Source: a virus
Taxonomy: Duplodnaviria > Caudoviricetes
Virus record (IMG/VR): IMGVR_UViG_3300034155_000027
Span: 1 to 64,000 of that record
DNA length: 64,000 bases
Direction: 5' to 3' (one strand)
The notes beneath the pieces were generated by a model. That model was not told the origin of the DNA. It saw only the letters and a program-made list of their open reading frames with translations, and made no database searches. Every line of letters starts with the position of its first letter. The stretch's first letter is position 1. This document shows, piece by piece, positions 1 to 64,000 of this stretch. The position numbers and the translations under genes were made by a program.

Positions 1-456
1 ATCTTGATTTGCGAACATTGGCTTTCCTTGATCTGGAACAAACCCTTCTGCAACCATCAATCCTAAAAACTCAGACAACTCTTCTGTAATACACGTCCAT
101 TCAGGAAGATCTTTGGGTAATAAACCTAATAACAAACAATCTCCAGCTTTAATTGCATCAGCTCTTAATTCTGAATTATCTGCTTTAATCATTGTATGGT
201 GAGAAGTACAATTTACAACACCAGCCCGACCCTCCACATAAAGCATATTATGATCCTTGCTTGTGTTTTTACGCCAAGTTGCTGTAATTAAGTTTATTGC
301 AGTCCATTTAGATCCGTCCCAAATTTCAAGACCTTGACGCATTTTAAATGTTTGAGATGATTTTCCCTTTCTTAATAATGGAATTAATGATGAAGGAGTA
401 CATATCTCAACAATTCCATTATCCCTAATTATAACCGGAGATTTATCACTAATACA
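1..456 (-). mobile_element. Intein with LAGLIDADG homing endonuclease (N-terminal part) inside gmd
   Basis: After FNHE, where Gmd normally continues SP, the frame reads [12 protein letters not shown] (block A, Cys1 at 454-456), then [10 protein letters not shown] (block B TxxH), ADAIKAGD and [13 protein letters not shown] (LAGLIDADG-like). Confidence 0.88.
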
Positions 457-1011
457 TTCGTGATTAAACAAAATTCCATTCGCTGTAAACATATTATAAG
501 ATTCTCTATAATTTTGAGTTATATAATATGCATATACTTTTGCAACTGCATATGGACTTCTTGGATGAAATGGTGTAGTTTCTGTTTGTGGTGTTTCATG
601 AACTTTACCATACATTTCACTAGAAGATGCTTGATAAAACTTAGCATCTGGCTTTATTCTACGAAGAGCCTCAAGTAATCTAATTGTACCAAGTGCAACA
701 ATTTCTCCAGTATATTCAGGAATATCAAAACTAACACGAACATGGCTCTGTGCCGCTAAATTATATACCTCATCCGGACGCACTTGTTCAATTACACTCG
801 CTAATGATGAAGAATCATTCATATCTGCATATATTAATTTTAATGAGACATCTGATTCGTGAGAGTCTTTATATAAATGATTTATGCGCTCAGTATTAAA
901 AGAAGATGAACGACGAATTGTCCCCCATACCTCATAACCCTTATTAAGAAGAAGCTCAGTTAAATAAGATCCGTCTTGTCCTGTAATACCTGTAATAAGT
1001 GCTTTTTTCAT
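1..1011 (-). CDS. gmd: GDP-mannose 4,6-dehydratase (runs off the window edge), interrupted by an intein from codon 186
   Basis: Not in the ORF track; translated by hand. ATG at 1011 with GAGG upstream; [22 protein letters not shown]...[13 protein letters not shown]...[10 protein letters not shown]...PRSPYAVAK...GILFNHE are canonical Gmd motifs. The frame is open to base 1. Confidence 0.95.
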
Positions 1012-1076
1012 ACTTGTGAAACCTCTTCTAATATTTTAATTTTATAAGCAAATAATCCAAAACTATATTTATTTTA

Positions 1077-2186
1077 TCAATTCTCAATATTAGAGAATTT
1101 ATTTACCGCTGAAATAACAATTTCCTGATCTTTAATAGTTAGTTCTGGATAACTAGGAATCATAATAATTGTTCTTGAAATCTCTTCGCCATTAATATCA
1201 TGACAAAAATGCACTTTATGATTTGATACTAAATGAGAATGATAATTCATTGGATAAAACATTGGCCTTATATCTACTCCTCGACTATTAAAAAATTCTC
1301 TTTTTTTATTAAAATCATATTTTGTTTTAGGAAATCTAATTGCAAACATCCATTTTGAATGTGTGTTATTATCATTTATAAATTGTAATTCTATATTTTC
1401 ATTATTTTTAAAAGCATTAATATATCTTTCCCAAATAATATTCTTTTTTTCTAAAATTTCATTAATATAATCTAGCTGACCCCTTAATATAGCAGCTTGA
1501 ATATTTGTCATTCTATAATTATATCCTAATTTATCATGTATATAATTTTGTTTTGTTTGACCTTGACCACGTAAATCTTTTAAATAATCAGCAAGATCAT
1601 TATCATCAGTAACTACAGCCCCACCCTCTCCAGATGTAATTGTTTTATTTCCAAAAAATGAAAGTGATGATACCAATCCTTCAGTCGATACCGATTTTCC
1701 AGTTTCGTGTTTTCCAAATAAAGCCTCACAAGCATCTTCTACTACTGGACAATTTGTTGTCTTTAAATCTTTAATAGAAATAGGATTACCAATATTATGA
1801 ACTGCTAAAATAGCTGCATTATCCATATTGTTGGCTATTTTTTTTACTTGTTCAATATCAAAATTCCAAGTTTTTGAACAAGTTTCAACTTGGAAAATAT
1901 CAAAATCTTTATCAAAAAGAAACGAATTCCAAGCTGCAACATAAACAATATTTGGAGCAATTATATTTTTAATTAAAGGAAATCTATATTTTAAACCTTT
2001 AGCTACTAAGTGTGCAGCCATAGTTCCATTACTTACTAATAAAACATTTTTAGTACCAAGAATTTTACATAACAATTCTTCAACCTCAACATTATATTTA
2101 TGCGTTGTCAGCCAACCTTCATCTAACGCTTCTAATGCATATTTTTTAGATTCTTTTGGTAAAAATGGTTTGTAAATTGGGATCAT
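1077..2186 (-). CDS. DegT/DnrJ/EryC1/StrS PLP aminotransferase, GDP-perosamine synthase-like
   Basis: SNGTMAAH, VVEDACEA, SFFGNKTITSGEGG (PLP lysine), GYNYRMTNIQAA; adjacent to gmd as in perosamine pathways. Confidence 0.88.
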   Translation of the reverse strand: MIPIYKPFLPKESKKYALEALDEGWLTTHKYNVEVEELLCKILGTKNVLLVSNGTMAAHLVAKGLKYRFPLIKNIIAPNIVYVAAWNSFLFDKDFDIFQVETCSKTWNFDIEQVKKIANNMDNAAILAVHNIGNPISIKDLKTTNCPVVEDACEALFGKHETGKSVSTEGLVSSLSFFGNKTITSGEGGAVVTDDNDLADYLKDLRGQGQTKQNYIHDKLGYNYRMTNIQAAILRGQLDYINEILEKKNIIWERYINAFKNNENIELQFINDNNTHSKWMFAIRFPKTKYDFNKKREFFNSRGVDIRPMFYPMNYHSHLVSNHKVHFCHDINGEEISRTIIMIPSYPELTIKDQEIVISAVNKFSNIEN

Positions 2187-3061
2187 AAATTCCTAAAAAT
2201 ATTGTCTGAAATTAATTTGTATACTGTGTTTTCTTCAAATTCATTGAAAAACAATATATTTGCTTTTGGCTTATCTGTAAAACTATATGTCCAAGTTGTA
2301 TCAAGGTGTGTAAATGCAATAAATTTCTTCGGATTGTCAAAATAATTTTCCCGTGTAATAGCAAAAGTATATGTACCAGAATATCTGCCAACAATTATAG
2401 AACAATTTGAAGCCAAATAAGAATTTTCATTTAAATCATTTTCATCTTTTTGGATAATATTTTTAGTCAAAAATATATTTTCTCTATTGTTTATTCCGGT
2501 TTCTTTATTTGATATTAAAAAATCTATATCTTTATATTGCTCTGATAATTTATTTATAATAGAAAACATTGAAAAATTATTACACTGTCCAGAAAGCACT
2601 GGACCATTTGAAATAAATATTCTTTTCCTATTGTTTTTATTCAACCAATTTTTAGCATTTTCAATTTGAAACTTTTCATAATTAATACTGGGAAATAAAG
2701 ACAATCTATCTATAGAGCCCAAATCAATATCTAATAATTTACACACCTCTTTAAAAGATAAATATAAAGTATCAAAAGACACACTATATTTTAAAAATAT
2801 ATCTCTGTTTCCAGAATACCAAGTATTGATAAATAATGTATTATCTCTAATAAAACTTGGAGTGTTTTGATTTAATGAATATTTATGTTTAGTAAATAAA
2901 ATATTTGGTATATCGTTTAATAATTTTGAATAACCCTTAAAATAATATTCGCAAGAAATATTTCTTTGGTAACAAATATTTGAAATTTCTCTAATAAACC
3001 CTCTACTTACATGTATATCACCGTAATGTAAAAAATTAAAAAATATTACTTTTTTAATCAT
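2183..3061 (-). CDS. Putative GT-B fold glycosyltransferase (GT9-like), paralog of 3058..3927
   Basis: HYGDIH near the N-terminus, C-terminal LASNCSIIVGRYSG; glycan-cluster context. Confidence 0.5.
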   Translation of the reverse strand: MIKKVIFFNFLHYGDIHVSRGFIREISNICYQRNISCEYYFKGYSKLLNDIPNILFTKHKYSLNQNTPSFIRDNTLFINTWYSGNRDIFLKYSVSFDTLYLSFKEVCKLLDIDLGSIDRLSLFPSINYEKFQIENAKNWLNKNNRKRIFISNGPVLSGQCNNFSMFSIINKLSEQYKDIDFLISNKETGINNRENIFLTKNIIQKDENDLNENSYLASNCSIIVGRYSGTYTFAITRENYFDNPKKFIAFTHLDTTWTYSFTDKPKANILFFNEFEENTVYKLISDNIFRNL

Positions 3062-3927
3062 ATGCTTTTATCAATTAAAGTGAATACATTATTTTCAATA
3101 GATTCGTTAAAAAATAATATATCTGCCTTTGGTTTATCTGTATAATTATAAGTCCAAACAGCATTTAAATTTGTAAAGGCAATAAATTTCTTTGGATTAT
3201 CAAAATAATTTTCTCTTGTAATTGAATATGTATATGAACCAGAATATCTACCAACAATTACAGAACAATTTGAGGCCAGATAAGAATTTTCATTTAAATC
3301 ATTTCCATCTTTTTGTATGATGTTTTTAGTTAGAAAAATATTTTCTCTATTGTTTATTTCTGGCGTTTCATTAGAAATTAAAAAATCTATATCTTTATGT
3401 TTTTCTGCTAATTTATTAATTATTGGTGCCATAGAAAAATTAACAGCTTGTTCAGAACTTACATCTCCATTAGAGATAAATACCCTTTTTTTATTATGTA
3501 GCCCCAACCATTGTTTAGCGTTTTCTATAGGGAATTTTTCATAATTAATACTTGGAAATAAAGATAAAATATCTAATTTTCTTAAATTAATATCTAACAT
3601 TTGACAAACTGGTTTAAATCCATAAAACAAAGTATCAAAAGATATTTTATATTTATTGTAAGCTTCTTGATTTGCCGCATACCAAGTATTAAAATATAAT
3701 ACGTCATCCCTAATAAAAGAAGGCGTACTATACATAAATTCAGTTTCTTTTTCTCTTACAAATTTTACATTTTCTATATCGTCTAAAATTCCTGGAAGAC
3801 ACTCAAAATAATATTCACAGGGAATTCCTCTTTCTATACAGATTTTAGAAATTTCTTTTACAAAATTCCTACTCACATGTAAATCACCATTGTGAAAAAA
3901 ATTAAAAAATACAACTTTCTTGACCAT
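3058..3927 (-). CDS. Putative GT-B fold glycosyltransferase (GT9-like), paralog of 2183..3061
   Basis: HNGDLH and LASNCSVIVGRYSG; long blocks identical or near-identical to the neighbour (LSLFPSINYEKF, INNRENIFLTKNIIQKD). Confidence 0.5.
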   Translation of the reverse strand: MVKKVVFFNFFHNGDLHVSRNFVKEISKICIERGIPCEYYFECLPGILDDIENVKFVREKETEFMYSTPSFIRDDVLYFNTWYAANQEAYNKYKISFDTLFYGFKPVCQMLDINLRKLDILSLFPSINYEKFPIENAKQWLGLHNKKRVFISNGDVSSEQAVNFSMAPIINKLAEKHKDIDFLISNETPEINNRENIFLTKNIIQKDGNDLNENSYLASNCSVIVGRYSGSYTYSITRENYFDNPKKFIAFTNLNAVWTYNYTDKPKADILFFNESIENNVFTLIDKSI

Positions 3928-3930
3928 AAT

Positions 3931-4899
3931 TTAAATCCTTTTTAGAAACTCTTTTACTCGACAATAATAAGTATGTTCTGCTAAAACTTTATTTGCACCA
4001 GATTGTCCAATATAATTTGCTAAATCTGGATTATTTTTCAGCATACTAACAATATCAGGTATATCATTTACAGAATCAGCAATTATCAAATCACACATAT
4101 TAGTAAAATATGATTCCCATTTTGGAAATTTTAAAGATATTGTTGGCCTACCAGATGCCATACACATTAATAATCTATCAGAAAAATAATGATCTAAATT
4201 ATTATAATGACTTACACTAATACAACAAACTGAATTTTGATAAGTGTTTGTTACAATTCTTTGATCTACAGATCCTATTGCTCCAAATTTTTTTGGCCAA
4301 TTACATCCAGTTAATAAAAACCTACCACCAAATTTATTTCTCAACAATTGACACGCTTGCTCTCGTTCAATTGTTCCAGGATATTTTTCTTTACCATTAT
4401 AATGCCCAACAAATACAGCATCATATTTAGGATTTATTATTTCTGTATTTGGTGTATATAATTTAGGATTATATCCAATTTGCCAATATTTAATATCTTT
4501 ATTTATTTCTGATTTAAACATTGATAATTGACCAGTAGATGATATAAAATTATAATCAGCTACTTCTGCAATTTTTTTATAAGTAATAGGAACATAATTC
4601 CTAACATCTCCAGTCCAATTTGTAATAATTACTTTAGGTAAAATTTCTTTTATTTTCAATATAGTATCTGCATCAATTATTGGAGTATGTTGAATCTGTA
4701 AATGAATTATATCTGGTTTAAATTCTTTTGAATTATTAATTAACGCTTCTCTAACAGTTTTGTGATTTTTACAATGTAAATATTTATCCATATAGTCAAA
4801 TACTTGAACTGTACAACCACACTCTTGAAAAGCATCTACTACCCCGTCTTGGATTATATTTCCAAAATTTAATGGAGCAAATAATATTTTTATACTCAT
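3931..4899 (-). CDS. CgeB-like (Glyco_trans_1_2) glycosyltransferase
   Basis: NWTGDVR, YDAVFVG, YFSDRLLMCMASG, IGQSGANKVLAEHTY. Confidence 0.75.
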   Translation of the reverse strand: MSIKILFAPLNFGNIIQDGVVDAFQECGCTVQVFDYMDKYLHCKNHKTVREALINNSKEFKPDIIHLQIQHTPIIDADTILKIKEILPKVIITNWTGDVRNYVPITYKKIAEVADYNFISSTGQLSMFKSEINKDIKYWQIGYNPKLYTPNTEIINPKYDAVFVGHYNGKEKYPGTIEREQACQLLRNKFGGRFLLTGCNWPKKFGAIGSVDQRIVTNTYQNSVCCISVSHYNNLDHYFSDRLLMCMASGRPTISLKFPKWESYFTNMCDLIIADSVNDIPDIVSMLKNNPDLANYIGQSGANKVLAEHTYYCRVKEFLKRI

Positions 4900-5633
4900 A
4901 AAGTAATCCAGTTTGGTAAAATAAGGTCAGTAGTAGGGTGTGTTTCGGATAATTTTATACCAAACCAATGTTTAGGAGCAACCACTACTTTATTTTCGTT
5001 AATACTTAACCAAGCAGCCCACCATGAAAATGAACTATTTGCAATAATAAAATGACTACATAATCTTATACAATTAAAATCAACAGAAGGAGACGCTGAA
5101 TCACTGACAATACATTTTTTGTCTTTGAAATTCTCTTTGCACCATTCAATATCATCAGAAAAAATTAAAAACCTTTCACAAGGAATACACTCCATAGCAT
5201 TTTTATAATATTCCATTGTTTGAGTTGGATGATAATCAGCAAATTTTAAATAATCACCTCGTCTAACATGAATAGCACAAATTCCTTCAAACATTTCAGA
5301 ATATTCCGGTTCTCTTGGGGTAAATATTTCACGAATATAATCTTGACAATGTTCCCAATATTTCCAACTTTGAAAATACCCACTTATATTTTGATTTGGT
5401 TTAAAAGGAATATCCCTATATAAAAAATTAGGCTCATTATAAGTTGAGTTATATTTTATAGCTTGTTTAGGAATAAAAAAATCATTAGAAATTATAAAAT
5501 CATTTTGATGCTGCCACTTAGGAAAAACAAAGGGTACATTATATTTTTTAGCATACCCAACTGTAGCTGCTAATTGAAACATAGCATTGCCCAATCTTCC
5601 CTTTCCTCCTAATTCTATAAAGGTAGCTGTCAT
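4896..5633 (-). CDS. GT11 alpha-1,2-fucosyltransferase family protein
   Basis: GRLGNAMFQ, GYFQS, HVRRGDY, FSDDIEWC, IIANSSFSWWAAWL. Confidence 0.93.
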   Translation of the reverse strand: MTATFIELGGKGRLGNAMFQLAATVGYAKKYNVPFVFPKWQHQNDFIISNDFFIPKQAIKYNSTYNEPNFLYRDIPFKPNQNISGYFQSWKYWEHCQDYIREIFTPREPEYSEMFEGICAIHVRRGDYLKFADYHPTQTMEYYKNAMECIPCERFLIFSDDIEWCKENFKDKKCIVSDSASPSVDFNCIRLCSHFIIANSSFSWWAAWLSINENKVVVAPKHWFGIKLSETHPTTDLILPNWITL

Positions 5634-5639
5634 TTTAAT

Positions 5640-6386
5640 TTAAATATCCTTTAATATGCATTGATATGGTGATATTGCTCGTATTTTTCTTTCCATTTCT
5701 TGTTGTAAATTAATATTTATTTTAAAATCATTAATAGGAGAACTGCAATTATAAATATATAAAATATCTGGTATAAATGATTGTTTATAACCAGCCATTT
5801 CCAACATGGGAAACATAGCGGCTAAATCAGCCGTCATTTCCAAAAACTTATTATTATGCATTAAGTCTTCTTTTTTAATTTTTTTAAACAACCAAGCATA
5901 ATAAGTTCTTAAATGAGAAGAGCACCATCTAAATTTTCTAAAAGAATTTGTCTTTATAACATTTTCTGGAATTTGTCTAGAGCAACCCAATCCTCCATCT
6001 GGAAAGGATTGATATTGACCATATGTCATCCAAACACCTTTACTATATTCTTTATTTAATCTTTCTAAAACCTTAGAATGTGGAAGCCAATCATCTCCAT
6101 CTAATAATACAATTATTTCATTATCTTCACAACTATGAACCATATTATAAGTATTTTCCATAGTTTTAAGACGTTCTTTATTTGTTACCAAAGAAATCTT
6201 TTTATTTTTATCAAACTTAGTTATTATATCCTTAACTTCTTCTGAAGTTCCATCAGAAGAGCAATCATCAGTATAAATTACTCTGAAATTTGAATATTGT
6301 TGATTTAATACCGATAATAGTGTTTTTCTACACCACGGTTTATTATTATAGCTTGGGATTATGATAACAAATCTGTTTTCTTCCAT
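5640..6386 (-). CDS. GT2 family glycosyltransferase
   Basis: IIIPSYNN, DDCSSDGT, LLDGDDW (DxD). Confidence 0.9.
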   Translation of the reverse strand: MEENRFVIIIPSYNNKPWCRKTLLSVLNQQYSNFRVIYTDDCSSDGTSEEVKDIITKFDKNKKISLVTNKERLKTMENTYNMVHSCEDNEIIVLLDGDDWLPHSKVLERLNKEYSKGVWMTYGQYQSFPDGGLGCSRQIPENVIKTNSFRKFRWCSSHLRTYYAWLFKKIKKEDLMHNNKFLEMTADLAAMFPMLEMAGYKQSFIPDILYIYNCSSPINDFKININLQQEMERKIRAISPYQCILKDI

Positions 6387-6410
6387 ACGGATAATAATAT
6401 ATCACATTGT

Positions 6411-7340
6411 ATGGAAAAACAAATAACAATGGTATATGAAGACCATGGGGAACAACAATCTCTTCATTATTCTGGACCGGAAGGAATTGTTTGGATGTCT
6501 AATAAAGCAAACCCATTAATGCCAAATGTTTTTATTAATTGTAATAGTTTTCCAGATTCTGGTCCTGGTCCAAAAGATTGTATATTAATAAATGAACCAA
6601 TTACAGTTGCCCCTGCTCAATATAATGTTGATTATTTAAATAGATTTTATAAAATATTTGCATGTTTTGAAAAAGTATTTCAAAATACAAAAATAAATAA
6701 TAAATTTATTTCAATTAATTGTGGGTGTGATCTTAATGATTATCAACCTGAAAATTTTAAAAATAATTGGTTACCATGGGAAAAAAAGAAAAACGGTATA
6801 ATTATTGTTTCTAGCGGAAAAACATCATCACACCACTCTTCAGTTTATCACCTTCGTTTTGATATTGCTGAATTATTTCACAAAAATGGATTTGAAGTGG
6901 CTTGGTATGGAGGAATGCCAAGAAAATATAAACCTTCATATTTCAAAGGTTATATACCAGACAAATGTGGAGAATTAATAAAATATAGATTTAATATTTG
7001 CCCAGAAAATACATACGACCCAATATATTCTTATAATTATTTAACAGAAAAATTACCACATTCAATTATTAGTGGAACTGTTCCTTTATATTTAGGGTGT
7101 TATAATATAGATCAGCTTGCTCCTAAAAATTCATTTTTTGATTTAAGAAATTATATTGATGAGAGAAAACAGTTAAAAACAAAAGATCTTTTGTCTGCAA
7201 TAAAAGCATATAATAAAAATGATTTTGAAAATTATCAAAAAGCTGCTTTTGAATGGTTAAAAGATCCTAAAGGAATCTTGTATCATATTGATATGAGACA
7301 GTATTATAAAAAAATGTTAATATCAATTTTTGAAGGATAA
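6411..7340 (+). CDS. GT10-like (alpha-1,3-fucosyltransferase family) glycosyltransferase
   Basis: KYRFNICPENT...YLTEKL...GTVPLYLG matches the alpha-1,3-FucT motif. Confidence 0.75.
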   Translation: MEKQITMVYEDHGEQQSLHYSGPEGIVWMSNKANPLMPNVFINCNSFPDSGPGPKDCILINEPITVAPAQYNVDYLNRFYKIFACFEKVFQNTKINNKFISINCGCDLNDYQPENFKNNWLPWEKKKNGIIIVSSGKTSSHHSSVYHLRFDIAELFHKNGFEVAWYGGMPRKYKPSYFKGYIPDKCGELIKYRFNICPENTYDPIYSYNYLTEKLPHSIISGTVPLYLGCYNIDQLAPKNSFFDLRNYIDERKQLKTKDLLSAIKAYNKNDFENYQKAAFEWLKDPKGILYHIDMRQYYKKMLISIFEG

Positions 7341-7342
7341 TA

Positions 7343-8284
7343 GTGTTCACACAAATTAATATAGTTTTAGGTGAAACACAAAAAACTAAAGAAATTGGTT
7401 ATCAAGACAATAATGGTATTGTTTGGATATCTTCTGAAAAAGATAGCTCTATGCAAAATGTTATTACTGAAGACAATACAGATAATCCAAATCCACAAGA
7501 TAGTATTTGGATGTTAGAGCCAATTACAGTTAAGGCCAATGATTACAAAATTTCACACTTGATAAAATATAAAAAAATATTTGGTTGTTTTAGCAGGGCT
7601 TTTGAAAATACAATCGCTTCCAAAAAATTTGTGACAGTAAATTATGGATCTGATTTTTGTTGGAATGTATATAATTCTTCGTTTAAAATAGACAGTGCAG
7701 ATATAATAAAATCACAATGGACTCCATGGGAAGAAAGAAAAAATGGAGTTGTTGTTTTCGCAGGGTGGAAAAACTCTCATCATTATTCCTCAATTTACCA
7801 TCTACGAGAAGAAATTGCAGATACATTTATACAAAACGGATTCGAAGTATCTTGGTATGGTAATGTACCACAACACAAAAAATCATACTTTAAACCATAT
7901 GTGTTAGATAAATTATCAGAAATTAATAAATATAAATTCCACGTTTGTACATCAAATACATACGATCCAATATATTCTTGGAATTATATGACAGAAAAAT
8001 TACCACAAGGAATTTGTGGTGGGGCCGTGCCTTTATATATTGGTTGTTACAATATAGATCAAATAGCTCCTAAAAATTCGTTTTTTGATCTTAGAGAATT
8101 TATTTCTAGTGATAAATATTTAAACAAAAACAAATTCATTGAAAAAATCAAAAAATATTCAAAAGAAGATTTTGAAATATATCAAAATACAGCATATAAT
8201 TGGTTAAAAGATCCAAAAGGACTTACTTATCACATGAGCATTAAACGCATATATAAAAAAATGCTTGAAACATTATCCGAATAA
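7343..8284 (+). CDS. GT10-like glycosyltransferase, tandem paralog of 6411..7340
   Basis: KYKFHVCTSNT...YMTEKL...GAVPLYIG; shares APKNSFFDLR and WLKDPKG with the neighbour. Confidence 0.7.
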   Translation: MFTQINIVLGETQKTKEIGYQDNNGIVWISSEKDSSMQNVITEDNTDNPNPQDSIWMLEPITVKANDYKISHLIKYKKIFGCFSRAFENTIASKKFVTVNYGSDFCWNVYNSSFKIDSADIIKSQWTPWEERKNGVVVFAGWKNSHHYSSIYHLREEIADTFIQNGFEVSWYGNVPQHKKSYFKPYVLDKLSEINKYKFHVCTSNTYDPIYSWNYMTEKLPQGICGGAVPLYIGCYNIDQIAPKNSFFDLREFISSDKYLNKNKFIEKIKKYSKEDFEIYQNTAYNWLKDPKGLTYHMSIKRIYKKMLETLSE

Positions 8285-9640
8285 TATATTAATAAAATCT
8301 TCAAATTTATTATTATTAATATCAACTTCTTTTTTAGAAGAATATTTAATTAATTCTTGTAAATCGTTAGGTTCAGGAACCAAATAATCACCAAGTTTAT
8401 TATGCATGTTTAAAAATAAAATATCAGGATTATCCATATAAGCCCAAGAAGAAGTAATTATTGGAGTCCCTAAACTTAATGATAATTCAACCTCACTAGA
8501 TTGATTATCTTCTACTTTTAATGGTAGAGTTATATAACATTTTGCATTTTTAAATATACCAATATAATTACTATAATTTATATATTCATTTACTGGAATG
8601 ACAAATTCTGGATATTTACCTCTAGCATTTAATAATACTATTTTTTGGTTTAATAATTTAATGCTTTCTATTAAGTAATCTGTAATATCTGGTTTTGTAT
8701 TTTCTAATAATATATAATCTTGTCCAAAATGTTTAATTGATACAGAATTTATACATGGTAATATTTTAGGACTTACAAATATTTTATTTGGATTTATATT
8801 ATTTTTTAATAAAATAGCATTTTGATTTGAAGATACAACAACCAATTCTGCATCATTTAATATTTTAAATTCTTCAGATGAAATATCTTCTGAAAACTCT
8901 TCAATATACATTTTATTTGCTGGAATTAAATCACCAATATGAGAAATGGAAACATTTGCTTTTTCAGATAGTTTTATATTTGGAATAAACGGAGCCACTC
9001 TACAAAACCAACTCATCCCTTTATATGTATTTATATTTATAGTGTTTTCAATAGATAAAGGATTTGATATTTTATATGTTTCTGGTATTAATGATGCGAA
9101 TTTTAATGATTCAATTTTAATAGAGTCTTGATCATTATATAAATCAATATATAATGGTTGTATATATTGATTTGTTATATTATCTTGTAAAACAGGTTTT
9201 TGAATATTAGAAATAACAGTTTGATGTCGTTTTTTAGAACTTTGTAAAACAGATACTTGATTTATGGGTTTTCGCGGTAAAGACTCAGAAGAATCAGTAT
9301 ATAAAGAAATTTCTAAAATAGACAAATCACCACGACTACGTGTGGTTCTATTAATTTGTAATTTGCCATCAATTAAATTATATGCAATGCTCTGACTACT
9401 AGTAGAATATACTTGAAATCCTTTACTATGTTCTCCAGATGATAAAAATACAATTCCATTTCCTGAATTTCTTTTAAATTTAATAATACAAGAATTAGCA
9501 TCTTGATCAAAAGTAAAAGTTATACAACCGCTTTTTGGTTGTAATATACAAGATGATTCATCAAAAAATATATCCTTGGATATAGATATATTATTTTTTA
9601 AATCTGTAGCTTTAATTGTTTTAATTAAATTCGACATCAA
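8273..9640 (-). CDS. Hypothetical protein: beta-rich N-terminal domain plus degenerate GT-B-like C-terminal domain
   Basis: 455 aa ORF; C-terminal EVELSLSLGTPIITS resembles the GT4 EAxxxGxPVI motif. Confidence 0.4.
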   Translation of the reverse strand: MMSNLIKTIKATDLKNNISISKDIFFDESSCILQPKSGCITFTFDQDANSCIIKFKRNSGNGIVFLSSGEHSKGFQVYSTSSQSIAYNLIDGKLQINRTTRSRGDLSILEISLYTDSSESLPRKPINQVSVLQSSKKRHQTVISNIQKPVLQDNITNQYIQPLYIDLYNDQDSIKIESLKFASLIPETYKISNPLSIENTININTYKGMSWFCRVAPFIPNIKLSEKANVSISHIGDLIPANKMYIEEFSEDISSEEFKILNDAELVVVSSNQNAILLKNNINPNKIFVSPKILPCINSVSIKHFGQDYILLENTKPDITDYLIESIKLLNQKIVLLNARGKYPEFVIPVNEYINYSNYIGIFKNAKCYITLPLKVEDNQSSEVELSLSLGTPIITSSWAYMDNPDILFLNMHNKLGDYLVPEPNDLQELIKYSSKKEVDINNNKFEDFINILFG

Positions 9641-9652
9641 TTCCTTTAATAC

Positions 9653-10441
9653 TTAAATAGCACTATCTTTGAATGGAATATAAATTGGCTTTTTATGTTG
9701 CACATATAATGCACAGTTTTTTCTAAAATCTTCTACGCGAGAATCATGTTGTTGAGTTTTAAACTTACGATATTCAGTATTTTCATTTCCATCTTCCCCT
9801 AAATGAATTCCCATTTCTTTAATATATCCTAGCTTAAAACCTGCTACTCTAGCACGCATAAAAACGTCGGAGTCCTCTATGCCGTAATATTTCGAATATT
9901 CTGTATTAAAAAAACCAATCATTTGATGCATCTGTTTTCTAAACGTAGCATTTGCAGTTCCTAAATTTCCAGCTGGTTTATTTTGAAAAGAATAACCGTT
10001 CTTAGAAATAATAGGATATTCTTTTCCCTCCATATTAACACCTATTGCTCCATAATCCTTATTTGCTTTAAGAATATTTATACTTTCTTCCAACCAACCT
10101 TCTGGCATTAATACATCATTATCAATTGTTGTAAACCATATTGCATTTAATTCATCTGCTTTTTTTAATGCTAAATTTCTACCAGTCGCAATCCCTTTAT
10201 TCTCAGAAAGAAGTATTAAATGTATTTCTTGCAATGGTGATTTTTCACAATTTGCACCAGGTTTAAGAGAAGATATTTCTTGTAAATTTTTAAGATATTC
10301 TTGAGTTCCATCACTAGATCCGTTATCTACTATTACCAAAGAAAATGGGTGTTTAGTGCTCTTAAATAATCCTTCCATTGTTTTTTTTGTAAGATCTAGT
10401 CTATCGTATGTAATCATCATTAATACAGTATCAGTTTTCAT
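9653..10441 (-). CDS. GT2 family glycosyltransferase
   Basis: VIVDNGSSDGT, IDNDV, YGIEDSD. Confidence 0.9.
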   Translation of the reverse strand: MKTDTVLMMITYDRLDLTKKTMEGLFKSTKHPFSLVIVDNGSSDGTQEYLKNLQEISSLKPGANCEKSPLQEIHLILLSENKGIATGRNLALKKADELNAIWFTTIDNDVLMPEGWLEESINILKANKDYGAIGVNMEGKEYPIISKNGYSFQNKPAGNLGTANATFRKQMHQMIGFFNTEYSKYYGIEDSDVFMRARVAGFKLGYIKEMGIHLGEDGNENTEYRKFKTQQHDSRVEDFRKNCALYVQHKKPIYIPFKDSAI

Positions 10442-11355
10442 TTATTTCCTTTTTATGTGGGCAATAACCGTAAGATCCGTGAGATCTGTTACAGTTCATA
10501 CACAAAACTCTAAATTTATCTTTTGGATATCCATTTTTTTTAAGCCAGTTATATAATATAGCACCACCACCTCCACCAAGCTCTTTACAATGAGCTTTTC
10601 CACCACCATAAATATGATCTATTGATAATACATCTATATCATTAATATGACAACACTCACATTTTCCACCATAATTATTTATAGTCTCTTTTTTTAATTT
10701 TATATATGATATATTTATTTTCTTTTTATCAGTACTAGGTTTTATTATTTGTTTTTTTATAGAATTTATTCTATTAGCACATTTGCTATGATCTCTGTAT
10801 TTTAAATTACAGTTATGAAATAAAACTCTATATTCATTTGGATAACCACTATTTTTTACATCTAAATATAATCTAAAAGAACTTCCCACTCTACGTCTAT
10901 GATCTGCACCATTATTTAGTTTATGATCTAAAGCTAAAAACTCATAATGATTTTCACCACAAATTTCACAACATAAATTAGGAGAATAATGTGTTAATAC
11001 TTCTAATCTAAGAGTGTCTCGGCGTTCTTTTTGTTGTTTGCGTAAATCTTCTTTATGTTCTATTTTATATTTTTTATTATAAATTAGCTTGTCTTCTAGC
11101 CTTTCTTCTAATGCTTATTTTTTCAGCATGTTTCTTTTGATATACTTTAATAACATCTTTACTTTCAACGTTATATTTCTTTTTATATTTTTTTCTTTTT
11201 TCTACATTATTAATGGTTTTTTCTTTACTACACTTTATACATACATAATCAATTGTAGAACGATTTTTTCTATTACAAATATAATAGTCTTTTATATCTT
11301 GCCAACCATGTTTTTTACACTCTCTATGTCCGTATCCATCATTTGTAGTTTTCAT
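10431..11355 (-). pseudogene. Frameshifted HNH-like zinc-binding endonuclease with two tandem nuclease domains (joins track ORFs 11077..11355 and 10431..10889)
   Basis: The frame of 10431..10889 is open upstream to about 11114. It encodes CCEICGENHYEFLALDHKLNNG...RVLFHNCN before CECCHINDIDVLSIDHIYGGG...RVLCMNCN, and overlaps the end of 11077..11355 in the +1 frame. Confidence 0.7.
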
Positions 11356-12317
11356 AAACTCTCACAAATTCTAAAAGCATCTATTGTAGACAAAGTTCTA
11401 TCTGTAAATATATCACTCTCGGAACCAATAAATTCTGCATTTTTCAACAAATCATATGGACCAGATAAAGGTTTGGAAATAATTTTCGCTTTACTTATTA
11501 ATAATGTTATTAATAACCAATCTATATCTGTAGATAATACTATCCAAGAGTTTAATAGAATTTGTAATATCTTCCTAAAATCATATTCTAAAGCTAATAT
11601 ATTTGTACCATAAAACAAATTAACATTCTTGGTAAAAACAATAACTTTAATTCTTTTATTATATGCCAACTGTGCAAATTCTTTTATATTATTTAAATTC
11701 CAACCCAATACATTTTCATTTGCCTTATTTAATATAATAGTAATTATCTTAGATCTTTGTTTTATTTTCCCAGTTTTGATTAAATCATCATAAATTTCAC
11801 TATTTAATTTCCTTAATTTTGGAGTATAGTTATTCCAAGGAATCATAGAATTTCTATATATTTGTTCTATAATAGAAATATTAAGTTCCTTAGGATTTTT
11901 ACCATTCCAAGAATACTGTATTAAATAATTGCATAAAACATTAAAATAAGCATTATTGTTTTTATCAAAAAACAATGGAACAGGATATTTTTTAACTTTT
12001 TCTTTTGTTAATTTGATATTTGTATGGCTACATAAACCTTGAACATTTGAAAAATAAGAAAACTCTGAATTACCTAACCAATATATTTTATGTTTAGTGT
12101 CAATAGCAGCAATAGCTTCAGCTACACATAGAGAACAAAAAGATTCAATTAATCCTCCAAAAGCTGTAATAAATATATCTTTATTATCCAAAACTCTATG
12201 CCAAATTTCATAATCAATTTTAGGAATAATTATATTGTTCTTAATAAACCAAGGAATACCAGGAGAAAATGGAAAGAATTTTGGACGAGATATTATTACT
12301 TTTTTCTTTCTTCCCAT
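11352..12317 (-). CDS. Hypothetical protein, possibly a degenerate GT9-like glycosyltransferase
   Basis: TAFGGLIESF and LNSWIVLSTD loosely resemble heptosyltransferase-family motifs; cluster context. Confidence 0.35.
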   Translation of the reverse strand: MGRKKKVIISRPKFFPFSPGIPWFIKNNIIIPKIDYEIWHRVLDNKDIFITAFGGLIESFCSLCVAEAIAAIDTKHKIYWLGNSEFSYFSNVQGLCSHTNIKLTKEKVKKYPVPLFFDKNNNAYFNVLCNYLIQYSWNGKNPKELNISIIEQIYRNSMIPWNNYTPKLRKLNSEIYDDLIKTGKIKQRSKIITIILNKANENVLGWNLNNIKEFAQLAYNKRIKVIVFTKNVNLFYGTNILALEYDFRKILQILLNSWIVLSTDIDWLLITLLISKAKIISKPLSGPYDLLKNAEFIGSESDIFTDRTLSTIDAFRICESL

Positions 12318-12320
12318 GTT

Positions 12321-13112
12321 TTAATCTTCTAGTTTATATTTTCCTTGCCATTTTTCCTTAAAATATTTTACATTTTGAGGCATCATAATTTTATTTACAG
12401 GATTTTTTTTAAGTGTTGCACTTTCCTCATGGTAGATTAATGTATTTCCACAATACATTATTTTTTTACCAGAAAAATTCTTTATTTGTAAACAAGCATC
12501 TATATCTTCAAATGCCCAAAAGAACTTTTCGTCAAAACCTACCCTTCCGCTTTTATTTGTTTTGCAAATTTCTTTATAATATTTTGCTTTTGTTAAAAAG
12601 ACAGCTCCGGTAATTGCTTGGAACTCTCTAGTTGTTTCAGATATTTTATCAGAAATTTCATTATATCTATAATGATAAGGTAAGTAATTATATTTCTTAA
12701 CAAAACAAACCCCAGCATGTTGTAATCTATTAGAGTTTGGATATAATATCCTAGCACCTACGACTCCAACATCTTCTTTCATTAAAGAAGAAATTTCTTT
12801 AATAGATTTTGTATCACCAAACCAAAGATCGTTATTTAATAATAAAACCAAATCATCATCTTCTGGTTTTGCTAATTCAAATAATTTATTCATTCCTATA
12901 GAAAAAGAATCTCTATTATGTCCACGAAATAATATTTCTATATTCTCATTTTGAATGGATGATAAAAATTCTATAGACCCATCATTAGAACCATTGTCCT
13001 TAATAAACCATTTCCAATTAAAAATTTCCAATGCTGGAATAAGAGATTTATACAATCTCTCTATTTTTTCTTTTCCGTTCCAGTGTAAAGTCAAGATATA
13101 AAGTTTTTGCAT
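12321..13112 (-). CDS. GT2 family glycosyltransferase
   Basis: DNGSNDGS, LLLNND, QHAG, GFDEKFFWAFEDID, HEESAT. Confidence 0.9.
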   Translation of the reverse strand: MQKLYILTLHWNGKEKIERLYKSLIPALEIFNWKWFIKDNGSNDGSIEFLSSIQNENIEILFRGHNRDSFSIGMNKLFELAKPEDDDLVLLLNNDLWFGDTKSIKEISSLMKEDVGVVGARILYPNSNRLQHAGVCFVKKYNYLPYHYRYNEISDKISETTREFQAITGAVFLTKAKYYKEICKTNKSGRVGFDEKFFWAFEDIDACLQIKNFSGKKIMYCGNTLIYHEESATLKKNPVNKIMMPQNVKYFKEKWQGKYKLED

Positions 13113-13120
13113 GGCTAAGA

Positions 13121-13426
13121 TTAAACCTCAAATTGTTTTGTGTTCAAAGCTCCCAGTCTTTGTTTTACATCAGAACGATTGCCCTGAACAGTCCAGACAT
13201 GTTTCAGTAATGATCTGCGATCCTTCTCAAGTTCCGCTTGGAGAAATTGCAAAGCCTCTCGTTCAAGATAATCAATTTCACCACACAAATCTGGGTTTTG
13301 GCGCAAATCACTTGCTGGTTTACCATAAATTGATTCTATATTAAAATCAACATCTTCTATTGCTCTTTGTTCTAATGTTTCTTCATTAATTTTTAATTTG
13401 CTTAAATAATCTTCTTGATTAAACAT
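13121..13426 (-). CDS. Hypothetical protein, about 101 aa
   Basis: Start moved to ATG 13426 (MFNQEDY), preceded by GGAG and overlapping the upstream stop codon. Confidence 0.55.
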   Translation of the reverse strand: MFNQEDYLSKLKINEETLEQRAIEDVDFNIESIYGKPASDLRQNPDLCGEIDYLEREALQFLQAELEKDRRSLLKHVWTVQGNRSDVKQRLGALNTKQFEV

Positions 13427-14180
13427 AGGTTTCTCCAAAGTTGTTATTAGAAATCCACTTATTGGTAAAAATTTTCTTAGATTCAAGATACATATTTGCC
13501 AATCCAAGTTTGTTACTTGTCATTCGTCCGAAGTGAGAAACTGGAACTGAGACTAGCGAAAACTCGATCTTTATTTGTTTTGCCCGAAATGATAAATCAG
13601 TATCTTCGAAATATGATGAAAACTCTGTTGAAAACGGACCACAATCTGATCTTATTATTAATTTTTCCCAAGTATTTCTAGATGCTGTTAAATTCCATCC
13701 AGACATATACACCAATCCTTTAGTTGGTATTTTAGAACTTTCACAAATAAAATTAAAATTATTATCTAATACTCCAATTGTTGGACCTACTAATTTTCCC
13801 TTTTCAGATTCTTTTATAATCTCTTCTGTCCAATTGTTTTTATTATCCATTATCTTAATGTCATTATTTAAAAACATAATATGTTCGCCAACAGAATTAA
13901 TATATCCTAAATTACAAGCTCTACTAAAACCTAACCTTGATTTGTCTCTTATTATTTTTAATCTATTTTTAGATATTAGAGATTTTGTTTCATCTGTTGA
14001 ACCATTATCAACAATTATTATTTCATGATTGCTTGGTAATAATAAAAGATCATTAATACATCTTTTTGTAAATTTATAATTATTAAATACTGGAATGATT
14101 ATTGATAATTTTTTTTCAGTTGAGTTAGTCATGTTGGCATGGTCCTTGCTAAATGCTCTTATTAGATCTAAGAAGATCAT
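13419..14180 (-). CDS. GT2 family glycosyltransferase
   Basis: LSIIIPVFN, IVDNGSTD, FLNND, YFEDTDLSFR. Confidence 0.9.
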   Translation of the reverse strand: MIFLDLIRAFSKDHANMTNSTEKKLSIIIPVFNNYKFTKRCINDLLLLPSNHEIIIVDNGSTDETKSLISKNRLKIIRDKSRLGFSRACNLGYINSVGEHIMFLNNDIKIMDNKNNWTEEIIKESEKGKLVGPTIGVLDNNFNFICESSKIPTKGLVYMSGWNLTASRNTWEKLIIRSDCGPFSTEFSSYFEDTDLSFRAKQIKIEFSLVSVPVSHFGRMTSNKLGLANMYLESKKIFTNKWISNNNFGETYV

Positions 14181-14229
14181 ATATATACTGGGGCAGCTTT
14201 TTTGATTTATTTATCGATTAGGAAATCAT

Positions 14230-14253
14230 AAAAACCCTGACTCTGGGTCAGAA
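14230..14253 (-). terminator. Putative intrinsic terminator after the GT4 gene
   Basis: Minus strand TCTGAC-CCAGA-GTCAGG-GTTTTT immediately after the stop at 14255. Confidence 0.5.
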
Positions 14254-14254
14254 A

Positions 14255-15367
14255 TCAGGTACAAATAGAGATAATACTAGAAGCAACATTATCCCAAGTG
14301 AATTTAGAAACAGTACTATTCATATTAGGTGAAAATGTTTTTACCAAAGAATTTGTATTATTTACTGCTTGTTGTAATTTTTTAGCACAATCATTTGTAT
14401 CTATTTCAAAATGAACCGCAAAATTATTAGAGCTTAAATATTGATGATCTTTTGGAGCTCTAACTATTTTCCCATCTATTAACAAAGAATTATTCTTATT
14501 ACAGAAATCTAATTGCCCACCATAATTAGGAACAACATTAATTAAATTACAAGCTAATGCTTCTAGTGAAGGTAGATGCCAACATTCAGCATGTGTTGCT
14601 GAAAAATTAATATCACATGATTTATATATATCTGATATATTAGGTATATAATCAAATATTAATTCCACTTCAGCATGTTTTGGGAATTTATTCTCCCAAG
14701 TTTTATAAATCGAATTAAAATCAATATTAAAAACAAATTCTGTTTTATTTGATTTAAAAATTTTAGCAACAAGACAAACATCATCATCTTTGGTAAAAGC
14801 TTTACCAAATGAAGTTAATGCTAATGGAATTGCTTTCCTTTTATGCGGTTGTGCAATATTAAGTAATATTTTTTTAGATTTTTTAGTTCTTAATGGCCAT
14901 TTTGTATTACCAGAAAATTCTTCTATATTTATCCCGTGCGGAATAACTACCATTTTGTTTTCTGGTATTTTCATAGATAGAAATACTTCTTTGGTAAAGT
15001 TAGATGATGGCAATACCATATCAGTTGCTTTACAATACTTTGCAAAACCATTTAATAATGCAATATCAATATTACCTTTATTGTTATATTCATAATTCCA
15101 AATTGCAAAACGGTTTTTTGTACCATAAGATAAAAACAATTGCCAATTATGTGGTTGTGTATAACTTATTTGACAATCATAAATACCAGTAGGGTTTAAT
15201 TTTGTATATGGCTTTAAATCATTAGGATGATAAAGTGGATTTATTCCATCAGTAGATATAAACTCTACTGTATGTCCTTGTTTAATTAAAGCTCTTCCTA
15301 TATTCTGTCCTACAGATGCCCAGGAATGTAATTTACCAAATAAAAATTGCTGTATTTTAATGCGCAT
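14255..15367 (-). CDS. GT4 family glycosyltransferase
   Basis: VIPHGI, NIAQPHKRKA, ECWHLPSLEALAC (EX7E). Confidence 0.88.
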   Translation of the reverse strand: MRIKIQQFLFGKLHSWASVGQNIGRALIKQGHTVEFISTDGINPLYHPNDLKPYTKLNPTGIYDCQISYTQPHNWQLFLSYGTKNRFAIWNYEYNNKGNIDIALLNGFAKYCKATDMVLPSSNFTKEVFLSMKIPENKMVVIPHGINIEEFSGNTKWPLRTKKSKKILLNIAQPHKRKAIPLALTSFGKAFTKDDDVCLVAKIFKSNKTEFVFNIDFNSIYKTWENKFPKHAEVELIFDYIPNISDIYKSCDINFSATHAECWHLPSLEALACNLINVVPNYGGQLDFCNKNNSLLIDGKIVRAPKDHQYLSSNNFAVHFEIDTNDCAKKLQQAVNNTNSLVKTFSPNMNSTVSKFTWDNVASSIISICT

Positions 15368-15389
15368 ATCTTCTTTCAGAAGAAATGCG
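15363..15389 (-). promoter_or_regulatory. Hairpin burying the GT4 start codon
   Basis: mRNA CGCAU-U-UCUUCU-GAA-AGAAGA-U-AUGCG; the AUG lies in the 3' arm. Confidence 0.4.
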
Positions 15390-15411
15390 GAACTTTTCTC
15401 GACTTTAAAAT

Positions 15412-18400
15412 TTAAATTACTGTGGTTACTCCACTAGTAAATAATCCTGCAACTTGATTATAATGAACAACCAAAGGAGTGTTATTAAATCCTGATTTTT
15501 TCAAGTATACTGTAATTTGAATTTTTGTTCGTAATTCTTGATAAACAACACTATTATTAACGTCTTTTAATCCAACTGTTAAAATTCCTGTTGTTTGATC
15601 AATATTAATACCAATGATATTATCAATTATTATACCAAACCCATCAGTACTATCATATCCATCTAAACTTGGACAAATAGATTGAATTGCTACGCCAAAT
15701 CTAATTTGATTGTTTGTTAACGCAGAAGAATCAACAAAAGAACAATCTGCAAATTTTACAGCAGGATATCCCGCTGATGTAAAACCAGTTCCATTATCCG
15801 CTATGAATTTTTCAAAAACATTTAATAATGCATGAACAAATGTTTTTCTAATTGGGAATTCTAATACAATTGAATGTATTTCAAAATCTTGTTTAAATAA
15901 AGATCCGTCTTTATCAAGAATTTGTCCTTTACCAATAATTAAATTATTTGGTACAAAAAAATCATTTCTACCAGGATTACATGATCCTGACATTGTTTCA
16001 AAAACCTCTTCACAAACTACTGGACCAGAATCTCCACATACACCGGTTTCATCAAATAAATAAGTAGCATTATCAGCATAAGTAAATGTTGCTGGTACTA
16101 ATCTGGCCTCACTGCTAAACTGCAATAAATGATCTTTCCAATATTGAATTGGACGCACTCTAAAATCTACAGGCGCAAATGGAACAGTTGTAAATATAGG
16201 ATTTGAAGCATTTATATTTGGAACATTATTCCATCCATAATATTTAAGTTCAATAGAACTTAAATCATCAGGATCTATTATATTGTTTCCAATGTATCCA
16301 TCTAATCTGATGTAATTATTACAATCATAATATCCATCAAAACGTCCAGTTGCATTTTGAACTTCTATATCTAAATGAGTAAAACTTGATCCTACAGGAA
16401 ATGAATTTGTTACTTTAGAAATATAATCGGATAATAAATCAATATCATTACTTGTAATATACCCATCACCATCTACATCTGCTCTTAAAATTTCTAGAGT
16501 TGTAAATGTACCATCTAAAATTGCTTGCTGTGTCGAGTTTAAAGAAAGTGATTGGTTTATTAATTCTGAAGCTCTGTGTAAATCAGTAGAATCAATTACA
16601 CCATCTCCGTTTACATCTCCATACCCATCCGTACAAAGACGTACTTTTGTTATTTTATATCCAGTACCAGCACAATCATCATTTGGTATAAGTTTGCTTC
16701 CAACTAATTGTTGTGAAATTAAATCAGGATTTGGATTGATTACTGTAAATATATTTGTGTTTACTAAACCAGGATAAAGTTGAGTTCCATAAATTACAAC
16801 ATTGTTTTTTGCATTAATATCTCTAGCACATCCAATTATTAATGGTTCTGAAGAAGCTTGTAATTCTACTAATGTAGTTGTTGTTGCAAAACTAAAACTT
16901 GGTTCATATTTCTGTCTAGCAAATACAGGGTTTCCAGTTCTTTCGTCTTGTTCTTGTTGAGACTGTTCTCTAATAGCTGATATAATTCCAGTATTTAATG
17001 TATTTTGACCAGTATCAGAAAACGGTAATTGATCCATTGAAAAATCAACCAAAGCACCAATATTATTAATATTAGTTTTTTGAATTTCTATACCTTTACC
17101 ATCATCATATGCAAAACCATCTGCAATTTTAGCTGTATCAGACCAAACTTGATACCACAAATCTTCTTCTGGTACATCTGTCCAAACACTAGCAAATACT
17201 GAAAAACGATCATCTGTAGTTTGACTATTTCCAATACCAGTAAATAACGTTCCAATACTAGCATCTCCGGCTCTACCAATTGAAATTGCATAATACTTAC
17301 CAACAACAATTACTGGATTTGCTGAGTTTCCTAATAAAGAACTGTTAAAAACAAAATCAATTGGCTGTAATACATCGGTTAATACATATCCTTGATCTTC
17401 TAAATCAGATTGATCAATACTGAATTGTGTTAATGGCTCAGCCTTAGGATCAAATTCAATAGCTAATTCTGGAATTAATTCACTTGCACAAGCTACTGTT
17501 GATTGTAATTCGTATACACTTACAATTAATTCTCCGCTCCAATCATATTTATTAATTAAATCTACTTCTTCATCTTTTCTTACACCTAATAATAATGTTA
17601 TCTTTTGAATATTATTTGTTTTTGCAATAAATTTTTCAGCTATCCTTGTAGTAATATCATTTATTTCTAATTCAAAATCTCTTTTTACTGTAGTATTTAT
17701 ATGTAAATCATCTACACTATATTCATCACCAATTCCTGACTGAATTGATTGTTTTAAAGTAATTATAGGATCTTCATTTTCTGTTGTTAAAGATATTTTA
17801 AAATCTCTAAAGAACAGGTTTGGTTCAACGTCTTGTGCAATCATAATTGCATCACGAGACAATTGATAACTAGATGTTTCTCTTAATAATATTCTACCAC
17901 CCAAATCTCTAGAACAATTACTGTTACCAAGAAAATCATTACAATAAACACAAAGTAATTTAGCATAATGTTTTTTAGTTACTTGTTTTTCTTTTTTATA
18001 GAAATAAAACCTATCGTATTGTAAATTTCCTTGAAAATCTAAACCTATAATTAATACTTTAGTGCTTAACCTTCCACCAACAGTTGAAATACCACGAATG
18101 TCAGAATCAGTTAATTCAACTTCAATTTGATTACCTAAAGAAGTATCTGTAGTAGATGTAAGTGGTCTTAATCCAGTTCCATCAAAATCATTTGATGCAA
18201 TTAATACTAATTGATCTGGGAATAAATTATCAGAATCAAATAATATTTTTTGAGTAAATGAAGATGGTAGTACACCAGATCCAAAATGATTCTGAATAAT
18301 AGAAGCATCAATATTCAAGTTTCTATCTTGCTCTACTACCATATCAACTTGATCAACACGCTGACCATCATACCAATGATTATGTATTTGAGATATTGAT

Positions 18401-18414
18401 TTTCTAGTTGTCAT
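15412..18414 (-). CDS. Virion/baseplate-associated structural protein with a dockerin-like duplicated Ca-binding loop
   Basis: GDVNGDGVIDSTDL and ADVDGDGYITSNDI; lies downstream of the wedge genes; 5 DGY. Confidence 0.55.
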   Translation of the reverse strand: MTTRKSISQIHNHWYDGQRVDQVDMVVEQDRNLNIDASIIQNHFGSGVLPSSFTQKILFDSDNLFPDQLVLIASNDFDGTGLRPLTSTTDTSLGNQIEVELTDSDIRGISTVGGRLSTKVLIIGLDFQGNLQYDRFYFYKKEKQVTKKHYAKLLCVYCNDFLGNSNCSRDLGGRILLRETSSYQLSRDAIMIAQDVEPNLFFRDFKISLTTENEDPIITLKQSIQSGIGDEYSVDDLHINTTVKRDFELEINDITTRIAEKFIAKTNNIQKITLLLGVRKDEEVDLINKYDWSGELIVSVYELQSTVACASELIPELAIEFDPKAEPLTQFSIDQSDLEDQGYVLTDVLQPIDFVFNSSLLGNSANPVIVVGKYYAISIGRAGDASIGTLFTGIGNSQTTDDRFSVFASVWTDVPEEDLWYQVWSDTAKIADGFAYDDGKGIEIQKTNINNIGALVDFSMDQLPFSDTGQNTLNTGIISAIREQSQQEQDERTGNPVFARQKYEPSFSFATTTTLVELQASSEPLIIGCARDINAKNNVVIYGTQLYPGLVNTNIFTVINPNPDLISQQLVGSKLIPNDDCAGTGYKITKVRLCTDGYGDVNGDGVIDSTDLHRASELINQSLSLNSTQQAILDGTFTTLEILRADVDGDGYITSNDIDLLSDYISKVTNSFPVGSSFTHLDIEVQNATGRFDGYYDCNNYIRLDGYIGNNIIDPDDLSSIELKYYGWNNVPNINASNPIFTTVPFAPVDFRVRPIQYWKDHLLQFSSEARLVPATFTYADNATYLFDETGVCGDSGPVVCEEVFETMSGSCNPGRNDFFVPNNLIIGKGQILDKDGSLFKQDFEIHSIVLEFPIRKTFVHALLNVFEKFIADNGTGFTSAGYPAVKFADCSFVDSSALTNNQIRFGVAIQSICPSLDGYDSTDGFGIIIDNIIGINIDQTTGILTVGLKDVNNSVVYQELRTKIQITVYLKKSGFNNTPLVVHYNQVAGLFTSGVTTVI

Positions 18415-18420
18415 ATTTTG

Positions 18421-21400
18421 CTACTTGTAATATTTTAGGCTTACCTTAGAGGTAGCTGGTTTTAATGCCGAAATAAGAGCTTCCAACACAGTTTGAACTC
18501 GTTGATCACCAGTAACTATGCTAAAAGAATCAATGATATCTATATCAAAATTAAAAATTCCAAATGCAGGATCTCTAATTATTGCAAAGTCCTCTGTTTT
18601 CTCAATAATTTGATTGAAATCAAATAAAAACGTTGTGAAAGCATCTTGTATAGATGGATAAATATAATTCTTGTTAATATTATAATATACATCTACCGGT
18701 TGTCCTGATACTATTAAAGGATCAATTGATCTATTTGATAGTTTTAAATTATCAAACCTTGCCTGTGCTCCAAAATTTCCAGCAAAATCTTGTCCCCAAG
18801 AAAATTGCATTATAGTATCATTGAAATTTATATCATAGGTTGTATGTTGATTAGAAGAACCACCAATTGATGTTTGTCCAAATATTAAACCTTGACCAAA
18901 TAATATATTTCCAGCACCGAATAATAATGCTCCTTTTTCTTCACCGTCAATAAACAATCTAATTTCATCTCTATTGTCTTGTCTATTAAATTTAAAAGAA
19001 GCCCTGATCCTATGCCATGTATCCCTTGGCCAGAAAACCATTTGTCTTGTCTGAAATTCTTTCCCATTAGCACTTACTGTAAATGTTATATATCCAGCAT
19101 TGTCTTTGGCAATAGTTAATCTATCACCTTTAATTCCTGTTGGTATATATGCTATTTTTACAGGCGTATTTTGATAAGGTAACGCTTTATTTAATGTTAG
19201 TGTTTTACCGTCTGTTCCAATACTACCACCAGAAAAATAATCAATTCCTTTTAATGTAGTATCGTCTGCCAGCCTTACATAAACAACTCTACTAACACGT
19301 CCAGAAAGTTTAACTTTTCCTTTAGTTAAAGAAACAGCTTCTTCAATAACATTTGAAGCAGCATCAAAATATACTCTAGTATTAGGATCATTATACGTAT
19401 CAAATCTTGGACTTACCCAGAATTCTATCATTCCTTCATTTGATGTATCTAGTCTTCCATCATTATCAAATACAAGTCCTTTATTTTTAATAACTATACT
19501 ATGACCAAATATATTATTTACACTTTCTCCAGATTGTATATATTGTTTATTTGCAAATTTATATACATCACTATCATTTATTAAAGGAGTTTCATTAAAA
19601 TGAAATAATGCTAATGTATCTTGGGTTTTAATAAATGGAGCATATTTAACAGATCCTGTTGTAATTGATTCTTCGTTATCTCCAACGGTTTCGCCAATTC
19701 TTGTATCTGTTAATTGTCTGTTTAAAATTCTAAATTCATCAATAATTGCTTTTACTGGACTTTCTAAAGTTAAAGCATTTCCTATTATTCCATATTGATC
19801 CATAGGATCAAATTGTACAGATAAATATGTGGCATAATCAATTTCATACCAACCAGGTGGTAATAAATATGGTGTATTTGATAAACCGGCTCTTTCTAAA
19901 AAGAAAAACCCATTTTGAAAACCACTTCTTCCTATACTTATATTAAATGAGGAATATACACCGTTAGTAAATGCTGTTCCAGTAACTTTATTTAATTTAA
20001 CTGTAAAATCATCAATGCGTTCTTCAATTATATAATAATCAGCAACTGATATTGGACTGGTTATTTGTATTAATTGTCCAATAGAAGAGTTTGTAAAATA
20101 ACCAAGAGGATCACTTACAATATCACTACCATCAGATTGTAATGCTGCTCCAGCTTGAGTTTTATAAGAATATCTAATTACTGGATAAATATTATTTCCA
20201 TTTGGTTCTGTAATTGAATACGGATCTTTAATTTCTATACCAACACTATCTAATGTAGGATCTGTAGGTGTAACAACAACATCAATAGAACTAATATCCA
20301 TCCATTTATAACTAGTGCTTTGTTTTCCAGGATTTGAAAAAGATAATGTTTCAACAATACCACCTGAAGAAGTTCCGTTTAAAGCAACTAATACTGGAGA
20401 TGAAAAGCTTGTATTTCCACCAGTAACTCTAACTTGAAGATATCTTCCTTCTATTGAATTTGATGGTTGTGTATATCCATCTAAATTAGCTTGAAATTCT
20501 CCTGATATTAAACTTGAATTAGTTGGACCAATAATAGTAAGTGGTAATACCACTGTTTTAATTGAAACATCATCGAGGTTTATTGGTGGTGGTAGTCCTG
20601 TTTTTAATGTTGCGCTTTCACTCCATAAAAACACTAAATCTCTACATCTTCGATGATTTAATCCAAATGTTTTTATAAGTATAATATCTCCAGCTTCTAT
20701 ATTTCCTAAAATCTTTAATATTCTCTGATTTAAAGTATTTCTTTCAATAGAGTATGAAGGTATTTCTGCTCTTGTTCCAGGAATTTCTATTTCATATCCA
20801 TCTCTAGAAATAAATACACCAATATTTTTATAAATATCAATTTCTGTACCAACTATAAATTCTACTGGGTTTATACTAAATCTAGCATTTCCCAATGTAG
20901 CTGGCATATCTGTATTTAAAACAAGTTGATTACCAATTATATCTGCAATATAATATGTAGTAAATCCTTGTTCTAGAATCTCTATAGGATCTCCTATATT
21001 TACCAAAGAAGAAAAGTTTATTGTATCAGACCTAACAATATCAGATCCTTGATTAATTACTAAATCATTATATGTTACTGATGTTTTAGTAACAACACCG
21101 ACTAATTGTTCAGGTACTATTTTCCTAAATCTTTCATTTGTAATAATTGGCGGTATATTTCCATATCTTGCAATATTTGGTGTTTCTAACCCATCAACAT
21201 ATAAATGCATTTCATCACGATGATCTGATGAATTTAAAATCCATGAAATTGCTAAATCATGTGATTCTCCAACTACCCAGTTTTGTATATCTGCACTAAC
21301 TTGATATACATTTCTTTTTTCTAATTGAAGTGCTCCAAAACCACCCTTATCCCATACTTCGAATACTAAAAACCCTCTTCCGTCTTTATATAAAGAAAAT

Positions 21401-24400
21401 CTATTTTTATTCTCATCAGTTCCAAAATCAAAGAAATAATGAGCATTATCTGACATGAATTGAATACCATCAAATGAATACCCAGATACAATACTTTGAT
21501 CATATCCATCATATCCATCAGGGCTTGCAATATCTAATGAGTCTAAATAAAATTCAAATTCAATAGTTTCATTTCCAGATCTTAAAACATCTGTATCTTC
21601 TCCTAAATTATATATAAATTTCACATCATAAAAAGCACCAGATGTAGTAATTGTTCCAGTATATGCTATACTTTCAACAGTTGGTTCTTCTTTAGCTAAG
21701 ATTTTCCATTTTTTATTATCAATATCATAATAAATAAAAACACCAGTTTCTGTAAATATTAGTGCTGGTAATCCTTCTGGACTTAATGTATCTGTTTTAT
21801 TGATAGAAAATTTTCCATTGTTTAATATTGGGTGCTCACTATTGGCTCCAATATAAATATTTTCTGCTTCTACAATATAACCATCTTTATATATTTCAAA
21901 TGTTAAAGTAGCATCATTATCAATACCATTCCAATCTGTTTTTACATTTAATTCTAAAGTGCCTTCTTCTAATCTTAAATTGCTAGAAACCGGAAATGAT
22001 ACACCATCACCTATTTCTTTTATAGCAATTCCTTGATCAAATTCACTTGCCGAAAGATATGCCGAACCAAGAATTTCAGCTGGTAATTTTTTTAAATAAC
22101 TTACACCTAAAGACCAACATAAAGCCTCAACAATTCTAGGGTCGATATGTGTGACACTAGAAATTAATTGTTTCATTGCTGGTATAGTTGGGCCTTTTGT
22201 AAATGTTTGTAATGCCCCTTGTAAAATATCTCTATAAATTTCTCTATCTAATTCTTCATCAAAAACTTGTAATTCATCAATTCTTACTAATGTTCCAAAA
22301 TTTTCTAATAAGGAATTTCTTAAAGCACCAATTTTATAAGTTACATAATAAATATCATTTTCTTGTAAAATATTACTTTCACGAAAATCTATTACGTTAT
22401 CTCCCCATTCATATGACACTAAAATTTCATCAAATAAATAAGAATAATCAATAAATAAATCTCCACGATTATAATCTACTATTGGTGTGGATGCTCCATT
22501 TAATACAACTGTATAAATTATAACTACTTCATCACCTACAATCGCACCACTTGAACCACCTAATGTAATTTCATTATCTACTATTGTTTCAGAACCATCT
22601 AATAATTGAACCTGATCTGATTCTCTAATAATACTTTGTACTAATCCTAATACTATTCCAGGAGAAATTTCAGGTATATTTATTATTAATCCTGTTTCAA
22701 CTGTAGCTGTAGTTTGTAATGAAATACCAATATTATTTAATGTAATAATATTTGAATCACTAGTGGCTGATTCTGCAAAGTTTATAGGAGAAATATTATT
22801 ATTTAAATCATAAGCATCATAAATTCCTCTAATATTTTTAATATTATCAGATACTGTAATTGTATTGTTATCAAGAATGTATGGTGAAGTTAAATCTGAA
22901 TTTAGATATCTTTCATCAGAGAAACTTAATAATGTTTGAACAGGAACAATTTCACCCTCATCAAATGATACATAATCTAAATCTTTTGATGTTGTAAAAT
23001 TTGTATTAACACTATGATAAACATCTGATACAGATATTATATGTGGATTTACAGGAGAAATTATTGATTTTTTATAAGAAACAGTTCCTACATTTAAATT
23101 TTGAGAAGAAACTACACCAATATAAATAATACCTTCTCTATAATTTATTTGATATTGACCAATATTTAATCTGTTAATATTTTCTGATGTGGTTAATTCT
23201 TGAGAATCATAATATAATTCTGTTGTAAAAATATCTGTTTGACTAAAGTTTAAACTACTATTAAAACTAGAACCAATAGTATCATCAGTATTTCCCATAA
23301 TATTGGTATTTTGCAATCTAAACACGAATACTTTAGTACCAATATTGTTTGTAATTTCTTGTTCAAGAATTAAAGATTCATTTAATACATCTGTAAAAGA
23401 AGCTCTTTCTCTTTCAATTTCTTTAATTTGAGGTGGTGTAGTTGCATTAAAATATATTTTGTTATCACTAAATCTTTTAGGAGAATATATTTCTCCAGTT
23501 GTTTCATTATAAATACGAAACACATCAGTAATAGGAGAATGTTCTGTATATAAAGAATCTAAAGACGCAAGCCTATTATCAATTCTTTCATTTACTGCTT
23601 CAATATGAACATTAGCAACATAATCAGTTCCAGGTACTAGTGTTTGTTCATATTTATAATTTATTTTAGCTGTTTTATTAATTAATTCTCTTAAAGGAGA
23701 AGCTACTAAATCACAAAACTCTGGAACATATGTATAATCTAATCTTGGACTATAAGTTTTTCTATAATAATAATTCATTACAGGTGGAAAATAACCAGTA
23801 CCATCATTGGTAATAGCCCCATAAATAAAAACACGTCCAGTTTCATAATCAATACAATAATCACCAGCTCTATTTGGCAAACCACCTTCTCTATAAGGTA
23901 TTTCGTTTTTAAATGCTAAATGGGTACTTCTAAAAGGTGTTGTTGAATAAGGATCTAAAAACTCAACGCCACCAGAAACTGGAATTTTATCACTAGCTGT
24001 AACTATAGGAGCATTTCCTATAGAAAATATAGATGTAAGTGCTGGAGATGTTTCTCTTATTACCTCTACAACCTCTACAACCTCTACGCTATCAATATTT
24101 ATTATTCTACCTAATGATTTATATTCATAAGATATTTTAATCTTATCATCTCCACCAGGAAGAATAAATGATGAATTTTCTTTTAAATCTTCACTTAATT
24201 TAATTTGATTGTCTTCTAAAGTTATTAATCTTCTACTAAATTGAGTATCATATTTTGGGTTTGCAATTCTATATCCAAATTCTGTAATATCATAATTATA
24301 TACATTTCCATTTGAATATTCAATATGAATATTTGTAACTTTTGTAACAGGTCCATTATTTACTGTTAATAATAAATCATTATAAGTATTTTTACCAATA

Positions 24401-25092
24401 CCTAAAATTAACTCTTCATCAGTTACTGTTTCTCTTTGAAGTGTAATAGGATCTTTAGGGAAATTATTAAAATCTATAATTCCATCAAGCGATTCGTTTG
24501 TAGGTGTTAAACCAACACGTATAATTTCAAAAGCACTTTCTTGATTTAATCTGTCCCAAGGACCAAACCTTCTAATTTTTCTTTCGTCTTTTATTAATAA
24601 TTCTAAATAGTTAGCATTTTTAGTCTGTCTAATATCAGTGCGTGTTTTATTTATTAACTCTGAAACAGAGTTTAAAACGGTACGAATTAATGTTTCTCTA
24701 GAAAGATCGTATACAGATTCAGCTCCACCAAGATAATCAACAAAAGCACTTCTTGTTGGATTATAGTCATCTTCAGACCCTAAAATCTTTATAGTATTTG
24801 ATTTTCCATCTTCTATTAAAAAACTATTTTCGGTTTTATTTCTAAACCTAATAGCTATTGTAGAAATAAATATTACCTTATATCTAGCATATGGTGTTTG
24901 TGGTAATGTATTTATTATTAAAATATTTTCAAATACATCAACTCCATCAACAATTACATCTGGAATATTTGGTATTTCAGACACTATTTGAACATTAGAT
25001 ATAGCAATATCTTCGGCTAAGTTATCAGAAAACCTAACTTTTATTGTTCTACTATCGGCTGCATTAATATCAAGAATTCTAAGATTTGCCAA
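18421..25092 (-). CDS. Large baseplate wedge protein (gpI/gp7-like) with LamG/concanavalin-like domains
   Basis: YRDILQGALQTFTKGPTIPAM and C-terminal LISALKPA (wedge-type motifs); EGTLELNVK, EGMIEFWVSP and WHRIRASF...LFIDG (LamG-like); follows the baseplate J-like gene. Confidence 0.6.
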   Translation of the reverse strand: MANLRILDINAADSRTIKVRFSDNLAEDIAISNVQIVSEIPNIPDVIVDGVDVFENILIINTLPQTPYARYKVIFISTIAIRFRNKTENSFLIEDGKSNTIKILGSEDDYNPTRSAFVDYLGGAESVYDLSRETLIRTVLNSVSELINKTRTDIRQTKNANYLELLIKDERKIRRFGPWDRLNQESAFEIIRVGLTPTNESLDGIIDFNNFPKDPITLQRETVTDEELILGIGKNTYNDLLLTVNNGPVTKVTNIHIEYSNGNVYNYDITEFGYRIANPKYDTQFSRRLITLEDNQIKLSEDLKENSSFILPGGDDKIKISYEYKSLGRIINIDSVEVVEVVEVIRETSPALTSIFSIGNAPIVTASDKIPVSGGVEFLDPYSTTPFRSTHLAFKNEIPYREGGLPNRAGDYCIDYETGRVFIYGAITNDGTGYFPPVMNYYYRKTYSPRLDYTYVPEFCDLVASPLRELINKTAKINYKYEQTLVPGTDYVANVHIEAVNERIDNRLASLDSLYTEHSPITDVFRIYNETTGEIYSPKRFSDNKIYFNATTPPQIKEIERERASFTDVLNESLILEQEITNNIGTKVFVFRLQNTNIMGNTDDTIGSSFNSSLNFSQTDIFTTELYYDSQELTTSENINRLNIGQYQINYREGIIYIGVVSSQNLNVGTVSYKKSIISPVNPHIISVSDVYHSVNTNFTTSKDLDYVSFDEGEIVPVQTLLSFSDERYLNSDLTSPYILDNNTITVSDNIKNIRGIYDAYDLNNNISPINFAESATSDSNIITLNNIGISLQTTATVETGLIINIPEISPGIVLGLVQSIIRESDQVQLLDGSETIVDNEITLGGSSGAIVGDEVVIIYTVVLNGASTPIVDYNRGDLFIDYSYLFDEILVSYEWGDNVIDFRESNILQENDIYYVTYKIGALRNSLLENFGTLVRIDELQVFDEELDREIYRDILQGALQTFTKGPTIPAMKQLISSVTHIDPRIVEALCWSLGVSYLKKLPAEILGSAYLSASEFDQGIAIKEIGDGVSFPVSSNLRLEEGTLELNVKTDWNGIDNDATLTFEIYKDGYIVEAENIYIGANSEHPILNNGKFSINKTDTLSPEGLPALIFTETGVFIYYDIDNKKWKILAKEEPTVESIAYTGTITTSGAFYDVKFIYNLGEDTDVLRSGNETIEFEFYLDSLDIASPDGYDGYDQSIVSGYSFDGIQFMSDNAHYFFDFGTDENKNRFSLYKDGRGFLVFEVWDKGGFGALQLEKRNVYQVSADIQNWVVGESHDLAISWILNSSDHRDEMHLYVDGLETPNIARYGNIPPIITNERFRKIVPEQLVGVVTKTSVTYNDLVINQGSDIVRSDTINFSSLVNIGDPIEILEQGFTTYYIADIIGNQLVLNTDMPATLGNARFSINPVEFIVGTEIDIYKNIGVFISRDGYEIEIPGTRAEIPSYSIERNTLNQRILKILGNIEAGDIILIKTFGLNHRRCRDLVFLWSESATLKTGLPPPINLDDVSIKTVVLPLTIIGPTNSSLISGEFQANLDGYTQPSNSIEGRYLQVRVTGGNTSFSSPVLVALNGTSSGGIVETLSFSNPGKQSTSYKWMDISSIDVVVTPTDPTLDSVGIEIKDPYSITEPNGNNIYPVIRYSYKTQAGAALQSDGSDIVSDPLGYFTNSSIGQLIQITSPISVADYYIIEERIDDFTVKLNKVTGTAFTNGVYSSFNISIGRSGFQNGFFFLERAGLSNTPYLLPPGWYEIDYATYLSVQFDPMDQYGIIGNALTLESPVKAIIDEFRILNRQLTDTRIGETVGDNEESITTGSVKYAPFIKTQDTLALFHFNETPLINDSDVYKFANKQYIQSGESVNNIFGHSIVIKNKGLVFDNDGRLDTSNEGMIEFWVSPRFDTYNDPNTRVYFDAASNVIEEAVSLTKGKVKLSGRVSRVVYVRLADDTTLKGIDYFSGGSIGTDGKTLTLNKALPYQNTPVKIAYIPTGIKGDRLTIAKDNAGYITFTVSANGKEFQTRQMVFWPRDTWHRIRASFKFNRQDNRDEIRLFIDGEEKGALLFGAGNILFGQGLIFGQTSIGGSSNQHTTYDINFNDTIMQFSWGQDFAGNFGAQARFDNLKLSNRSIDPLIVSGQPVDVYYNINKNYIYPSIQDAFTTFLFDFNQIIEKTEDFAIIRDPAFGIFNFDIDIIDSFSIVTGDQRVQTVLEALISALKPATSKVSLKYYK

Positions 25093-25168
25093 AACTTCTC
25101 CAGGCTAATAGATACTATATCATTCAAAAAAATGCAGAGATATTAATTTAGGTTTTACCAAAGAATTT

Positions 25169-28100
25169 TTATCTTTCTTCTGTATAAACCAAAACATTAT
25201 TAGCTTGAATATATTCATTTTTCTGTGCGGTAATGCTTAATACTCTCCCAATTATATGAGATTTGTTAAATCTTGTTGATCTTACCCTATCTACCCCATT
25301 AACACCGTTTGCTATAGTTGTAAAATCAGACTCATCTACAATTGTACCTAAATTATTAGCATTTAAAGCTGTTGTCACTGCGTCTTTTACATTTTGAGCT
25401 ACAACATTACTAGAATTTTCAAACCCTTTTACAACTACAATATATAAAGTAATATCTACTAATATTGGAATTGTTGCTTTTACTAAAACATCTGAACCAA
25501 TAGGTCTTGTTCTTTCAATTGCAAATGTAGTATCTGTAATTACTTGGTTTTTATTATATTTAATAGATATTCTTTCATTGGGTTTTGGCGCGATATAATC
25601 GTAATAAGACGTATATCTAGATCCTTGTACCGGTTGGTTTTGTGGAATTATTGTTAATGTTGCTGTTTGTGATGCACCAGATGTAAAACCGCTTGATATA
25701 GAAACTGAATCTATAAAGGCAAAGATTTTTTGCGTATATAAAGATCCGCTCTTACTAAATGATATACTTTCAATTGCCGGTGCTCCACCTATATAAAATG
25801 TTACCCTAAACGAATCCCCTATCTTTGGAGAATGATCATTGTTTGTTATCGTGCTTGGTAATTTTATTTGATTTACAGTAAGGCTGGAACTTGCTAAAGC
25901 TTCACGTTTTACCAAATCGTTATGTTTTAATTCATAACCGAACACATCATATTTTTGTAAAACAGAAACAACTTCTTTATTTGTTGTTGTTTGAACTTTT
26001 TCAAAACTAATTAAACGTACAATACCTATATTACTAGGAATTGTTTGATTGCTAGTTAAACCTAAAGATTTACGAATTAAAGATGAAAGATCGTGAACTA
26101 AACCATTAGCACTTGCAGTAAATACACCGTTAAAAATTCCTTGAATAGATGTTCCTGCTATAGTAATAACTCCAGGAGAAATTGTTCCAGCTATAGTAAG
26201 TTTAAGTCTTGAAGGAGCTCTTCTAAGATTTCTTTCAATTATAGTTCCAGAAGAATAAATATGTGTTGTTGGTTGTGACCCAAAATTAGTTGTTAAATTA
26301 TTTTTAAAAGCATTACCATCTCTAGTAACTGGTAAATTAGATAAACTTACAGCTGGTAATAATTGACGAATATCTGCTAAATAATTTACCTCTACAACAT
26401 ATCCGTCAGCTATATCTGTAGATGTTGGTAATGTAATTGTTGTTCCGTTAAAACTTCCACTAATTCCATTTATAGTAAATTTATCATTAGAATTATATTT
26501 TACAGTAACAGTATCTGTTTCTTTAGCTATTGTATCTGTTGGTAAATATATAGCATACCCACTAAAACCACCATCTTTTGTTCCAGTATTATATAACTCT
26601 GCATTGTCAGAGTTTCTAATAATTGAGATTACATTTATTACAGCTTCTGTTACATATACCGCTAATTGATTGCTTACAGATGTGACATTTGCATCTGATT
26701 CTGTTGTAAATGTATTTACACTGACAACAGAATTTATACTATGCGAAACATCTAAAATTATTTGAGATCCTGAATTTGTAGTTATAACTTCTTCTCTTAA
26801 AATATTATTAGAATAACCCCAATCAATACTATCTACAGAAGAACGAATATTTTCTGAGTTTTCTCTATTATCATAATCCCAATTAGAATCATAGTCAAAC
26901 AACCAAATATAATCTATTTGAAGAATATCACTAACAGCTGGTAAAGTACTACCAGAAATAATAATTCTACCAGTGGTGTTTTTAGAACCACCATCAGGAT
27001 TTTGATTAGCAACTACATATCTTTCACCTGTAGTTTGATTAAATACTCTACTAACAGCTGTAATTGGATAATGTGCTAACTGAATCGATGAACGATCTGT
27101 TGGTAATACTCTTCCATTTTCATTTATAATTTGAATATTTTGTTTTATTGTGCTAATTTTAGTAACATCAGAATATCCAGTTGAATCTTGACTGTTAAAT
27201 TTACCTTTTGTTAAATCTTCTGGCAAATCTCTAATTCTATCATCTAACCAACGTAAACGATCAAACCCCCATGCACTACCAGCATAAGAACCAGTATCAA
27301 ATACTAATTCATAATTTCCAGTAGTAATACCAACTGCATTTGTAGATTTTGGTTTAAAATTAGCACCACTAGAAGATCCTACAACTTCTACAATGTTTGT
27401 GACTGGTTGATCTGGTAGAATTTGTTTAGATAAATTATCAATTCTTTTTCTGGTAACTGTTTTATTTTCATCACCAACAATTTGTCCAAGTACAAAATCA
27501 TTAACTATATCTGTAGGATCATCTTTATTACTTTTATCAAAATAAATATAACTATCTAATATCTCAGTAAGTCTAAAACCATAAGAATATATATCTACTT
27601 TACCACCAGTTCCTTCAGATATAATTGTTTTAGTTCCATCTTCAGCTGTATATACCTGTGTACCATCCCTTGTCATTAAAGGATCTCCACCACTAACAAC
27701 TATAGCATCAACTACTCCAGGGTCTGCTAACACTGTATTTTGATATCCTGTTGCTGTTCCAGTATTTGCCCCACTAAATATTCCTAATATTCTTCTTTTA
27801 AAAGCTGAATCTATTTCTGTTCCAGAACCACCAGAAAAAGATGCCGGGTTTGTTATATTTGATACGCCAGGTATCGTAGTTGTTTTTAAAGAATATTTAG
27901 AAATGTTTCCTGCAGTACCTGTAGACGTTGCTTCTACCAATATAGTTGTAGCAAATTCATCGTCAATTCCCACAAAATCTAATGCTGCCCTATATTTAGA
28001 GGCTGTTGCTCTATAAGTGTTTTTATTTGCTACCGATACAGTAGATGACGTTACCGCTATAAAAGAAGAGCCATTAGAAGCTGAACATGAGCTTCCTTTT

Positions 28101-28423
28101 GTAATCGGTATATCTGCTTCTATATTATTAAATGTTAATAATGCTAAACCTGTAGATTTAGAACCTTGTTTTCTAGAAGCTCCAAAATTTGAAGCATTTG
28201 CATCTAAGTCAGAACCTAAAGAGAGAAATAATGATTGAGCATCTTTAACTCTTTGTAATTCTTCATAAAGACGTGCAATTTGGACAGCTTGTCCATCAAC
28301 AAATAAATCACGCGCAACTTGTCCTGGCTTTAAATCAAGTTGAGGCTGAGCAGTTCTGTAAAAATCCAGAGTGCTTAAAATTAAATCATTTGCTGTCCTA
28401 ATTCGTACCATGAAAGTCCTCAA
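25169..28423 (-). CDS. Baseplate J-like wedge protein (gp6-like) with large central insertion
   Basis: DLDANASNFGASRK, EATSTGTAGNI, GGSGTEIDSAFKRRI, GTATGY, DPGVVDA, GGKVDIY, then C-terminal VNGVDRV. Confidence 0.85.
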   Translation of the reverse strand: MRTFMVRIRTANDLILSTLDFYRTAQPQLDLKPGQVARDLFVDGQAVQIARLYEELQRVKDAQSLFLSLGSDLDANASNFGASRKQGSKSTGLALLTFNNIEADIPITKGSSCSASNGSSFIAVTSSTVSVANKNTYRATASKYRAALDFVGIDDEFATTILVEATSTGTAGNISKYSLKTTTIPGVSNITNPASFSGGSGTEIDSAFKRRILGIFSGANTGTATGYQNTVLADPGVVDAIVVSGGDPLMTRDGTQVYTAEDGTKTIISEGTGGKVDIYSYGFRLTEILDSYIYFDKSNKDDPTDIVNDFVLGQIVGDENKTVTRKRIDNLSKQILPDQPVTNIVEVVGSSSGANFKPKSTNAVGITTGNYELVFDTGSYAGSAWGFDRLRWLDDRIRDLPEDLTKGKFNSQDSTGYSDVTKISTIKQNIQIINENGRVLPTDRSSIQLAHYPITAVSRVFNQTTGERYVVANQNPDGGSKNTTGRIIISGSTLPAVSDILQIDYIWLFDYDSNWDYDNRENSENIRSSVDSIDWGYSNNILREEVITTNSGSQIILDVSHSINSVVSVNTFTTESDANVTSVSNQLAVYVTEAVINVISIIRNSDNAELYNTGTKDGGFSGYAIYLPTDTIAKETDTVTVKYNSNDKFTINGISGSFNGTTITLPTSTDIADGYVVEVNYLADIRQLLPAVSLSNLPVTRDGNAFKNNLTTNFGSQPTTHIYSSGTIIERNLRRAPSRLKLTIAGTISPGVITIAGTSIQGIFNGVFTASANGLVHDLSSLIRKSLGLTSNQTIPSNIGIVRLISFEKVQTTTNKEVVSVLQKYDVFGYELKHNDLVKREALASSSLTVNQIKLPSTITNNDHSPKIGDSFRVTFYIGGAPAIESISFSKSGSLYTQKIFAFIDSVSISSGFTSGASQTATLTIIPQNQPVQGSRYTSYYDYIAPKPNERISIKYNKNQVITDTTFAIERTRPIGSDVLVKATIPILVDITLYIVVVKGFENSSNVVAQNVKDAVTTALNANNLGTIVDESDFTTIANGVNGVDRVRSTRFNKSHIIGRVLSITAQKNEYIQANNVLVYTEER

Positions 28424-28491
28424 AGATTAAATATATTAAACTCAATCAAAATACGAAAAAATGCCGTCTTAATCAATTATTTAGTCTTTTA

Positions 28492-28557
28492 GTTTTTACC
28501 AAAGAATTAGATTTATTTATTTTCCGCACAAATAATAAAAATTTCTTTGGTAAAAAC
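28492..28557. repeat. Perfect 15-bp inverted repeat (long hairpin) built from the recurrent TTACCAAAGAA motif
   Basis: GTTTTTACCAAAGAA (28492-28506) and TTCTTTGGTAAAAAC (28543-28557), intergenic. Confidence 0.8.
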
Positions 28558-28568
28558 AATCGCTAATA

Positions 28569-30713
28569 TTAATTTCCGTTTTCAGCAATATCTCCTGCGT
28601 CATACCTTGTCTTGAATTGATCTCCCTGATCTCTTCTATAAGTTATTGAAGTATGATCAATAAATTCATATGGTAATACTCGTTCAACGATTTCCGTTGC
28701 TAAATCTATTGAGTCTCTATTTATTACTGTTGCAAATACTTCTCCATTTAAATATGCTCTTAATTCTCCCTCTCCAGCTTTATTACTTGTCAAAGCTGCT
28801 TTAAAGGAATCATATCCATCATATATAATATCTGAAATTTTTCCAAGTGTTGGTTTTATTTTAATAATTGTAGCTAGTTTAGCACCAATTTCTTCACCTA
28901 CATTTACACCAATTAAAGTTCCTGTTTTGTCCTTTAATCTAATTGTAACTTGAATATTATTATCTATAAATTGAATTTCAGGATCTCTTTCAAAATCACT
29001 CTTAAATCTATCAGCTGCAGCCGTTGCTCCATTTGTATAAGTATCAATTGTAGAATCTTTTAAATTGTTTAAACATTCAGTTATTTCATTTGAAAAAATC
29101 AATCCAGATTCTTCATTAATATTTCCACGAAATTTTGCCATTGATCTTGCTAAACAACCCAATGCTCCAGAACCATCTTTTCTATCAGGTGTTAAAGCTC
29201 CAATATCAGGAAGATCTCCCATCTTATCAAGAACATTTCGCAAATCTCCATATTCAGCATTTAATGTTGCTGCTTCAATTGCAATTTCAGGCATGCATCC
29301 TAAAGTTATTAGGTTTTTTTCTACCAAAACTGGATAATTATATCTAAGATTATATTGTACATCTAAGAAACTATAACCATCATCAGAAATTGGAATTGAT
29401 GATTTTTCATCTCTAGAAATTAATGTTTCTAATGTTGCCGGTTCTTCACCAATAGAATATCTTGTATAACCATCATATCCGTCATATTCGTAAACAGTTC
29501 CTCCAACTAACATTAAAGCACCGGAAACAGGATCTGTTTTTTCAACTGAGTTATTCCATGCTAAAGGATATTTTGTTGGTTTTTGTTTTACAATTATATC
29601 TCTAATATTAAATAATCTTGGTCCTTTTAAATCTAAAGGATTCCCAAACAATCTAGGATCTAAAGAAACATTCATATCTAAAAGATATGGAACATTTAAA
29701 GCATTGGCGTCGCTAGCGTAAACTTCACTTTCTGGCCAATAAGTAAATCCAAAACCAATAGAATTAGGAGTGATAATATCTAGGAATTTATATTCCCCTG
29801 GGTTGGTATCAATAAACTGCCAGCGTTCTGGTCTAGGTGAAGAAAATGAAATTCCTTTTAAGAAATCAAATTTACTATCTTCTGGCCATTCTATTCCTAC
29901 ACCAGTTTGATAAATTAATCTACCTGTTGTATTTAATTGTCCATCAGGAAGATTTGCTATAAAAGAAGGACATAAATCATCATTGCAACAATCTGAACTT
30001 CCCTTTGCACAAACACCTCTACCAACCATTTCCATTAATGGTTTAATAATTGCAAATAATGATGCAATTACTAAAAGAATAGAAAACAATTGTTCCATTA
30101 AACATAACAAATATGAAATTTTAGTTATAGCTGCTAAAATTGATTCTTCATCACCTACTGTAATTGCTCTGGTTAATACTTTTAAATTTTCAAGTATTTG
30201 CTTTAAATATGCTATTATCATTTTAATAATATATTCTATTAAAGCAAGTAACAACATCAATAAAGCTAAAATCATTGCTATAAGAGCAATCCAAGGAAAT
30301 AAAGATAGAAAATCAGGAAGACATTTTTTAAATAATCTTCTAATAGCTTTAGATAGTGCATATGGATTTTTTAATGCACATAAAACATCTATTATACAAA
30401 GAATAATGTTTAATAAAGCTTGAATAAATTTATAAAAGGCAAGAAAAGGAGCTAATTGAGTAAATAAACTAGCTAAAGCATCCCAAATTCCTTTTGTTAA
30501 TGAATCAGGATTTGGAATTAATTTTATTCCAGCTGGTAATAAAGCAAATAATTTATCAATTAAAGCAAGTATATCTTCAGGAATTCCTTCTGGAATTTCA
30601 ATATCTGGAAATGGTATTTTTGGAAATGAAAAAGGCAACCCAAGCCCAGGTAAAGATGGTCCAGGACCAGGTGCTGGAATATTTATATTATTCTGTGAAG
30701 GACTACATACCAT
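28569..30713 (-). CDS. Baseplate-region protein with Pro-rich start, long hydrophobic/amphipathic helices and a possible C-terminal Ig-like domain
   Basis: FPWIALIAMILALLMLLLALIEYII; VTIRLKDKTG...FKAALTSNKAGEGEL is Big_1-like; 4 DGY. Confidence 0.45.
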   Translation of the reverse strand: MVCSPSQNNINIPAPGPGPSLPGLGLPFSFPKIPFPDIEIPEGIPEDILALIDKLFALLPAGIKLIPNPDSLTKGIWDALASLFTQLAPFLAFYKFIQALLNIILCIIDVLCALKNPYALSKAIRRLFKKCLPDFLSLFPWIALIAMILALLMLLLALIEYIIKMIIAYLKQILENLKVLTRAITVGDEESILAAITKISYLLCLMEQLFSILLVIASLFAIIKPLMEMVGRGVCAKGSSDCCNDDLCPSFIANLPDGQLNTTGRLIYQTGVGIEWPEDSKFDFLKGISFSSPRPERWQFIDTNPGEYKFLDIITPNSIGFGFTYWPESEVYASDANALNVPYLLDMNVSLDPRLFGNPLDLKGPRLFNIRDIIVKQKPTKYPLAWNNSVEKTDPVSGALMLVGGTVYEYDGYDGYTRYSIGEEPATLETLISRDEKSSIPISDDGYSFLDVQYNLRYNYPVLVEKNLITLGCMPEIAIEAATLNAEYGDLRNVLDKMGDLPDIGALTPDRKDGSGALGCLARSMAKFRGNINEESGLIFSNEITECLNNLKDSTIDTYTNGATAAADRFKSDFERDPEIQFIDNNIQVTIRLKDKTGTLIGVNVGEEIGAKLATIIKIKPTLGKISDIIYDGYDSFKAALTSNKAGEGELRAYLNGEVFATVINRDSIDLATEIVERVLPYEFIDHTSITYRRDQGDQFKTRYDAGDIAENGN

Positions 30714-30759
30714 TTTATTCTCTATATATCAGTTTAAAAATTATAATTTACTTAAATGG

Positions 30760-31203
30760 TCAAGCCCCTTTCAAACTTTGTTTTGGAGGAGTGAATTTAT
30801 TTCCTTGATTTTCCACATATTTTATTAATGTTTCAAATTTAAAATCTCCACATGTTACTATTAAATAACTAGAACTCCATAATACTTTCTTACCCATTTT
30901 TATACTCTCTAACTTATATCTATTCCTCAATATTCTACTAGATACCGTTTTTATACTATTTATTATCTTTACCAAACTTACTCTAGGTACTAATTCCATC
31001 AATATATGTGTATAATCTTCTTCTCCATTTATCTCTATTAATTTACATTCATTCCTTCCTAATATACTTTCTACTATTTCTCTCATATCTTCTATCATGT
31101 TTTTATTTAATATCTTCTTCCTGTATTTTGTAACTAGAACCAAATGATATGTTAAACTATATACTGCATTCCCTGTACTAGAATATTTCATTACTCTATG
31201 CAT
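30760..31203 (-). CDS. tnpA: IS200-like Y1 transposase, HUH motif altered
   Basis: YHLVLVTKYRK, EEDYTHIL (expected DHxH), WSSSY, KYVENQ. Confidence 0.92.
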   Translation of the reverse strand: MHRVMKYSSTGNAVYSLTYHLVLVTKYRKKILNKNMIEDMREIVESILGRNECKLIEINGEEDYTHILMELVPRVSLVKIINSIKTVSSRILRNRYKLESIKMGKKVLWSSSYLIVTCGDFKFETLIKYVENQGNKFTPPKQSLKGA

Positions 31204-31207
31204 ATCT

Positions 31208-32416
31208 ATGTATATAGCTATATACTTTATGTATTTTGCTTATCATTTTCCTCTAAAACCTTCACCTTCTCAAGTTATTCAACTTGATAAGATGTTTAAT
31301 ATTGGAAGAAATTTTTGGAATCATATTGTTAATCTAAATATTGAAGAATATAAAAATACTAAGAAATCATTATCAAAATCAGATTTAGAACATTTAGTAA
31401 AAGATTATAAAAAATTATCTAGCGATTTAGATAATATACACACTCATATTTATCAAAATATAATTACAAGATATTGCAATGCAAAATCTAATTCTTTTTT
31501 AAAATTGAAAAAAGATAAGAAATTAGAACTTCCTAAATTTAAAAATGATTTATTTTTATCCTCTTTGTCTTTTAAAGAATATGGAAATGGTTGTAAAATA
31601 ATAGGAAATAAAGTTAAGTTTAATTATTTAACTATACCTTTTAAAAAATATCAAGAAATTAAAGGTAATATAAAAACAATTCAAATTAAAAGAATTAATT
31701 CTAAAAAATTTATTTTAATTCTTGTATGTCAATTTCCTGATATTATTTATGAAAATAATTATCATAATAAAATAATGAATCAATATCAAAACTTGGTTTA
31801 TTATATTAAAGATAAAAATATAATAGAAGATAATAAAATAATTGGAATAGATTTAGGAATAGAGAAATTAGCAGTATGTAGTAATGGTAAAGTATTTCAA
31901 AATCCTAAACATATTAAGAAATATGAAAATCAATTACAAAAACTTAGAGAAAAGAAAAAAAGACAAAACAAAGAATCTAAGAGATATCAGAAAACATGTG
32001 AAAAATATAGAAAGAAGCATGAAAAAGTAAATAATTGTAGAAGAGATTATTTACATAGGATAAGTAAGGAAATAGTTTTAACATGCGAGACTATAGTAAT
32101 AGAAGATTTAAATATACAAAAGATGATGAAAAGTGATAAGATATATTCAATAATAAAAAAATATATCTCTGATGCAAGTTGGGCAATGTTAGGATACATG
32201 TTACAATATAAGAGTAATAAATATGGGAAAACATTAATAAAGGTTGCGCCAGAATATACATCACAAATATGTAATAATTGTGGAAATATAAAAAAGAAAG
32301 AATTATCAGAAAGAGAACATAATTGTGAAAAATGTGGATATAAAACAGATAGAGATTTAAACGCAGCAATAAATATAAGAGAAAGATATAAGAGGTCTGG
32401 AACAGACCTCCAGTAG
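31208..32416 (+). CDS. tnpB: RNA-guided endonuclease TnpB
   Basis: IGIDLG (RuvC-I), IVIEDL (RuvC-II), TSQICNNCG..CEKCG zinc finger, DRDLNAAINI (RuvC-III). Confidence 0.95.
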   Translation: MYIAIYFMYFAYHFPLKPSPSQVIQLDKMFNIGRNFWNHIVNLNIEEYKNTKKSLSKSDLEHLVKDYKKLSSDLDNIHTHIYQNIITRYCNAKSNSFLKLKKDKKLELPKFKNDLFLSSLSFKEYGNGCKIIGNKVKFNYLTIPFKKYQEIKGNIKTIQIKRINSKKFILILVCQFPDIIYENNYHNKIMNQYQNLVYYIKDKNIIEDNKIIGIDLGIEKLAVCSNGKVFQNPKHIKKYENQLQKLREKKKRQNKESKRYQKTCEKYRKKHEKVNNCRRDYLHRISKEIVLTCETIVIEDLNIQKMMKSDKIYSIIKKYISDASWAMLGYMLQYKSNKYGKTLIKVAPEYTSQICNNCGNIKKKELSEREHNCEKCGYKTDRDLNAAINIRERYKRSGTDLQ

Positions 32417-32487
32417 GAAACTACTGAGAATTCCCTTCCAAACTTTACTTGGTGGGGGTAGGTTCAACTATACCACTAAAATGGTAA
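32390..32487 (+). ncRNA. 3' part of the TnpB omega/reRNA scaffold plus flanking guide
   Basis: Hairpins GAGGTCTG-GAA-CAGACCTC and CAGTAG-GAAA-CTACTG, then the right-end hairpin and TCAA; the guide would start CTATACCACTAAAATGG. The 5' boundary is unknown. Confidence 0.6.
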
Positions 32488-33495
32488 AGATCCATATCCA
32501 GCAGATCCTGGAGGCATTCCACCAATTCCACTACTAGAACCAGGAAATGCAAATCCATAATCTGTGGAATTATCTCTTAAACCTATATCTAATATATTGT
32601 TTATGTCTTCAAATTCTTCTTCTTGTATATTTATTAATACATTAGGAGAAATTATAAAATATTGATTATATTTAAAAATACCAATATCAATATCATTTCT
32701 AAATAATTTATTAATTAAATCTTTATTTGGAGATTTATTAATATTTTCTATCTTAGCATAAGATATAATAGAAGCAGAAAATAATTTACCATTATTATCT
32801 GTAGGATATTGGGAGGCTTTTTCTTTTGAAGACCACCACCAATTATTTGATTTTAATAAATCAGAAGATTTACATTTACAATAAATTTTTTGATATGCTA
32901 CTCTAGTAAGATTATCTTCTCTATCAGATATTGGCGAATTGAAACTTGGGACATTTTGAATAGATAAATTACTATTTCCACTTGGGTTGTTACCAAAAGA
33001 ATTGGTTTGTCTTGTTAAAGATACAGAATCTAAATTATTATTATCAAGTTCTTTTGAATATTGTTTTACTGCATTATAATAAGTTTGTCTTGTTTTTTTA
33101 GATAATCCAGAACCCATTCCAAAACGATATGCTTCTGTTAATGCTTTAATTAAAGACCAACCAGAAAATAATCTAAACATAGCAATTGCCATTCCTGTGC
33201 GATCTTTTCCATGAAAACAATGAATATATGTTGGTCCATCATCTAATAAAGTTGGAATTATATTCTTTTTCAAAAATGAAATTTTAGGATCTAAACCATC
33301 TCCTAAACCTAAAATAATATGTTTAATATTTAATGCCTTGCAAAACGGATCAATCTCTTTACCTGCACGATCATCTAATGAAATTATTTTAGTTATATTA
33401 TATGTGTTTTTTAAAGTATATAAATCGTGAAAAATAGGATAAGGCTTACCTCCTCTATATAATTTTTCAGTTACTTTAGAAAATCTGGTTGGCAT
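32476..33495 (-). CDS. Cys-based tyrosine/dual-specificity phosphatase with extra C-terminal domain
   Basis: LYRGGKP, IISLD, YIHCFHGKDRTG (HCX5R). Confidence 0.85.
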   Translation of the reverse strand: MPTRFSKVTEKLYRGGKPYPIFHDLYTLKNTYNITKIISLDDRAGKEIDPFCKALNIKHIILGLGDGLDPKISFLKKNIIPTLLDDGPTYIHCFHGKDRTGMAIAMFRLFSGWSLIKALTEAYRFGMGSGLSKKTRQTYYNAVKQYSKELDNNNLDSVSLTRQTNSFGNNPSGNSNLSIQNVPSFNSPISDREDNLTRVAYQKIYCKCKSSDLLKSNNWWWSSKEKASQYPTDNNGKLFSASIISYAKIENINKSPNKDLINKLFRNDIDIGIFKYNQYFIISPNVLINIQEEEFEDINNILDIGLRDNSTDYGFAFPGSSSGIGGMPPGSAGYGSLPF

Positions 33496-33533
33496 ATTAA
33501 TATCTCTTTGTATTTGTATACAAAATTAATAGT

Positions 33534-35549
33534 TTAGATAGTTTTTGCAGCTCCTTCAGTTGATCTTAATACCAACCTTGCATTATTAGAACTATACATA
33601 TATATATTTTCAGCATCAAAATACATATTTCCATTTACTGATTTTAATCTTAATTCTCCCTCACTAACAATATCTAATCTCTGAGGTGTATGAATTTTAA
33701 TACCTTCACTATCTATTCTTATTGTATGAAAGCTTCCAGAATTCCACACCCTAATATCAACAACCCCATCTCTCATTTCATTATTATATTCTGAGAATCT
33801 TAAATCATTAGATATTGTAGATCCTCCAACCTGCATAAATAAATCACCATCTAATGTAGCTGCTATAGATTTATTAAATTTATCTCTACCAATTGCGGCC
33901 ACAATGCCACCAGCACAATCTAACCACATACTCTGTCTATCAACTGTATTTGCACCTATACTTAAAGATATAAATCCATCTAATGATAAAGTCCCGCTAC
34001 GACCACCTGCATTTGATCCTTCTCCAGATACTATAATTTCTTTAGATATTATATCTTCTACTGGTGGTACAAAATTTAATAAACTATTAGGATATCCACC
34101 AGTTCCTTTATATGGTTCTTTAAACTTATGAAGAAAAAGTACATTTGAAATATCATGAAATCCTGTACCTAATTTTATAGGATCTCCTGTTATTCTATCA
34201 GTAGCCGCTGAAAAACTCTTCAAAGATTCTTCATTGCTTTTTAACTCTACTATTCCTTGTCCATGTGGTTCTAATTGTATATCTGTATTATTTGTTACAT
34301 TCCTTATAAATGAACCACGATCTTCATCGTATTCAGCCCCTTTTAAATTAGAGAAATTTTCTTGTCTTACTAAAACGGGTATGTTTCCAGTTTCACTAGA
34401 GCTTGGTACATTAATTTTAAATTGACCTTCTTTATCAATATCTACAGAAAATCTACTTCGTGCTCTAATATAATTATCAAAATTTTCGTAATCAGGAAGC
34501 GTATCTTCTAAACCAGCTTTCCTGGCATTTAATTCAAAATGATAAGCTATACTTTTTCTTAGTTGTTCTCGCAGTTTTTGAAATACAATATTTTGATCTT
34601 CTTCAGATTTTCTAAAAGATAAAGAATCAATTAATCCGCTTGGTAAAGGATTCCTATTAATATCTAAAATATTTCCATAAATATCAACAACTGTACCAAT
34701 AACTGTTTCTAATAAAAAGTTTGGATGATCTAAGCTTAAACTTAAAATATCTGTTCTACTATCTTTTCTTTGATATGGTTTTGGTCCAGATAAATCTTCT
34801 CCAGCATATAATCTTGCCTCGTCTTTATCATTTGAAAATCTAAAATTACTAACAAATTCATAAAATATTGAATGAGCCTCTGTTAATGCCGGGTTTCTAT
34901 TTGCTGCAACGGATAAAGATGGTTCTGTTCTAGGATCTAATCCAATTGCTGTTAATCCATTATTATATGTATGGCTTGTTAACGAAGACCCAGAAACACC
35001 TCTATCATTATTAGATTCAATATCTCTTAATAATGGTCCTGTTATATTTCTATTAGCTTGCGTAAAATGTAATTCTTGATTAAATCTGGAACTATAAATT
35101 CCTTTAATTGGATCTAATTGAGAAAATTGTACAGAGTCTCCATCAATTATACCTTCTTTAGGATCAACGATATGAGAAATATCATTTTCAACTAATGTTA
35201 AATAACGTCCAGGTTTAAATTTATTAGAAAGATTAACTCTTCTTAATCCATCGTTATCATAAATTCCAGTTGTAGTATTGTTATCATAAGATAAAAATAC
35301 CCATTCATTACCCTGGGCCATTTCAACAAATATATTTGTTCCTCTTTCCGGAAAACCACCAGAAAACTGTCCTTTTGGACCTCGCCATGCAGCAGGAATT
35401 TTTACTGGAAATGTAGTATCTGATTGTCCTAATGGTAATGAAAAATATGCAATTCCAGAGTTTATATCAAAACTTCTTATAATTCCACGAACAGGAATTC
35501 CATGAACAGATCCTACATCACCTCCACCATGTGTTAAAAATTTACTCAC
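33534..35549 (-). CDS. Putative baseplate central spike (gp5/gpV-like)
   Basis: N-terminal OB-fold-like segment (RGIIRSFD...GFPERGTNIFV) and C-terminal beta-strand repeats; follows the hub gene. Confidence 0.5.
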   Translation of the reverse strand: MSKFLTHGGGDVGSVHGIPVRGIIRSFDINSGIAYFSLPLGQSDTTFPVKIPAAWRGPKGQFSGGFPERGTNIFVEMAQGNEWVFLSYDNNTTTGIYDNDGLRRVNLSNKFKPGRYLTLVENDISHIVDPKEGIIDGDSVQFSQLDPIKGIYSSRFNQELHFTQANRNITGPLLRDIESNNDRGVSGSSLTSHTYNNGLTAIGLDPRTEPSLSVAANRNPALTEAHSIFYEFVSNFRFSNDKDEARLYAGEDLSGPKPYQRKDSRTDILSLSLDHPNFLLETVIGTVVDIYGNILDINRNPLPSGLIDSLSFRKSEEDQNIVFQKLREQLRKSIAYHFELNARKAGLEDTLPDYENFDNYIRARSRFSVDIDKEGQFKINVPSSSETGNIPVLVRQENFSNLKGAEYDEDRGSFIRNVTNNTDIQLEPHGQGIVELKSNEESLKSFSAATDRITGDPIKLGTGFHDISNVLFLHKFKEPYKGTGGYPNSLLNFVPPVEDIISKEIIVSGEGSNAGGRSGTLSLDGFISLSIGANTVDRQSMWLDCAGGIVAAIGRDKFNKSIAATLDGDLFMQVGGSTISNDLRFSEYNNEMRDGVVDIRVWNSGSFHTIRIDSEGIKIHTPQRLDIVSEGELRLKSVNGNMYFDAENIYMYSSNNARLVLRSTEGAAKTI

Positions 35550-35558
35550 AAAATTCTC

Positions 35559-38500
35559 CTATCTTTCAGTTAGCCCCTGTTTTGCCGCATTTATTTTTGT
35601 ATTATCTTCTTGATCTGCTTGACTATTTCCATTGGTTTGACTTGTTGTATTTTCTTTAACTATTTCATAATCTATAAATATATCTATAACATTATTTGCT
35701 AATAAATATTTAAATTGATCTGGGTTTGACTCTCCAGTGTCTATTAATCTTGTAACCGAAATTGCAGCTGTAGATGGTCCTTGTTTATTTTCAAATGTTC
35801 CTAAATCATTTTGAGGGTGTTCTCTTCTTCTTGTTTGTTTTTGAGGATCTGATAAATCTACTTCTTCTATTATTATATCATTAGAATTAATTCCAAATGA
35901 TTTTTGTTTTGAATTTCCACTATTATCAAATGAAATTGGTATTAATCCATCACCACTATTTTGTTCTGGGTTTAATAACCAATTAAATATATTATCTGCT
36001 AAATTATACATTTTATTAGAATCTGAAGTTATACTCTTGTAATATACTATTTTTATCTTAGCTTCTTGTCTACTAAATGTTACTTTATTTAAACTGCCAC
36101 TAATAGCAAATAACATATTGCTCATTATATTTAAGTTTCGTTCACCAAATTTTCCTTGTAGTAATAAATTCATTGGTTCTGTTTCTGAAGATGTCGGATC
36201 AACAACTAATGCACCAAGAGAACGCGCAGAACCAAGCATTTGGAATCTTTCACTTCTAAACTGACCAGTAAATCCTTTTGCATTATATAATATTTTACCA
36301 ACGACATCTAACATTGTAGGAATATATTCACCAGGATTATGGCCATAACATAATCCTAATGTTGTAGATAATTTATTATAGCTAAATGAATGTTTTACTG
36401 ATTTAACATAAAATAATAAACCCCTATCTTCAATATATATAACATCTCCTGGTTGATAAAATTCATTATAACCATTAATATCTGTAGATCCTTGTAATAT
36501 ATTTTCTCTAGATTCTAATAAAATAGCAACCGCGTAAGGAGAGCATTGACTATCAGGATCTGATAAATATGGAGCTTCAATTGGTTTTGATGTTTTAAAT
36601 CCATATTGATACCACATATCATAATCAACTGCATAAGCAGACGTGATCATGTTACCATCATTTGAGGTTTTGAAATTATTAGGAATATCTATAATTCCTT
36701 TATCAATAACTCCATTAACAGTAACCATAGTAAATGGTGGTGGGTTTTCTGAAATTGTTATACTACTAATTCTATCAGGAGTAAGAATAAAGCGCCTACC
36801 AGAACCAATTCCAAGATCATCATCTGATTCATATTCCATCATATGTTCTAGGAATTGTGGTATTTCTGTTTTTCTATTTAAAAATGGAGTAACAGCTGAT
36901 TTTGCAGATGTATTAACACTCGAATATGTAAAGATTCCATCACTTGTATCGTTTTGTACATCTGGAGCATTAATTGATACACCTTCTTGTAATGAATTAA
37001 TTGCATTTTTTACAGATTTTAATAATAATTGACGCTGAGAAATAAAATTACTTAATTGATGAAATATATTTACCCTATCAGTATTACTAACTGATTGGTT
37101 TGTTAATCTTCTGAATTTATTATTACCAAAGAGTTGTGTAATTGTTGCCGCTTCACGTCCTGTTTTAATTCTTAATCTATCTCTAATTGGTTCAATGATA
37201 TCAGTTTGAGTATCAGGGGAAATGTTTCTATTAAAATTATCAATTGCTGTTGCTTGTACAGAAGGTGTAAATAATTGATGTACTTGTAAATTTTTAGATA
37301 TCGCAGATGAATAACTTCCCAACTCTTCTAACGCTTGTGTTTGCCAACTTTCTGTAAATTCTGGAGTTGTTTGAAGTAATAAATTGTGTAAATTTTGTGT
37401 TCCAATTCTTCCATCACCATGAAAACTAGTTAAAAATCCAAAATCTTCTGATGCTCCAGAACCATTTCCACCAGTTGTAAGTAAACTTACAATATCATTA
37501 TCATTTTTTGATCCTAATGCTATTGCCCTTAAACGAATTTCGTCTTCAATAATTTCAATTTGATTAAATATTCCTCTAACCTGGTTAAAATATAAATTCT
37601 CAAGGAAATCAGGAAACACTTTAATTCCTGTAGCATCCCTGTCTTTAAACATTTTATAAAATACTGTACTTGGAATTTTATTATATGCTGGTGGTCTTAC
37701 TTCAATATGTCCCTGTGTATTTGCAAATACTTCTAATCCTAATAATTTTTTAACACCAATTATTTGGTCACTAATATTTGAATATTGACTATTAAATAAT
37801 TCAATTTTTCCACCAAGCTTTCTTTCAAAGGCTTGAATATCTAGATTTTTATCATATTGATCATCAACTATAAATAAATTTACATCTTCATTTGCTTTTG
37901 TTTGCCAATATTTTCTTGCTGTATTTTTCCTCAACATCATTCTCATTTGTAATTCATCCCGCTGTTTATCAGCTGGTGTTGAACTAACATCATTTGTAGA
38001 AGATAATGTTGAACTTACTTCATTTCCAATTAAAGATAAATTTGAAGATATTGAAGAGTTAAACTCTGACTGTAATTGTGCTATTTCATTACTAAGAGCA
38101 TTAATTTTAGTTTGATAACTATCTGAACCAGATGTATCAATTGAAGACTGATCACTTCTTACTGTTGGTTTTCCTTGTTGCCCAATAGAATAAGCAGATG
38201 ATACATCAAATGATCCACCTGTTCTAAGAATCATTTCATCTTCTAATTTGGCTCTTTCATTTAATTTCTGTGTTAATCTTTGATTTGTTGATACTAAATC
38301 TAATCTTGATTCTGCTACAAATTTACCAAGAGTAGAGTTCATTTGTATTGCTTTATAAGGGACAAAATTTCCCCAAATTGTATTATTTTTCTCAATTTCA
38401 GATAATAACCCCTGAATATAAGTTATAGCAGATGGTATATTTGATGCTTCATCTTTATGGCCAAGAGAGTTTCCATTAGCAATAGCTGATGTTAAAAATG

Positions 38501-40610
38501 TTTCATAATTATATGGTTGACCAGTAACTAATAATGATAATACATTCATTATATCTTGACCAGCAAAAGGTTGATTTGTTAATAAAACACTTTTTTCATG
38601 GTCTGTTGAAGATTCTGGATATGGTCTACCAGATTTTGTTAATGTTTGTATTCCTTGCTTCCAACGATAAACCATCCCATCAGCATCGTGTAATACTCTT
38701 TTAAATTGATCAAATGATAATTCATTTGTTACATCAGAATATGCTTTCAATGAAATTGGTGTGCCTTTATTAGGTCCGCTTTTAAAGGTTGATAATCCAC
38801 TTAATAATAATTTTTGATTTTCTGGTAAAAGCGGTGGAAAATCACCTGACCCAATATCAGTAAGCGGAACTCCTGTAGACGCATCAAAACTAACATCAAA
38901 AGGTGTTAAAGGATCATATATGCTAGAATTAAAAACATCTGCAGATGGTTTAAAGTTTACTTGTCCTTTATCAAAGAAACCAGTATTGTCTTCACAAGGA
39001 ACAGAAATGGTAAATTTACCATCACTCCAAGAACCAGTAACTCCTTGTTGTCCTTTTCCAACTATTCCTGTAAATATACATGGTCCTGCAGGTTGCCCTG
39101 TAATATCAGATTTAAATTGTCTCCATAACCATTTTGGCATTCCAGGACCAACTGTACTTAATCTTTCTACATCATCAAAATCAATTCCTTTATTGTTAAA
39201 AGAATTTAATGAATGAATTTCTGTATTTATATTTTTGATAATTGTATCAAATTTTTGTCTAACACCCATTCCTGATGCAGCTTGTTGTTTAGCAAACCCT
39301 CCAGGCATCTTTTCATCTTCACCTGTTCTTGAAGACATGAAAATTGAAACTATATCCATAGGTTGGATTATATATTTTCCTTGAAAAAATAATCTCATCC
39401 TATTTCTAGCATAGTTTACTTCAATATTATTTTTATTTATCTGTTTCTGGTTTGTAGCATTTTGATCTAATAATAAAAATATATTAGATATAATTGAAAC
39501 AAATTTCTCTTTTTCTGAAGGGTTTAATTGGTTATTTTCTCTAATCGAAATTATATTATTACCATGAATAAATTCAGGTTCTATTTGTACAGACCCAGAT
39601 GAAAATATATTTCCAATAGAAGTTACACAATCTGTTAAGTTTTCAGCCTTATCTAAACCTTCTGCTGCATTTTGAATACCAGTAGAATAATTAAATATAA
39701 TTTCTCTACCTTCATCATCCATTATAGCACGAACCTTTTTAGATATAATAGAACCATTGCTAATTTTAAATGTAATTTGGCTTGCTGCTCTATTGTATCT
39801 TTCTAAAGCTAAATCGGCTTTTAATTGATCAATTTGTTTTTGTAATTCTATTTGTGTAAATTTAGCAAATGATCCTATAGAACCAGACAATAAAGGATTT
39901 GTAACATCTGACAATGCTTGATCAATATCTTTCTCAGTAATCGTCATTAAGTTATAAGGGTCTTCAATAGTTAACTGAGCATTTCCTTCACCCCAAGAAG
40001 TTGTAACAGTTGTACTAAGCCCAGAAATATTTGTTAATTCAAACGTTCCTGTACCTACACCAGATCTGTCTGAAAATGCTGAATCTAAATCGTTTACAGT
40101 CCAATTTGTTAATTCACCTGGTTGAGCATAAGATAATACTTTTCTTAATTGCTCCATTGCAGATTTTTCTTTACCGTCTAATTCAAACAAACCACTATCT
40201 AAAACATTTAATAAAGATGGTCCTAAAAATGTATTAAATCTATCAGATTCATATGTTAATTTTTCTATTTTATTTATTTTTTCATATGCTGATATTAAGG
40301 TACATTTATTTTGAAACAATCTTTTTGAAGCAGCGATTAATATTCTTTCTTTATTTTCTAATAAATCTAATCTTGAGTTTTCGCTTAAAGAAGAAAACAT
40401 TCTTTTTTTAATAATTACATAAATATCAGGTTGTTGAAATAATATAGCTGTACTTCTAGGTCTTAAATTCCTAATAAAACCATCTTCTATATAAGATCGT
40501 TCTGCGCTTTTATCAGTGCTTTCAGCGATTTTACCAAGAGAATTAGGTTTATTTTCACCCATACCAAACTGAGTGTTTATTGTATCTGTTAGTTTAGATA
40601 AAAATCCCAT
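35559..40610 (-). CDS. Putative baseplate hub (gp27/gpD-like) protein
   Basis: LEVFANTQGHIEVRPP, YQYGFK, QPGDVIYIEDRGLLFYVKSVKHSF..TTLGL; position after the tape measure and tube-initiator genes. Confidence 0.6.
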   Translation of the reverse strand: MGFLSKLTDTINTQFGMGENKPNSLGKIAESTDKSAERSYIEDGFIRNLRPRSTAILFQQPDIYVIIKKRMFSSLSENSRLDLLENKERILIAASKRLFQNKCTLISAYEKINKIEKLTYESDRFNTFLGPSLLNVLDSGLFELDGKEKSAMEQLRKVLSYAQPGELTNWTVNDLDSAFSDRSGVGTGTFELTNISGLSTTVTTSWGEGNAQLTIEDPYNLMTITEKDIDQALSDVTNPLLSGSIGSFAKFTQIELQKQIDQLKADLALERYNRAASQITFKISNGSIISKKVRAIMDDEGREIIFNYSTGIQNAAEGLDKAENLTDCVTSIGNIFSSGSVQIEPEFIHGNNIISIRENNQLNPSEKEKFVSIISNIFLLLDQNATNQKQINKNNIEVNYARNRMRLFFQGKYIIQPMDIVSIFMSSRTGEDEKMPGGFAKQQAASGMGVRQKFDTIIKNINTEIHSLNSFNNKGIDFDDVERLSTVGPGMPKWLWRQFKSDITGQPAGPCIFTGIVGKGQQGVTGSWSDGKFTISVPCEDNTGFFDKGQVNFKPSADVFNSSIYDPLTPFDVSFDASTGVPLTDIGSGDFPPLLPENQKLLLSGLSTFKSGPNKGTPISLKAYSDVTNELSFDQFKRVLHDADGMVYRWKQGIQTLTKSGRPYPESSTDHEKSVLLTNQPFAGQDIMNVLSLLVTGQPYNYETFLTSAIANGNSLGHKDEASNIPSAITYIQGLLSEIEKNNTIWGNFVPYKAIQMNSTLGKFVAESRLDLVSTNQRLTQKLNERAKLEDEMILRTGGSFDVSSAYSIGQQGKPTVRSDQSSIDTSGSDSYQTKINALSNEIAQLQSEFNSSISSNLSLIGNEVSSTLSSTNDVSSTPADKQRDELQMRMMLRKNTARKYWQTKANEDVNLFIVDDQYDKNLDIQAFERKLGGKIELFNSQYSNISDQIIGVKKLLGLEVFANTQGHIEVRPPAYNKIPSTVFYKMFKDRDATGIKVFPDFLENLYFNQVRGIFNQIEIIEDEIRLRAIALGSKNDNDIVSLLTTGGNGSGASEDFGFLTSFHGDGRIGTQNLHNLLLQTTPEFTESWQTQALEELGSYSSAISKNLQVHQLFTPSVQATAIDNFNRNISPDTQTDIIEPIRDRLRIKTGREAATITQLFGNNKFRRLTNQSVSNTDRVNIFHQLSNFISQRQLLLKSVKNAINSLQEGVSINAPDVQNDTSDGIFTYSSVNTSAKSAVTPFLNRKTEIPQFLEHMMEYESDDDLGIGSGRRFILTPDRISSITISENPPPFTMVTVNGVIDKGIIDIPNNFKTSNDGNMITSAYAVDYDMWYQYGFKTSKPIEAPYLSDPDSQCSPYAVAILLESRENILQGSTDINGYNEFYQPGDVIYIEDRGLLFYVKSVKHSFSYNKLSTTLGLCYGHNPGEYIPTMLDVVGKILYNAKGFTGQFRSERFQMLGSARSLGALVVDPTSSETEPMNLLLQGKFGERNLNIMSNMLFAISGSLNKVTFSRQEAKIKIVYYKSITSDSNKMYNLADNIFNWLLNPEQNSGDGLIPISFDNSGNSKQKSFGINSNDIIIEEVDLSDPQKQTRRREHPQNDLGTFENKQGPSTAAISVTRLIDTGESNPDQFKYLLANNVIDIFIDYEIVKENTTSQTNGNSQADQEDNTKINAAKQGLTER

Positions 40611-40613
40611 AAT

Positions 40614-41555
40614 TTAAAGTGGCCTATAACTTTGTAATAATTTGTCAATATTTTTAATTTGTGATATTGTATTTGTTACTGGTGATACACTTGGAGATTT
40701 TGTTCTTAATGTACCAAAAGAATAAGGTGTACCAAATGCAGGGTCCGAATTAGAAGGACCATTAACCGCACTTCTATGCCAAGGCATGAAATTAAGCCTC
40801 ATTCCTCGTTTTTGAGTTACTGTAAAACTAATTTCATAATCAAATAATCCCAATTTATCCGCACTTTCATCTACTGACATTTGTGTAAAAAATCCTCTAA
40901 ATACCCATCCTGACCAATACATCTCTGTTTGAAATGCTAAAGATGCTAATGTCATTCTTTGAGCTGTAGGATTGGTTGAACCAGCTTCTAAAATATTTAA
41001 AACACTATCTGATACACCAACACCAATTGCAGATCCTATAGATCCTAAAACAGATTCACCACCAATAATATTTTCTAATAAACCACCAGTAGATGTATTT
41101 TCTTCTCTAGCAGCTTCAGCTGCCTGTGCTAATACATCAAATACTATTTGTTCATTTCTATAAATATCATAAAGTACATTAATACCCTCGACACCTGAAG
41201 AACCAGTAGTTCCTCTAATAGATAAATTTCCTAATTCTTCTCCCCAATATTGAATATTATATCCACCACGAGTCCTGGTTGGTGTAGGTATATGTTTTTT
41301 ATCTGTATATTTAATGCTTTGAGGATTAATATACATTTCAATAATACCTGTTTCTGGTAAAAACCATCTAACTAAATTTCTTTTTGCTATACCTGTTCTC
41401 TCATTTGGTATTTGTGCTTGTCTAACATTCATTCCACTGGCCTGTGGGATAGTTGCTAAATCACTAAAACCAGAGGAGTTTCCTGCACTTGTTCTACCAA
41501 CATTAGTTATTGGATCAATGTATTGGTCTTCAATTTGTGAAAAAATATTACCCAT
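40614..41555 (-). CDS. Tail tube initiator / baseplate tube-like protein (gp48/gp54-like)
   Basis: MYINPQSIKY, RTRGG..QYWGEEL..LSIRGTTG, FRGFFTQMSVDE, FDYEISFTV. Confidence 0.6.
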   Translation of the reverse strand: MGNIFSQIEDQYIDPITNVGRTSAGNSSGFSDLATIPQASGMNVRQAQIPNERTGIAKRNLVRWFLPETGIIEMYINPQSIKYTDKKHIPTPTRTRGGYNIQYWGEELGNLSIRGTTGSSGVEGINVLYDIYRNEQIVFDVLAQAAEAAREENTSTGGLLENIIGGESVLGSIGSAIGVGVSDSVLNILEAGSTNPTAQRMTLASLAFQTEMYWSGWVFRGFFTQMSVDESADKLGLFDYEISFTVTQKRGMRLNFMPWHRSAVNGPSNSDPAFGTPYSFGTLRTKSPSVSPVTNTISQIKNIDKLLQSYRPL

Positions 41556-41558
41556 AAA

Positions 41559-43712
41559 TTAACCTCCAGTTCCATCACCAGTTACAGCTTGTTGTATTTC
41601 TTGTCCACGTCTTTTTGTATATACTAAATTTGCAGCGTTTGATACTTTTTGATCGAAATCTTTTAATACTATATCTATTTTTAAAGGATCTGCTCGTACA
41701 TCCATTTGAATTGGTGGAAAAGTCCCTTCATTCCACGCATTAACTGGAGTAATTTCATTTGTAATATTTCCTGCATTTTTATTTATTGGAGCTAATTCTG
41801 GTTGGATTCCTCCAATAGGAGCTATTCCAGCGCCTGTACCTGGAGGCAATCTAGCTCCAACAGATTCTTTTAAAACATCTAATGAGTTATCATTGTTTTT
41901 ACCAAAGACTTGATTTATTGAATTTTTTATTGTTTCATTTCCTTTATTTATGAAATTCATAAAATTTTCATTTTGTTTTTGTAAAATATCTTCTCTTGAT
42001 TGTGATACAAAATCTGTTGATTTTTCAGTTGGTAAAACTCCTGTAGTTCCAGATCTCCCCGCTGCATTTGTCATTGCTGTTTTAGAATCAATAGTATGTC
42101 CAATTTTTAAAGCTTGTTCTATTGCTGGTAAAGTATCTTTAATAATATCATTTGTTATTAATTGTTCTTTTTCTAACCATTGATGTAATCTCATTACTGC
42201 AGATGTAGTTCTAGATTGTTCTTCCCCACCTCTGGTTACTGCTGTTTCTAGTGTTTTAGCATCTCCTTGAGTTCCCATTGTTTGAGATAAATTACCCAAT
42301 GCACCAGATTGCATTGCCTCAAGAATTCTATAAGCCTCACGATCAGTACTAGCAACACCAGCTATTTGTGTTAAATATTGTACTTGTTTATAAAACTCAC
42401 CAGACATATCTGGGTTTTGTGCGGCTTCTTTTAATGTAATTATTTGTCCACCAAACTGTTGCTGCATAGCTTGCATTGTTTTGGATAATACTTCATCCAT
42501 ATGACCAGTTTGCATTGCATATTCCATTTGATATGCTCCAGCTAATCCTCCTGGTCCACCAGTTTGCCCTGATACAAATGACATTTTTGCTAAATCTAAT
42601 TTTTGAACTCCGGCAGTCATTCCTGTAATTACTTCTTGCATAGCCGCTGGACTAATATTACTATTTTTAAATGCTTTATCAAAAGCCTCTACAACATTTG
42701 TTGCTGCATTGGTGTTATCACCTAACATTTTAAAGCTTTTAGCAATATCAGTTACTGTAGTAGTAAATGATTCAAAACGTAATTTAGAATCACCTGCTTT
42801 ATCATATATTTTTGCTATAGCTTCATAAGCACCGGTTCCACTAGTACCTAAATTTGTATACATGTCAGATAATAGTTTTCCAACTTCTGCTTGATTTCTA
42901 ATAAACCCAGTAGCCAATTGAGAAGTTGCAACTAATTGACTAATTCCAGCTGTACCAACCTGTACATTTTCATTCAAAGCACCAGGAATTGATCCAATTG
43001 TTTTTGATAAATCCATTACTGAGCTTACTGTTTGACCAGTAGCTGAAGCAGCAGTATATGTCATATTTACCATATTCATATACTCCTGGTCCATGTTTTT
43101 AAAAGAACCATTAGATTCATTAATAACAGTATTAAAATTACCCTGAGCTGCTGCTAAATGTAAAATCTCTCTTTGTAACCCATATGCTGATGTAGCTGCT
43201 TCTGAAAAATTAGTCATCATTTCAGCAATTGGTTTAGTTACTGCTTTTGATAATAATGGTTCTACATCTTTAAATGCTTTAGATATTTGAGAACCAGCAT
43301 CATAACCTGCTGTTCCTAAAGACCCCATCCCCGTAATAGCAGAAGGAATAATATCAAACATTTTTGCACCAACCAGTGCAACTTCCGTTCCTAAAACGCC
43401 CCAACCGTGAGACATTAAATCTTGGTTATTAAGATATTTAGTTACATTATCTTCTACTGTTTGAAAAAACTGAATAGATTTCATATCTAATTTTTCAATT
43501 TTATCAAGCCAAGATCCAAAGGTTGTAGTCCCTTCTGCCATTTTTGAAATAACAGCAGTTTGTGTTTCTCCTAATTTTTTAGTAAGATCAGAAACAAGAG
43601 CTACTTTTTCACCTGCTTTAGACATTCCTTCAATATAATTACTAAGATCTGCGTCTTTTGTAATTTCTACAATTTGTTTAAGTTGGTCTAGAGTAAATGT
43701 TGTTTCAGCCAT
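41559..43712 (-). CDS. Tape measure protein
   Basis: 717 aa, Ala/Gly/Gln/Met-rich and helical, located directly after the chaperone genes. Confidence 0.7.
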   Translation of the reverse strand: MAETTFTLDQLKQIVEITKDADLSNYIEGMSKAGEKVALVSDLTKKLGETQTAVISKMAEGTTTFGSWLDKIEKLDMKSIQFFQTVEDNVTKYLNNQDLMSHGWGVLGTEVALVGAKMFDIIPSAITGMGSLGTAGYDAGSQISKAFKDVEPLLSKAVTKPIAEMMTNFSEAATSAYGLQREILHLAAAQGNFNTVINESNGSFKNMDQEYMNMVNMTYTAASATGQTVSSVMDLSKTIGSIPGALNENVQVGTAGISQLVATSQLATGFIRNQAEVGKLLSDMYTNLGTSGTGAYEAIAKIYDKAGDSKLRFESFTTTVTDIAKSFKMLGDNTNAATNVVEAFDKAFKNSNISPAAMQEVITGMTAGVQKLDLAKMSFVSGQTGGPGGLAGAYQMEYAMQTGHMDEVLSKTMQAMQQQFGGQIITLKEAAQNPDMSGEFYKQVQYLTQIAGVASTDREAYRILEAMQSGALGNLSQTMGTQGDAKTLETAVTRGGEEQSRTTSAVMRLHQWLEKEQLITNDIIKDTLPAIEQALKIGHTIDSKTAMTNAAGRSGTTGVLPTEKSTDFVSQSREDILQKQNENFMNFINKGNETIKNSINQVFGKNNDNSLDVLKESVGARLPPGTGAGIAPIGGIQPELAPINKNAGNITNEITPVNAWNEGTFPPIQMDVRADPLKIDIVLKDFDQKVSNAANLVYTKRRGQEIQQAVTGDGTGG

Positions 43713-44070
43713 TATTTAAAAGAACCTTGCGTTTTTTGCGTTTTTTAGTGTTTGGTTGTGATTTTTCTAAAAGTTCTTCATGAATTAAATTTGTTGTAGT
43801 ATCAAAATCACTAGAGGAATAATCAGGGTTTTCGTTTTTAATCATTTTTTTAGCCATTTCTGGATTAAAAAAAGATCCTATTAAAATAGCTTGGTTTCTT
43901 AATTTTTCTAATTCTATTTCTTGATTATATTCCCATGACTTATACAACCATATCTTTAAATATGGGTTAATATTCTCATAAAAAGGATCATCTGGAAGTT
44001 TACCGAAGGTTTCGACTAAATATCTAATAAATTGACTTTCAGGAAGTTTAACTACTTTTGGTAATGGTAT
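43705..44070 (-). CDS. Tail assembly chaperone C-terminal extension (GT-like frameshift partner)
   Basis: Frame open from 44070 (KVVKLPESQFIRYLVETFGKLPDDPFYENINPYLKIWLYKSW...) with no ATG/GTG/TTG until TTG at 43947; overlaps the end of 44048..44695. Confidence 0.65.
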   Translation of the reverse strand: MPLPKVVKLPESQFIRYLVETFGKLPDDPFYENINPYLKIWLYKSWEYNQEIELEKLRNQAILIGSFFNPEMAKKMIKNENPDYSSSDFDTTTNLIHEELLEKSQPNTKKRKKRKVLLNNG

Positions 44071-44695
44071 TCACCACCTCTTTTACTTCTTCAGTATTTG
44101 TTGGAGTATAACCATCTATAGTTTCGGTACTTAAAATTTGATATTGTTGAAACAAATGAGTTATTAAACTATTATCCATTTCTTGAATTAATTCTTTACG
44201 ATATTCAACCTTATCTGAATATTCTTCATTAATACAACCTAATACTAAATCTATAGATTGTCCATCGATCATAAATAAAGAATGTGCTAATACTTCTACT
44301 TTAAGCCTAAATAAACTAGTAGGCGCAAAAGTAACATTACCATCTGCAGTAGTTATTCTTTCTGATGTTTCAATAACTTGGGAAACACAATTTTGTTCAA
44401 GTGTTTTTAATGTTCTTAATGTAAAAATAATTTTACCATTAATATCATCATTAATTTCAACATTTCTGGTTTTCCTTCCAATTCCAGTTAGTATTTCAAT
44501 TCTTTTTTTACCTTCTTGTAATTGTGTATTTTCTTGTTGTTGTAATTTTTCTTGAGCTTGTTGTCTTAAAAGATTTAAATCATCTTGAGTTATTTCTCTA
44601 CCAATTACTTTATTAGATTGGTTACTATCTCCAACCGTCCATTTTTTTCCAGAGTTACCTGTATTACTTTCTCCAATTGAACTATGTATTTTCAT
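44048..44695 (-). CDS. Tail assembly chaperone (G-like)
   Basis: Between the tube and tape measure genes; FTLRTLK, LAHSLFMIDG, LITHLFQQY. Confidence 0.65.
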   Translation of the reverse strand: MKIHSSIGESNTGNSGKKWTVGDSNQSNKVIGREITQDDLNLLRQQAQEKLQQQENTQLQEGKKRIEILTGIGRKTRNVEINDDINGKIIFTLRTLKTLEQNCVSQVIETSERITTADGNVTFAPTSLFRLKVEVLAHSLFMIDGQSIDLVLGCINEEYSDKVEYRKELIQEMDNSLITHLFQQYQILSTETIDGYTPTNTEEVKEVVNTITKSS

Positions 44696-44715
44696 AAATT
44701 TTTCCTTAGAAACAG

Positions 44716-44744
44716 ATCAATCCTTCGGATAAGGAAGGATTGAT
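44716..44744. terminator. 11-bp stem-loop between tube and chaperone genes (terminator/attenuator or processing site)
   Basis: ATCAATCCTTC-GGATAAG-GAAGGATTGAT; only a weak U-tract follows on the - strand. Confidence 0.55.
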
Positions 44745-44783
44745 TATACTACAACTAATTATATATCAAGGTGAAAAATTAAA

Positions 44784-45428
44784 CTAAGCTGAATCTACAA
44801 CTTTAATTAAACCAGCGGCATCCAAACCACCACGACGTCTACCAATATCTGCTTGTTTTTCAAAATAATCATTATCAATAACTTGTAATTGACGAGCAAG
44901 AGGAGCATTGGCTGCGGAATTTCCTTGTCCAATATATGAATATATATGTTCAGCTTTCCAGCTCATATCTTCAACAAGGACAAAGTTATCTGCTTGGAAT
45001 TTTTTAGCTAATTTACTTATCCAAATATTTTTAATAACTGTTGTAACAACATTATCAGCATTACCAAACCCATCAGCATCATCTTCGTCAGCTGCAAAAA
45101 TATCTAAAATTACAATATCAAATGGAATTCTCTGGGAATGTGCATGAACAAAACCACGAGAAAAGGCCGCTGCAATTCCAAGATTATCAAATCTTACACG
45201 GTTACAATTGCCAGTAATATTCGTTGATTTATCAGGAACAGAATCAATATGACCATCTGTTCCTACCTCATCAATTTCTCGAATACTTCTATCTTCATCA
45301 ATTGATAAACTTTGAATTCCTCCAATTGTGTTTCCATCAACTTGGATGATTATATTGGTACTAACCCCTGTTCTGGTAGTGTTTCTACCAGAATCTGTTA
45401 AAATTGAACCTGTGTGTGGATATACCAT
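44784..45428 (-). CDS. Tail tube protein
   Basis: IIIQVDGNTIGGIQSLSIDEDR..EVG, PFDIVI, TVIKNIWI; directly downstream of the sheath gene. Confidence 0.75.
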   Translation of the reverse strand: MVYPHTGSILTDSGRNTTRTGVSTNIIIQVDGNTIGGIQSLSIDEDRSIREIDEVGTDGHIDSVPDKSTNITGNCNRVRFDNLGIAAAFSRGFVHAHSQRIPFDIVILDIFAADEDDADGFGNADNVVTTVIKNIWISKLAKKFQADNFVLVEDMSWKAEHIYSYIGQGNSAANAPLARQLQVIDNDYFEKQADIGRRRGGLDAAGLIKVVDSA

Positions 45429-45484
45429 TCGAGATCACCTTTAAAATTATACAACTATATTAGTTGTTTTATTGTTTTGTTTAA

Positions 45485-47959
45485 TTAGTCTAACCGCCCA
45501 ACACTTATAACAATGTAAATCCAGTTTACACCATATGTTGGTTGTACTTTAACAGTTATATTCCACTGTCTTGGTTCTACAGCATCTTTTATAATTGTTA
45601 AACCAGCGTAATTTGTGATTAGTTTTTGCTGAATAAAAGATTCCATTGCAGAATGACCAACATTAAACAATGTAGATTTTGTAGTATTTGTTTCAGCTCT
45701 ACCAACATAAGGAGCATAAGTCCTTCGTAAGTTTTTTGAGATTCTATCTCTAATAAACACAATACTAATTTCTTCTTCTGTTGCCTCTAAACTATCTGTA
45801 GTTGTTTTACCCCAAATAACCCTTCCACCTCCAGCAACTGGAGTTAATAATGTAATTCCAGAATTTACAATATTTTCAGTTACTGTAGGACTATATAGTT
45901 TAGATCTTGATAATGTAAACCCAGTTAATATTTTATTGGTAATTGGTTCTTGAATTTGTGTGTTTCCAGAAAAATATCCAGCCATTGCAGCCGCAATAAA
46001 CAAACCGTTTACAGTAAGGCTATTACTTCCAGCTTTTACAACAATATCATCAGGATAATTATAAACCGTTCTATAAGTATCTCCAAATGCATTTTGTACA
46101 CCATAATTAGCTAAATCTTCTGTATTGCCAGATAGAATTTCACTAACATCATCTCCTTGAATACCTTCAAGAACTCCAATATCTTCAACAGCCGCATCTC
46201 TTGTACCAATTACATTTTGTGGTGTTAAACCACTAATTCCACCAGTAAGTAAAACTCTTTCTTTTCTATTTCTAATATTGCTCATGGTCTCAACATGAAC
46301 TTTACCAACTTGAAGAATAGAACTTATTGTTTGTGTTGGTAGTGGTACAACCATATCAACTTCAATTCTTTCTAAAGCCTCATATGCTTCGGTCCAGTTA
46401 GCATCAAAAAAATCTGCATCTTTTGTATCTACTATAGTTGCTCTTAAAGACTCTCCTAGATTTAATGCAAGATCATCTGTAAATATAATTCTTGCACTTG
46501 AAGAAATTGAATCTAATACAAAAAATTCTACACTTGTTTCATTTCCACCAACCCCATCAGCTTTATACAACACTAATTTATTATTTGAAATTCCAGTAAT
46601 TGTATAAATACCATCATTACCAACTGTAGAGTTTTGAATCTCTAATGTTCTAGTAGCTGCTAAATCTTCAAGAGAAAAATCTACAGCGTTACTAGCAAGA
46701 GTTGCTGTATTTGCTCCGGTTGTCACAAAAACACCATCCAAAGCTTCTTTTTGAACTGAGCTATCTAAAATTACAGTATAAGAATAATCATAATCAGTTC
46801 CAGTAATGAAACCATCTGGATTAGCCGTAATAGTAGCGTTGTAAAAGGCAACCTTATTGGGAATGATTTGAGTTTCTTCATGTGTTGTTGGGTTTGTGAT
46901 AAAGAAATTAATATTTGAATCAACATCAGGAATAATATTTAATGGCAACTCAAACGTTACATCTTCAGGATCACTTTGACCATTTGCCGAAGACACTAAT
47001 GAATAAGAAACTCTACGTGGAATTGCTGGTTTTGTTTGAATAGCATATACGCCAGGGGTTCCGTTTGCCCATGCTAATTGAGCTCCTAAAGATAAAGTAT
47101 TAGTAGCTGATGGTTGTCCGTGTTTTGCAGCTACTGCATTTAAATCATCAAACCATTGTGGATCATTTAAATCAATTTGAGAAATATATCTAGCAGATAA
47201 ACTATCACCTTCAACTAAAGAACCACCACTAACCTGAATAACAAAATTATCTCCTTCTTGGAAATAAGTTAAACCTTCAGAAATTGAGAATCTAAGAACA
47301 GTATTATCAACAACCGAACCATTAGACTGCCAAGAAACCTGATTACCATAACCATCTAAAAGAATTCCGCTTTCTGAACCACGAGCAATAAATCTAGCAT
47401 ACCCATCAATAGGGTTTCCATTTCCATCTCTACGAACACTTGAACAACGAATAGTCCAAGTTTCTGGTGGAGCATTAACATCGATTAAAGAAAGATTACT
47501 AATTAAACCATTACCAACGTTAGAACCTGCTGGTAAATAAAATTCTCCACCTTGATCTACTAATGATGCAGCTTGTAATTCTATTTGTCCGGTAACAGAA
47601 TCTAATCTAGCATCATATTTAGAATCAAAAGCATTAGAATCAATTGTATCTTCTAATACACTTAATTCAACACCATTTTTAAATAATCTAGAACGATTTT
47701 CAATTACTGGAGCCACAACAGTACGGCCACCTCCTAAAAGAAAGTGTCTACCATCAGCACCTGTAGTAGATGTATAAGATGAGTTTAAACCATCATTACC
47801 ATTCCCCTGGGCAGATCCAATTAGGATTTCTTCTTTAAGACCTTCTCCCATAAGCACAGCAATACGATTACCTGCTGGAACAGCAACGCCACTCTGAATT
47901 GTTTGAGCTTCAGAATATGCACCCGGAACTACATTCATTGCACCTGAAATATTGGCCAT
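45485..47959 (-). CDS. Contractile tail sheath protein
   Basis: N-terminal PGAY, HVETMSNIRNRKER, IAAAMAG, PITNK, GITLL, EISIVFIRD, VQPTYGVNWIYI. Confidence 0.88.
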   Translation of the reverse strand: MANISGAMNVVPGAYSEAQTIQSGVAVPAGNRIAVLMGEGLKEEILIGSAQGNGNDGLNSSYTSTTGADGRHFLLGGGRTVVAPVIENRSRLFKNGVELSVLEDTIDSNAFDSKYDARLDSVTGQIELQAASLVDQGGEFYLPAGSNVGNGLISNLSLIDVNAPPETWTIRCSSVRRDGNGNPIDGYARFIARGSESGILLDGYGNQVSWQSNGSVVDNTVLRFSISEGLTYFQEGDNFVIQVSGGSLVEGDSLSARYISQIDLNDPQWFDDLNAVAAKHGQPSATNTLSLGAQLAWANGTPGVYAIQTKPAIPRRVSYSLVSSANGQSDPEDVTFELPLNIIPDVDSNINFFITNPTTHEETQIIPNKVAFYNATITANPDGFITGTDYDYSYTVILDSSVQKEALDGVFVTTGANTATLASNAVDFSLEDLAATRTLEIQNSTVGNDGIYTITGISNNKLVLYKADGVGGNETSVEFFVLDSISSSARIIFTDDLALNLGESLRATIVDTKDADFFDANWTEAYEALERIEVDMVVPLPTQTISSILQVGKVHVETMSNIRNRKERVLLTGGISGLTPQNVIGTRDAAVEDIGVLEGIQGDDVSEILSGNTEDLANYGVQNAFGDTYRTVYNYPDDIVVKAGSNSLTVNGLFIAAAMAGYFSGNTQIQEPITNKILTGFTLSRSKLYSPTVTENIVNSGITLLTPVAGGGRVIWGKTTTDSLEATEEEISIVFIRDRISKNLRRTYAPYVGRAETNTTKSTLFNVGHSAMESFIQQKLITNYAGLTIIKDAVEPRQWNITVKVQPTYGVNWIYIVISVGRLD

Positions 47960-48072
47960 TTAAAATCCTCTAAAACTTATAAGTATCAATTGTTATGTTG
48001 TACTATTGATATTTTAGCTCTTTCTAAACTATACTTTAATATGCTATTATTCCTAAATTTGTTACCAAAGAA

Positions 48073-48879
48073 TTAAATATTTTCTATTTGATCTAATATA
48101 GAAATTGTTTGGTTTATCATTAAATTTGGATCTGTAATATCCATTGACCCAATAACCCCAAAATCTACACAAATATTAATTCTTTCAATTACCCCATCTA
48201 TAGGAATTAATCGTCTCCATTCTGTTCTAATATCTACAGATACAGTAGCTTTATATAATTTATCTTGTTGACGATCTTCGCTTTCTGATATTCCACCCAT
48301 ACTTGGTTGACCAGACTTTACTAAAATTCCTGCTTTCCTTAAACTTTCAAACCTAATATCAGCAAATAAAAGCATTATTATACTAACCAAATTATCACGA
48401 TCAAAAATATCTCTAGAAATTATATCGATAGATATTGTACCTTCCCACGCACCTGCTAAATCAATATATTTTGGTATAAAATATTCTTTTTCGTTTCCAT
48501 ATCCATCAATTACTAATTGCTTTTCATATTCTACAACTTCTTTATTTCTATTAAACCCAATTGGTACAGATTTAGCAGATGTCATTTTTACTAATACTGC
48601 AGGATAATATATTGCATCAAATCTAAAAGCCTCACCAATAAATATACGTGTTGTTGAATCATCATTATACCCAGCACCTAAAGGAAGATCTGTATGATCT
48701 GGAACCTTTGGATATCCCCATTCATCACATGTATATTTATAATATGAATCTTTACTAAATTCTTCTCTTAACATCCCAATGATTAATTCTTTAGGATAGG
48801 ACATCAGAGTGTTTTGTACCACATTATAAATTTGATACAAATCTGTTCTGACAATATTTCCTGTTGCAGGAGTAGTCAT
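48073..48879 (-). CDS. Putative tail completion/terminator (neck) protein
   Basis: Upstream of the sheath gene; YPAVLVK, ISIDIISRD..DRDNL, SVDIRTEW. Confidence 0.5.
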   Translation of the reverse strand: MTTPATGNIVRTDLYQIYNVVQNTLMSYPKELIIGMLREEFSKDSYYKYTCDEWGYPKVPDHTDLPLGAGYNDDSTTRIFIGEAFRFDAIYYPAVLVKMTSAKSVPIGFNRNKEVVEYEKQLVIDGYGNEKEYFIPKYIDLAGAWEGTISIDIISRDIFDRDNLVSIIMLLFADIRFESLRKAGILVKSGQPSMGGISESEDRQQDKLYKATVSVDIRTEWRRLIPIDGVIERINICVDFGVIGSMDITDPNLMINQTISILDQIENI

Positions 48880-48896
48880 AGAAAAATACTAGAAAA

Positions 48897-51800
48897 TTAG
48901 TATAAATATTTTAAAGTTGGTTTTAACATAGTTAATGAACCCGCTCCAGTTGGACCAATATAACAACCTGGTTTCAAAATATCTTCAGTTGTTCCTTGTT
49001 TTATCCTAATTGTTGCAGTATTATTTAATGGTTCATTTGGTCTTTCACCAGTATATAAAGCTCCGTTTCTATAGGTTAATCTAAAGTTACCATCAGTAGA
49101 AATATTATATCCTAATACTTTTCTATTATTAATTTCTAAAACCAGTTCAGGATATGCATTATTGGCTATTTGTCCTTCTAGTGTAGAACCTGTAACTACC
49201 CAATCTCCTACAACGGTTACAGTTATATCAAAAGACAATAAACTAGTGTGTTTTGGAATTAAAGAATAAACAGGAATAACAATTCCAACCGTACCATCAT
49301 TGGTTGCTCCAGAACCATCCCATGTCCAAATTATAGAGTCTGTATTTTCAATTCTGGCCAAACCTGTATTTGGTGTTCTGCAATATAATGAAATTCTTTC
49401 ATTGCCCACTGCTGAAATATTAGGATCAGAAGCGGGTGTAGGTGTTTCGTTAAACAATAATGATGATACTGGGAAAACTGTCGCCGAACATTCTGAAACT
49501 TGATTTATATTATGTGCAAAAGAAGAGTTTAAAGGATTCCAAATGCTACTTCTAATAACATTTAAATTAGTAAAATAACTACTTCCATAAGCATATCCAT
49601 CATATCCGTCATAACCATCATAAAGTTCATTTGACAATATAAAATGACTCATATTATTGCCATATACAGACGCATCAGTATTAGCAAAAATAAAATAAGA
49701 TATATTAGTTTCATCACGTTTGTGTAATGTATTACCAATAATTGTACTTGGCTGATCAGGATGGAATCCAAAGTTAAATATTCCATATCCATTTGTACTA
49801 ATATTATTTATTATATTTCCAGATATTGTTACACCACCCTCAGTATAAATATTGTATAAATATCCATTTACTAAACCGTCAATAATATTATCAGAACATA
49901 TTACGTTTGAAACATCAAACGAATTACTCACTGTTGTAATAGCTCTTTTATTGTTTATATCATCATATAATGGAATAAATTTATCAATTAAAATATCACT
50001 TCTTCTAGTAATAATATTTTTAGAAATAATTGTTTTTAATTGATCTACACCAGCTGTCGTTTCTGCTTTTAGATAAGAACAAGTATTTCCTTGAATTATA
50101 TGTTCTGTAGAATATCCATGTGTATCTGTAATGCTTAATCCATAAGTAAGATTTTCAGTATGCATTGTAGCTGTAATACCATCTAAAATTACTTCAGATA
50201 TATTGTTTTCAATTAATAATTTTCCACCATCAGTAAGATAACAAATATAACCAAATTTATTATTTGTAATTTTAATATTATCTATATTTACTTTATTAAC
50301 AGATAACCATTCTCCAGCCGTACCGTTTTCTTGAACCGAAGAAGCACTAATTAATAATCCTTGATTATTAATTGCAATATTTTCTGAAATTATTATGTTA
50401 GAAAATGTTGGAGATGTTAATGATGTGGGGTCTGTATTTGCAAAAGCAATTGCTAAACAATATGTACTGGTGCCTTCATCTATAAATGTGTTACCAAAGA
50501 ATTTTCCATTTTTAAATGTTGCATTTGGACTGTAAATTCCAATAAATGGAGGCCGTTGTATTCCAGAATAATAAAATGTAGTATTTTCTATTCCGAAATT
50601 TTCCATGCTTATAACAGAAGAAATTGCTATTGCTGCCCTTGATAATTCAACATTAAAAATATTTGAAATATGAGTATACCAAGGATCTTCTAGTGTATAA
50701 AACACTTTAGCATTTTTAATTTTCCAATTACCAGAAGCAAATATCAAACCTTCAACAATTTGAACATCATAAGTACCACCAATTAAATTTACTTCTTTGG
50801 TAAAAGACAAAGTGGTAGGTGAATCAATTTTAACATATTGTACTTGTACTTCATTAACACCATATTCATTTACCCAGTTCATTAATGAATCTGGTGTTTT
50901 AAATGAAGAATTATACCCATCTTCACTTTCAGCCATAGAAAAACTAAACGTGCTAATATCTTGATTATATACAAACCTACGAGCATCAGTTACTTCTAAT
51001 AAATTATATGTTATAGTTCCAAGTGAGTTTGCAACTTGAGCTTTAACTCTTGCAATAATTGTTAAATCTTTTCGTTTATCAACAATTTCTGCAAATGTTA
51101 ATGTTTCTACAAAATATTCATAATCAGCAGTAAAGAATTGTGATCCGTTATCTTTAATTATTGCTTTTAATTGTCCAGTCTCAGTAACACAAATAAAGAA
51201 CTCTAACACTGATGTTAAAGTTGTATATATTTCAGGAAGTTTAACATCAAAAGAATCCATAGCAACAAACGAACCATTTACTAATGCCATACCACCAGTA
51301 AATTCTAATACAGATTGTGTAATTCCAGTTTGTTCATACTCAAAACCACGCACAATTCCGTTTGTGTGTAAATACCTTTCTCCAGACTCAATAAATTGTA
51401 TTGCAGAATCAGTGAAATTTTCTTCTGATAAAGTACCAAACTCTCTTAAATCTGTAATTGATTGATATGTCATACTATCATGACTTACACCAGCTACAGT
51501 TAAATATTCATTATGATTTCGTAAACTTGGGAAAATTTCAATATCTACATATCTTGAAATACTATCTATTGGCAATAATATTGAACCAGGAGAATTTGCA
51601 TTTTCTCTAAATTCAATATCAATAAAGTTTACATATGTATTATCATAAAACCTAACAGGAAAATCTTTTCTTCCTCTAGTTAAAGGACCATTATTAATGG
51701 TTCCATTTCCAACAGGATCTCCAAGATATCCATCAAATTCTCCTGTAATTTGATTATAATCAGTTACAACAAATCTTGTAAAATATCTAAAATCATTTCC

Positions 51801-54152
51801 AGTACTTGCTCGTTCACCAACAAATTTAGAAGATACTTGTCTAATTCTCCAGCTATCTCCCATGGTGTCTAAATTAAAACCGCTTAATGATTGTTTAATC
51901 ATTCTGGCTCTTTCAACCGAGAAAGATTCTCCAATTTCATTAACAAATATTTCATGATATCTGTGGTAATCATTCATTGACCCAGCAAGATTTGTCATAT
52001 TAAACGGTACAGAATCATCTGAAAAATATACTTTTACTTCAGTTCCAATTCCAGATATTGCACCAACAGGATCTCCTAATCCGTGAACTCCATTTATTAC
52101 TGAAATAATTGTTTTACAGCTTCCACCACAAGGTGTTTCATAAGCTACACCACTAATAATAAATCTTCCGTAATCAGGAATAGTATTATTTAAATTATCA
52201 GTTGGTTGAACCACTATTGTTTTCCCAACCATTAATTCTTCAGCTGTTAAATCTAATAAAATAGTATATTCAACAGATGTAGTATTATAAACCACGTCAG
52301 TAACAACATTTGTTATAGTAGCATTCCAATATCCATCACCCTGTGTTAGATTTGGTTTAGCTAATAAATCTCTTCTACTACCATTAATTATAGAATTTCT
52401 ATCCCTAATAGGTGGAATTACTAATGTAGGATAATTTCCAGCAGCCATCGCTGTATCATAAGAACCTACAGGTGATGCAAATCCAGCTCTTGTTCCACCA
52501 AGTCCTAAAGCATCATATCCATCAGTAGAATCAGCAATTACATTATATTCATAAGACCCGGCAGTAAGAACCGCACCAGATCTTTGACCACTAATAATTG
52601 TAAACGCTGCACCATTATAATGATCTGCAAGCATTAATCCAAATTCACCATTTTGAGCAAATGCAATAAATCGATAATTATATCCAGCTCTTCTAAATTG
52701 TTTATTTGTTTCTTCTACTATTCTATCAAGATTATATTTACCAGGAGTTGACCCAAAGTTTCCAGTAATATCAATTGGTGGTAAATCATAATAAGAATGC
52801 TCAGGATCTCCATTAACATATAATCTTAACCATAAATTATAATGGTTTAAATCTATTTTGTTTGGATCAAATCCTAAACCTACTACTGCAGCACCTCTTG
52901 GATTTCCAAGAATTACACTTTGTGTAAAATACATTCCATCCGGAATTATATCTGGTAAAACACCAGCAGCAGCATATACACCCCATGTTTGATGATCAAA
53001 TCTAGCCCTATCAATTCTAGCATATCCATCACCAATTTGACTAACTAAATTATATGTATCAATTCTAACTGTCCAATCAGCCCCTGGAATAAATCTAATA
53101 GATTTAATTGGAAATATAGATTCAAGCCCATTTCCATAATTAATTCTAACAATATCTCCAATTTTAACATGAGCAAATTTAGCATCAAAAGAAAAATCAG
53201 AATTATCTTCTGGTAAGAATTTAATTATATCATCACCTATAGTTATATTATCCCTAGGTGCTAATTGACTAGGTTCAGCTAAATAAGCTTCAATTCTAGT
53301 TGGCGGAATTAAATTTATATTATATCCATCTAGATTTAAATCTTGTGCTCTAGCTGTTCTTGGAATTCCATTAGAATTTAAAATAGCACGATCAATTCCT
53401 GTAGAAATTGTTTCTCTAGTATCTATACAATCTAAGGCTTCTTGTACATTTTCTAAATCAGATGGTAAAGATAAGAAATTAGTAGCGTCTACAGTAATTG
53501 CAGTAGCTGGATGTGCATATGTAATTAAGTTTTGATGATCTACTAATTCATTATTTATTGCCAATAATGCATCTGCTAACTGAGTAGCAGAACGAATATT
53601 TCCATCTTTATCAAGTAAACCAGTCCAAGTATAAGTATCTCTAATGTCTGTTGGAATATTGTTTAAATCTATTTGACTTACAACATGTCTGGCAAGAGTT
53701 GTATTATCAGTTAATGTTTCACCACCAGATATATGTATCAATAAATCAGATTTTGTTTCAATTGCTAAATCTGTAATTATTTCTACTTGTCCATCTAAAT
53801 CTGTAAGTGATGTATTTAAATCTGCTGTTGAATAATCCAGGTCAAGTTTAAATTCTTTAATTCCAGCATTATTAGCAATTTGAGCATCATAAATTGGTAA
53901 AGTAACCAATCCAACAGAAGATAAGGCTTCAGAATTTATTGTACCATCTGCATTGATAGATACAGCAATTCTAGATCCTAAACTTGTTTTAGAACCTTGT
54001 GGATTTAATCCTATAGTTTTTTCAATTGCAAATACAGCTTCTCTGAGCTGATTAATTGACATGGTTCCGAATTCAGATAAATTATCATCAATTCTAACTA
54101 TAGTTTTATCATTGTCAACTTGGCCTGGATATACAGTCATTATTATTCCCAA
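48897..54152 (-). CDS. Large tail fibre / virion appendage protein with C-terminal beta-helix
   Basis: N-terminal YPGQVD...INQLREAVFAIEKTIGLNPQG fibre-type start, AHPATAI, repeated IxxN beta-helix rungs; 9 DGY. Confidence 0.55.
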   Translation of the reverse strand: MGIIMTVYPGQVDNDKTIVRIDDNLSEFGTMSINQLREAVFAIEKTIGLNPQGSKTSLGSRIAVSINADGTINSEALSSVGLVTLPIYDAQIANNAGIKEFKLDLDYSTADLNTSLTDLDGQVEIITDLAIETKSDLLIHISGGETLTDNTTLARHVVSQIDLNNIPTDIRDTYTWTGLLDKDGNIRSATQLADALLAINNELVDHQNLITYAHPATAITVDATNFLSLPSDLENVQEALDCIDTRETISTGIDRAILNSNGIPRTARAQDLNLDGYNINLIPPTRIEAYLAEPSQLAPRDNITIGDDIIKFLPEDNSDFSFDAKFAHVKIGDIVRINYGNGLESIFPIKSIRFIPGADWTVRIDTYNLVSQIGDGYARIDRARFDHQTWGVYAAAGVLPDIIPDGMYFTQSVILGNPRGAAVVGLGFDPNKIDLNHYNLWLRLYVNGDPEHSYYDLPPIDITGNFGSTPGKYNLDRIVEETNKQFRRAGYNYRFIAFAQNGEFGLMLADHYNGAAFTIISGQRSGAVLTAGSYEYNVIADSTDGYDALGLGGTRAGFASPVGSYDTAMAAGNYPTLVIPPIRDRNSIINGSRRDLLAKPNLTQGDGYWNATITNVVTDVVYNTTSVEYTILLDLTAEELMVGKTIVVQPTDNLNNTIPDYGRFIISGVAYETPCGGSCKTIISVINGVHGLGDPVGAISGIGTEVKVYFSDDSVPFNMTNLAGSMNDYHRYHEIFVNEIGESFSVERARMIKQSLSGFNLDTMGDSWRIRQVSSKFVGERASTGNDFRYFTRFVVTDYNQITGEFDGYLGDPVGNGTINNGPLTRGRKDFPVRFYDNTYVNFIDIEFRENANSPGSILLPIDSISRYVDIEIFPSLRNHNEYLTVAGVSHDSMTYQSITDLREFGTLSEENFTDSAIQFIESGERYLHTNGIVRGFEYEQTGITQSVLEFTGGMALVNGSFVAMDSFDVKLPEIYTTLTSVLEFFICVTETGQLKAIIKDNGSQFFTADYEYFVETLTFAEIVDKRKDLTIIARVKAQVANSLGTITYNLLEVTDARRFVYNQDISTFSFSMAESEDGYNSSFKTPDSLMNWVNEYGVNEVQVQYVKIDSPTTLSFTKEVNLIGGTYDVQIVEGLIFASGNWKIKNAKVFYTLEDPWYTHISNIFNVELSRAAIAISSVISMENFGIENTTFYYSGIQRPPFIGIYSPNATFKNGKFFGNTFIDEGTSTYCLAIAFANTDPTSLTSPTFSNIIISENIAINNQGLLISASSVQENGTAGEWLSVNKVNIDNIKITNNKFGYICYLTDGGKLLIENNISEVILDGITATMHTENLTYGLSITDTHGYSTEHIIQGNTCSYLKAETTAGVDQLKTIISKNIITRRSDILIDKFIPLYDDINNKRAITTVSNSFDVSNVICSDNIIDGLVNGYLYNIYTEGGVTISGNIINNISTNGYGIFNFGFHPDQPSTIIGNTLHKRDETNISYFIFANTDASVYGNNMSHFILSNELYDGYDGYDGYAYGSSYFTNLNVIRSSIWNPLNSSFAHNINQVSECSATVFPVSSLLFNETPTPASDPNISAVGNERISLYCRTPNTGLARIENTDSIIWTWDGSGATNDGTVGIVIPVYSLIPKHTSLLSFDITVTVVGDWVVTGSTLEGQIANNAYPELVLEINNRKVLGYNISTDGNFRLTYRNGALYTGERPNEPLNNTATIRIKQGTTEDILKPGCYIGPTGAGSLTMLKPTLKYLY

Positions 54153-54175
54153 TATAAAAGGATTATTACTACTTA

Positions 54176-54610
54176 TTATACCTGGTTATTATCAGGTTCA
54201 GCGTCTGTGTTTTCTGTAGGTTCAATTGGTAATTTATTAAATTTTTCCTTAATATTTTCAGGAATATATTTACGAGCATAAAATTTAGTAAAACAATATA
54301 CTTTACTACTAAACAAACCAGAAATTATTCCGAAAAACACTTTTCCAGAAACACTAGTTGCAAACGGATCTGGAAAAGGATACTGAGAAACAAAATAAGC
54401 TAAAACACCACCTACAAAAATAGGAAGCCCTCGTAATATCCATTCGTTCCAAAAATCAATTAATACTTCTTCTATCTTCTCAGGTAATATTGATTTTAGT
54501 TTTTTTAAAAAAGTTTCCATAACACTTCTAATCATAAGAATAGAAATGGCTACAACAAGAGAAAATGCAAAAAACGAAACAGAAAATAAACCCAAAAGTG
54601 CTTGTTCCAT
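54176..54610 (-). CDS. Small membrane protein, possibly holin-like
   Basis: Three hydrophobic segments and a charged C-terminus. Confidence 0.4.
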   Translation of the reverse strand: MEQALLGLFSVSFFAFSLVVAISILMIRSVMETFLKKLKSILPEKIEEVLIDFWNEWILRGLPIFVGGVLAYFVSQYPFPDPFATSVSGKVFFGIISGLFSSKVYCFTKFYARKYIPENIKEKFNKLPIEPTENTDAEPDNNQV

Positions 54611-54694
54611 AAATTTAAAGCAAAGAAACCTATTTTTTAGGAAAGGAATTGCTCTTTCTCCTTTATTGAAGCCTTTTTAAATTGTCAATTTTCG

Positions 54695-57600
54695 TTACGG
54701 AGTAATGTCAAATAATCCATAGTTTTCAGCTGATACAGTCCAATCAGTTATATCTCCATTAATAATATTACCTAAAGAAGATATATCAAACCAATTTCCA
54801 AAAATTGCTCCAGGACCATGTAACCCTATAATATTAATAGGAGTTAATACGCTTGGTACTGTATTTGAATGAAATCCATTTCCAGTAATTAATGTTCCAT
54901 ATTTTAATGGTTCTAAAACTAAGAAAGATCTTGATAATGCCCCTTTATAAAGCCAGTTTGTTAAAATATTATTTCCACTAATATTAGCTACAGATGTTTT
55001 TATATCTAATACTGCCATATTTTCTGTAACAAAATCAACTGATTCGCCAACAATTGCACTTCCAGTGGTACTATGAGTTATAGTATTGTTGTGTATGTGT
55101 AAATTTGCATATGTAAAATCAGCACTTGAATTATCTATTTGTACAGCTGCTTGAATTCCAATATTTACTGGTAATCCAGAGTCATCAGTTATATAAATTA
55201 AATCATTATTATCAAATTTTACACTCCAACCAGGAGCATTAAGTTGGAACAATCCAATCTTTGTTAAAGATGTAATCCATGTTGTTCTAGCTGGTCTTGC
55301 TACTTTATTATAATATCCAATAATTCTATTATTAGCAATATTTAAAGTAGAAAATGGCGCATATCCTTCATATCCATCCTCTGAATTATATTCAGAACCA
55401 GTTGCTTGATCTATTCTAATTCCTCCTGCTGGTGGTAAATCTATAACAAATGCTGTTGCTACTGGAATTGGAGAATTTAAATAATGATGAATATCATTTC
55501 CAATTACTTGAAACATTGTTCCTAAAGAATTAGATGAATTTCCAAGAGTTTCTGTAATGTGTAATGGTAATGCTCCTATAAATGTATTATTTATAATAGA
55601 TAAAGATCCTTCAGCAATTAATGTACAAGCAGCTATTGGGTTTGTTAATCTGTATAATTGATCTGGGCCTGATATTTTGCTATTTTTTACAATTAACAAA
55701 TCATCAGATTTAATTTCTACATATCTAAATACATTACTATATAAAGAACTATCAATTGCAGTATACCCATCAACTCCACAATTTACAACTATATTATCAA
55801 CTAATACTTTACTGGTTAAATTACCAATATTAATATATTTATAACCATTATTGTATAATGATTGGTAATTTAATATTCTAGAACCAGTTCCAATTGTATT
55901 TTTATATGGATCAAATAAACAATTGGTTAATTGTATTTCTCCTTCAAATGCACTTTGCATTAGTGCATATCCATATCCTGTAAATTCACAACAATTTATT
56001 ATTGATGTTTCATCATTTTGAACAACCAAACTAACTAAGTTTGGAAATGTTCCATCTTGATGGAAATAACAATCTTCTATAATTGATTTATTATCATGTT
56101 CAACATATACTGTACAATTTATAAAAATAACATTTTTAAATGTTGTATATTCTTGAACTCCTGTTATTTTTGAAGAAATTCTTTGAGGATTATTAGTAGA
56201 TTGGAACTCAACGTTTGTAGCTATACCAACATAGTTTTCATATACACCACTACTATTAATTGGTATATTTGAGTTTAATAATATCCTAATCGATCTTCCA
56301 GAAGCAATTTCTCTAGCTGTAGTATTTCCTAATAATTTTGGAATATTTAACTGAGTGTTTACAGTATATTCACCAGGATTAATAACAATTACTTGTTCTG
56401 TTCTACTGTTAGAGTAATTGGTTGTTCTATCAATTAATGTATTTACAATTTCTAAAGCAGATGTTCCTGTAAAATCTCCAGTAGAACTAACCCCATCACC
56501 AATTGTTATTTGCCAAGGAGTGCTATTTACAACACCCCACTGATTACCAGAATCAATTAATCGATATGCCCATTTTGTTGTTCTTGTATCATATATCCAT
56601 CTTTCTCTAGCTGCAGCATATTGAGCTTCAGAACTAGAAATTATATTTGGCCCACCTTTATTTCCTATTAAACTTACAAATGCACCTTCTGTTTCTACTG
56701 TTGTGCTTAAATTTAAAAAGTTTCCTGGATATAAAGAGTTTGGTGAAACAGCAATATGATAATTATTGTTTATAAATAATTTTCCAAGAGTTGCTTTAAT
56801 AAAACCTTGATTAGCCTCTATACTATAAGTTCTAACCTTACAATTTTCGATTTTTAATTCTGCATAATCAGGTCTTAAAGAATATAAAAAGCTTACACCA
56901 ATACCAACAGCATCTATAAAACATTGTTTCATTTGTAACATAGTATGAGCTGTATTTGGTGTATCGCCAGTCCAAGTAGCAGTAGCTACTGCATATGGTG
57001 TTACAGCAGTCCCAGTATATTTGCCAACTAAAGTAACATTTTCTAATAATACTTCAGAACCTGGTTGTAATAATATAATAGGAGAAATTGGAGATGGTGT
57101 AGTTCCTCCAAAATTATCAAAAACTGTTAAATTCCACATACGACTCATTTTTGTGGAAAAATTAGTTTCGGTAACTCCATCTCCAATTAATTCACGATCT
57201 TCAGCTCTACTAAAATTAAAAGCAGGACAAATTCTTGTATCAATTCTTGTTCCACCAGCTTCTCCCCAAATAGTAAATCCTTTTGGTATAATTACTGTAT
57301 GTTGTAATATATAATCACCAGATTTTACAACAATAATTCCGCCTTTATCTTTTAATCTGGGATGATTAAAAGCCCACAAAAAAGCTTCATATAAATCTCT
57401 TTGAGGTGAAGAGTCTTCTGCTCTATATCCATCGCCAATAGTAACAAAACCTTGACCCATTCCAAAAGCCATTAACTCTAATGTTTGTTGCACATCAGGG
57501 GCTGGATATAGAACTAATGGAAGATCCATATCAATATGTCTAGCGGTATGTCGATGCATAGTACCATCAACATGACCAAGAAAATGAGTAGTAATTTGTT

Positions 57601-57796
57601 CTAATACTGTTTGTACTTCTGTTCCGGTAAATGGAGCAGATAAAAGTGGAGACATATCAATATGATTTGCTACATGTCTCCAATCACCACCAGTAACGTG
57701 AGCAATAAAATCTTGTTTATGAGTGGCTGAATACCCACCTTCTCTAATACGTCCTGATCCTATATATCTAGTTCTTGTGACCATACCCAAATACAA
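54695..57796 (-). CDS. Tailspike-like protein with two pectin-lyase-like beta-helix regions
   Basis: VTIGDG...GGIIVVKSGDY...IWGE repeated as ITIGDG...IVINPGEY; N-terminal HxAxHIDM repeats. Likely start is ATG 57784. Confidence 0.6.
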   Translation of the reverse strand: MYLGMVTRTRYIGSGRIREGGYSATHKQDFIAHVTGGDWRHVANHIDMSPLLSAPFTGTEVQTVLEQITTHFLGHVDGTMHRHTARHIDMDLPLVLYPAPDVQQTLELMAFGMGQGFVTIGDGYRAEDSSPQRDLYEAFLWAFNHPRLKDKGGIIVVKSGDYILQHTVIIPKGFTIWGEAGGTRIDTRICPAFNFSRAEDRELIGDGVTETNFSTKMSRMWNLTVFDNFGGTTPSPISPIILLQPGSEVLLENVTLVGKYTGTAVTPYAVATATWTGDTPNTAHTMLQMKQCFIDAVGIGVSFLYSLRPDYAELKIENCKVRTYSIEANQGFIKATLGKLFINNNYHIAVSPNSLYPGNFLNLSTTVETEGAFVSLIGNKGGPNIISSSEAQYAAARERWIYDTRTTKWAYRLIDSGNQWGVVNSTPWQITIGDGVSSTGDFTGTSALEIVNTLIDRTTNYSNSRTEQVIVINPGEYTVNTQLNIPKLLGNTTAREIASGRSIRILLNSNIPINSSGVYENYVGIATNVEFQSTNNPQRISSKITGVQEYTTFKNVIFINCTVYVEHDNKSIIEDCYFHQDGTFPNLVSLVVQNDETSIINCCEFTGYGYALMQSAFEGEIQLTNCLFDPYKNTIGTGSRILNYQSLYNNGYKYINIGNLTSKVLVDNIVVNCGVDGYTAIDSSLYSNVFRYVEIKSDDLLIVKNSKISGPDQLYRLTNPIAACTLIAEGSLSIINNTFIGALPLHITETLGNSSNSLGTMFQVIGNDIHHYLNSPIPVATAFVIDLPPAGGIRIDQATGSEYNSEDGYEGYAPFSTLNIANNRIIGYYNKVARPARTTWITSLTKIGLFQLNAPGWSVKFDNNDLIYITDDSGLPVNIGIQAAVQIDNSSADFTYANLHIHNNTITHSTTGSAIVGESVDFVTENMAVLDIKTSVANISGNNILTNWLYKGALSRSFLVLEPLKYGTLITGNGFHSNTVPSVLTPINIIGLHGPGAIFGNWFDISSLGNIINGDITDWTVSAENYGLFDITP

Positions 57797-57851
57797 GAAT
57801 AGTATTGGTATTATGATTGATTTATGTTTTTACCAAAGAATTTAATTTATT

Positions 57852-59996
57852 TTAAGGCAAAACAATAGTATGTGTATGACCTAATACGTTTGATATAACA
57901 CCATTAATTATAGGGTGGTTATGTCCTTGTTCTATACTGGTCATCTGATTTATTAAATTTAATGATGTAATTGATTCATTTACAACCAACCTATGTAGGT
58001 GTAACGGTATTTGTCCTTGTTCTATCGAGCCAGAAATTGATGTTAATAATTCACTAGGATACATAGAAGTATCTCTAAATGCTCTAACTTGATAAATAGG
58101 ATCTGTTTTTCTTACTCTAACCGCTGTAAATTTTTGAAGTCCAGATTCCATTAATAATGTATTATTCCTTTCTACATCAATAATTTCATATCTCCACTCT
58201 TCTGTTCCATCTATATTATATCGAATTAAGAAATCTCCATCTTGAATTACTGGAATTACTCCCAACCAACAATTTGGTACATATGAGTTTTCTATTCCTG
58301 ATTCTTCTCTCTTTAAATCTTCTTTTGTTGGTCCAAATCTTACCAATACTCTACCATCAGATCTTCGTGGGTTGAAAAACTGTTCATATCCAGTTACCAA
58401 AGAAGTTCCATATGTATCCAATCCTCTATATGCTGTATTTTCTCTTGCAGAATCTACATGTTGAGATTGTTTTCCTTTCCACATTCTCTTAAATAATGAA
58501 CATAATCTTCCAGTGTTTTCTAATAAATATTCCTCTCTCATATTTATATAGTCTTGTACACTTAAACCCCTAATAGATCCCGTTGATTCATATCCATCTG
58601 CACAACCATATTCTCCACCAAAATATGATCCTACACATTTTCCGGATAATAAATCTGGTAAATATGTTCTTCCCCATCCTCTATTATCCCATGGTAAAAA
58701 TCCTGCATTAGTATTATCTATTACATCTAAACTGGATGAACCAGTTAAAATATCAACACGATTTCTATAGCCATCTGTAATTGTTCTAGCATATTGCTCA
58801 GAGAATTTGTTTTCGCCCATTCCAACAGCAACGTTTTGATCTTCAAAACCACACCATAATCTTACGAATGGATTTTCATAATATCTAATACCATCATAAC
58901 CCTCTACAGTATGTGGTCGTGGTTGATATCCATATATTCCACGTTGATCTATATTTGATAATATTAAATTATTATTTGCAAAATCAACGGAAGAATAAGC
59001 AATAATTTCTGCTCCAATAATAATAACTCCACTTTCAGGAAACAATGAAGCATCATTTATAGGAATTATTAAGTCAGTAGATGAAATATCTTCTCTCAAT
59101 ATATCATTTGGATAAAAACGCAAATCACCAATTCTTGGTAATTGATCAAAATCAATTGTATCAGGTTCATGTGCAGCCGCTTTTACTGCAAAATAATACA
59201 TGTCACCAACTTTAAAATTTCCAGAAACAGTGGCTTGTGTTTGATTATTTGCAGCAATAAGTTTTACACCATCACTAAATACATCATGTTTGGTAGAAGA
59301 CCAATAAATATTGTAAACAAGTTTCCAATCAGAAGGTTTACAATATGTTTTATGCCATTCTAAAGTAACCTCTCTTCCATTTCCATGAAAAGCAACAGTA
59401 CGTAAACCATGTAAAGATCTATCAAATGTAAAAAGATTAACAGGAGCAGAACAAGGCGAAACAACCCCAGATATATTTGGAATTAATTCCCAAGGAGGAA
59501 CTGTAATCTCAGGACTAATTGATGTCCAACCAATAGCTCTTCGTAATTGTAATAATTGATCAGCTCTAAGTTGCCACTGTAAACGTATCCAATCCCAATC
59601 GATATCTGAATCATCAGAATGTGTTGGTGTTGTTGTAACTTCTATTGTTTCAGATAATAAAGATCTTTCTAGTAAAATATTAATCGTACGTCCAGGCCGT
59701 ATAGCAAAAATATCCGTTCTTGTTGGATTGTCAGTTTCTGCACGAAGATTACCCTCTATTAATAAAGTGTGATTAGAGTCAAAAGGAACAATTTGCCAAT
59801 CGTTAGCTATAAAGAAAGTTGCTCCAGTTAATTTTCCATTACCTGTATCTTCGTTTCCAGTAGGTCTTAATGCCCGTGTAAGATTTAAATGATCAGGAAC
59901 CCATGCTTTCCATGCTGTATATAAATCTCTAACCGAAAAACTATCGGTTGAGGTTAATATAATTTTTTTTAAAACAGGGTCGAAACTAAAACCCAT
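57852..59996 (-). CDS. Multidomain virion protein: appendage-type N-domain, FN3-like domain, head-closure/neck-like domain and His-rich tip
   Basis: VTLEW...YNIYW...YYFAVKA (FN3-like); LFKRMWKG...YGTSLVTGY...RYEI...DPIY (neck-like); HLH/HNH/HTH at the C-terminus. Confidence 0.5.
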   Translation of the reverse strand: MGFSFDPVLKKIILTSTDSFSVRDLYTAWKAWVPDHLNLTRALRPTGNEDTGNGKLTGATFFIANDWQIVPFDSNHTLLIEGNLRAETDNPTRTDIFAIRPGRTINILLERSLLSETIEVTTTPTHSDDSDIDWDWIRLQWQLRADQLLQLRRAIGWTSISPEITVPPWELIPNISGVVSPCSAPVNLFTFDRSLHGLRTVAFHGNGREVTLEWHKTYCKPSDWKLVYNIYWSSTKHDVFSDGVKLIAANNQTQATVSGNFKVGDMYYFAVKAAAHEPDTIDFDQLPRIGDLRFYPNDILREDISSTDLIIPINDASLFPESGVIIIGAEIIAYSSVDFANNNLILSNIDQRGIYGYQPRPHTVEGYDGIRYYENPFVRLWCGFEDQNVAVGMGENKFSEQYARTITDGYRNRVDILTGSSSLDVIDNTNAGFLPWDNRGWGRTYLPDLLSGKCVGSYFGGEYGCADGYESTGSIRGLSVQDYINMREEYLLENTGRLCSLFKRMWKGKQSQHVDSARENTAYRGLDTYGTSLVTGYEQFFNPRRSDGRVLVRFGPTKEDLKREESGIENSYVPNCWLGVIPVIQDGDFLIRYNIDGTEEWRYEIIDVERNNTLLMESGLQKFTAVRVRKTDPIYQVRAFRDTSMYPSELLTSISGSIEQGQIPLHLHRLVVNESITSLNLINQMTSIEQGHNHPIINGVISNVLGHTHTIVLP

Positions 59997-60014
59997 AAAA
60001 CCTTCTATATATAA

Positions 60015-61376
60015 TTAAATAACAATTTCTTCAGCGGCAGCAACCTGTACAGTAACCTCAGTAGATTGAGTGAATCTAAATAAACCTATTTCCCATTGAC
60101 TTGTTGCAAACCCACTGATAATTACAATTGCATCAAGATCTCCGTTTTCACTCCAATCCCATGTAACAGGAATTGATGCACGACCACTTACAGAACCAGC
60201 CATTGCTACACCACTAGCATCCAATAACGGATCAGATGCTGATGTTCCCCACAAAGCACGAGAATGAACTTCGTATTTTGCACTAACATCACTTTGTGCA
60301 TAAACGCTTGGTAAAATAGTAGCAACTGCTACATATTTAAACGTACGTAATACACCTAAATCATCTGTAAAAGAACAGGCGTTTTGATCAACAGGATCCA
60401 TGTCATAAATATATACGCCTTTTCCTGAAGCAAGTTGTCTTGTATAAAGTTTATCAACATAATATAATGCAGTTGGTGAACATTTACCATTTAATGTACC
60501 AGCACCAGAATCCACATCAGCATTTTTTCTATGTATCCACTCATCCCATTCATAAACCCGCTGAAGCCTTGCAGTATTCGCATCAATAACATATGAAAAA
60601 TCATATGATCCACCTTGCATAGCAAACGACTGAGGTGTAGTATAACCAGTTAATGTCATTGAATCATATGGACTAACATCAGCATAACCATCTGAGTTTG
60701 CATCAATACCTGTATCAGCAACTGATGCTTTTGCGTCTACTGTTGTTGATAATGCAATTCTATATAATTGTCCATTTAAAGCTACAGTGTTATAAACTGA
60801 GAAAATATTGTTTTCTGAAGGTGTTCTTTGTGGTGTTCGTGCTCTAATAATAATATTATTTCCAGTACGATCAAAGTTACCATGTGTTGAATCACCAAAT
60901 ATTTGTATTGGTTCTGCTGGTGCTCCAGTAAAAGTAAAATCAACAGGTATACCGGTTATCTGTTCGTAATAACATTGTTCAGTATCTCCAATATCAGAAG
61001 GATATCCTGCTAATACACTACACCATTCTTGTTTTGTATCAATATCAACATAATCAATAGTAGTTACTTCTTTCCATCCTCCAAGTGCATGTCTTTTACG
61101 AGTTGCATTATCATATGGCTCCCAACCATTTCTACAAATACCAATTTCAGATGTAATCATTTTCCAAGGAAATGGCCATCGTAATTGTCCATCAGTATTT
61201 AACCAATATGACTTATGACATTGGTAAATTGCTTTTAAACTAACCCTCGTAGTTGCACCTATATTGCCGGCTACCATTAGTTGATAAGTATGTGGTGTAG
61301 TTGTGGTATCCAATACCATTTCAGTACCAACACGAATATCATCTGCATCAGTTAAAATCGCGATTGTCATTACCAA
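60015..61376 (-). CDS. Putative virion appendage structural protein
   Basis: 453 aa, beta-rich; shares motifs with 62395..63948 and the N-terminus of 57852..59996. Confidence 0.5.
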   Translation of the reverse strand: MVMTIAILTDADDIRVGTEMVLDTTTTPHTYQLMVAGNIGATTRVSLKAIYQCHKSYWLNTDGQLRWPFPWKMITSEIGICRNGWEPYDNATRKRHALGGWKEVTTIDYVDIDTKQEWCSVLAGYPSDIGDTEQCYYEQITGIPVDFTFTGAPAEPIQIFGDSTHGNFDRTGNNIIIRARTPQRTPSENNIFSVYNTVALNGQLYRIALSTTVDAKASVADTGIDANSDGYADVSPYDSMTLTGYTTPQSFAMQGGSYDFSYVIDANTARLQRVYEWDEWIHRKNADVDSGAGTLNGKCSPTALYYVDKLYTRQLASGKGVYIYDMDPVDQNACSFTDDLGVLRTFKYVAVATILPSVYAQSDVSAKYEVHSRALWGTSASDPLLDASGVAMAGSVSGRASIPVTWDWSENGDLDAIVIISGFATSQWEIGLFRFTQSTEVTVQVAAAEEIVI

Positions 61377-61849
61377 GACCTCCTAGTATTTGAATCTAAT
61401 GCAATAATTCTACAGTCTTCAATTGTAAAATCTATATGACCACCTGTAGTAACTGTCCCAAGAGGATTTCCGTTTTCTCTTGTTCCTGATGCTCTTAATA
61501 ACTCTAAGCCTTCTGCTTTGGAAGCGTGTGGGAAAACAACAGGGCAATCACGAGAAATACCCCACAAATACCACTGGTAATCTGTAGCAGTCATAAATTC
61601 TTTAGCAGCCATCATTTCTTCTGGTTCATCAATTCCTAAATCCCACAATCCACCGTTTTGACGTAAGCCTTGATTAGCTAATTTAAGCCCAGCAGTTTTA
61701 ATCATTAAACGAAGAGGTTCTATTAGTTTTTTTAATTCTTCTGGCATATCAGAAGCATTTTCTGTTCCACGCCTCATTCTACCAAGAGTATATCTTAAAT
61801 CTGAACGAACAATTTTTTTAAGATCAATGGTTTCATTACTAGTTTGCAT
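61370..61849 (-). CDS. Hypothetical protein
   Basis: 159 aa ORF with AAGG upstream, overlapping the start of the next gene. Confidence 0.55.
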   Translation of the reverse strand: MQTSNETIDLKKIVRSDLRYTLGRMRRGTENASDMPEELKKLIEPLRLMIKTAGLKLANQGLRQNGGLWDLGIDEPEEMMAAKEFMTATDYQWYLWGISRDCPVVFPHASKAEGLELLRASGTRENGNPLGTVTTGGHIDFTIEDCRIIALDSNTRRSW

Positions 61850-61933
61850 AAAAACCTTTTTATAAAATGGAATAATTAATAATACTATTATATAACTATA
61901 TTATTATAATGCTATAATATTAGAATTATTTCG

Positions 61934-62330
61934 ATGCTTTTTTATTGGAAGAGATTTAATAGAAAGATTGCAAATTGGAGTTATTATCAATTGGAACAAT
62001 TGATAATATACAAAGCAGAAGCAATTGGGAAGAAAGTAGAATATGTAGATCCAAGATTTACAAGTCAGAGGTGCAATTCTTGCGGGCACATAGCGCGCAA
62101 GAATCGCAATGGTGATAAATTCCTATGTGAAAAATGTGGGCATGAAGATGGATCAGATATTAATGCGGCAAAGAATATAAGGGATTTATGGCTAGAAGCC
62201 AAAAATCCAGCTAATAAAATTAGCAATCCCGAAAGGGCAGGTACAAGTCAAAGTACCATATGTCTCCCGAGCTGGCGAAAGCCAGCGAGGGATTTGACAA
62301 GCCTAGGGGCTAGTCCCCTAGGTAATTGAC
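61934..62330 (+). mobile_element. tnpB: 5'-truncated tnpB remnant with intact right end
   Basis: WSYYQLEQLIIYKAE, VDPRFTSQRCNSCG..CEKCG, DINAAKNI; no RuvC-I/II. Right end reads CAAG-CCTAGGGG-CTAGT-CCCCTAGG-TAAT-TGAC (ends 62330). Confidence 0.85.
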
Positions 62331-62350
62331 TGTTACTTAATTATTTATAT
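62195..62350 (+). ncRNA. omega/reRNA-like structured RNA of the tnpB remnant
   Basis: GCTAAT-AAA-ATTAGC, CCC-GAAA-GGG, GCTGGC-GAAA-GCCAGC and the perfect 8-bp right-end hairpin. Confidence 0.55.
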
Positions 62351-62394
62351 ATCATAAAATAAATTACCGTAATAATTGCATTATTAATTTTTGA

Positions 62395-63948
62395 TTATCT
62401 AATATTATCATCTCGTTGCATTGCGGCTGCTGGAACAACAAATCCAGCTTTGGTTAAATCAACAAAGTATTGGATTATTTCAGTGTAGGCAGATCCTATA
62501 ACGATTAAAGCTCTACGTGGGCGAATAATATTATAGTTAGCCACCCAACTGGTCCCTGTAGATGATTCTATTCCGTCGATTTCATCAGTGGAAATTCCAC
62601 CAACACGTATGAGTGTTAGTTTCGAATCGGAGTCCGTTGTCGGCTCGGAAAGCTCACCATTTATGTTATTAGTTACTGTAACCACAGTTCCGTCAACAAC
62701 AGCAGAAAACCCAGTGATTGTTTCGGCCACAGTCTGTAGCGAAGTGGCCACGTCCGACGTATTATCATCTACAGCAATCGTCACTTCATGGCCTGTTCCA
62801 CCAGGAGCAGGATCATTACCAGTATAGTCGTAGTTAAACCAAAAGTAATGGTTAGCTGGGTCTGGATTACCTTGAATATGGAACTCAATAATGGTTTCAT
62901 TTAACGCTGAAACTATCACGCCATCAAAATCAACCTTCCATACTTGCCCGTGTGGTTGCTCGTAAACGCGCACCTCACTACCAGCTGTGAGACCTTGGAA
63001 TTCTATTGTTGCAGTGATAGGCTCTTGTACTGTCCCATCAGAAGCAATTAGTGAATACTTCACGTTAATAGCTACATTAGTCGGGAACCACCCACGCTCA
63101 AAATACAACACCCCAGCAGTCAGGGTTACGATTGGTCTCTTAGGATTTTCTACATAAACACCATTGAGCGACCGAAAGCGCCAACCAGGAGTCGAGTCGA
63201 TAGAAGCAGTTGAATTTTCTGAGATGAGCCACATCGCCGCATCATATATTTCCTGAGCGTTCTTACCGTTGGTGTCAAATTCGGCATCGTAATTTTTGGC
63301 ACCATTACCATTACCCAAGTCATGGGAAACAGTTCCAACCGTGGTCCCCATCCCAGTTAATAACACGGCGGCTTGCGCTTCGGTTGCCGAAACCAGCGAG
63401 TCAATTTCTGTAGAGATGGCAACGAACTGTTCGGAACCGGGGGATAGGTTGGCATCACTGTGGCTACCTGTCTGGCCATACTTGCGCGAGAATATTGTGA
63501 CAATTCCTGAGTCGATAAATACACCTTCGGTCTTCACCTTGATCAACGTACGAACATGCCCACCACCCCACCAGGCGGATACCTTGCTACCGTTCTGTAC
63601 GATATACATAGGAGAAGCTGAAACAATTGGTCCGCTTGTGTGGATTCCAGTGTAGAGAGTGTCTCCGCCCTCCTGGGATATAGATCCAAAGTACAAATAG
63701 TGACTAGTAGTGTCGTCGATATTGTATTCAACACCACGAGGACCCGAGTTGAGAAGTATTACCATAGCGGGAACAAAAGGATCTCTAATACCCGCCAGCT
63801 TCGAGGGGACATCTTTGCGTTTTCCGTCTGCGTCATCAGAACGATCTGCTAACCACACATGCAAGTCTAGAACAGAATCCGAAGTACTTCCCGAGGCATA
63901 TCGGATCGCGCCTGTGGTAAAGTTGACGGTGTATGAGTTAGTTGTCAT
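62395..63948 (-). CDS. Putative virion appendage structural protein, GC-rich
   Basis: 517 aa, beta-rich; GLTAGSEVRVY; related to 60015..61376; GC visibly much higher than the rest of the window. Confidence 0.55.
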   Translation of the reverse strand: MTTNSYTVNFTTGAIRYASGSTSDSVLDLHVWLADRSDDADGKRKDVPSKLAGIRDPFVPAMVILLNSGPRGVEYNIDDTTSHYLYFGSISQEGGDTLYTGIHTSGPIVSASPMYIVQNGSKVSAWWGGGHVRTLIKVKTEGVFIDSGIVTIFSRKYGQTGSHSDANLSPGSEQFVAISTEIDSLVSATEAQAAVLLTGMGTTVGTVSHDLGNGNGAKNYDAEFDTNGKNAQEIYDAAMWLISENSTASIDSTPGWRFRSLNGVYVENPKRPIVTLTAGVLYFERGWFPTNVAINVKYSLIASDGTVQEPITATIEFQGLTAGSEVRVYEQPHGQVWKVDFDGVIVSALNETIIEFHIQGNPDPANHYFWFNYDYTGNDPAPGGTGHEVTIAVDDNTSDVATSLQTVAETITGFSAVVDGTVVTVTNNINGELSEPTTDSDSKLTLIRVGGISTDEIDGIESSTGTSWVANYNIIRPRRALIVIGSAYTEIIQYFVDLTKAGFVVPAAAMQRDDNIR

Positions 63949-64000
63949 CAGATTTGATCCTCTCGAGTCATTGCGACAACTATGATTTGACTCACGCCGG
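63948..64000 (-). CDS. 3' end of an upstream gene, possibly another appendage paralog
   Basis: GVSQIIVVAMTREDQI* with TGATG overlap; resembles the C-terminus AAMQRDDNIR of the next gene. Confidence 0.35.
   Translation of the reverse strand, partial: GVSQIIVVAMTREDQI

Follow-up and report, generated by a model that had tools for sequence, protein, structure and literature searches.

Mycobacteriophages (e.g. Che8-type) are reportedly glycosylated on the virion by phage-encoded glycosyltransferases. The mycobacteriophage acceptors are C-terminal extensions, rich in Ser/Thr, on the subunits of capsid and tail tube. Virion glycosylation has been raised as an idea for phage Maravista (PMC11256854). 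The locus described here lies in a 64,000-nucleotide stretch of viral DNA (the window) and resembles the mycobacteriophage systems, as the phage carries glycosyltransferase genes whose products are presumed to act on virion proteins in the cytoplasm, which would result in a sugar-coated particle. The glycosyltransferase cluster (1-15367) directly follows a fibre gene. The Ser/Thr-rich capsid and tube acceptors were not seen here, however; the capsid protein (G000 82325-83374) and the tube protein (44784-45428) contain no DGY, and the candidate acceptor is a Tyr in this exact tripeptide on many outer proteins.

Tyr O-glycosides occur on the S-layer proteins of Paenibacillus and Thermoanaerobacter (PMC2943079). 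The likeness lies in a Tyr-O-linked glycan on a self-assembling prokaryotic surface protein and in glycans with deoxy sugars (PMC2943079). The S-layer glycan is built on a lipid carrier, exported and transferred outside the membrane by a multi-pass oligosaccharyltransferase, and no mention of a consensus motif at the Tyr sites was found in that paper (PMC2943079). The phage cluster differs in that it has no membrane-spanning proteins. A crude hydropathy scan of its 17 ORFs, on a contig of about 25% of the genome, detected no multi-pass membrane protein and a single hydrophobic stretch in ORF 11352-12317. A cluster without membrane-spanning architecture fits glycan assembly on a soluble acceptor, although the host could supply such parts.

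Short sequons are used for other glycans, including N-x-S/T in N-linked glycosylation and, in Bacteroidota, D-(S/T)-(A/I/L/V/M/T) in general O-glycosylation. DGY shares with these a three-residue code on exposed segments, near-zero information in the flanks, exclusion of Pro next to the site, and rapid gain and loss while the total number is maintained. The residues and enzyme classes are different, as the known sequons belong to periplasmic or ER systems or to GT41 enzymes. We know of no Tyr-based sequon, and no paper describing a DGY tag was found in the literature. Tyr sulfation of the TPST/RaxST type is also similar, with acidic and turn-forming residues near an exposed Tyr and a depletion of basic residues. 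Known Tyr sulfation sites favour Asp immediately before the Tyr, whereas Gly is obligatory in this position here.

DGY excess in the window and in the clade

The original prediction counted about 34 DGY in 11 proteins of the window, and a recount of each ORF gave identical numbers (Table 1). The 23 minus-strand ORFs between 15412 and 63948 (15,183 aa) contain 34 in-frame DGY vs 3.1 expected from residue frequencies; a first-order model, itself inflated by DGY, gives 7.1. In these ORFs DGY is the sole outlier tripeptide (Poisson P 4e-13; the runner-up has P 7e-4), and the residue after DG is Tyr in 34 of 118 cases, followed by Thr with 13. Within the 11 DGY-bearing proteins 34 of 94 DG dipeptides continue with Tyr, which bears out the overrepresentation first seen by hand (about 34 of 93). 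The excess survives composition correction over the full 131,454-bp contig (43 DGY vs 6.5 expected). Leaving aside the DGY-bearing virion set, the contig has 100 ORFs, with 3 DGY vs 3.9 expected; the set of outer proteins was partly drawn up after the DGY counts were seen.

Table 1. Features of the window, with the number of DGY in each tagged protein
Feature	Coordinates	Strand	DGY	Remarks
Variable remainder of the sugar cluster	1..14180	.		includes unassigned ORFs
GT4-type glycosyltransferase, candidate tag reader	14255..15367	-		gene directly after fibre gene
Distal fibre-like protein, 1000 aa	15412..18414	-	5	residues 596, 650, 693, 705, 918; dockerin type I domain, residues 598-665
Giant fibre or baseplate-rim protein, 2223 aa	18421..25092	-	5	weak Laminin_G_3 match; tandem DGYDGY at 21502-21519
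Baseplate J-like wedge protein, 1084 aa	25169..28423	-	1	PF04865 E 4e-17; phrog_6
Baseplate-module protein, 714 aa	28569..30713	-	4	tandem DGYDGY at 29466-29483
Inner tail set including tube, ORFs of 671, 1683, 313, 717 and 214 aa	33534..45428	-		
215-aa protein	44048..44695	-	1	between tube gene and tape-measure region
Tail sheath, 824 aa	45485..47959	-	2	residues 185 and 202, variable N-terminal part
Neck or tail-terminator-region protein, 268 aa	48073..48879	-	1	residue 125, conserved DGYG turn
Outer protein, 1751 aa	48897..54152	-	9	includes DGYDGYDGY at 49593-49619
Virion-module protein, 1033 aa	54695..57796	-	3	
Virion-module protein, 714 aa	57852..59996	-	2	
453-aa protein	60015..61376	-	1	

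The inner tail proteins do not carry the tag. As had been claimed, there is no DGY in the tube, tube initiator, tape measure, hub and spike (0 in 3,598 aa; ORFs 33534-35549, 35559-40610, 40614-41555, 41559-43712 and 44784-45428), nor in any glycosyltransferase ORF of the window. The orthologues of the inner tail proteins in eight contigs also have none, one DGY in one of these contigs being the exception. The stretch that holds the inner tail genes also contains the DGY-bearing ORF 44048-44695. One DGY is present in a 92-aa ORF (11077-11355) inside the glycosyltransferase region.

Selection for the DGY excess acts on the protein. The DNA word GAYGGNTAY is found 34 times in frame 0 but only 3 times in the two remaining coding frames together, and the D, G and Y codons at DGY sites match the synonymous usage of the genome. 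Of the three tandem arrays, those at 29466-29483 (two units) and 49593-49619 (three units) mix synonymous codons, as the original prediction stated for two arrays, and the one at 21502-21519 (two units) consists of GATGGATAT twice. This commonest coding word supplies 19 of the 43 sites in the AT-rich contig, which would favour an origin by chance, composition or an artefact at the DNA level (repetition of a 9-mer, slippage or duplication of a domain, for example). That explanation is refuted and has a negligible probability: DGY is restricted to the coding frame, 6 to 15 distinct 9-mers encode it per genome and track codon usage (GC 31-54%), the excess is still present at 54% GC, the flanks of the sites have no similarity, and the per-genome P values range from 1e-13 to 1e-54.

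Across the clade, DGY is found at about 6 to 25 times chance in those proteins of the tail, neck, baseplate and fibres that face outward. It is the top tripeptide in seven relatives with a GC content of 31-54% (pooled 405 vs 65 expected, ratio 6.25), and 75 fibre loci contain 978 DGY vs 69 expected. The word is exact, as the near-variants in the same seven relatives give pooled observed/expected ratios of 1.15 (DGF), 1.37 (DGW), 0.98 (NGY), 0.61 (EGY), 0.98 (DSY) and 1.42 (DAY). The flanks hold less than 0.2 bit of information per position. Their clearest signal is the scarcity of Pro at +1 (0.18 of background), and basic residues are depleted around the motif.

The orthologues of the distal fibre-like protein carry 2-9 DGY each in all 8 contigs compared, and those of the giant fibre or baseplate-rim protein carry 3-10. 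In the baseplate-module protein (28569-30713) all DGY are in the C-terminal part, and the N-terminal 220 aa contain 4-5 conserved hydrophobic helices. Homologues of this protein are present in 7/7 strongly enriched contigs and none was found in G008. The family of the 57852-59996 protein has the top DGY density (6.3 per 1000 aa) among widely shared families, i.e. those in at least 4 enriched contigs and G008.

Placement and turnover of DGY sites

DGY is located on outward-facing parts of these proteins, where alignments place it in hairpin turns, indel-prone loops and chain ends. Hairpin turns of the D-x-x-G type between strands account for many sites, and some are at chain ends. Gaps in other members occur at 22% of DGY columns vs 9.4% for all triples. 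In 16 sheath homologues 34/34 DGY precede residue 480 and none is in the conserved C-terminal core. The original prediction expected exposed loops in structure models. The one model made, of the sheath, has a mean pLDDT of 56 and values below 50 around the DGY sites, and exposure is therefore judged from the alignments, which support the loop and turn placement.

Pairwise between relatives, 43-68% of DGY triples are retained vs 10-25% of all triples in the same proteins, i.e. 2-4 times the retention of neighbouring triples. Other DG-x triples in these proteins are retained at 15-29% (P 1e-5 to 1e-23 for the higher retention of DGY). The sites also turn over, as 58 of 115 DGY columns in seven genomes are private to one genome and four are common to five or more. 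The sheath turns at which DGY was installed differ from lineage to lineage, and an array around residue 375 in homologues of the 48897-54152 protein goes from one to four DGY units. The DGY column of the 48073-48879 protein has DGY in 10/16 homologues (11 of the 16 are from the enriched group), and in the sister group without enrichment the turn reads DAYG, NQYG or DEFG. As an exact word in exposed positions, with uninformative flanks and with purifying selection combined with long-term turnover, DGY has the features of a sequon-like short linear motif, which is a functional class and not a protein family. By its sequence evolution, DGY appears to behave like a short tag read by a trans-acting factor.

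The GT4 gene and the sugar cluster

The candidate reader (14255-15367) is classed as a GT4-type (GT-B, retaining) enzyme; it matches PF13439 with 31.2 bits (cut-off 28.5) and PF00534 with 22.1 bits, which is under the cut-off of 26.4, these being the Pfam models Glyco_transf_4 and Glycos_transf_1. Its fused orthologues in G005 and G006 match PF00534 with E values of 1e-43 to 1e-44. The protein contains an HxRK motif at 175-178 and an E-x7-E motif (E261, E269). All five signature positions are identical in 71/78 aligned homologues; 5 further homologues deviate solely through truncation or a Q/D at the second Glu, and in one more distant homologue the His is replaced as well. Homologues with as little as 30% identity retain the catalytic signatures. 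PF00534 and PF13439 are found in the nearest Atlas clusters, which are almost all virus-only, and among solved structures there is a weak sequence match to one glycosyltransferase (7mi0, E 5e-4). GT4 follows the fibre gene at a distance of no more than 6.4 kb in 57/59 fibre-anchored loci, and it comes after the fibre gene in every contig extending that far.

GT4 is the sole clade-wide member of the sugar cluster, and the remainder varies between relatives. In this phage it includes a GDP-mannose 4,6-dehydratase, a DegT-type aminotransferase, four copies of GT2, a GT10-like gene, a GT11 gene and a CgeB-like Glyco_trans_1_2 gene.

According to the original prediction, DGY is the acceptor motif for the adjacent glycosyltransferase cluster. 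Protein-level selection, outward location, tag-like evolution and a membrane-free cluster adjoining the fibre genes lend partial support to this claim. Bacillus phage G, the closest cultured relative (capsid protein 51% identical), shows no match to GT4 anywhere in its 497 kb, and its tail module has 2 DGY vs 1.9 expected, so that it lacks both GT4 and the tag. The claim is not supported for the cluster as a whole, since most of the 15 kb is not conserved. One lineage (L134, L136, L251) has an intact GT4, but in the adjoining fibres DGY reaches only 2.6-4.2 times expectation and no other motif appears in its place. In addition, G008, whose cluster is complete and includes two GT4 copies, shows DGY enrichment only in the two fibre genes (5 times expected) and none around the sheath. 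The coupling between GT4 and the tag is not strict. There is no independent contrast within the clade because GT4 is present in practically every relative. Since the tag and GT4 characterise the same clade, finding them together counts as roughly one evolutionary event.

Proposed function of the tag and rival explanations

The reading we favour, with a probability of about 0.4, is that DGY is a surface tag that serves as the acceptor of a phage-encoded cytoplasmic glycosylation, with GT4 as the candidate enzyme for Tyr. DGY would mark the fibres, the baseplate rim, the outer domain of the sheath, the neck proteins and a capsid-adjacent protein. GT4 may attach the first sugar to the Tyr hydroxyl of folded virion proteins, and the lineage-specific transferases (1-14180) may lengthen the glycan. 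Fucose- or perosamine-like deoxy sugars would be supplied in this phage through the GDP-mannose dehydratase and the aminotransferase, and the outcome would be a glycan-coated virion. The enrichment, exactness, selection and surface location of DGY and the synteny of GT4 are observed; from these we infer that a modification occurs, that Tyr may be its acceptor and GT4 its enzyme, and that the coat would have a role. Genes after tail-fibre genes are often cargo acting on the host envelope and not on the virion, which counts against an action of GT4 on the virion.

DGY could instead be a non-covalent docking or adhesion motif, in which exposed hairpin tips bind a common partner through many weak contacts over the outer virion. 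The partner could be an accessory or decoration protein of the phage, a component of the host surface, or environmental or host glycans. The exactness, the purifying selection with turnover, the loop and turn placement, the tandem arrays and the restriction to outer proteins all fit, and Tyr, Gly and Asp are typical of binding loops. Docking needs no GT4, so it fits the lineage with an intact GT4 and few DGY, but it leaves unexplained why GT4 stays beside the fibre genes in 57/59 loci. No candidate partner was identified, and three residues without flank preference are very small for specific binding across many structural contexts. We consider docking unlikely. A purely structural preference, i.e. 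a favoured beta-hairpin turn with a packing Tyr and no reader, is quite unlikely, since the similar words NGY, DGF and DGW show no enrichment and the sister group uses DSSG, DAYG or DEYG at orthologous turns. Tandem arrays and chain-end DGY have no obvious structural logic, and there is no excess in the inner proteins, in phage G or in the sheath region of the G008-like group. The D-x-x-G turns are consistent with such a preference, as are the many DG-x turns with a beta-former after them in the same proteins (DGT is 1.86 times expectation) and the non-DGY states of DGY columns, in which D is kept in 38% and G in 41% vs Y in 16%.

That DGY marks Tyr or Asp for a different covalent modification, made by some phage or host enzyme that is not a glycosyltransferase, also has a low probability. 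Candidates are sulfation, phosphorylation, nucleotidylation, oxidation and cross-linking. The strict requirement for Tyr over Phe or Trp points to the hydroxyl group, and the product of 32476-33495 resembles a Cys-based phosphatase and has an intact C-x5-R motif. Sulfotransfer_3-family genes are present in some relatives, one of them amid the DGY-rich fibre genes of G005. However, sulfotransferase genes are absent from this contig and PF13469 is sporadic in the clade (present in G005, G006, G004 and G002; none in G000, G001, G003, G007, G008 and G009). Five contigs gave no hit to a Fic domain, and a protein kinase domain was seen only in G005. All these contigs are fragments, which makes absence weak evidence.

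Extended from this locus to the widespread clade of uncultured huge phages related to phage G, the glycosylation reading is somewhat more tentative, and it suggests that these phages may carry glycans over the entire exterior of tail, neck and fibres, on the Tyr of a DGY sequon, added by a soluble phage-specific GT4. To our knowledge, no soluble glycosyltransferase with a Tyr sequon is known. If true, no Tyr sequon would precede DGY, which would also be the first minimal tag for O-glycosylation that works on folded proteins within the cytoplasm.

Abundance and exactness of the DGY tripeptide

The tripeptide Asp-Gly-Tyr (DGY) occurs 34 times in 11 minus-strand proteins between positions 15412 and 61376. 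ORF listing and translation reproduced exactly the counts of the original prediction, and 94 DG dipeptides were found in these proteins where about 93 had been claimed. In the virion module (15,183 aa) the 34 occurrences compare with 3.1 expected from residue frequencies and with 7.1 under a first-order model, which is itself inflated by DGY. The Poisson P of DGY is 4e-13; no other tripeptide in the module has a P below 7e-4, the level due from about 8,000 tests. The word GAYGGNTAY has 34 in-frame and 3 out-of-frame occurrences. Three tandem arrays lie where they had been placed (see table), and the mixture of synonymous codons claimed for two of them was confirmed. DGY is absent, as had also been noted, from the inner tail set (five ORFs within 33534-45428, tube included, 3,598 aa) and from every glycosyltransferase ORF.

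The window belongs to contig G000, a viral contig of 131,454 bp that represents about a quarter of a genome (CheckV). The whole contig has 43 DGY against 6.5 expected. The further occurrences are in the SGNH-domain protein (a possible virion-borne esterase), in proteins of 515 aa and 220 aa, the latter encoded beside the major capsid gene, and in four small ORFs with one DGY each, of which 44048-44695 belongs to the window count already. The remaining 100 ORFs contain 3 against 3.9 expected, with the outer class partly set after the counts were known. The large DGY proteins are mostly without a Pfam or PHROG family match, and a sequence search found no relatives of them in deposited phages.

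Features of the window, of contig G000 and of relatives' large contigs (G003, G005, G006)
Feature	Coordinates	Family or motif	Remark
Single-DGY small ORF	11077-11355		
GT4-type enzyme	14255-15367 (-)		immediately after fibre gene
Distal fibre protein	15412-18414	dockerin type I, residues 598-665 (PF00404, E 3e-10)	two DGY at or in its calcium-binding loops, both conserved in orthologues
Tandem array	21502-21519		one 9-mer repeated
Baseplate-module protein	28569-30713		4-5 strongly hydrophobic helices in first 220 residues; Cys-rich stretch
Tandem array	29466-29483		mixed synonymous codons
IS200/IS605-type element	30760-32416	Y1 transposase (PF01797, E 7e-35); divergent TnpB/OrfB (PF01385, PF07282)	inside baseplate module
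Cys-based phosphatase-like protein	32476-33495	PF03162, E 1e-13	HC-x5-R motif intact
Single-DGY small ORF	44048-44695		already in window count
Tandem array	49593-49619		mixed synonymous codons
758-aa protein	L102:11176-13452 (G000 71176-73452)	GDSL/SGNH hydrolase domain (PF13472, E 5e-11)	3 DGY
Class-V aminotransferase-like gene	L102:15687-16763 (G000 75687-76763)	PF00266, E 3e-25	in structural region; common to five enriched contigs
Homing-endonuclease-like gene	L103:3235-4251 (G000 81235-82251)	LAGLIDADG/HTH	adjoins major capsid gene
Major capsid gene	G000 82325-83374	phrog_2522	
Single-DGY small ORF	G000 123986-124582		
Single-DGY small ORF	G000 127963-128382		
Fibre-like protein, 739 aa	G003:C1:21213-23432		15 DGY
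Sulfotransferase-like gene	G005:C1:219528-220061	Sulfotransfer_3	
Sulfotransferase-like gene	G005:C1:258577-258972	Sulfotransfer_3	
Sulfotransferase-like gene	G006:C1:112836-113207	Sulfotransfer_3	

A search with the sheath protein as query retrieved 25 IMG/VR loci. DGY is the top-ranked tripeptide in most of those with 43-73% sheath identity, and is not top-ranked around the sheath in a more distant group (39-40%). When seven large contigs of relatives were compared with G000, DGY was the most over-represented tripeptide genome-wide in G000 and in six of the seven, with per-genome P values from 2e-13 to 8e-54 across a GC range of 31 to 54%. The exception is contig G008, with 13 DGY against 6.9 expected. 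Pooled over seven genomes, the count is 405 against 65 expected (ratio 6.25). Near variants are at chance in the pooled set: DGF 1.15, DGW 1.37, DGH 1.1, NGY 0.98, EGY 0.61, SGY 1.0 and DSY 0.98. DAY has a pooled ratio of 1.42 and is higher in two lineages; in the outer proteins of G003 and G005 it is a second over-represented tripeptide (P about 1e-5, with 10 occurrences where about 1.6 are expected), and Ala may be tolerated there at the middle position.

The D, G and Y codons match the synonymous usage of each genome, and 6 to 15 distinct 9-mers encode the tripeptide per genome. The flanks carry less than 0.2 bit at each position. Set against the background in these proteins, they show clear features only at -1, where Tyr stems from the tandem arrays, and at +1, where Gly or Asp stands out and Pro is scarce (0.18 of background). 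Since the excess is in frame, uses native codons and varied 9-mers, and has near-empty flanks, an origin at the DNA level, from composition or from domain duplication is excluded. The predicted protein-level selection is therefore borne out by the in-frame restriction and the genome-typical codons. No description of a DGY tag was found in the literature. No consistent host was found either; the sheath relatives occur in MAGs of Bacteroidales, Chitinophagales, Hydrogenedentes, Gammaproteobacteria and Zixibacteria.

Placement and turnover of DGY sites

Orthologue alignments of the seven enriched genomes contain 115 DGY columns, 58 of which are unique to one genome and only 4 common to at least five. 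Pairs of relatives retain 43-68% of their DGY, whereas the rate in these proteins is 10-25% over all triples and 15-29% over the remaining DG-x triples (P 1e-5 to 1e-23). Over short distances, then, DGY sites are protected. Other members have gaps at 22% of DGY columns, compared with 9.4% at all triples. In the window a loop of the 1751-aa outer protein has a single DGY, where relatives have tandem arrays of up to four. All 34 DGY of 16 sheath homologues lie within the variable N-terminal 480 residues. The conserved C-terminal core, which aligns with distant sheaths, has none in these homologues; going by contractile sheaths generally, it is presumably the inner layer. The AlphaFold model of the sheath is of low confidence (mean pLDDT 56, below 50 at residues 131-266) and places the DGY at residue 202 between two strands.

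The DGY of the sheath and neck proteins form D-x-x-G turns, and a clade-specific preference for a structural turn was considered as the cause of the enrichment. The corresponding columns of the sister group read DSSG, DAYG, NQYG or DEYG, and within one sheath domain separate sublineages placed DGY at separate turns. This explanation is improbable. An exact, exposed sequence that ignores its context, is conserved at individual sites and has arisen again and again behaves like a short linear motif with a trans-acting reader. DGY is very probably a selected surface tag that something reads (probability about 0.85).

Several DGY proteins have other features. In the G003 fibre-like protein many DGY close a repeat of about 55 residues, at the end of a conserved strand. 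The hydrophobic helices of the baseplate-module protein are kept in seven of seven orthologues, and all DGY of this family are in the C-terminal part; the family was not found in G008. A second copy of OrfB from the nearby insertion element is located elsewhere in G000, and another at the end of the relative G007.

The GT4 enzyme and the sugar cluster

The 15-kb stretch that follows the fibre gene holds, besides the gene of the GT4-type enzyme, those of a GDP-mannose 4,6-dehydratase and a DegT-type aminotransferase, of six other transferases (four GT2, one GT10-like and one GT11) and of a CgeB-like Glyco_trans_1_2 protein, together with several unassigned ORFs. A hydropathy scan found no membrane-spanning architecture in any cluster protein. 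Such a predicted membrane-free cluster fits glycan assembly on a soluble acceptor, and the host could supply membrane steps. GT4 is the sole cluster gene that is constant across relatives, the others varying by lineage; in two lineages it is fused to a second GT-B domain. The proposed co-occurrence of DGY enrichment with the glycosyltransferase cluster therefore holds clade-wide for GT4 and fails for most cluster genes, and the whole cluster was rejected as the partner of DGY. The CgeB-like gene seemed to be discriminating among the first eight contigs, being present in the strongly enriched ones and not in G008. It was dropped since most of 79 GT4 loci, DGY-rich all the same, lack it within 10 kb.

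These 79 loci come from a GT4 alignment scan, and nearly all have upstream fibre genes that are 8-30x enriched in DGY, the close relatives of G008 included. A scan with the fibre protein gave 75 loci; these hold 978 DGY where 69 are expected, the median ratio being 13.7. Among the 59 loci extending at least 5 kb past the fibre gene, GT4 is at most 6.4 kb away in 57 and at most 1 kb away in 40. Both exceptions are one phage type, and for one of them (L226) GT4 is found at another place of the same contig (L115). Of 78 aligned GT4 homologues, 71 have identical HxRK and E-x7-E signatures and five more have near-identical ones, down to about 30% identity. In the protein atlas, nearly all of the clusters closest to GT4 are virus-only.

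The closest cultured relative found is Bacillus phage G, whose capsid protein is 51% identical. The GT4 profile has no match in its complete 497-kb genome, and its tail module has 2 DGY against 1.9 expected. Phage G agrees with a link between GT4 and DGY, as a single, distant comparison. Since GT4 is practically universal inside the clade, its co-occurrence with DGY there counts as one evolutionary event. The link is not strict. One lineage (L134, L136, L251) has an intact GT4 and adjoining fibres with only 2.6-4.2x the expected DGY. G008 has a full cluster and is enriched only in two fibre genes, not around the sheath; its initial assignment as a clade with glycosyltransferases but no tag was revised, as the fibres of G008 and its close relatives are 5-17x enriched. 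No loss of GT4 catalytic residues was seen that could account for the low-DGY lineages, and no replacement motif was found in G008, L251 and L221.

Possible readers of the tag and their significance

The original prediction of a glycan-coated virion is supported in part, by a selected outer-surface tag and a GT4 gene following the fibres; it is weakened by a mostly variable cluster and a loose coupling. The best single guess, still somewhat short of even odds, is that DGY is read by GT4 and marked with a glycan on its Tyr. Mycobacteriophages encode their own virion glycosylation, which targets capsid and tube proteins at their Ser/Thr-rich tails. For phage Maravista, PMC11256854 mentions the idea. 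Tyr-linked glycans are known on S-layer proteins, where they are built by a membrane pathway (PMC2943079), in contrast to the window's cluster with its lack of membrane-spanning architecture.

With the coupling to GT4 being loose, the tag might instead be a non-covalent docking or adhesion motif, which seems unlikely. Some other covalent modification at DGY is less probable again. Sulfotransfer_3-family genes are sporadic in relatives (of the three listed, one belongs to a second group of DGY-rich fibre genes, and the other two are inside sugar clusters), a Fic domain was not found and a protein kinase domain was found in G005 only, among the contigs scanned. These other Tyr-acting enzymes fit no better than GT4. 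The phosphatase-like protein at 32476-33495 was also considered as a tag enzyme. In relatives its domain is encoded at other genomic positions and joined to an N-terminal module, forming the C-terminal portion of a longer protein in G003 and G006. The protein therefore probably has nothing to do with DGY; it could be an enzyme that is packaged or ejected.

If DGY is a glycosylation site, protein glycosylation would gain a new rule: a three-residue code that is based on Tyr and read in the cytoplasm. Many of the largest phages known would then use glycans of their own making to mask or functionalise their outer surface, with a bearing on host recognition, protease resistance, resistance to adsorption traps and phage ecology. 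For glyco-engineering, a tag this small and portable, served by one soluble enzyme, would be of direct use. If it is not glycosylation, a selected virion-wide tripeptide code remains as biology without an explanation.
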